From a virus: 30,150 bases of DNA. Shown in pieces: positions 1 to 30,150 of this stretch. The notes below the pieces were generated by a model. It saw only the letters and a list, made by a program, of their open reading frames with translations. It did not search any database and was not told the origin of the DNA. Where the stretch lies: IMG/VR virus record IMGVR_UViG_3300014208_001418; one strand, 5' to 3'. Positions within the stretch are counted from its first letter, which is position 1. Each line of letters opens with the position of its first letter. Both the position numbers and the translations under genes were made by a program.

Positions 1-3
1 AAC

Positions 4-321
4 ATGTCAAGAAAAATATCAGGATACAAATTCGCACCTCATAATTTAGCAAGAATTCCTAAAGTAGTCCCCCTTCTTCAGCAACGCCTAAGCATTCCTG
101 AAATAACAAAGCAAACTGGAGTATCTTCAAGTATAATCTATCGAATACGTGAATGCTTACGCTTAGGCATCATTGAAGAAATCCTCACTCCCAAGCCTGA
201 ACAATACTGTATATGCAACAGACCTTTATCAGAAAATGGTATCTGCTGGGCATGTGAACGCAAAGATTTATCAACAGAATACAGAAAACGGCAACTCAAA
301 CTCAATTCAAATTCAAACTAA
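4..321 (+). CDS. Small HTH protein with C-terminal Cys cluster (putative transcription regulator)
   Basis: LSIPEITKQTGVSSSIIYRIR is HTH-like; CICNRPLSENGICWAC is a CxC..CxxC Zn-ribbon pattern; stop lies just before the helicase ATG at 323. Confidence 0.6.
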   Translation: MSRKISGYKFAPHNLARIPKVVPLLQQRLSIPEITKQTGVSSSIIYRIRECLRLGIIEEILTPKPEQYCICNRPLSENGICWACERKDLSTEYRKRQLKLNSNSN

Positions 322-322
322 C

Positions 323-3300
323 ATGACAATACAATCCTATTTTCCAGAAAAAACATATTTCCCTTTCCAGAAAGAAGCTATTGATAGCATATATCAAGCT
401 TTTCTTTCAGGCTCTGAAATCGTTATGTGTGAATCTCCTCCCGGCACAGGGAAAACCGTCATAGCCAAAACATTCTCTAATTTCTTTCACAAAACCTTCA
501 TCCTAACATCTTCAAAAGGATTGCAAAAACAATACATCACTAAATACGATGATATAGCTAAAATCGATGGCTCTCGTAACCATTTCTGCGAACTCCTCCC
601 ATCAAAGCGCAAATCTGAAGTCGATTGCAATAACATAAGAGTTCCTTCCAAGTCCTGTTACCTTTGCCCAAAAAACAAAGAGATTTCCTGTCCAACCTGC
701 GAAAATCGCCCATCACGCCAAGTCTGCACCCATAAACCCTTACGTCCTGAAGGAAGACTCGAATATACCTTTTCCGAGCTTTGCGATTATTGGAAAAACA
801 AAATGACCGCAGTAGAATCTAAAATCTCTGTTCACAACTACGAATATCTCATAACTGAACTTAAATTCGTAGGCGACTTCAAATATTCCCGAAACGAATC
901 TAAAAATCCCGATTTACAGGACTGTTCAATAGGCATCTTTGATGAAGCCCACAATCTAGGCGTAAAAATACTCAACCAATACGATATAGAAATCTCTGAT
1001 ATGCTTCTCCGCATGTCTCTTATCGATGTTCCAAATCCAGCACTCTACACAACCAATGACTTATGGATGGGATGGATAAATGACCTAACATTCTCTTCAA
1101 TTCCAAAAATACTAAAAAGTCTTGAAGATGAACTTGTCTCTTCCACTATTAAAATCCAGCGAGAAAAAGACATAGTAGAAATCAAAGAATATCTCTCTGA
1201 CCTAAAATACAAGTGCCTAACCCTTATAAAATACTATAAAGTAAACAAGAGCATGTGGTTATTCGAACCCAAAACCTACGCAGACGGAACCTTTCACTCC
1301 CTAAAAGTCCTTCCAATTATCGTAGCCCCCTTCGTAGAAGAATCCCTCTTTCAATACTTCGACAAAAAACTCCTACTCTCCTCAACCCTCCTCAATCCAC
1401 ACATCATAAAAAATGACTTAGGTTTAGCAGGTCGTAAAATCAACTATGTCTCCGTTCCCTGTCCATTCCCTGTCGATCATCGTCTCATCTATCCCTTAAA
1501 CATCTCTCCCTTTGACTTCGATAATCAAGAAGCCAATCTCCCTCGTATGGTTCAAGCCATCGAAATAATCCTAGACCTCTTCCCCACAAAAAAAGGGATA
1601 ATTCATTGTTACGATGAAAAAACAAGAGTATTGACTAAAACAGGATTTAAGTTTTTCAAAGATGTTTTATTAACTGACGAGATAGCGACTCTCAATAAAC
1701 AAGGACTATTAGAATATCAAAAACCTATTAATGTTTATAATTATCCATATAACGGAGACATGATAAATATAAAAAATCAGTATATAGACTTATCAGTAAC
1801 TCCTAATCATAATATGTTTGTCAATACATTCAATATGAAGGGTGCAGGAACTTATCAAACAGAAGGTTTAACCAATATGTATGATAGCTGGGTTTTTAGG
1901 ACTGCTGAAGAGTTAATGAATGGTACTAGAATACATGGAAAAAAAATAGCACGAAAGTTTGCGATCAATAAAGTATGCGAATGGAAAGGAAAAGAAATAG
2001 ATTTTTGGGAAATTGATGGGGAGCATGGTCGCAATAGAATTACTGAAAACGAAACTGTCATATCTAAACGTGAACTATCAAAATCTAATGTTTATCTTTC
2101 TCCCCCTAAATTAGTGAAAAATGGAGTAACAAAAAAACGCATCCCTATAAATGCATGGATGGACTTTTTAGGATGGTATATAGCTGAAGGATATACTTAT
2201 TATGATGAGAAAAAGTGTATTTATCGAGTAAGTATTAGTCAGAAAAATATAAGAAAAACTGAAATACCAAATATTGTAAAATCAATGGGGTATGAATGTT
2301 ATATACGAGAGCAAAAAAGTTATCAAACATGTGATGACTTAATAATTTCTAATAAAAACTTGGCAAAATACTTAATAGAAAATTTTGGGAAAGATTGTTA
2401 CAGTAAACAACTTACTCCTGAAATACTTAATCTTAGTTCTGATCTATTAAAAAGATTTTTAACAACATTTATTGACGGAGATGGCAATAAAAAGATACGC
2501 ACAAAAGAAGAAAAATGGCAAGCATATACATCATCTGAAAAATTAAAAGATCAAATAGTTGAAATCGTACTTAAAATAGGATGGTCATCTAATGTTTGGC
2601 ATGTTGAAGCAAGAGAAGAATTACTTTCTATTAACGGTGTAACTTCTAAATCACAATGTAGAGAACGATGGATTATAGGAATAAATCGTTTTTTTAAACA
2701 TGGTATAGTAATTCAAAACTCTATAGCTAGACATACAAAAATCAAAGATATGAACAAAGTAGCATATACTGGAAATGTTGGGTGTGTCGAAGTTCCTAAT
2801 CATATTATATTTGTAGAACGAGAAGGGAAAAATGCATGGTGCGGTAATTCCAACTCCTATTATATAAACAAGTACATCCTCAAAAATATCCATTCACGTC
2901 ACTTCAATCGTATTATAACTCATCACGGAGAAGCTTCAAAATCTTATTATGATGCAATAATAGAACACAAATCCTCAAAATCTCCTTCCGTAATAATGAG
3001 CCCTTATTTAATAGAGGGGACCGATTTCCCAGGAGATCAGGCAGAGTTCCAAATATGTTGTAAGCTCTCCTATGACAACTTCGTAGACAATCCCCGCCTT
3101 AAAATTCGCAAACAGTTCGACCCTTTATATTACCAGTGGTTATGTTCAGTAAAAGAAATTCAGCGTACAGGTCGTCCTGTTCGTGGTATGGAGGATATCA
3201 GCCCCACCTTTCACCTTGACTCCCGTTTCCTTGGCTTTGTTGAAAAAAACAAAGACATCCTAATCCCAGCATGGTGGCAATCAGCAATAGTAAAACCCCC

Positions 3301-3352
3301 TCACAAATACTCATATATCCTAGACGAAATAAATCAAGTAGTAACTATATAA
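323..3352 (+). CDS. DinG/XPD(Rad3)-family SF2 DNA helicase, interrupted by an intein
   Basis: Q-motif (PFQKEAI), Walker A ESPPGTGKT, Cys-rich Fe-S region, IFDEAHN, motif III LSSTL, EGTDFPG, motif VI QRTGRPVR. ATG 323 is preferred over the ORF-track start at 173, which overlaps the upstream gene. Confidence 0.9.
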   Translation: MTIQSYFPEKTYFPFQKEAIDSIYQAFLSGSEIVMCESPPGTGKTVIAKTFSNFFHKTFILTSSKGLQKQYITKYDDIAKIDGSRNHFCELLPSKRKSEVDCNNIRVPSKSCYLCPKNKEISCPTCENRPSRQVCTHKPLRPEGRLEYTFSELCDYWKNKMTAVESKISVHNYEYLITELKFVGDFKYSRNESKNPDLQDCSIGIFDEAHNLGVKILNQYDIEISDMLLRMSLIDVPNPALYTTNDLWMGWINDLTFSSIPKILKSLEDELVSSTIKIQREKDIVEIKEYLSDLKYKCLTLIKYYKVNKSMWLFEPKTYADGTFHSLKVLPIIVAPFVEESLFQYFDKKLLLSSTLLNPHIIKNDLGLAGRKINYVSVPCPFPVDHRLIYPLNISPFDFDNQEANLPRMVQAIEIILDLFPTKKGIIHCYDEKTRVLTKTGFKFFKDVLLTDEIATLNKQGLLEYQKPINVYNYPYNGDMINIKNQYIDLSVTPNHNMFVNTFNMKGAGTYQTEGLTNMYDSWVFRTAEELMNGTRIHGKKIARKFAINKVCEWKGKEIDFWEIDGEHGRNRITENETVISKRELSKSNVYLSPPKLVKNGVTKKRIPINAWMDFLGWYIAEGYTYYDEKKCIYRVSISQKNIRKTEIPNIVKSMGYECYIREQKSYQTCDDLIISNKNLAKYLIENFGKDCYSKQLTPEILNLSSDLLKRFLTTFIDGDGNKKIRTKEEKWQAYTSSEKLKDQIVEIVLKIGWSSNVWHVEAREELLSINGVTSKSQCRERWIIGINRFFKHGIVIQNSIARHTKIKDMNKVAYTGNVGCVEVPNHIIFVEREGKNAWCGNSNSYYINKYILKNIHSRHFNRIITHHGEASKSYYDAIIEHKSSKSPSVIMSPYLIEGTDFPGDQAEFQICCKLSYDNFVDNPRLKIRKQFDPLYYQWLCSVKEIQRTGRPVRGMEDISPTFHLDSRFLGFVEKNKDILIPAWWQSAIVKPPHKYSYILDEINQVVTI
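1607..2848 (+). mobile_element. Intein (414 aa) with LAGLIDADG homing endonuclease
   Basis: Begins CYDEKTRVLTKTGFK, block B VTPNHNMFV, LAGLIDADG motifs FLGWYIAEG and FLTTFIDGDG, block F VGCVEVPNH, ends WCGN before +1 Ser. Excision restores KGIIH/SNSY. Composition turns purine-rich across this interval. Confidence 0.93.
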
Positions 3353-3370
3353 TAAAAGGTGAATAATAAA

Positions 3371-3628
3371 ATGGTAAACCTCAAACTAATAAAATGTGCT
3401 TTCAACAAACACTCGTATGGAAAAGAAATTAACGAAGAGCCCCTGAATCGAAGAGTTCGAATCTGTATCTACTGCTCTCACGTACTGGTAACAGTAAAAG
3501 ACATTCATGCACAGAAACAAAGGTGGCTAGAAAATTCAATCATTTCCGAAGTCAAAGATGGTAAGATATTCCATGCAAGACAAAATCTCAATGACCTGAT
3601 AAAATTTCACGGATACGATAAAAACTAA
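3371..3628 (+). CDS. Small hypothetical protein, possible metal-binding (C..H / CxxC)
   Basis: ATG at 3371 preceded by AGGTGA; CAFNKH and CIYCSH motifs. Confidence 0.55.
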   Translation: MVNLKLIKCAFNKHSYGKEINEEPLNRRVRICIYCSHVLVTVKDIHAQKQRWLENSIISEVKDGKIFHARQNLNDLIKFHGYDKN

Positions 3629-3789
3629 TGGAGAAAAGTAAGATCAACATGGAAATTAATTCAAAAAATCGATTTAAAACTGAAAAAAGTTGTGGATCAT
3701 GCTCCAATTTTAAGATGGCTACAGTTGGAGAACCTTGTCTTTCGTGCAAACCTGTATTTGGCGGTACGTGGTCAAATTATCAAGCATAA
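3628..3789 (+). CDS. 53-aa CxxC..CxxC microprotein (not in ORF track)
   Basis: TAATG overlap with previous stop; translates MEKSKINMEINSKNRFKTEKSCGSCSNFKMATVGEPCLSCKPVFGGTWSNYQA. Confidence 0.55.
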   Translation: MEKSKINMEINSKNRFKTEKSCGSCSNFKMATVGEPCLSCKPVFGGTWSNYQA

Positions 3790-3815
3790 ACTAAAAAAGA
3801 GCTGATAAGAGAACC

Positions 3816-3840
3816 CTTAAATACTAACAAGTAGTAGTAG
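3816..3840 (+). promoter_or_regulatory. TATA box + GTA-box promoter (copy 1)
   Basis: CTTAAATAC-taaca-AGTAGTAGTAG, ATG 32 nt after the TATA start. Confidence 0.75.
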
Positions 3841-3847
3841 CACTATT

Positions 3848-4021
3848 ATGTTTACAAAACAAGAATTGTTTGTCATCCGAAAAGCATTAGATGCTTTTTA
3901 TGACGACAAAACTCCTGAAAAAGAGCATCATCTCGTAATGTCTATCAGAGATAAATGCACAGACCTAATTATCCTAAAAACGAATTGGAACAAAAAACAA
4001 AATCTTTGTGACATACTATGA
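3848..4021 (+). CDS. 57-aa hypothetical protein (not in ORF track), probably leaderless
   Basis: MFTKQELFVIRKALDAFYDD...LCDIL; directly after the promoter; ATGA overlap with the RFC-like gene. Confidence 0.6.
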   Translation: MFTKQELFVIRKALDAFYDDKTPEKEHHLVMSIRDKCTDLIILKTNWNKKQNLCDIL

Positions 4022-5313
4022 ATAACGATATGTGGACAGTCAAACACAAACCAACTTCCTTCAACACAATAAAAGGTAATGGAGAAAATATCAAAAAAGC
4101 AATCAACTGGATAAACACATTCGCATCATCAAAACCAGATAGAAGATTGCTTTTATTATCAGGAGTCCCAGGCACAGGAAAAACTCTTCTTGCTCAAACG
4201 CTAGCAACATCAGGCTCTATTGAATACGTTCATATTAACTGCTCTGCATCTCGCTCTTTTGACGAACTCCGCAATTTAATCCTACCCTACATAGATTCAA
4301 CGGGCATAGAATACACGACAAGAGTAATAGTCCTCCTTGACGAAATCGATGGACAACCCAAAAACTCCCCGATCTGGAAATTCCTCTCTGATAAAGTCCT
4401 CCCCTTTATAACTAATCCTTTTATCGCCACCTGTAATGCCTTATACGAAATTCCAAAAGACTTTCAAGAACATCATTGTAACATCCTATTATTCCGTCGT
4501 CAGTACCACAGTACTATTCGTAATCATCTCCTTGAAATCGCTATGAAAGAAGGCTTTAAGTTAACTACTCAAGAAGCTGACGATCTCGTCTTAGAAGGCG
4601 ATATGCGAGCTTCTATAACAGCTCTGCAAATATACTGCATGTCGGGATTTAAAATCCCACAGCTCCTTCAACATCGAAGCGTATGGACTGAAACTCGTGA
4701 TGCTTTAACTCATAATATCTCAATCCTACCCGATCTCCCTCCCCTAAAAATGCTCGAATTCATCGAAGAGAACGGCAAGCACCGCGTAACAGGCGTAGAC
4801 CGTTACCACTTCTATAACATGATAAATTACGTCTCCTCCCTAATCTCCTCCTACAACGAAGAAGACGCCCTCTTACTCCTTGGGATGATCTCCTGTTCAA
4901 TGACATATCCTCAGCTCCAGCCTGACGAAGACTCTCCATACGTCAAAATCCACGAACCCTCTATCAGCACAAAATTCTTCCTAACCCGAAACCTTCACAA
5001 AACAATCTCCAACCTCTCTCTAAAAATCTGTCCTGATTATCTAACCTCCTCCATTGATTTCTTCGAAAACATCTTCCCTATCCTCCAATATCAATCAATC
5101 AACGATCTCTCATATGCTCGTTCTCTAGTCCTAAAATATTCCCTCGAAAAAGACGAAATAGCCATTCTCCTCGATTCCACTACTAACGACCCCCGAATCA
5201 ACAAGCTCCTAACACCCGACAAATCCCTCACAACCCTCATTCATATTCCCGATAAAATATCACCACCTCTCTCACAAACAGAAACTCTTCCAGAACAGGA
5301 GATGTTCGCATGA
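4018..5313 (+). CDS. rfcL: Replication factor C large-subunit-like clamp loader AAA+ ATPase
   Basis: WTVKHKP (RFC box II), GVPGTGKT, INCSASR, LLDEIDG, PFIATCN, GDMRASITALQ; no SRC motif, as expected for large subunits. Confidence 0.85.
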   Translation: MNNDMWTVKHKPTSFNTIKGNGENIKKAINWINTFASSKPDRRLLLLSGVPGTGKTLLAQTLATSGSIEYVHINCSASRSFDELRNLILPYIDSTGIEYTTRVIVLLDEIDGQPKNSPIWKFLSDKVLPFITNPFIATCNALYEIPKDFQEHHCNILLFRRQYHSTIRNHLLEIAMKEGFKLTTQEADDLVLEGDMRASITALQIYCMSGFKIPQLLQHRSVWTETRDALTHNISILPDLPPLKMLEFIEENGKHRVTGVDRYHFYNMINYVSSLISSYNEEDALLLLGMISCSMTYPQLQPDEDSPYVKIHEPSISTKFFLTRNLHKTISNLSLKICPDYLTSSIDFFENIFPILQYQSINDLSYARSLVLKYSLEKDEIAILLDSTTNDPRINKLLTPDKSLTTLIHIPDKISPPLSQTETLPEQEMFA

Positions 5314-5900
5314 AAACCTTCGATAACGACCTAAACAAAGTCAACCCAAAATTAACTAAAAAAATGGAATCAATCCTAATCGCTCTCGGAATCGACACAA
5401 AATCCGATCACTTCAAAGACACACCCAAACGTTTCATAAAAGCATTAATGGACGCCACTGAATACAAACGTACTCCCGAACCCCGTTTCACCCTATTCCC
5501 AAATAAAGAAAACGTGTCTGGTATCGTGATGCTTAAAAAACTGCGTGTGGTATCCCTATGCTCACACCACTTATTTCCTTGGACTGGGTACGTAACGGTA
5601 GCTTACATTCCACGCAATTTCTTGATAGGAGCCTCAAAGTTCTCCCGCATTATCGATTGGATGAGTGCTTTCCCTAGTGCCCAAGAAATCTTCACTGAGC
5701 AACTTGCCGAATATATCCAAGCAAAAGCTGATCCAATAGGTCTCATGGTAGTGAGCGAAGCCACCCACACTTGCATGGTAGCTCGTGGTGCTAACGAAGA
5801 GAACTCCACACTTACTTATTCTGCTGTGCGTGGTGTCATGTGTGAACCCAAAAATCCTCGTGAAGAAGCTTTAAGCCTATTAAAAATCAAAGTAGGCTAA
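5310..5900 (+). CDS. folE: GTP cyclohydrolase I
   Basis: DTPKRF, SLCSHHLFPWTG, GASKFSRII, AQE, HTCMVARG (Zn ligands C/H/C present). Confidence 0.93.
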   Translation: MKTFDNDLNKVNPKLTKKMESILIALGIDTKSDHFKDTPKRFIKALMDATEYKRTPEPRFTLFPNKENVSGIVMLKKLRVVSLCSHHLFPWTGYVTVAYIPRNFLIGASKFSRIIDWMSAFPSAQEIFTEQLAEYIQAKADPIGLMVVSEATHTCMVARGANEENSTLTYSAVRGVMCEPKNPREEALSLLKIKVG

Positions 5901-6076
5901 AACCTTTTCAGCATCAAAATTTCTTTATTTTTCAATATTTTAAACACGATGAGGCAAAACATCATTTTTCATAACTATTTTCATGATTTTTTTATATACT
6001 GGAAAGACTACAAATAATCTTATTTTTCGCCATCTTTACCCTCACTTCTCTATCAGCAATTCTTTAAAAGCAAATC

Positions 6077-6100
6077 TTTATATACAATGTAGTAGTAGTA
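6077..6100 (+). promoter_or_regulatory. TATA box + GTA-box promoter (copy 2)
   Basis: TTTATATAC-aatgt-AGTAGTAGTA. Confidence 0.75.
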
Positions 6101-6130
6101 ATAATGCTTACAAAAAAGCAAGGTGTAAAT

Positions 6131-6412
6131 ATGACAAAGAAAAATTCAATATCAGACGAAGATAGAAAAACATTTGATGAAACGCTTGATAGCTATATGA
6201 AAGAGAACTTTTTCACAAGAGAATCTAACGAAGTAGAGAAGGTAGAATACTCTCGTGCAGATGCTTTGATGCTTATTGAAACAATAATAATGCAGGGACA
6301 TATCGATATAATCGAAAAAGCACTCGCTGAAGAAGAACTAGGCGTTGATGATAGTGATCCTGAACACATGAAGTTCGTTGAAATACTCAAAAACAACTAT
6401 CCTATACGATAG
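6131..6412 (+). CDS. Small acidic hypothetical protein
   Basis: Open frame from 6104; ATG 6131 has an AGGTG RBS; followed by an oligo-T tract. Confidence 0.7.
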   Translation: MTKKNSISDEDRKTFDETLDSYMKENFFTRESNEVEKVEYSRADALMLIETIIMQGHIDIIEKALAEEELGVDDSDPEHMKFVEILKNNYPIR

Positions 6413-6434
6413 TTCTTTTTTTTTTCTTCTTTTC
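6413..6434 (+). terminator. Archaeal oligo-T terminator
   Basis: T-tract right after the stop; similar tracts at about 8878, 15110 and 18920. Confidence 0.55.
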
Positions 6435-6468
6435 ATTCAATAAAATATATTTCTCTCACATCACAATC

Positions 6469-6493
6469 TTTAAATACTTTGAAGTAGTAGTAG
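6469..6493 (+). promoter_or_regulatory. TATA box + GTA-box promoter (copy 3)
   Basis: TTTAAATAC-tttga-AGTAGTAGTAG, ATG 32 nt after the TATA start. Confidence 0.75.
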
Positions 6494-6500
6494 CAATCAT

Positions 6501-7043
6501 ATGATTATAGGAAAAATAGACGGAATTTCTATCCATTCATCTTTACTTGACAAGATCAATTTAGAATGCATAAAAGCAAAATGTCCTAGCCATCAATGTT
6601 GTTGTGCTAAAGTGCAGCTCACGAAAGCTGACATAGACAAAATACAATCTGTATTTCCCAGGATAAAATCTTCGCTTCCTCCCTCTCTTCCCCCCTTCAT
6701 GCTCTTGGGAGATTTCTACGATAGCAATCATCATATTAACATGCTCAGCTCTACAGAACATCCATGGACTACCTGCATGTTTTTCCAGAACAATCAATGC
6801 TTGCTCGAAAAAGTCGAAGCCCTTCCTATCCAATGCAAAACATTTCCTCTGATCCTCGAAAACGACATTCTTCGCATCTCAACTGAAGACCTCGACTGCC
6901 TCAAAGAAGGCACCACTCCAGCCTTTAAACTCCTAAAGCGAGAAATCATTCAGCTCACTGACGAAGTTTTCTACAACAAGCTCAACACCCTCCTCTCCCA
7001 ACCCGAAACCCAACAAAAATATCTCCATTACAAAATGAGGTAA
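6501..7043 (+). CDS. YkgJ/DUF3109-like cysteine-cluster protein (candidate DpdM-type modifier)
   Basis: ECIKAKCPSHQCCC..LTKADI, TCMFF..CLLE, PIQCKTFP match the CxxCxxCC/YkgJ Cys pattern; same operon as the TGT-like gene. Confidence 0.7.
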   Translation: MIIGKIDGISIHSSLLDKINLECIKAKCPSHQCCCAKVQLTKADIDKIQSVFPRIKSSLPPSLPPFMLLGDFYDSNHHINMLSSTEHPWTTCMFFQNNQCLLEKVEALPIQCKTFPLILENDILRISTEDLDCLKEGTTPAFKLLKREIIQLTDEVFYNKLNTLLSQPETQQKYLHYKMR

Positions 7044-7050
7044 CTATCAG

Positions 7051-7224
7051 ATGAATTCGACAACAACCTTGTCAATATGGAATACATGTAAAGGCTATAA
7101 ACATTTCTGGTCATCATACCTTTACATGATAACCCATCCTCGTAAATGCCTTAAAATGATCCAATTCGCTTCAAAAGTCCTAGTCTATAACGGCATTCCC
7201 AAAGAAATTCAAAAGGAGATGTAA
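7051..7224 (+). CDS. 57-aa hypothetical protein (not in ORF track)
   Basis: Open frame MNSTTTLSIWNTCKGYKHFW...IQKEM fills the gap between the two flanking genes. Confidence 0.5.
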   Translation: MNSTTTLSIWNTCKGYKHFWSSYLYMITHPRKCLKMIQFASKVLVYNGIPKEIQKEM

Positions 7225-7225
7225 A

Positions 7226-8488
7226 GTGCCTTTTAAATTAGTCCCCGCTATTTCCGAACAAGTCCAGAATGTTTTGATCCGTAATAAAGATACGTTAAAT
7301 GATCATGCTCTCGATTGGTGGCAAAAAAGCTCTCTTTTCGAAATAGATAGTGCATTATTGAGTGCATATTATCTCTATATGCGTTGTGGAGATGATTTCA
7401 ACAATTTCAGGCAACAAATAAACTTTCCTTCTGATAAATTATTCATAATAGACTCAGGCGGGTACGAAATCCTCAGCAGGCAGAACACCACTGACAAATC
7501 TCATCTTCAAGTCCTCAAAAACCTTGATCAGCTCAAAGTTCTGCGAATCCAAGAAGCCGTAGCTGACATCGGTTTTATCCTAGATCGTCCTCCATTCATC
7601 ACAACAGTAAACGAAGATGGTTCAAAAGAATTCCTAATCCACAAACAAGACTTCTTCGATTCAGCTAAAGAATTCACAGCTAACAACACTCACATAGCCT
7701 TAGCAAATCGTTCTCCCAATTCCAAACTAAAGCTGTACGGAGTTCTCCAAGGGTATGAGCATTCTCATCTCGAAGATTGGTATAACACAATGAAACAGTA
7801 CCCAGTAGATGGATGGGCATTAGCACCAAAACCTCTTGGAGATTATTTCAATCTCGCCATGTACATTTCTTTTGTCCTTGAACGAGGCATCACAGTTCCC
7901 CTCCATTTCCTCGGTTCAACTAACTTCAACTGCCTAGCCCTAATTATATACCTCTTACGCAAAGATAAAAACAATATCCCCTATTATCCCTCTCTGCTCA
8001 CAGCCGACTCAACATCTCACGATACAGGAGCTAAATATCGCCGATACAACATAAACGGTTCCTACCAAATAATAATCGGTCAGATAGAAGACGTGTACGA
8101 ACAGGACCTTCTTACAGGTCGCATGATCCTCAAAACAGCAAAGAACTCCCAAACAATCCCACTTGACTCCCTTCCCTGTGACTGCCCAATCTGCCAAAAC
8201 ACCACACCCGATATCATGCGTTCAGCTTCAAATACAGGTTCCATAGCTGTTTCCCTTCACAATCTATATCTTCAAAAATCAACAGTAAAAATCCTCACTT
8301 CCCTCATAGCCCATCCCGAAACCTACAAAGATTACGTCCTTTCCTCAATCAAAAACAAATCCGTAGCATCCGACATCTCCCGCTTTTTCACCTTAATCGA
8401 TGACATAATCGCCTATAAGCGTAACTACACAACCACAAAAACTTCTTGGCTCGAAGAAACAACAGAAGCTCAGGACCTATTCGCTTAA
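7226..8488 (+). CDS. TGT-fold guanine transglycosylase, DpdA-like (likely DNA-targeting)
   Basis: IDSGGYE (catalytic Asp), ILDRPP, GVLQG, LHFLG, ADS (second Asp), Zn site CDCPIC-x21-HN; no C-terminal PUA region; GTG start with GGAG RBS. Confidence 0.85.
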   Translation: MPFKLVPAISEQVQNVLIRNKDTLNDHALDWWQKSSLFEIDSALLSAYYLYMRCGDDFNNFRQQINFPSDKLFIIDSGGYEILSRQNTTDKSHLQVLKNLDQLKVLRIQEAVADIGFILDRPPFITTVNEDGSKEFLIHKQDFFDSAKEFTANNTHIALANRSPNSKLKLYGVLQGYEHSHLEDWYNTMKQYPVDGWALAPKPLGDYFNLAMYISFVLERGITVPLHFLGSTNFNCLALIIYLLRKDKNNIPYYPSLLTADSTSHDTGAKYRRYNINGSYQIIIGQIEDVYEQDLLTGRMILKTAKNSQTIPLDSLPCDCPICQNTTPDIMRSASNTGSIAVSLHNLYLQKSTVKILTSLIAHPETYKDYVLSSIKNKSVASDISRFFTLIDDIIAYKRNYTTTKTSWLEETTEAQDLFA

Positions 8489-8492
8489 TACA

Positions 8493-8870
8493 ATGACTAG
8501 AAACGAAATCATTCTCTCTAATAAAATCAATTTCTCTGACATTACTTCTGGAAAAATAGATCACATCATACGTATCGGAGAAAAGAACAAATGGACTCCC
8601 AGCTCTGTCTTTTGTCTCAAATCCTCTCACACCTCTCACGATCACATCCCAATATCCATCCTTTCCTCTGAAAAAATACCCGTATCCCAAATCTCCTCAT
8701 CTCTCCTAATTCGTTGTGGTTACAATTCCCAATCCCATTTTCAAACTCAATGGGAAGATTGGTTCCAAACATGGGACGACACCTCAACAGCATGGCTAAT
8801 CCATTTCGAACTTCACACACCCCTCAAAGACGCAATAACTCCCGAAGATTTCGCTGAATTATTTGCGTAA
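8493..8870 (+). CDS. ASCH/PUA-like domain protein
   Basis: FSDITSGKIDHIIR (variant of the GxKxxxxR motif), CGYNSQSHFQTQW, AWLIHFEL follow the ASCH pattern. Confidence 0.6.
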   Translation: MTRNEIILSNKINFSDITSGKIDHIIRIGEKNKWTPSSVFCLKSSHTSHDHIPISILSSEKIPVSQISSSLLIRCGYNSQSHFQTQWEDWFQTWDDTSTAWLIHFELHTPLKDAITPEDFAELFA

Positions 8871-9111
8871 TAATAGCTTTTCTTTTTTTCGTTTTCAATT
8901 ATAACAGTAAAAACTTCATAGCATATCGATTTTCACCTTATTCTTCTTTTACAACAAATCTCCTTTCACTGCTTATGTCAATCGTCCAATTTTTTCATCA
9001 CAGCGCATATTGAAATCCAAAAACTACACCATCTTCCTCAAAAATCAGATAAGAAGACTTGCAATATAATATATTATAGAATACAGACGTAACCTCAAAG
9101 ATGCAAAAACT

Positions 9112-9140
9112 CTTATATACTATTAAGTAGTAGCAGTAGT
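9112..9140 (+). promoter_or_regulatory. TATA box + GTA-box promoter (copy 4)
   Basis: CTTATATAC-tatta-AGTAGTAGCAGTAGT. Confidence 0.7.
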
Positions 9141-9194
9141 CCTCAAAAACTCACACAGAATTCTCGAAGTGCCCAAAGAGAAAGAGTTTTTCCG

Positions 9195-9238
9195 TTAGTT
9201 CCCAGATAGTTCCCTAATAGTGCCTCAATAGCTTCTTT
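9195..9238 (+). repeat. Four degenerate 11-bp tandem repeats
   Basis: TTAGTTCCCAG / ATAGTTCCCTA / ATAGTGCCTCA / ATAGCTTCTTT. Confidence 0.55.
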
Positions 9239-9269
9239 ATAAACAACCATTTACGGAGTAGTTTAACCT

Positions 9270-12200
9270 TTGAATTATATTGACGATGATACAGAATCTC
9301 CATATGCGCCTACATCTCCCTTAGTTAAACTTAGCAATCTCCTCATAGACGATCATCGTAAAAACAACATAATGCAATATTACAACGCTCATCCTAACTA
9401 TTTACATGGAATAGCATCCTCCCTTTCCATGCTAAACTATTTCGAATCTCACAAAGATAAAACCTATAACGTCATCAAGACAACTCGTGCTGGATTCACA
9501 ACCAATTGTATCCTCTCTTCTCTCTATCTTAACAAACGTGTCCTCTTAGTAGCTCCCACAAACAAGATCCTATACGAAACTATCAGAGATGCATATAAAA
9601 TCTACAGAGACACTATAACTCACGATATGTCAAAAGTAATACGTCCCATCCCGAACAATAAAGACGGATGCTCTTGCGTAGTCAATGCCCTAAAAACAAA
9701 TCCTCAACTAGAAATCCTTCCTTACATCTCCTCTGATGATTGTGCCTCCTGTTCTTCCTCCTATAAAACTTTTCCTATAGGAATGCCTCAATTCGTTTTC
9801 ATGTCAAATCAAAGCACATGCGTAGTAAAAACAATGCTCGAAGAACACGAACAACAACGCTACGACAATCACCCTCCTGATGTTCTCACCATAACATACG
9901 ACAAGTTCTCCTCCCTATCTTCCAACGCCAAGGACACCCTATTCAAATCCCTTATTGATAAAGTCGACATCATAGTTTTTGATGAAATTGGTGATTACCT
10001 CTCCAAATCATTCAACGGCTTCGAATTCTTCACAGAAATAACTGATTGCTATAACAACATCACTAAGCAAGACTCCTCAATCCTAAAAGATTATTTCATC
10101 AACACGATTCCCCTCATAAAATCCCCCTCTTCCAAGAAAATCATAACCCATCTCCTAAAAACCTATATCTTTCCCTTCCTAGAAAAATCCCTCACTCCCG
10201 CCTCATCAGGCTCCTTTCCACGCCTTCTCCTAAACCCCCTAACTTTCGAACCCATATCCGATAGCGTAAAACTCGGTCCAGTTTCAAAACAGATGAGTGC
10301 ATCAAAACAAGTCATCCTATCCAAAAAATACCGTGAATATTACCAAGTCATAGAAGACCTAGCCATCGCAAAAGAACCTACAAAGCTCATCGAACTCTTA
10401 ATTCACTTTCTTGACCTCATGACTAAAAAACAATTCCTTCTATACGAGCAATCCACAACTCGTTATCACCCAACCCGTCAAACCTCCAAATCTCTCTTTA
10501 TCTCCAGTGCTAAAGACGAACTCGTATCCAACCTAAATAACTGGTCCTTACCCGATAAAACTATAATCTTCTCAGATGCTACAATGCCCTCCCATAACCT
10601 CCAGAACTATACAGCTCGCAAAATAAAGAACATCTTCTATGGCGATCCCGCTAAAAACAACAAATCCCTTCTCATGTTCCACGATCCCACTATTCCCCAC
10701 TTCTCCAAAACCCTTTACTTCAACAACGTTCCCTTTCGTAATCTACTTCTCTCCCGCATTGAAACCTTCCTCTCCCAAAATTATTATGGCAACGAAGTCA
10801 TATGGTGCCCATCCAAAGACATAGCAACAGATCTCTCCCTAACCCTAAATCGCATGAACATTCCGACCTGCACTCACCTCAATCCCGATCCCAACTCCGT
10901 TCTCATAACCTATTTCGGTTCCATATTCACTCGTGGAGTAAAATCCGAAAGACGCTTCCAAATAATCCTCGGCAAAGCCAACAAGCCCAAAAACTCCTTC
11001 AAGCACATCGCCTACATGCGAAGAGCAGACTGGGATTTCCTCTCTCCCCAAGACCTGAACCAACTCTCAGCAAAAGAAAACATCCCCTTCGAAGAATTCA
11101 AAGACCTCATAACCGACTTCAACCAAAACATAGCTATCCCCCTACGAAAAACAAATGACTTCTACAACGACTTAACCATCTTCAAAGACCTCCCTCCAAA
11201 CCTCACAACCTATTTCCAACACTTCTCCGATTCTATTCAAAAAGAAAAGACATATATGGATACTTGGCAAGCCGCCTCCAGAGCCAAAAATCCCACAGGC
11301 GAAACCCGATCTGTCAACGTCTGCATTGGCTGGACAGAATCTGACCTACACGAACTCCTTCAATGGGGTTCCAATACTTCCATCTCCTATTCTATCTCCA
11401 CTCATAAACGTCTCCTTAAAACCCAACGCAACTCTATACCAACCCCTCCCGTCATCTCCAATCCTGACATCTCCTTTATCCGTCACTGGCTATCAGGTTG
11501 CGAAATCCCCCAATCCTATATCGGTTTCAACGAATCCTTCTTAGCAGGTTTCCGTGAACTCATAATCGAAAAAGAACGCATAACCCTCGAAGAACTCTGG
11601 TCAGCTCTCCAGCACAACAACCTCGAATTCTCCCATTCCTCCGATACATTCAACAACGGCTATCTCATAGGTGCTGTCAATGCTCTCCTCTTTTACGATA
11701 TTGGAGACGATATCACAGTTGAAAAAGTAGTTGATTCCGATCCCACTTCCCTTATCTTCGAATACACTCCCTCCTCTCCCAAACCCCGTTCCAAAAGATT
11801 TTCAATAAACACCTCCGAATACCTAAACATACTTGAAGTCCTGCGAGCCATTCATCTCTTCTCTCCCAAAAATCCCACTGATCCAATAACCTATTCTGAC
11901 ATTCGTAATTTCATCTCCAAAAAGAAAATTCCTACTTCACTTCTCCACGAACTATGGGAAATCATCATATACCAAGATTTATTCGCAGGTTCAACATGGT
12001 TAATCCCCCTAGACACCGAGACAATCATAAAAACTACATCCCCCTCCCTAGAACAAAATCACCTAATATCCCAATCCCAATCCCTATTCTCAGGTGACGA
12101 ACATCTCTTAGTCGAACATATAATCAATTGGTATTACAACGAACCTCTCATCCACGAAATCGATGTATTTTCAATCTCTGACTCACATTCCTCCTTCTAC

Positions 12201-12341
12201 GTCAATTCCCACACTCATTCAATTCTATCCTCTCTCTTATCCTCCCCATCTTACCTCCATCTCCAAGAATACGGTCTGAACTGCGACATAGAAAAAGTCA
12301 ATAATAACATAATACTCACTCGAAACACAATCGTCTACTAA
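9270..12341 (+). CDS. Large divergent SF2-helicase-like protein with degenerate Walker A (possible replication or origin-binding protein)
   Basis: KTTRAGFTT (motif I-like, no Lys), LLVAPTNKIL (Ia), LTITYDK (Ib), IIVFDE (II), FSDAT (III), TRGV (V), QAASRAK (VI); TTG start with upstream GGAG. Confidence 0.6.
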   Translation: MNYIDDDTESPYAPTSPLVKLSNLLIDDHRKNNIMQYYNAHPNYLHGIASSLSMLNYFESHKDKTYNVIKTTRAGFTTNCILSSLYLNKRVLLVAPTNKILYETIRDAYKIYRDTITHDMSKVIRPIPNNKDGCSCVVNALKTNPQLEILPYISSDDCASCSSSYKTFPIGMPQFVFMSNQSTCVVKTMLEEHEQQRYDNHPPDVLTITYDKFSSLSSNAKDTLFKSLIDKVDIIVFDEIGDYLSKSFNGFEFFTEITDCYNNITKQDSSILKDYFINTIPLIKSPSSKKIITHLLKTYIFPFLEKSLTPASSGSFPRLLLNPLTFEPISDSVKLGPVSKQMSASKQVILSKKYREYYQVIEDLAIAKEPTKLIELLIHFLDLMTKKQFLLYEQSTTRYHPTRQTSKSLFISSAKDELVSNLNNWSLPDKTIIFSDATMPSHNLQNYTARKIKNIFYGDPAKNNKSLLMFHDPTIPHFSKTLYFNNVPFRNLLLSRIETFLSQNYYGNEVIWCPSKDIATDLSLTLNRMNIPTCTHLNPDPNSVLITYFGSIFTRGVKSERRFQIILGKANKPKNSFKHIAYMRRADWDFLSPQDLNQLSAKENIPFEEFKDLITDFNQNIAIPLRKTNDFYNDLTIFKDLPPNLTTYFQHFSDSIQKEKTYMDTWQAASRAKNPTGETRSVNVCIGWTESDLHELLQWGSNTSISYSISTHKRLLKTQRNSIPTPPVISNPDISFIRHWLSGCEIPQSYIGFNESFLAGFRELIIEKERITLEELWSALQHNNLEFSHSSDTFNNGYLIGAVNALLFYDIGDDITVEKVVDSDPTSLIFEYTPSSPKPRSKRFSINTSEYLNILEVLRAIHLFSPKNPTDPITYSDIRNFISKKKIPTSLLHELWEIIIYQDLFAGSTWLIPLDTETIIKTTSPSLEQNHLISQSQSLFSGDEHLLVEHIINWYYNEPLIHEIDVFSISDSHSSFYVNSHTHSILSSLLSSPSYLHLQEYGLNCDIEKVNNNIILTRNTIVY
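12257..12341 (+). repeat. 85-bp direct repeat, copy 1 (3' end of the helicase-like gene)
   Basis: 72/85 identical to 14022-14106, no gaps (counted by eye). Confidence 0.9.
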
Positions 12342-12363
12342 TTCCATTAACTAAAAAATAAAA

Positions 12364-12407
12364 AAGGACTGTTTATCCCTCTTTACCTTAAAGATAAAAC
12401 AGTCTTT
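12364..12407. terminator. Inverted repeat between convergent genes
   Basis: GACTGTTTATC ... GATAAAACAGTC with A/T-rich flanks. Confidence 0.5.
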
Positions 12408-12449
12408 CAGCTCTTTAAACTACATTAATTTTCCAATTATTCATCTTTA

Positions 12450-13802
12450 TCACACCACCTCTTGTAATACTACGTTATCTATAGTATATGTACTTCCATC
12501 TGTAGCTGTCCTAAGACTGAACATTAGTCTTCCATCGCTCATAGTTGTACTTGGAGTCACAAAATCAACGCTATGTGTTGTTTTTGTTCCTGTCGGAGTA
12601 AATCCGTGATCAGGCATATACACAGTAAATGGAGAAACATGTTTTATAAGTCTAACAGTTACATATTGCGGATTTGACGAATAAATATCAAATTTCAGAC
12701 GATATTTCTTATTCGCCTTTAAATTTATCGGAGTCTGATATACTTGATTCGCAATATTAGTTCCTGTTATCTGCATACTATATTCTCCATTAACTATTTT
12801 GGCAGATCCCGATCCATAAAACACCCATGGATATAATGATGTCGTAAATGCCGAATTCGAAACTAGATTCGATGTCGTAACAGGAGTCTGAGTCACTATA
12901 GGCGTAGGAGGTAATGCAATTAGTTGAGAGCTGTAAATCCTGATATAATCAATATCCATATAAGCAGGAAGAGTACTTGCGCTAGCACAATCAGGCCAAG
13001 TAGAACCGCAAGTTCCGCTCCATGCACCCATACCAATTTTCATCTTACTTACTTCCGAAGTTTTCCATGTTGATGTCTTTTTAACTTGTCCATCAATATA
13101 CCATGTTAATTTATCTCCTTCCCACTCAAACGCATATATATGAAAATCACTAGACCAATCCCCTGTCACTTTTGTAGTATCATACTGCACAGGCCGATTA
13201 TAAATTTGTATTAACCAATTTGTAGTAGGATTTCCACCATATGTTTCAGCCAATAGTATTTCAGGAGGCCAAACTCCATCTAGTCTATACAATCCAATAT
13301 ACCCATCAGTACCAAATCCTTTCGGCATTTTAGCTCTAACTTCCCATCTACCCTGTGTCAAACCTGAACATTTCGTATTCGGCTCATTATCAAGTCCTCC
13401 ACCAATATATTTTCTCCCAGTAGACGGATTCATAGCAATACCCAAATGAAGTTGACCATTACTTACTGTAGTCATACTTGACATAAATCTAGTATTTGAC
13501 GTAGCTCCATCCTGATCATAATTATTATACACTTTCCATTTAGTCTGATCAATAGGACCATTAAATTCTTCTCCACACAACAAAGTCCACTTAGATGTCG
13601 TCGGTGTAGAAGTCACTGTAGGAGTTATTACAGGAGTTACAGGATCATTTGTGCATCTCGATCCATCCCATACTGTTCCTGTAGCGCATGATGAAGCTGT
13701 CGGAACATTAATCACCAACAACCCTATCACTAATAGTAGCAATGTAGCTATAATCGATCTACTATTATTATTTACCGTATTTATAATTTCATTTCCAGAC
13801 AT
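12450..13802 (-). CDS. Secreted or membrane-anchored GH16-like glycoside hydrolase with C-terminal CBM4/9-like module
   Basis: Hydrophobic N-terminus, P/T linkers, EEFNG..KW, GRWEVRAKMP, WPPEILLAE, DFHIYAFEW, WYIDG, MDIDYIRIY; C-terminal NLVSNSAF..IDNVVL; ATG 13802 with AGGTGA RBS. Confidence 0.88.
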   Translation of the reverse strand: MSGNEIINTVNNNSRSIIATLLLLVIGLLVINVPTASSCATGTVWDGSRCTNDPVTPVITPTVTSTPTTSKWTLLCGEEFNGPIDQTKWKVYNNYDQDGATSNTRFMSSMTTVSNGQLHLGIAMNPSTGRKYIGGGLDNEPNTKCSGLTQGRWEVRAKMPKGFGTDGYIGLYRLDGVWPPEILLAETYGGNPTTNWLIQIYNRPVQYDTTKVTGDWSSDFHIYAFEWEGDKLTWYIDGQVKKTSTWKTSEVSKMKIGMGAWSGTCGSTWPDCASASTLPAYMDIDYIRIYSSQLIALPPTPIVTQTPVTTSNLVSNSAFTTSLYPWVFYGSGSAKIVNGEYSMQITGTNIANQVYQTPINLKANKKYRLKFDIYSSNPQYVTVRLIKHVSPFTVYMPDHGFTPTGTKTTHSVDFVTPSTTMSDGRLMFSLRTATDGSTYTIDNVVLQEVV

Positions 13803-14021
13803 TTTTATCACCTTTTTTTTGGTTTATCTATTATAGCCGAAAACCTTATCTGTCTCAACTATAGTATCCTTTAACTCCAAAAAAGCTTATATACTTTTGG
13901 TCAAATTTTTTATTTTCCCATTCCCATTTTCACACCCCAAAATTCCTATTATTTCTCTCTCCCTCTCCCTCGCCTCCCCATCTCCCACTTCTCCTCCCCC
14001 AACATCCTCCCCCTCTCCTCC

Positions 14022-14106
14022 CCATCTCCAAGAATACGGTCTGAACTGTGACATAGAAATACGCTCTGACAATATAATCCTCACTCGCACCACAATCGTC
14101 TATTAA
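14022..14106 (+). pseudogene. 85-bp direct repeat, copy 2: orphan 3' end of a homologue of the helicase-like gene
   Basis: HLQEYGLNCDIEIRSDNIILTRTTIVY* versus HLQEYGLNCDIEKVNNNIILTRNTIVY*. Confidence 0.8.
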
Positions 14107-14177
14107 AAATTCAATCAAAAAGACTTCTATACGATATGTTTATATCAAGCAACTCTTTATGTCTATTGTGATCAAAC

Positions 14178-14333
14178 ATGTTTTTTACAGACAAATCAGT
14201 CAAGGATGCACGAAAAAGAATAATAGCATTCAACAAAAGAAATCCAGATAAAAAATTAAATCCCAATTCAATCAAGTTAGTTGGCAAAAAAGATAAAGAC
14301 GGATATGGAACATATAGAGCAAAACTATTATGA
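14178..14333 (+). CDS. 51-aa basic microprotein (not in ORF track)
   Basis: MFFTDKSVKDARKRIIAFNKRNPDKKLNPNSIKLVGKKDKDGYGTYRAKLL; TTTATAT about 40 nt upstream and a GTGA RBS-like site. Confidence 0.5.
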   Translation: MFFTDKSVKDARKRIIAFNKRNPDKKLNPNSIKLVGKKDKDGYGTYRAKLL

Positions 14334-14493
14334 TTTCTTCGTCTTGACTGCAACCACGAGATCCTACAAATATCATAAAAAATTAAACTAGTAAACGTTA
14401 ACTGTGACAGCTCGGAAAGACGAGCACTTGCTTTTACTCATTTCTAACTATTTCAAACTAAAACTTTATATACCAAACCCTCATAATTCCCTT

Positions 14494-15105
14494 ATGAACA
14501 AATCCCTTATAGTGTTAATATTCCTAGCACTAACAATAGCTCCAGCAATAGCTTCAGCCGATCCGATCAATGAAACAAAAGCTATCTATAACCCAACTAT
14601 CCTTCCCGACTCCCCCCTATACAACATAAAAATCTCCCTCGAAAACTGGATGATCGATCATCAATATCTCCTACTTCCTGATAATAATCAAACAAGCATT
14701 TCTGCAAAGCGAGTAGCCTTTATCCAGCGTCGCATCATAGACACTCAGCGTATGATGAGTGGAAAAGTAGATATCCACGCAATAAATAACTCCATATCTC
14801 ACATGCAAATCGCTATAATGAAGCTTAATGGTTCCACAAACGATGAAATCAAATCCTTCCGCAACTCCCTCAAAATAATGACCAACAAGACTACCTCTCC
14901 TCAGCTCAAATCTCTCTTCAACAAAAATCGCATCGAACTCATCAAAAAACAACAGCAAATCCTCTCATCTGACTTAAACGAATCTGTAATCAACCTTCAA
15001 AATCCTCAAACCTTTGAAGTTTCCCAGCAACTCTCAAACAAAATAAAGTCCCATCAACAAGAACTCTACGACCTAGAAAACACAATGAGAACCCTTAACT
15101 CTTAA
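14494..15105 (+). CDS. Secreted helical protein, DUF5667-like
   Basis: Signal peptide MNKSLIVLIFLALTIAPAIASA; ILPDSPLYNIKISLE motif; TTTATATA about 30 nt upstream of ATG 14494. Confidence 0.65.
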   Translation: MNKSLIVLIFLALTIAPAIASADPINETKAIYNPTILPDSPLYNIKISLENWMIDHQYLLLPDNNQTSISAKRVAFIQRRIIDTQRMMSGKVDIHAINNSISHMQIAIMKLNGSTNDEIKSFRNSLKIMTNKTTSPQLKSLFNKNRIELIKKQQQILSSDLNESVINLQNPQTFEVSQQLSNKIKSHQQELYDLENTMRTLNS

Positions 15106-15260
15106 TCTATTTTTTCCTTTTTTTTATTCCTTATTTTTCTCATTTCAATCCTATTTCAATCCCATTTTAATCCTTTTTCATTTCTTCTCTATCACCTTTC
15201 TTAACATTTTTCTCTTCCAAAACTATATATACTACAAACTCATTATCTCATTCATTCATC

Positions 15261-18152
15261 ATGACAAAAACAGCACAAGACCTTGAAAAAGAGTACATCC
15301 TTGAGATCATAAACAGAGCAGGTCATCCCATAAAAGCAGGAGAAATTCAACAGCTCGGTGGTATGCATCTCAAAGAACTCACCAAAAATTCCCGCATCGA
15401 ATCAGGAAGTGCTGACCCCTCCGACCCCCAAAAAACCAAAGAACTTTATCGCCGTCAAATAAACCGCATCGGCTTCCAGCTCTGTGCCTCTTCCCTTCTC
15501 AAAGAAAAAGATTCTAAAACAGATCAAGGCTTAACAGGCACCTTTATCTCCATCAACGCCAATTACGTTCCTTCCTCATCCACATCCTCTCCCCCCCCCT
15601 CCTCTTCCACTCCCAAAAAATCCTCAACTACAATAAAACCATCTGTAAAAATATCTGACTCTTCAGATATAACAGATGAAATGATAACATCCTCCTATAA
15701 AGCAATACAAACTGGCGATCCTCAGGACCCTCTATACGTAAGTTCCTTATCCCAAAACGTAAATCAAGATGTAGCAAATGCTCTCAGTCAAAACGCAACT
15801 AAAGCTAGTGAAACAAGAAGTAGAATAATCAATAATTTAGGATTAAAACAAACATCATCTAGTATTAGTATAGTAGCAACTGCTACAAATGATTTCATAT
15901 CTAGATATTCTTCATCTGCTTCTCCCACCTCATCTCCTTTCACAGTCTCCGAGCAAGACATAGTAGATGCCTTCAATAACTATGGCACTAAAAGTAACTT
16001 TTCTACAGAGGAAGTGAGAGTAAAAGCACAAGGTTGGGGTGTGACTCAGTTTACTAATATCACAGATAAAATCCTTCTCGATAAAAACGTAGTCGGCAGT
16101 ACAGAAAATCGGGCCATAATAACCCAAGCAATCGAAAACTTCAAAAACAACACTTCTTCCTCAAAAGACCTGACTGATGCATCTCAAATCACAGATCAGG
16201 ACATCGTAGATGCTTATAATAGTTCAGGAAATAGAACCACTTTATCCATGGAGACGATAAGAGCTAAGGCTAAAACTTGGTCTAATATTACTATTGATAG
16301 TGTCGTAGAAAAAATCATATCTGACAAAGGTATAGATTCTACTGTAAGAAACATAAAGATAATACATCGAACAATTGATAATTTCGCAAATGACCTCTCC
16401 TCTTCCAACACAGGTGGCTTAGTCTTAACCGATCACACTGAAATAACAGATCAGATGATAATGAATGCTACCATTGACGAATTTAATCTATCTGCGTCAG
16501 CAAATACAAACTCAGTAAAGCAAGTATTACTGCAAGATCAAATGCACGACATCCCCATCATAAATATGATAATTCTGTCAAATGACATAGCAAATACCAA
16601 ACCCAATGCAAAAATAATCTTAACAGCTATTGACCTCTTCGCAGGAAGAGTAACTTCTGAGGCCCCAACTTCACCCGTTTTCTCCGATACCTCATTTCCA
16701 GTCTCCATAACTAAACCCAAAGACATCTCCGATTCCATGATAGAAACAGCCTTCAAAGATAACTGGAACTTTGAACCTCTATCATGGACTAAAAAACAAT
16801 ACGCTGCCACTATAATGAGTAATGATCATCTCTACTCAGACATTCTCAAATCCATCTTCAAGCTCTATAAATATCGCAAAACTCAAAAGAACACTGACAT
16901 AATCGCCTCAGCCATAATCGAATATGCCTCCCACGCAATTGAATTCGGAGATATCCTATCCGTAATCTCAATCATCGATCCCTCCATAAACACCCAACCC
17001 AAAGCCTCAAAATATATCATCGACCTATCTAACAATGACCAACCCGCCTTCGAAACCCTACTCCACAAACTCCTCAAATTCACTTCATTCCCACAAACTC
17101 AATCAAATAACTTCTCAGCCTCTTTTGCAATAGGCAGACTCGCTATCAGTTCAATGAAACCCTCTCCCTCCTCTTCCACATCCCAAACAACCTTATCCCA
17201 ACCTCCCACTCCCGCATCCGTTATAACCATTGATCCTCGTATAAAAGTCACTAATGACTTCATGACTAAACACCAAAACAACACCCTCTCCTCAGCAGGA
17301 AAAAACACCCTATACGAAATAACCACTTTAATCCCCCACCTCGATTCCCTAGTTCAGCATCTCCAGTCCTCCAAAGACTACTATGAACTCCACCACCTCC
17401 TCTCAGAGTTCACTCAAAACAATCAGCTCTCCCTAAATGATTGGAAATTAATTCAAGCCCACAAATCTACAGGGACCACCCAGCCCATCTCCCCAACCAA
17501 CCTTCCCATCTTCCAAAAACTCAAACTCGTAATCAATCGCCTCGACAAAATCCCCAACACCAATGAAAGAGCCCAGCTCATAAAACTCTTTAACAACTTC
17601 CCTTTAACCGATTCCGTATCTCACTCCCAAATATCCATCATAGACTCAAACTTCGCAAGACTCTCTAACCTCCCAACCTCTCCCCTTCCCTCAAAAGACC
17701 TTCTCTCCAAAAAGCTCTCCCTCCTTAATACTCTCCCCCTTTCAGACTCAGAAAAGCGCATCGTAACTCAATCTGAGACCCTCTTAAACGCTGACAAGCT
17801 CTCAATCCCTAACGAACTCATAATCGATAACATTCTTCGTTCTCACACATCTGACATTCCCCCTGAAATCCTAGAATACTCTCCCTCTCACATCTCTTTC
17901 GCCCCCATCATCTCTCTCCAAGAAAAACATCTTCGCAAGATCGCTTCCCATATCTCAATCGATTCCTCCTCTCGAATCTCCTCCCAGATCCGCGAAGTCT
18001 TCACATTCCAAGACGAAGACATAGAAAAACTCCATACCCAACTCCTCTCCCAACGGGACACCGAAGTCGATGAAGCCCTAATCTACATCTTCCACAGCGA
18101 CCTAATCGACCCAATAGTCCTCAAATTAATCAACAACTTATTAAAAAAATAA
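15261..18152 (+). CDS. Large hypothetical protein with wHTH-like N-terminus and 5-6 internal repeats of about 80 aa
   Basis: 963-aa ORF with upstream TATA box; recurring I(T/S)D..I..A ... T..N..II..AI..F units. Confidence 0.8.
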   Translation: MTKTAQDLEKEYILEIINRAGHPIKAGEIQQLGGMHLKELTKNSRIESGSADPSDPQKTKELYRRQINRIGFQLCASSLLKEKDSKTDQGLTGTFISINANYVPSSSTSSPPPSSSTPKKSSTTIKPSVKISDSSDITDEMITSSYKAIQTGDPQDPLYVSSLSQNVNQDVANALSQNATKASETRSRIINNLGLKQTSSSISIVATATNDFISRYSSSASPTSSPFTVSEQDIVDAFNNYGTKSNFSTEEVRVKAQGWGVTQFTNITDKILLDKNVVGSTENRAIITQAIENFKNNTSSSKDLTDASQITDQDIVDAYNSSGNRTTLSMETIRAKAKTWSNITIDSVVEKIISDKGIDSTVRNIKIIHRTIDNFANDLSSSNTGGLVLTDHTEITDQMIMNATIDEFNLSASANTNSVKQVLLQDQMHDIPIINMIILSNDIANTKPNAKIILTAIDLFAGRVTSEAPTSPVFSDTSFPVSITKPKDISDSMIETAFKDNWNFEPLSWTKKQYAATIMSNDHLYSDILKSIFKLYKYRKTQKNTDIIASAIIEYASHAIEFGDILSVISIIDPSINTQPKASKYIIDLSNNDQPAFETLLHKLLKFTSFPQTQSNNFSASFAIGRLAISSMKPSPSSSTSQTTLSQPPTPASVITIDPRIKVTNDFMTKHQNNTLSSAGKNTLYEITTLIPHLDSLVQHLQSSKDYYELHHLLSEFTQNNQLSLNDWKLIQAHKSTGTTQPISPTNLPIFQKLKLVINRLDKIPNTNERAQLIKLFNNFPLTDSVSHSQISIIDSNFARLSNLPTSPLPSKDLLSKKLSLLNTLPLSDSEKRIVTQSETLLNADKLSIPNELIIDNILRSHTSDIPPEILEYSPSHISFAPIISLQEKHLRKIASHISIDSSSRISSQIREVFTFQDEDIEKLHTQLLSQRDTEVDEALIYIFHSDLIDPIVLKLINNLLKK

Positions 18153-18167
18153 ACAGGTGATAAACAA

Positions 18168-18497
18168 ATGAATCGAACCCCAAAACCGAAAAAAATGTCA
18201 GCCGAGCTATTAAATCCTTCCAGACTCTATGACATAACAGTACACTCACCAAAACAAGGTGGATATAGTGCAGATATTATCGAAGGCAAAATCAAAACTG
18301 AATCCGGAATTTTTCTTACAACCTTTTATCGTGAAGGTAAATCATTCGGTGCAGAAATCTATACAGGTTCTAATTATATTGTAGGATCGAAAAAACGTTC
18401 ATGGTCTCGTAACTATCCTTCTCTTAGTGATCTCCCATATAAATGGAAGTTAGTTATTCTGAGATTGAAAGAAATTCATGACAAAACATCATTTTAA
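18168..18497 (+). CDS. Hypothetical protein
   Basis: RBS context AACAGGTGATAAACAAATG. Confidence 0.75.
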   Translation: MNRTPKPKKMSAELLNPSRLYDITVHSPKQGGYSADIIEGKIKTESGIFLTTFYREGKSFGAEIYTGSNYIVGSKKRSWSRNYPSLSDLPYKWKLVILRLKEIHDKTSF

Positions 18498-18524
18498 TAC
18501 ATAAATAAAAACAGGTGATAAACA

Positions 18525-18914
18525 ATGCCCAGACCAAAAATTGAACAAAAAACAAAACCAATAATAGCAGGGCTTATATCCTTAGCCTTGCTAATAGTTG
18601 GTATATACTTTATTGTACCAGCAGTAACGAACTATGAAATAACTCTCGCATCAGCCTTCATACTATCTGCTCTTCTCGCAGTATCAATATCCTTAGCAAT
18701 CGCAGCCGAAGACTTGACTGATGAACTCCTTCGTACCAAAAATCTAGGATCTCTCGTAGAGATGATCGTAATCTTGCTCTTAACCCTCATCATCTTTGCA
18801 TATCTCCTAGACTTGTTCATGATAGCTCCAATGTCAGTTAAATTATTAGTATTGGCAATAACAGTCGTAGTCGATAAGCTTTCAAAACCCATAACTAAAC
18901 TATTAAATCTTTAA
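18525..18914 (+). CDS. Small membrane protein (about 4 TM segments)
   Basis: Four hydrophobic stretches; RBS context AACAGGTGATAAACAATG, nearly identical to the previous gene. Confidence 0.8.
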   Translation: MPRPKIEQKTKPIIAGLISLALLIVGIYFIVPAVTNYEITLASAFILSALLAVSISLAIAAEDLTDELLRTKNLGSLVEMIVILLLTLIIFAYLLDLFMIAPMSVKLLVLAITVVVDKLSKPITKLLNL

Positions 18915-18961
18915 CTTCCTTTTTTTATTTTTTTTCTTATTTTTTCTCTCTTATCGCAATC

Positions 18962-18985
18962 TTTAAATACTTTGTAGTAGTAGTA
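18962..18985 (+). promoter_or_regulatory. TATA box + GTA-box promoter (copy 5)
   Basis: TTTAAATAC-tttgt-AGTAGTAGTA. Confidence 0.75.
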
Positions 18986-19003
18986 TAAATACAAGTGAAA
19001 ATC

Positions 19004-19228
19004 ATGCTCAAAACCCTTAAAGAACTCAGAAACGAATTAGGACCAAAAATGATTGAGGTTGAGGGAGGGGGATTCAGAAATCCTTACTCAGCATCAGAAT
19101 CCACATCTCCCCATCCCTATCGCTCCAGAGCCCTTGACGAGGCGGTGAAGTTCTTTACTGCCAAGGAACTCGGAGAAGAACGCAGAGTAAAACACCTAGG
19201 TTCAAAATGGAAGAAACTGGAATGTTAA
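19004..19228 (+). CDS. Small hypothetical protein
   Basis: Follows promoter copy 5; start is ATG 19004 or GTG 18995. Confidence 0.6.
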   Translation: MLKTLKELRNELGPKMIEVEGGGFRNPYSASESTSPHPYRSRALDEAVKFFTAKELGEERRVKHLGSKWKKLEC

Positions 19229-19515
19229 ACGATTCCCCCGAAGAAATCCTTTCCTTCCTCCAAGAGCGTAACGTTATAACTCTCCACAAAGAGAAAATAA
19301 CGTTTTCCCCTTCTTTCATAAAAAACGTCATAATTCCCTCCTCTCTCGACCTTGATACAGTTCTCTATGACTCCTTTATTTTCATGCATCTTTCCGTCTC
19401 TTCAGAACCCATATCCAGTTCAGACCTTGAAAAACACTTCGCAATAATCACCTCCCTCCTAGAAAAATACGGAGTCGAAGATGTACAAGCTCAACAAGAC
19501 TTATTCGCTTCTTGA
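19207..19515 (+). CDS. Hypothetical protein ending in QQDLFAS
   Basis: Overlaps the upstream stop (alternative ATG at 19222); shares its C-terminal motif with the RFC-like and TGT-like proteins. Confidence 0.65.
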   Translation: MEETGMLNDSPEEILSFLQERNVITLHKEKITFSPSFIKNVIIPSSLDLDTVLYDSFIFMHLSVSSEPISSSDLEKHFAIITSLLEKYGVEDVQAQQDLFAS

Positions 19516-19631
19516 TTGTTCGCTTAATTTTACTTTTTTCTATCCCATTTCTATTCCATTTCTATCCAAAATATTTGTCCAAAACTATATATACTGCTGT
19601 CGCATTTATTGCTTAATTGGAGAAAAACAAC

Positions 19632-21512
19632 ATGTCAGAAATTGATGAAATATTCGGAGAACAAGGTAAAGGTATCGGTACAGTTACCATATCCCGACTC
19701 AAAGCTCTCGGTATAACTGATCTATCATCCCTCAAATCTATGGGATGGAAAAAACTAGCGGAAGTCTCGCAAATTGCAGAAAAAAAACTCGTTCCTCTCT
19801 TCTCAGAAATCGGAGAAACAATAACTGAAGATGAAATAATCGAGTATCGAAACGAACTTAAAAAACGCAAAGTCTCTCCCGATTCTTCCTCTACTTCTTC
19901 CTCCTCTCCTATCTCCTCCGCAACCTCTATCTCTCCTCCAGAATCCCTTACTCAATCTCAACTCTCTTCCCTAACCCCCTCCGTTTCCCCAGACCTCAAT
20001 ACCATCTCCGCTATCGGTGCCCTCGAAGGCGGTGGCAAAACACCTGTTCAGCCCAATAAGCTCTTAGCAGGTCGTCAAATCTTCATCCATTTCAAAATCA
20101 CAACCGACCTCGAAGACTTCATTCTTCGCCTAGTAAACAACCCTCAGCTCTTCCTCGGAAAACTCAACACCCCAAGCCTAATCGAAGAAACAATTCTCAA
20201 CTCCTCCGATTCCCTCGTCCCTTCCGGGGCACGTGCCCATGTTCGTCAATGGCTAAACCTCCTCGAAACTAAAGTCACAGGTCGCAGAGCAGGCTATTCC
20301 CCCCAAACTATGACTACTCCCGCAATTTTCCGTACCCAGCTCACACCCCTTATCGAACTCGCAATCGAAGGCGTAGTCGAAGAAATATCCAACGGTTCCC
20401 TCCTAATTGCCAAAACTGAAATCGAGAACTCCCGTCTTTCTCGCAGAGAACCCATCATCAAAACCGATACCATCATAAACACCATAATCCTCTACAAAAT
20501 ATACATCGATGCAAAAGGCTCTTCCTGGGATGGCCAAACTACAACAGGCCAACTCGGTGTCACCGAAGACGATTCAAAAGAATTTTTCCGCAGAATGAAA
20601 TCTCCTCAATCTGGCGGTTCCGTCGACTTCAACGACCTCACAATAAAACGTGCCTGGTCCTCATATCAATCAGGTCAAGCAGTCTTACTCGCAGGTATGC
20701 CCGGTTCAGGAAAGACCTATTTCTCCAAAGCAGTCGGCAATGTCATGACCGATGGCGTCTGGAACTCTCTTCCCTTCACCCGTATCAACGTAACTGGTGG
20801 CCTCGAACCAGTAGACCTTATCGGAGACTGGAACTATCAGGCCCAAATCCTAGCTCTCACTGCTTCCAAACTTCGTATCGGAAATCGCACCAACCTAACT
20901 AAAGAAGAAATCGATCAGCTCCGTGAAAACATCTACACCATCGACTATTTCAACTTCGGCCCTCTCGCTCTCTGCATGATCCAAGGAGTCCCCATCCTCA
21001 TAGACGAAGTTAATCGTGGTTCCCCAGACATCCAAAACACTCTCCTCCAAGCCATCGACGAAAACGAACTCGTAATCCCTTCCATAGGCCGTATCAAAGC
21101 CGCACCCGGTTTTTTCGTCATGTGTACCATCAACGAACAGGACGTAGGCACCACAGAACTCGGAGCCGCTTTCCTTCGCCGTGTCAATTACCTTTCCTTC
21201 GATGAAGTCACAGATTACAAGAAATGGGTAATCCAAGAGTACCCCGATTTCAACATCCAAACCCTCAAGCAAATGGACGCAATTCGCCTAATAATCAAAG
21301 AAAAAGCATCCATCTCCTCAGAAATCCCACCCTCCTCCTTCTCAGCATGGGCTCGTGAACTCATCAACATCTACGGCCCCAACCTCGTCCTCGACAAACA
21401 AAAAATCATCGACTCCCTAGGGACGCTTTTGAAGAACAAAACTGACATCGAAGAAGTTCGCAAACTCATCGATCCCCCCTCAGGCTCCTCAATTCTCAAA
21501 GGAATAATCTAA
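19632..21512 (+). CDS. MoxR-type AAA+ ATPase with N-terminal HhH-like domain
   Basis: GMPGSGKT, DLIGDWNY, GPL, ILIDEVNRG, QNTLLQAIDE, CTIN, AFLRR; N-terminal GKGIGTVTISRLKALGI; Ser-rich linker. Confidence 0.88.
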   Translation: MSEIDEIFGEQGKGIGTVTISRLKALGITDLSSLKSMGWKKLAEVSQIAEKKLVPLFSEIGETITEDEIIEYRNELKKRKVSPDSSSTSSSSPISSATSISPPESLTQSQLSSLTPSVSPDLNTISAIGALEGGGKTPVQPNKLLAGRQIFIHFKITTDLEDFILRLVNNPQLFLGKLNTPSLIEETILNSSDSLVPSGARAHVRQWLNLLETKVTGRRAGYSPQTMTTPAIFRTQLTPLIELAIEGVVEEISNGSLLIAKTEIENSRLSRREPIIKTDTIINTIILYKIYIDAKGSSWDGQTTTGQLGVTEDDSKEFFRRMKSPQSGGSVDFNDLTIKRAWSSYQSGQAVLLAGMPGSGKTYFSKAVGNVMTDGVWNSLPFTRINVTGGLEPVDLIGDWNYQAQILALTASKLRIGNRTNLTKEEIDQLRENIYTIDYFNFGPLALCMIQGVPILIDEVNRGSPDIQNTLLQAIDENELVIPSIGRIKAAPGFFVMCTINEQDVGTTELGAAFLRRVNYLSFDEVTDYKKWVIQEYPDFNIQTLKQMDAIRLIIKEKASISSEIPPSSFSAWARELINIYGPNLVLDKQKIIDSLGTLLKNKTDIEEVRKLIDPPSGSSILKGII

Positions 21513-21526
21513 ATCTCAACCACAAC

Positions 21527-21560
21527 CTATATATAACATCCCCACATAAGTAGTAGTAGC
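21527..21560 (+). promoter_or_regulatory. TATA box + GTA-box variant with longer spacing
   Basis: CTATATATAA ... AGTAGTAGTAGC at 21549. Confidence 0.5.
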
Positions 21561-21577
21561 AAAAAGATGATAAACAA

Positions 21578-21841
21578 ATGAATCACAAACCATTCAAACT
21601 AACAACAGAACAAGTAACGGGCTTCAAATGCACAGTTGAATATTACAAAACTATAGCCTCAGCAGAAGAAGCCTACAAAACCTACCTATCCCAACAAAAA
21701 CACTCAGCAGGAAACATGTCCGTTTCCAGAGTAACAATACTGCAAAGAACTGGAAGTAAAAAATCAGGAACAAAAACTATCGGTACATGGAAAACAATAA
21801 AAACACTCAAAGGATTCAGAAGACAAAAACAATACTGCTAA
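21578..21841 (+). CDS. Small basic hypothetical protein
   Basis: Lys/Thr-rich ORF with GATGATAAACAAATG start context. Confidence 0.65.
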   Translation: MNHKPFKLTTEQVTGFKCTVEYYKTIASAEEAYKTYLSQQKHSAGNMSVSRVTILQRTGSKKSGTKTIGTWKTIKTLKGFRRQKQYC

Positions 21842-21851
21842 TACACAACAT

Positions 21852-23123
21852 ATGACTTCTCAACCCAAACCCTCAACTCCCGATGAACGCTCATCCGCAA
21901 GCGTTATTTACTATGGAAAAGCCTTTCGCCCTTACGGGATAGATTGGACTAAAAACGGTCTCCTCCACTACGTTCCTACAGACATAATTGTAGACATAAT
22001 CAATAAAAATTTAATAGACCTAAACACTAAAAAACTGATAAGAACTTCTCTCCCCTCCAACTGGAAATCTCTTCCCAAAGAGAAAATCGTCTCTTACATG
22101 ATGGAAATCTACAAACGTTCTCCAAATCCCTCCAAACAACAAATCGAAAATTGGGTTTATTCATATCGTTACAAGCGTAAAGTTCAGACAGATTTCCCAT
22201 TTCTTCGCAGACTCGAAACCTTCTACAAATTCCTTCGCACCAATCCCTATTATTCCTTTACCCTCTCACCCACAGTCGCCACTAAAGTCGCCTCCCAGCT
22301 CTCCATAACCGGTATCACCGACCTCAACGAAGTCCGTTCAGTCCTCAAATCCTCCATCTGCAAATCCCGTGAAGAATGGAAAATTTTCGACTCCCTCTTT
22401 AACAAATGGTTTGAATCAAACATCTCCTCCTACCAGAAATCCCTATCCCCCTCTCCCTCCTCCACCACAATTTCCCCCTCATCCCAATTCCTCCACTTTG
22501 CCGAGCCCTCTCCCATCTCCATCGAAGAGGCCCTTTCCCGTCTCCGTTCCATCATTTCCCCCAACTCCCAATTACTCGACTCAAACACCAGTTCTGATAT
22601 GAAACTCTCAGGTAATGACGACTCTGAATCCGACTCCTCTGACAACCCTGACTCTGATTCCGACTCTGATTCCCCTGACTCCTCATCTGATCCCTCATCC
22701 GATTATAGCCCTCCCGAAATCGATTACGATCAACCAGAATCTCCCGAATCTCCCGATTCCTCAGACGATAACGAATCTGAACCCTCAGACTCATCCGAAG
22801 ACGACTCTCCCTCAGACCCAGACTCGGACGAAACCCCCGATTCAGAATCCGAAGATAAAGACAAAGAAGAAAACTCAGATATCTCCAATAATAAAGATAA
22901 AGACAACGAAGACTCAGATAACGAATCTGAAGACGACAAAGAGTCCGAAAAAGATGAACCAGAAGATAAATCTTCCAATGATGAAAACAATAAAGAAGAA
23001 GACGACCCCTCAGACGAAGACGACAAAGAAGAGGAGCCTGAAGAATCCAAACCTAAAGACGAAAAGCCCGAATCTGAAGCCGATTCAGACGAACTCATAT
23101 CAGACTCAGGAGGAGCCTTCTAA
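21852..23123 (+). CDS. Protein with CoxE-type vWA N-terminal helical domain and long acidic D/S/E tail
   Basis: FLRRLETFYKFLR..LKSSICKSREEWKIFDSLFNKWF resembles the N-terminus of CoxE-like vWA proteins; about 170 aa of acidic low-complexity sequence at the C-terminus. Confidence 0.65.
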   Translation: MTSQPKPSTPDERSSASVIYYGKAFRPYGIDWTKNGLLHYVPTDIIVDIINKNLIDLNTKKLIRTSLPSNWKSLPKEKIVSYMMEIYKRSPNPSKQQIENWVYSYRYKRKVQTDFPFLRRLETFYKFLRTNPYYSFTLSPTVATKVASQLSITGITDLNEVRSVLKSSICKSREEWKIFDSLFNKWFESNISSYQKSLSPSPSSTTISPSSQFLHFAEPSPISIEEALSRLRSIISPNSQLLDSNTSSDMKLSGNDDSESDSSDNPDSDSDSDSPDSSSDPSSDYSPPEIDYDQPESPESPDSSDDNESEPSDSSEDDSPSDPDSDETPDSESEDKDKEENSDISNNKDKDNEDSDNESEDDKESEKDEPEDKSSNDENNKEEDDPSDEDDKEEEPEESKPKDEKPESEADSDELISDSGGAF

Positions 23124-23638
23124 TGATAAAGTCCACTTCCCTCTCCAAAGGTAAAAATCGTCAGTTCACCCATAAGAACCTCTACGTAGGAACCAACTTC
23201 CAACGCATAAAAGGCATAACAATGAAACTCACTGTTAAACGCCGTTTCAAGCGTGGAGAACTTGTAACAGCCGTCTATCGCAAAATCCCCTTCCTCAAGC
23301 GTGAAAAATCCCCCTTCACCACCATAAAAAAAGGTCGTTTCCTTTGGTCCAATTCCGAAGATCGTCGTCTTAAAGTCTCCGAAATCGATCCCAACACCAA
23401 AGTCTCCACCCAATATTCCGTCTTCGACACAAAAACCTATCGTCCCGGAACCTATTTCGTAGAATACCTTTCCGATTCCGACACCTCAATCCATGAAAAA
23501 GTCTCCTTTACCATATACGAACCCTCAAAAGAAGAATTCGAATTATCATCTTTGTATCGTGAGAAAATCCTCGAAGCTCTCAAACCCTCCCCTCTCCCTG
23601 TCTCAGTCCTCAAATCCCAAGTCATCGGAGCCCAATAA
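23123..23638 (+). CDS. Hypothetical basic protein, possible beta-sandwich
   Basis: TAATG coupling on both sides; FDTKTYRPGTYFVEY..VSFTI is Ig-like. Confidence 0.6.
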   Translation: MIKSTSLSKGKNRQFTHKNLYVGTNFQRIKGITMKLTVKRRFKRGELVTAVYRKIPFLKREKSPFTTIKKGRFLWSNSEDRRLKVSEIDPNTKVSTQYSVFDTKTYRPGTYFVEYLSDSDTSIHEKVSFTIYEPSKEEFELSSLYREKILEALKPSPLPVSVLKSQVIGAQ

Positions 23639-24351
23639 TGTCCTTTCCCGAAGCACCCGACCCTATAACTGAAAAAGCTCCAATTCACAAACTCAACAAA
23701 GATATCTCTGTAGCCCAGCAAATGTCCTCTTCCCGAACCTTTATCCGCCCTCTCGACAAATCATCCATCTTCGATTACACCCTAGCTTCCCTCGTCAAAT
23801 CAGGCTCCGTTAAAATCATTTCCTCAATTGCCTCACTCACACCCCCCGCACCAGATGAATTTTCCCCAGAATCCCCTGAAACTCCCAAAAAGCCCTCAAA
23901 CGATACAAAGACCCCAAAAGACGAAGAAAACCCCATAGAATCTCCCGACTCTCTCTCTGACGAAGAAAAAGATGACTCAGACAAACCCGACTCAGACTCA
24001 GACTCTGACTCTTCAGATGAAAGCGAATCTGAAGACGAAGAAAAAGATCCCTCCGACAAAGAGCCCAAAAAGCCCAAAGACAAATCAGACGAAATCCCTG
24101 ATGAACCCGAAGACTCTGACGAAGACGAAGAAAAAAAGAAGCCTGAACCCAAAGAACCTAAACCTAAAAAACCAAAAGAACCTAAAGAGTATGAACTTCC
24201 TCCCCCTGAAACTCCCCGAACTCCCGAAGTCGCCAGACTCCCTACCGCAAAAGAAATGGAAAAATCAATCCTCTTTTACGTTAAAGCCCAATCAAAAACA
24301 AATGCTGAACTTCTTCAAGCAATAAAAGAATCCTTCGGCTGGAGAGATTAA
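23638..24351 (+). CDS. Acidic/Pro-rich largely disordered protein
   Basis: DSDSDSDS and KEPKPKKPKEPKE tracts; TAATG coupling. Confidence 0.7.
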   Translation: MSFPEAPDPITEKAPIHKLNKDISVAQQMSSSRTFIRPLDKSSIFDYTLASLVKSGSVKIISSIASLTPPAPDEFSPESPETPKKPSNDTKTPKDEENPIESPDSLSDEEKDDSDKPDSDSDSDSSDESESEDEEKDPSDKEPKKPKDKSDEIPDEPEDSDEDEEKKKPEPKEPKPKKPKEPKEYELPPPETPRTPEVARLPTAKEMEKSILFYVKAQSKTNAELLQAIKESFGWRD

Positions 24352-24406
24352 CTTGTCAATTACTCTTATATACTTACAATTCAATACTCAATAAAAATCA
24401 ATTCCT

Positions 24407-25279
24407 ATGCCCGAACTTACAGAACTCCAATCCCTCTATGAACAAGTAAAAGCCTCTTTAATCTCACGTGGAGTCCTTACCGTAGAAGACGACATCATCT
24501 CTTTTTCAGGCACTGAAATCCAGCAACCTCTTCCCGAAACCCCAAAATCTAACCCCAAAACTCCAAAAGAACAGCTTCCCAAGCTAAAACTTCAACCCCC
24601 TAAACCCATTCTTCCCACTTCAGTTCCCATCTCCACTAAATTAACTCCAGACCTAATCGACATCATCGTCGAAAACGCAAACCTCATCTCCTTAGCTGTT
24701 TTCCTCGGTTATACTCCCCAGGAAGCCCACGACATCTTTTATAACAAATCCACTTACACCATCAAAGAACTCTCTCCCGACATCGGAGCCCAAGTCGACC
24801 AGCACAACAACGTTGAACTCAATGTCAAATACTTTAACTACATACTCCAATTCAATTCCTCTCCTGAACGCCCCAGAACATATTGGGATAACCTCTACGT
24901 CTTCACTCACGAAATGCTTCACATCCTTCTCTCCCGTTGCACAGATCGTACCAAACTCGGCATGGCCATTGACGAAGCCATTACCCCTCTCGTAGAATTC
25001 GAATTCTATACCAATTATAATGGAGCCTTCAATCCCTTCCTCATAGACGAATCCGAGAACGGTCTTGAACGCATGATGAATAAACGTGCCGCCGCTTCCC
25101 GTGTATCCTACCCCACAGAAACCTTCTATTTCTTCGATCAGCTCATCTCCCTCAACGCACTCGACCACAAACTCCTCATCAAATCCTTCCGTGACTACGC
25201 TCATGCTCCTCCCAACTTCAAAGCCAAACTCGCTTCCATAAACAACAATTTCCCATTCTTCCCATTGCAGGTACAATAA
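24407..25279 (+). CDS. Zincin-like metallopeptidase domain protein
   Basis: FTHEMLH (HExxH) with downstream IDEAIT third-ligand Glu and SYP; upstream TATA box CTTATATAC at 24365. Confidence 0.7.
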   Translation: MPELTELQSLYEQVKASLISRGVLTVEDDIISFSGTEIQQPLPETPKSNPKTPKEQLPKLKLQPPKPILPTSVPISTKLTPDLIDIIVENANLISLAVFLGYTPQEAHDIFYNKSTYTIKELSPDIGAQVDQHNNVELNVKYFNYILQFNSSPERPRTYWDNLYVFTHEMLHILLSRCTDRTKLGMAIDEAITPLVEFEFYTNYNGAFNPFLIDESENGLERMMNKRAAASRVSYPTETFYFFDQLISLNALDHKLLIKSFRDYAHAPPNFKAKLASINNNFPFFPLQVQ

Positions 25280-25281
25280 CT

Positions 25282-26697
25282 ATGCCCCCTTCCAAGCCTC
25301 CCACTCCCGAAGATGAGGTTAAACTCATCCAACAGCTCCCTCAGCTCTATACCCAGCTCGAAACCCTCCATGAATCTCTCTCAATCCTCTCCTCCAACCC
25401 TAAAAAAATCGAAAAAATATCCGTCCCCTTCGATATCTATTTCTCCTCCCCTTCCGTATTCGCTTCAGCCATCTCCGAACTCTCCCCTTCTGAAATCTCT
25501 CAGCTCCAAGCTCTCTCCTCTATTCCCCTTCTCCCTATCTCTCATCCCCTATCCTCCTCCTTTAACTCAATCCTAACTAACCCCACAATCTCTCTTTCCC
25601 TGACACCCGAACAGATAAAAACCTCCCTAGAAGAGCTTTCCAATTCCAACATCACCCTTCTCGAACAAACTCAAAAAGCCTACGATGACCTCACCCTAGC
25701 CATCAAAGCTATCGAAACAATAAACCCACTAGACCTAATACCCTTTCCAGATGAATACAAATTCAAACGTCTCTTCTCCCTCAACGCTGATTCCATGCTT
25801 AAATTCATCCGTTCCTTTATCGTAAAATCCCTAAAAGAAACCTCTCGTCCCAACACCCCCTCCCGAAAAGGTTCCATCAATTTCCGTCGCACTATCCGAG
25901 CCTCCATGCAATACGAAGGCGAACCCTACATGCTTCATCGCCGTTCCAAATCTATTAAAATCCGCCAAAACAAACCCATTATTTATTTCCTTCTCGACAC
26001 CTCAGGCTCCCAATCAGAAGGCATATACGCTTCTGTAGCCATCGCTTACGCCGTAGCCTCAGTCCTAAAAGACATAGACGTAGTTATCTATACCGCCTCC
26101 GAAGTCCCCTGCCATCCCCTCACCTTCAAACTCATTCAAGAAGCAGAACGTAAAAACATCACCGAAACCCGTATCGACTCTCACCTCAAAACCCCTCGTG
26201 ACTTAACCACAACTCAACGCTTCAACAAAGCCTCAATCCTTAAATTCGCAAACCATCCTCTCCAACTCTACGATGCTATCGAATCTGTTCGTTCCTCCTC
26301 AGCCGACAACACAGCCCATATGATAAAATCCCTATCTGCCAGCTCTCCCGAAAACTCTATCTTCATAGCCCTCGGCGACAACGACCAGTTCAACAACAGC
26401 GTCACTGATGAAATGAACAAACAAATCCCTTCCAAAGACATAGCTGCTATGAAATCCAAGCTCAAAGGTCGTGTCTTCTATTTCAACACCAACTCCTTCT
26501 GGCCTGACTCCTATCAAAAACTCCCGCAATCCCACGCCAAATGGAACTTTAAACCCTTCAAACCCAGCAATTTCAATTCCAACGACATCATCTTTTTCCC
26601 AACCCAATCCTACCGATCCCTACATCCAAACATGACATATGGGGACTGGGTTCGTGCTATCATCGAAATTATCTCAGGTAAACCCTTACCAAAATAA
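25282..26697 (+). CDS. CoxE-like von Willebrand factor A domain protein
   Basis: GSINFRRTIRASMQYEGEP..KPIIYFLLDTSGS (MIDAS DxSxS), FIALGD. Confidence 0.85.
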   Translation: MPPSKPPTPEDEVKLIQQLPQLYTQLETLHESLSILSSNPKKIEKISVPFDIYFSSPSVFASAISELSPSEISQLQALSSIPLLPISHPLSSSFNSILTNPTISLSLTPEQIKTSLEELSNSNITLLEQTQKAYDDLTLAIKAIETINPLDLIPFPDEYKFKRLFSLNADSMLKFIRSFIVKSLKETSRPNTPSRKGSINFRRTIRASMQYEGEPYMLHRRSKSIKIRQNKPIIYFLLDTSGSQSEGIYASVAIAYAVASVLKDIDVVIYTASEVPCHPLTFKLIQEAERKNITETRIDSHLKTPRDLTTTQRFNKASILKFANHPLQLYDAIESVRSSSADNTAHMIKSLSASSPENSIFIALGDNDQFNNSVTDEMNKQIPSKDIAAMKSKLKGRVFYFNTNSFWPDSYQKLPQSHAKWNFKPFKPSNFNSNDIIFFPTQSYRSLHPNMTYGDWVRAIIEIISGKPLPK

Positions 26698-26725
26698 TTT
26701 CATTTCTCACTTCTCACTTTCTTAC

Positions 26726-26797
26726 TTAGGGATTGCTTTTACGGTGAGAGGTCAAGGGGTAGAGAAAGCTTCACAGCTTTAGCGTGAGGTAGTTCAC
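26726..26797 (+). mobile_element. IS200/IS605-type right-end / omegaRNA-like remnant
   Basis: GAAAGCTTCACAGCTTTAGCGTGAGGTAGTTCAC: hairpin with CTTTAG loop region ending GTAGTTCAC; a G-rich island in C-rich context; left boundary approximate. Confidence 0.6.
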
Positions 26798-28017
26798 CTT
26801 GCATGAGTAAGCGTTACAGGTCCCATTACTCTTTTTTCATATAAAGGTCTTACTCCCCTATTAATAACGTCCATATAAGCTGTCTTTTGCTTGAAAGAGT
26901 ACGCATTCTCATATGTTCCATACTCCAACAGATTTGAACTAATTTCCTGATATGGCCATATTGACTTCCCAGCCAAATACGGTGCATGATAATCGTATGC
27001 TAATTCTAATCCTCTTCCATCACTCATCTTATATCCGTACAAATCTGTACCATGATGTTTAGCTATCTCCGCAGTTTGTGTCATTGCATTGATAGCATAC
27101 AACGAATAGAACAACGACCTTGTTCTGCTTAACTCTGCGGTCATTTGTCCTTGTGTATTCATCTGTTTTGGAATTAATTCCTTCCAATATTGGAACGCCC
27201 AATTCAGATCATTGTTATCCTCTGTAATAACAGCCGATGCACCTATTAATAAAACTTTCCAGTTCTCATAATTTGTTGGATTAGCTTCCTTTGACCTTCC
27301 TCTGCTTACACTCGTTAATCTTACCCATTCCTTGAACGCATTTCTATCATTGACATTCCATCCCTGATAATTCCATATCAAGTCAGCACCATAATACATT
27401 CCCGTCAACGTAATCGGTATTTCAATATACGCTTGACTATTAAAAGTCGTAATTTTTGGATTCATTTTCGTTGTAGGATTAACAGTCCATGCATTGATAA
27501 GTTGTATAGCCTTATCTGCATATTTATTCTCTCCTGTAAGTGCATACGCCAATCCCAAATCTCTCACAGCTTTTCCAACAGCCATTGCTCCTATATAATC
27601 AGTCCTATCTACATTAGGATCAAAAACTCCATCACCCGTTGTATAAGGCGCTTCCGAGAAATAATCATGTCTATCTCCACTCGGAGGATTCTTTCCCTCA
27701 TATGTAACACTCTGTAATCCCAATCCCATAGCTGCAAGAACATCAACACTCATAAACTTATCATAAGCTCCTTTCTGCGGTTGTTGTCCTGCACTTATTT
27801 TTGCCTTAATGTTATTAATATCATTAATATTAATAAACATGCTAGGATGTCCAGACAACGAAGGAGTCGATGTCGGAGTTATAACAGGTGTAGGTGTCGG
27901 AGTTATATTTGGGAATATTGAAATTGGTAAAACTTGTCCAGTATATGATATAAATAATATTATTACTGAAAGTATTACTATAATCAATATTTGTAAATTA
28001 TTTAATTTATAATTCAT
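26794..28017 (-). CDS. Membrane-anchored or secreted alginate-lyase-family polysaccharide lyase
   Basis: N-terminal TM segment, PT linker, DYFSEAPY, LAYALTGENKYADKA, MNP, NYENW, ELSRTRSLFYSLY, DLYGY. Confidence 0.82.
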   Translation of the reverse strand: MNYKLNNLQILIIVILSVIILFISYTGQVLPISIFPNITPTPTPVITPTSTPSLSGHPSMFININDINNIKAKISAGQQPQKGAYDKFMSVDVLAAMGLGLQSVTYEGKNPPSGDRHDYFSEAPYTTGDGVFDPNVDRTDYIGAMAVGKAVRDLGLAYALTGENKYADKAIQLINAWTVNPTTKMNPKITTFNSQAYIEIPITLTGMYYGADLIWNYQGWNVNDRNAFKEWVRLTSVSRGRSKEANPTNYENWKVLLIGASAVITEDNNDLNWAFQYWKELIPKQMNTQGQMTAELSRTRSLFYSLYAINAMTQTAEIAKHHGTDLYGYKMSDGRGLELAYDYHAPYLAGKSIWPYQEISSNLLEYGTYENAYSFKQKTAYMDVINRGVRPLYEKRVMGPVTLTHAR

Positions 28018-28302
28018 ATTTTATATCTCCGATTTATTATGTTTATTTTGCATGTATTCCCATATTGCTTTATCCGTAGTCAGTCCATTTATTCTCAATA
28101 ATATGATAATCACACAAAGGGTTAAAACCAATATAGTTTTGTTCATGTTATTACAGATAGCTTAATTTTTAAGTATATAAAAACTTTGTTTAACTTTTCA
28201 CCTTCCTCACATCTCAGTTATATTTTCTTTAAAAATTTATATAGTATAACAAAACGATAAATATTTATACTTTGAATATCATTTGATACTATCAGAGTAA
28301 AA

Positions 28303-28893
28303 ATGAAAGCGAGAGAAGTTTTAAGATTATTACAAATATCAAGACCTACTTTAGCTAGATATACTAAAAGCGGTTTGATTAGACATACTGCAACTTTAGG
28401 AAAGAATAATTACAACGAAGAAGATGTTTATAAAATCTTAAATAAAGACATTAAGCGTAAGATTGTAATTTATGCAAGAGTTTCAACTCCAAAACAGAAA
28501 AAAGATTTGGAAAATCAAATAGACTTTTTAAAATCATGGTGCTTTTCTAATGGATTACAGTTAAATTCTATTTATTCAGACATAGCATCTGGTATTTCGT
28601 TTGACAAACGCAAAGACTTTTTTATAATGCTTGATGATATTATCAATCACAAAGTCGAAAAGGTTATAATTGCTTATAAAGATAGACTTAGTCGAATCGG
28701 ATTTGAACTCTTCTCTTACTTATTCAAACAATACGGTACAGAAATCATTGTCGTATCCGAAATAGGTAACACTAAATTAGACGTCGAAGAAGTTTTTGAA
28801 GAAATAGTGTCCCTTTTGCATTGTTATTCAATGAAACTGTACAGCAAACGAAAAAACAATAAACATATTGAGGTAAGTACAGAAAATGTTTGA
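28303..28893 (+). CDS. tnpA: IS607 transposase (MerR-like HTH + serine recombinase)
   Basis: MKAREVLRLLQISRPTL, IYARVST, DIASG, YKDRLSRIGFE. Confidence 0.93.
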   Translation: MKAREVLRLLQISRPTLARYTKSGLIRHTATLGKNNYNEEDVYKILNKDIKRKIVIYARVSTPKQKKDLENQIDFLKSWCFSNGLQLNSIYSDIASGISFDKRKDFFIMLDDIINHKVEKVIIAYKDRLSRIGFELFSYLFKQYGTEIIVVSEIGNTKLDVEEVFEEIVSLLHCYSMKLYSKRKNNKHIEVSTENV

Positions 28894-30133
28894 AATAAGA
28901 ACTGAGCAAATATGGATTAAGGGAACGCTTGAAATTAGTAATCAGTGTCATTTGAGAAAGAATCTTTATAATCAGGCAAATTATTTAATCAAACATCCCG
29001 AAGCACAGACAATAATAGTTAATCCAAAAACAAATAAACCTTACGGTAGATATGAAATGCTCAATGCTAACTTATGTGATTCTGAAAATTATCAAATGTC
29101 GCAATCTTCTCAACAAACATTAAAAATCGTAGATAGAGATTGGACTTCGTTCTTCGAGTCATTGAAAGATTGGAAAGCGCATCCAGATAAATACAAATCA
29201 AAGCCAAACCCTCCACACTATAAACCCAAAGACGGTGAATCGATTCTCATATTTACGAACCAACAATGCAAAATTTGTGACGGATGGTTGATGTTTCCTA
29301 AGATAATGAATTTGAAAATTAAAACACGTCTATTTGGCAAAATAAATCAAGTCAGAATTGTTCCTAAAGGTACAGGTTACATTTGTGAAATAGTCTATGA
29401 AAAAAAATTAACTGAAAAACAAATAATAAACAGGAGATGGTACAGTAAATTAAACAATAAAGATAGAATAGTTGGAATTGATTATGGTTCAGTAAATATC
29501 GTTACTATGGGAGATAACATCGGAAGCGTACCGATTGCTATCAAGGACGATGGATATGGAATTAAGAGCGTCAATCAATTCTATAATAAAAAGAAAGCAT
29601 ACCTACAATCTATCTACGATAAGCAAGGAATTAAATTTGGCTCATCAATGTCACGTTTAAATGATAATCGTAATCAAAAGATTAAAGACCAAATGCATAA
29701 ATTGAGTCGCTACATAGTGGAACATTGTGTTGAAAATAACATTGGCCTTATATCAATTGGTCACAATGAAGGATGGAAACAAAACATAAACCTTGGGAAG
29801 AAGACTAACCAAAGTTTTGTAAGTATTCCATTCAATACTTTAACTGCTATGATTCAGTACAAAGCCGATGAATACGGCATATCTGTAAAAGTTCCAGAAG
29901 AAGACCATACTAGCAAGTGTTCGTTCTTAGACTTAGAACCGATTTGTCACCAAGAAGTTTATCTTGGTAAACGCATCAAACGTGGCCTTTTCCAGAGCCA
30001 TAACGGAACATTAATCAACGCTGATTGTAACGGTATGTACAATATAATACGCAGAAGCGAACCGAAAGCATTTGTGGACGGTGTAGGAGGATGTGTGCTA
30101 CATCCATTGATAATATCATTTGAAGGTAATTGA
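28886..30133 (+). CDS. tnpB: TnpB RNA-guided endonuclease
   Basis: NLYNQANY, SQQTLK, GIDYG (RuvC-I), IGHNEGWKQ, EEDHTSKCSFLD, INADCNGMYNI (RuvC-III). Confidence 0.92.
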   Translation: MFEIRTEQIWIKGTLEISNQCHLRKNLYNQANYLIKHPEAQTIIVNPKTNKPYGRYEMLNANLCDSENYQMSQSSQQTLKIVDRDWTSFFESLKDWKAHPDKYKSKPNPPHYKPKDGESILIFTNQQCKICDGWLMFPKIMNLKIKTRLFGKINQVRIVPKGTGYICEIVYEKKLTEKQIINRRWYSKLNNKDRIVGIDYGSVNIVTMGDNIGSVPIAIKDDGYGIKSVNQFYNKKKAYLQSIYDKQGIKFGSSMSRLNDNRNQKIKDQMHKLSRYIVEHCVENNIGLISIGHNEGWKQNINLGKKTNQSFVSIPFNTLTAMIQYKADEYGISVKVPEEDHTSKCSFLDLEPICHQEVYLGKRIKRGLFQSHNGTLINADCNGMYNIIRRSEPKAFVDGVGGCVLHPLIISFEGN

Positions 30134-30150
30134 AATGATAAAAATCATAA

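Follow-up and report, generated by a model that had tools for sequence, protein, structure and literature searches.

Introduction

Archaeal replication and repair proteins, including PolB, the RFC large subunit (RFC-L), Fen1, RNase HII, NucS and NreA, carry a C-terminal PIP box (QxxhxxAA) that docks them onto the sliding clamp PCNA. PIP boxes sit at extreme termini, and the binding mode is conserved from phage to human (PMC2737543, PMC4929162). In phage T4, gp43 and gp55 end in SLDFLFG and SLDFLYEAND, respectively, and these are the tails that bind the gp45 clamp. In eukaryotes, DNMT1 uses an internal PIP box in its N-terminal region to recruit the maintenance methyltransferase to PCNA at forks, and thus tethers a DNA-modifying enzyme to the clamp so that modification follows replication.

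DNA can also be modified by DpdA enzymes, which, by a different chemistry, insert 7-deazaguanine in a reaction held to be post-replicative. How some viruses replace a third or all of their guanines is not explained, and DpdA3 and DpdA4 were inactive when expressed alone in Escherichia coli (PMC10516641). The closest cultured example is the halovirus HVTV-1 (Druskaviridae), with a DpdA4-dependent dPreQ1 genome, which encodes its own PolB and RFC together with DpdA4 (HVTV1_69; PMC10516641), and in which 30% of G is replaced by preQ1 (PMC6884629).

Here, we analyzed a 30,150-nucleotide stretch (hereafter called the "window") of an archaeal virus-like element, IMG/VR record IMGVR_UViG_3300014208_001418. 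A sequence-only reading had noticed that four unrelated open reading frames end in a similar peptide, and had inferred a docking peptide for a sliding clamp or another hub, which would recruit a guanine-exchange enzyme and a base reader to newly replicated DNA and separate element DNA from host DNA. We found that the observation is correct, and that the interpretation is supported only in part.

Results

A C-terminal tail shared by five proteins

All four open reading frames lie on the plus strand and end in the tail: the RFC large-subunit-like protein (4018-5313) in PEQEMFA, the TGT/DpdA-like protein (7226-8488) in EAQDLFA, an ASCH-fold protein (8493-8870) in FAELFA, and a small protein (19207-19515) in AQQDLFAS. 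The codons differ between the tails, and therefore this is not a DNA repeat. A polymerase had been named beforehand as something to look for, and we found a fifth carrier outside the window: the intein-containing family-B DNA polymerase, which ends 376 nt upstream of it in EEYDLFA.

The sequence-only reading had also proposed that a lack of enrichment would count against the motif. We examined the C-termini over the 45.9 kb that we assembled. Five of 58 gene-like open reading frames end in [DEN][LIM]F[AL]S?, as compared to 0.015 expected from composition (binomial P about 5e-12), although the motif was defined after it had been seen. None of 103 spurious out-of-frame open reading frames ends in this way. 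Together with the conservation of the tail across orthologues at 40-60% identity in four protein families, this effectively refutes the possibility that the shared ending arises from chance, compositional bias or a gene-calling artefact.

The tailed proteins

The 431-residue RFC large-subunit-like clamp-loader ATPase, with the QEMFA tail encoded at 5296-5310, matches the NCBIfam RFC large subunit at 7e-28 and the PHROG clamp loader at 5e-29.

The 420-residue TGT-like protein, with the QDLFA tail encoded at 8471-8485, scores 33.8 bits with Pfam TGT, above its cut-off. Its AF2 model (pLDDT 89.5) matches ArcTGT and TGT best in the PDB, at probability 1.0, which supports a TGT TIM-barrel fold, and the CxCxxC...H zinc site is intact, with C318, C320, C323 and H345 invariant. 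In contrast, NCBIfam tgt_general scores 35 bits, below its cut-off, the PADLOC TGT match is weak, and BLASTP detects no similarity to the HVTV-1 DpdA4, so that these searches place the protein in none of the described subfamilies (bDpdA, DpdA1-4) and exclude it from none. A gene for GTP cyclohydrolase I (FolE), the first step of preQ0 synthesis, lies 1.3 kb upstream (5310-5900, plus strand; Pfam GTP_cyclohydroI, 1e-43), which alone does not settle whether the enzyme acts as a DpdA, as the chemistry of the DNA was not examined. FolE has no tail, and since this biosynthetic enzyme does not act on DNA, the absence fits a DNA-directed role for the tail.

The 125-residue protein encoded 4 nt downstream of the TGT gene, with the AELFA tail at 8853-8867, has no Pfam hit, including to the ASCH HMM. 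However, its AF2 model (pLDDT 84) matches the YqfB ac4C amidohydrolase and the ASCH domains 3s9x and 5guq in Foldseek at probability 1.0, with TM values of 0.5-0.68, which supports a PUA-like beta-barrel ASCH fold. The designation of this protein as a base reader was a guess; its closest structures are amidohydrolases. The tails are the last 4-6 residues. In the AF2 models, they follow the folded domain in flexible, low-confidence segments, with pLDDT below 50 for residues 414-420 of the TGT-like protein and residues 112-116 of the ASCH-fold protein.

The fourth carrier in the window is a small helical protein of 102 residues and unknown function, with the QDLFAS tail encoded at 19495-19512. 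Pfam, PHROGs and PADLOC give no match, and an Atlas search was uninformative. Its syntenic 87-residue orthologue in the sister element L003 ends in GVEDVEEKMNLFA, as compared to GVEDVQAQQDLFAS here.

Conservation of the tail in orthologues and sister elements

Conservation in related elements had likewise been set in advance as a point on which the proposal could fail, and the tail is conserved. All 13 RFC-L orthologues at 39-56% identity keep a tail, such as LEMFA, EDIFA, EDMFL, LDIFS or DDLLA. The tail is kept in 13 of 15 TGT homologues at 45% identity or more, with the penultimate Phe at least 90% conserved, and in 8 of 9 PolB orthologues. The ASCH-fold orthologues end in SDIFA, DDIFA, EEDLFA, IEDLLL and IADFFA. 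In the sister elements L003/L005 and L042/L044, N6/N4 DNA methyltransferases (EEDLFL, YMELFA, QMDLFL and YMDLFL) and other proteins also carry the tail, giving 7 to 9 carriers per roughly 35 kb. Moreover, the motif tracks the true C-terminus: a 646-residue TGT fusion keeps KKLFD at the old end, and its added domain again ends in LDKLFG.

Comparison with known clamp-binding tails

The tail occupies the position where cellular archaeal relatives carry PIP boxes. DPANN-type PolBs end in KQxxLGDF, KQxKLF or KQKTLFDFT, and a DPANN Fen1 ends in KQKGLDKWF, while the element-type PolBs end in DLFA, DLFL, DIFL, DIFN or DFFA. As with the archaeal PIP box, one peptide at the extreme C-terminus after a flexible linker is shared by many DNA enzymes, including the canonical clients PolB and RFC-L. 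However, the window tails, x-[DE]-[LM]-F-A, do not fit the consensus Q-x-x-[LIM]-x-x-[FYW]-[FYW]: the hydrophobic residue and the Phe are adjacent rather than three residues apart, there is only one aromatic residue, Gln is not conserved, and the final residue is usually Ala or Leu. In addition, a DpdA-like transglycosylase and an ASCH protein are not known PCNA clients. Distant relatives of the same TGT family do fit the consensus or nearly fit it, for example with QPSLLTF and STLSDWI.

The tails YDLFA, QEMFA and QDLFA also resemble the T4-type tail, a C-terminal acidic-hydrophobic-Phe-small-residue peptide shared by the polymerase and non-polymerase clients. The loader here, in contrast, is RFC-type with separate small and large subunits rather than gp44/62, and no gp45-like open reading frame was detected in the DNA covered. 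T4's own DNA-modifying glucosyltransferases carry no such tail. The element does not match the bacterial system, in which the beta-clamp motif QL[SD]LF goes with a DnaN clamp and a bacterial replisome: the replisome genes are archaeal or viral in type (PolB, RFC), and no DnaN was found in the DNA covered.

In HVTV-1, the module is syntenic (RFC-S, RecB-type nuclease, PolB, methyltransferase, RFC-L, FolE, DpdA, MoxR and vWA), and PolB, RFC-L, the methyltransferase, an HNH endonuclease, two hypothetical proteins and DpdA4 all end in [VP]L-x-[FWY]. This tail differs in sequence from that of the window, and HVTV-1 is a tailed virus with capsid genes, whereas none are seen in the window. The papers that we read do not mention the shared tail of HVTV-1, and, as the sequence-only reading had supposed, we found no paper that describes a clamp-recruited DpdA.

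Covariation of the DpdA and PolB tails

Across seven non-redundant genomes, the DpdA tail resembles the PolB tail of its own genome. The summed score is 93, as compared to 39.7 +/- 12.8 for re-paired genomes, and 0 of 1854 derangements reach it. The pairs include canonical PIP boxes, namely PolB QQKSLLSW with TGT QPSLLTF, as well as KNIFDF with KTIWD, EDLFEY with NLLDYY (the PolB identities were confirmed), and PolB LDNLF with TGT SSLF. The last pair comes from a distant T4-like phage relative (IMG/VR record G001), which has a gp45-type clamp (phrog_223, 9.5e-10) and a gp44/62 loader, and in which the uracil-DNA glycosylase also ends in ENLF.

Search for a clamp

We next searched for the clamp itself, as the sequence-only reading had suggested. 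No clamp gene (Pfam PCNA_N, PCNA_C or DnaN, or PHROG clamp) was found in the window, in the 15.7 kb upstream of it, or in about 70 kb of sister elements. As about 100 kb of the 148-kb contig was not covered and binding was not assayed, this result neither establishes nor excludes a cognate clamp. No positive structural prediction was obtained, and no binding experiment exists.

Discussion

We propose that the x-[D/E/N]-[L/I/M]-F-[A/L] C-terminus is a short linear docking motif on a flexible linker, a lineage-specific, shortened derivative of the PIP-box or T4-type clamp-binding tail (probability about 0.72). In this model, the tail plugs into the hydrophobic pocket of a ring-shaped sliding clamp loaded by the element's own RFC-small and RFC-large loader. 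The polymerase, the loader large subunit, the DpdA-like guanine transglycosylase, the ASCH-fold protein, the small unknown protein and, in sister elements, the DNA methyltransferases would then take turns on the same clamp, and 7-deazaguanine insertion and methylation would occur on freshly replicated DNA right behind the fork. Our analyses demonstrate the existence of the motif, its strictly C-terminal location, its conservation, its restriction to these proteins and its covariation with the PolB tail, while we infer that the partner is a clamp, without assigning it to the element or to the host, and that tethering couples modification to replication. The proposal that the tail separates element DNA from host DNA is unsupported, because a clamp does not tell viral from host DNA (a point also made in PMC4889955).

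The tail might instead dock on a different replisome hub, such as the element's helicase or primase, a single-strand-binding protein, or the conserved 1023-residue or 963-residue proteins, in a manner resembling the binding of the acidic Phe-ending tails of T7 gp2.5 and gp4 to T7 polymerase. The acidic tail ending with Phe and a small residue, the fact that no clamp was found nearby, and the large conserved proteins of unknown function in the same module (the 1023-residue protein is 60% identical between elements) are compatible with this idea. We nevertheless consider it unlikely, since the polymerase itself and RFC-L carry the tail at their canonical PIP positions, the co-varying tails in related lineages are canonical PIP boxes, and a gp45-type clamp is present in G001.

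A C-terminal degradation or proteasome-docking signal, of the ssrA-like LAA or HbYX type, that times the turnover of replication proteins is very unlikely. The hydrophobic-aromatic-small pattern at a free C-terminus resembles the HbYX motif, and a MoxR AAA+/vWA module lies in the same element. However, HbYX needs a fixed penultimate aromatic residue, while the register varies here: LFAS in the window, LF in G001, and KYF or DFF in distant TGTs. Furthermore, a degron would not be expected to replace the PIP box on PolB and RFC-L, or to co-vary with canonical PIP boxes.

A DpdA tail that changes in step with the polymerase's own tail gives a concrete mechanism, in which the transglycosylase rides the sliding clamp behind the fork. 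This would extend the clients of sliding clamps to a base-exchange enzyme, an ASCH-fold protein and viral methyltransferases, and suggests that DpdA3 and DpdA4 might be reconstituted when the cognate clamp and loader are supplied. As the same signature occurs in cultured HVTV-1, the idea is accessible at the bench, and not only in metagenomic sequence.

A more speculative and, in our view, improbable possibility, which the data do not exclude, is that the element encodes a private, highly diverged clamp. This would fit the rule that viral clamp loaders are never found without their own clamp (PMC4889955). The pocket of such a clamp would have co-evolved with the shortened [DE][LM]FA tail into an orthogonal clamp-ligand code. 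Only the element enzymes, including DpdA, the ASCH-fold protein that may process the inserted base, and the methyltransferases, would then ride the clamps loaded by the element's RFC, to the exclusion of host PIP proteins. High-density 7-deazaguanine replacement would then depend mechanistically on the clamp, which would explain the inactivity of DpdA3 and DpdA4 expressed alone in E. coli.

Several DNA enzymes of the element have no tail, namely the DinG-like helicase, the PD-(D/E)XK nuclease, the XPF-like nuclease and the 1023-residue helicase-like protein, and this argues against the clamp reading. The sequence-only reading had also pointed to an internal QDLFA in the last of these (11973-11987, plus strand). 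This sequence exists, but it is not at a terminus: it is embedded in ELWEIIIYQDLFAGSTWLIP, within a hydrophobic, structured stretch, and aligns with NNIFE in the 60%-identical orthologue. Therefore, it is probably irrelevant, and we do not count it as part of the system.

Shared C-terminal endings in the element

The window is part of a 148,445-bp metagenome contig (ENA ERZ27249449 k141_1704922, reverse strand). Nearly all of the genes lie on the + strand, on which C strongly exceeds G. The strand asymmetry is very strong: the GC skew runs from -0.2 to -0.64 over almost the whole window, and flips only at the low-GC IS region at 28-30 kb. This region contains an IS607-type unit (28303-30133), in which a serine resolvase gene (Pfam Resolvase, 2e-19) overlaps a TnpB/Cas12f-like gene (OrfB_IS605 plus TNB domain). 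The Logan assembly breaks about 700 nt beyond this unit.

The sequence-only reading had reported that four ORFs share a C-terminal tail, and this observation held for every one of them. ORF 4018-5313 ends in PEQEMFA, ORF 7226-8488 in EAQDLFA, ORF 8493-8870 in FAELFA, and ORF 19207-19515 in AQQDLFAS, and the codons of the tails differ. We found a fifth carrier just outside the window. The intein-containing family-B DNA polymerase (PolB; 1293 aa), which stops 376 nt upstream of window position 1, ends in EEYDLFA. The enrichment of the motif among C-termini, which had been named beforehand as a test of the idea, was then measured over the 45.9 kb that could be assembled. Five of 58 gene-like ORFs end in [DEN][LIM]F[AL]S?, as compared to 0.015 expected from composition (P about 5e-12, with the motif defined post hoc), while none of 103 out-of-frame ORFs ends this way. 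Accordingly, chance was ranked low as an explanation of the shared ending. In contrast, the internal QDLFA of the helicase-like protein, which the same reading had also pointed out, is not conserved and lies inside a structured region, and we therefore rejected it as part of the system.

Next, we examined the identities of the carriers. ORF 4018-5313 is an RFC large-subunit-type (RFC-L) clamp-loader ATPase (NCBIfam 7e-28, PHROG 5e-29), and an RFC-small-type gene (338 aa), which has no tail, lies 12.7 kb upstream. ORF 7226-8488 passes Pfam TGT and has the invariant CxCxxC...H zinc site. Its predicted structure (pLDDT 89.5) matches archaeosine and queuine tRNA-guanine transglycosylases best, and the FolE gene lies 1.3 kb upstream. 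The 125-aa ORF 8493-8870 has no Pfam hit, while its predicted structure (pLDDT 84) is an ASCH fold, closest to the ac4C amidohydrolase YqfB. In both models, the tails hang off the folded domain in low-confidence segments. The 102-aa ORF 19207-19515 encodes a conserved small protein of unknown function, for which an Atlas search was uninformative.

Conservation among orthologues and sister elements

The retention of the tail in homologues from related elements had likewise been set out in advance as a point on which the idea could fail, and the tail is retained. The RFC-L orthologues at 39-56% identity all keep a tail, 13 of 13—LEMFA, LEMFL, MDMLA, EDIFA, DDLLA, LDIFS, EDIFL, EDMFL, and LDIFQ—while cellular RFC-Ls do not. 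The TGT homologues at 45% identity or more keep it in 13 of 15 cases, and the penultimate Phe is at least 90% conserved. A 646-aa TGT homologue, encoded on a 16-kb NCBI contig, is fused to an extra C-terminal domain of about 220 aa. The old tail remains as an internal KKLFD, and a new tail, LDKLFG, sits at the new end. The motif therefore follows the true C-terminus. The close PolB relatives end in MDLFL, MNILL, LDIFN, MDIFL, IELLL, or DDFFA. In contrast, the next-nearest PolBs, which are labelled Woesearchaeota, Pacearchaeota, or Nanoarchaeota, end in PIP boxes such as KQMTLGDF, KQTKLF, and KQKTLFDFT, and a Pacearchaeota Fen1 ends in KQKGLDKWF. The ASCH homologues end in SDIFA, DDIFA, EEDLFA, IEDLLL, or IADFFA.

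Two sister elements—one on a 184-kb JGI contig (Ga0180732_1000025; L003/L005) and the other on a 71-kb NCBI contig (JBGGGW010000028.1; L042/L044)—share the gene order and add more carriers. These are N6/N4 DNA methyltransferases ending in EEDLFL, YMELFA, QMDLFL, and YMDLFL, a 340-aa protein ending in DENIFA, and a 124-aa protein ending in MMELFA. The element family was not found in searches of IMG/VR, of the GenBank phages at the DNA level, or of the GTDB species genomes.

The proteins without the tail include FolE, RFC-small, the DinG-like helicase, the PD-(D/E)XK nuclease, MoxR, vWA, and the glycan-degrading enzymes. The DinG/XPD-like helicase (173-3352; PADLOC typeIV_DinG, 2e-37) carries an insertion of roughly 460 aa with a LAGLIDADG domain, which is lacking in the 564-aa orthologues of the sister elements. 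The insertion thus looks like an intein, as is also present in the upstream PolB. The glycan-degrading enzymes are encoded by two of the few large minus-strand genes: a GH16 with a CBM4_9 module and an alginate lyase (3e-49), at 12450-13811 (-) and 26794-28017 (-), which is unusual cargo for an element with an archaeal-type replisome. About 14 kb upstream of the window, a 269-aa protein (L006:1012-1821) has C-terminal HhH2 repeats (Pfam HHH_5/HHH_2). Its N-terminus looks like an ERCC4-type nuclease by inspection, rather than by a profile hit, and the protein may thus be XPF-like. It ends in TPVTDVI, without the Phe tail, although crenarchaeal XPF is a PCNA client.

Comparison with other viruses

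The best cultured relatives of the RFC-L are the Haloarcula tailed viruses. Among them, HVTV-1 (KC117377.1) has a syntenic module, consisting of RFC-S, RecB, PolB, methyltransferase, RFC-L, Que genes, FolE, HVTV1_69, MoxR, and vWA. BLASTP of the ORFs of the element against HVTV-1 recovered only PolB, RFC, and FolE. HVTV-1 has its own shared ending, in which seven proteins (HVTV1_69, 87, 89, 90, 91, 92, and 99) terminate in [VP]L-x-[FWY]. PolB ends in GGVLSW, RFC-L in QSVLDF, the methyltransferase in TDVLDF, an HNH endonuclease in DDVLDY, two hypothetical proteins in EDPLDF and DDVLGF, and HVTV1_69 in DNVLEF. HVTV1_69 is the DpdA4 of Hutinet et al. 2023 (PMC10516641), and about 30% of the G in HVTV-1 DNA is replaced by preQ1 (PMC6884629). 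The shared ending is not mentioned in the papers that we read, and this cultured halovirus offers a ready experimental system. In the window, a MoxR-type AAA+ (AAA_5) gene is followed by acidic disordered proteins and a CoxE-type vWA protein (19617-26697), and HVTV-1 has the same AAA-vWA pair downstream of its DpdA4.

An IMG/VR phage (G001) has a T4-like replisome, including a gp45-type clamp (phrog_223; L035:1890-2675) and a gp44/62 loader. Its PolB ends in LDNLF, its TGT-like protein in TSSLF, a uracil-DNA glycosylase in LLENLF, and a 98-aa protein in GDGDLF. T4 gp43 and gp55, for comparison, end in SLDFLFG and SLDFLYEAND, which are the gp45-binding tails. In three further metagenomic loci, the TGT gene directly precedes PolB and both end alike: KTIWD with KNIFDF, NLLDYY with EDLFEY, and QPSLLTF with QQKSLLSW, respectively. 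Across seven non-redundant genomes, the TGT/DpdA tail resembles its own PolB tail far better than the PolB tails of the other genomes (93, as compared to 39.7 +/- 12.8), and 0 of 1854 derangements reach the observed score.

Proposed role of the tail

What does the tail bind? One peptide shared by the polymerase, the clamp-loader large subunit, and several DNA-modifying enzymes is the signature of sliding-clamp clients. In addition, the peptide is always at the free C-terminus on a linker, it replaces the PIP box of the cellular homologues, and it co-varies with PolB tails that in some lineages are canonical PIP boxes. Consistently, PIP boxes sit at extreme termini, and the binding mode is conserved from phage to human (PMC2737543, PMC4929162). 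Therefore, we read the [DE][LM]FA tail as a lineage-specific, shortened clamp-docking motif, with a probability of about 0.72. The endings, their conservation, and their covariation with PolB are read directly from the sequences, whereas docking on a clamp is our reading of them, and the consequence—that 7-deazaguanine insertion and methylation are coupled to the fork—is inference. The HbYX and degron readings of the tail were also considered, and appear unlikely. The interpretation offered by the sequence-only reading is thus partly supported: clamp docking is the favored explanation, while its further idea, that tethering distinguishes element DNA from host DNA, has no support. Full-text searches found no paper linking DpdA to a clamp or to PCNA, in line with the statement in that reading that no clamp-recruited DpdA was known to it. 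Clamp-binding tails themselves are familiar, while this sequence variant and these clients are new.

Does the element encode its own clamp? A search for an element-encoded clamp and polymerase had been proposed as a check, and the polymerase was found, as described for PolB, but the clamp was not. Pfam and PHROG screens of every mid-sized unknown ORF detected no clamp gene in the window, in the 15.7 kb upstream of it (L004/L006), or in about 70 kb of the sister elements (L003/L005 and L042/L044). The sequence examined extends upstream to window position -15,709, with a 46.5-kb Logan contig, and the rest of the 148-kb contig was not covered. HVTV-1 gives no Pfam PCNA hit either, although Kazlauskas et al. 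2016 (PMC4889955) report a distant clamp homologue in this virus, and state that viral clamp loaders never occur without their clamps. A diverged clamp of the element is therefore plausible but unseen. Structure prediction of a clamp with a tail had also been suggested as a check. With Nanoarchaeum PCNA (PCNA_NANEQ) as a stand-in, the predicted complex with residues 381-420 of the TGT scored 0.02, a value that yields no answer and counts neither as support nor as evidence against docking.

Other conserved proteins near the replication genes

A 1023-aa protein (9270-12341) is 60% identical between the sister elements, but has no Pfam, PHROG, or PADLOC hit. Its language-model neighbours include ResIII/DEAD helicase clusters, and it may be the replicative helicase or a primase-helicase. 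Moreover, a second recurrent C-terminus appears on proteins of unknown function near the replication genes, at L004:3444-3959 and 4056-4898, L003:4070-4489, and L042:8453-8872. These endings are AEIKYL, ATIKYL, SEIKYHG, and NTGYHG, and they could reflect paralogy or be another docking motif.
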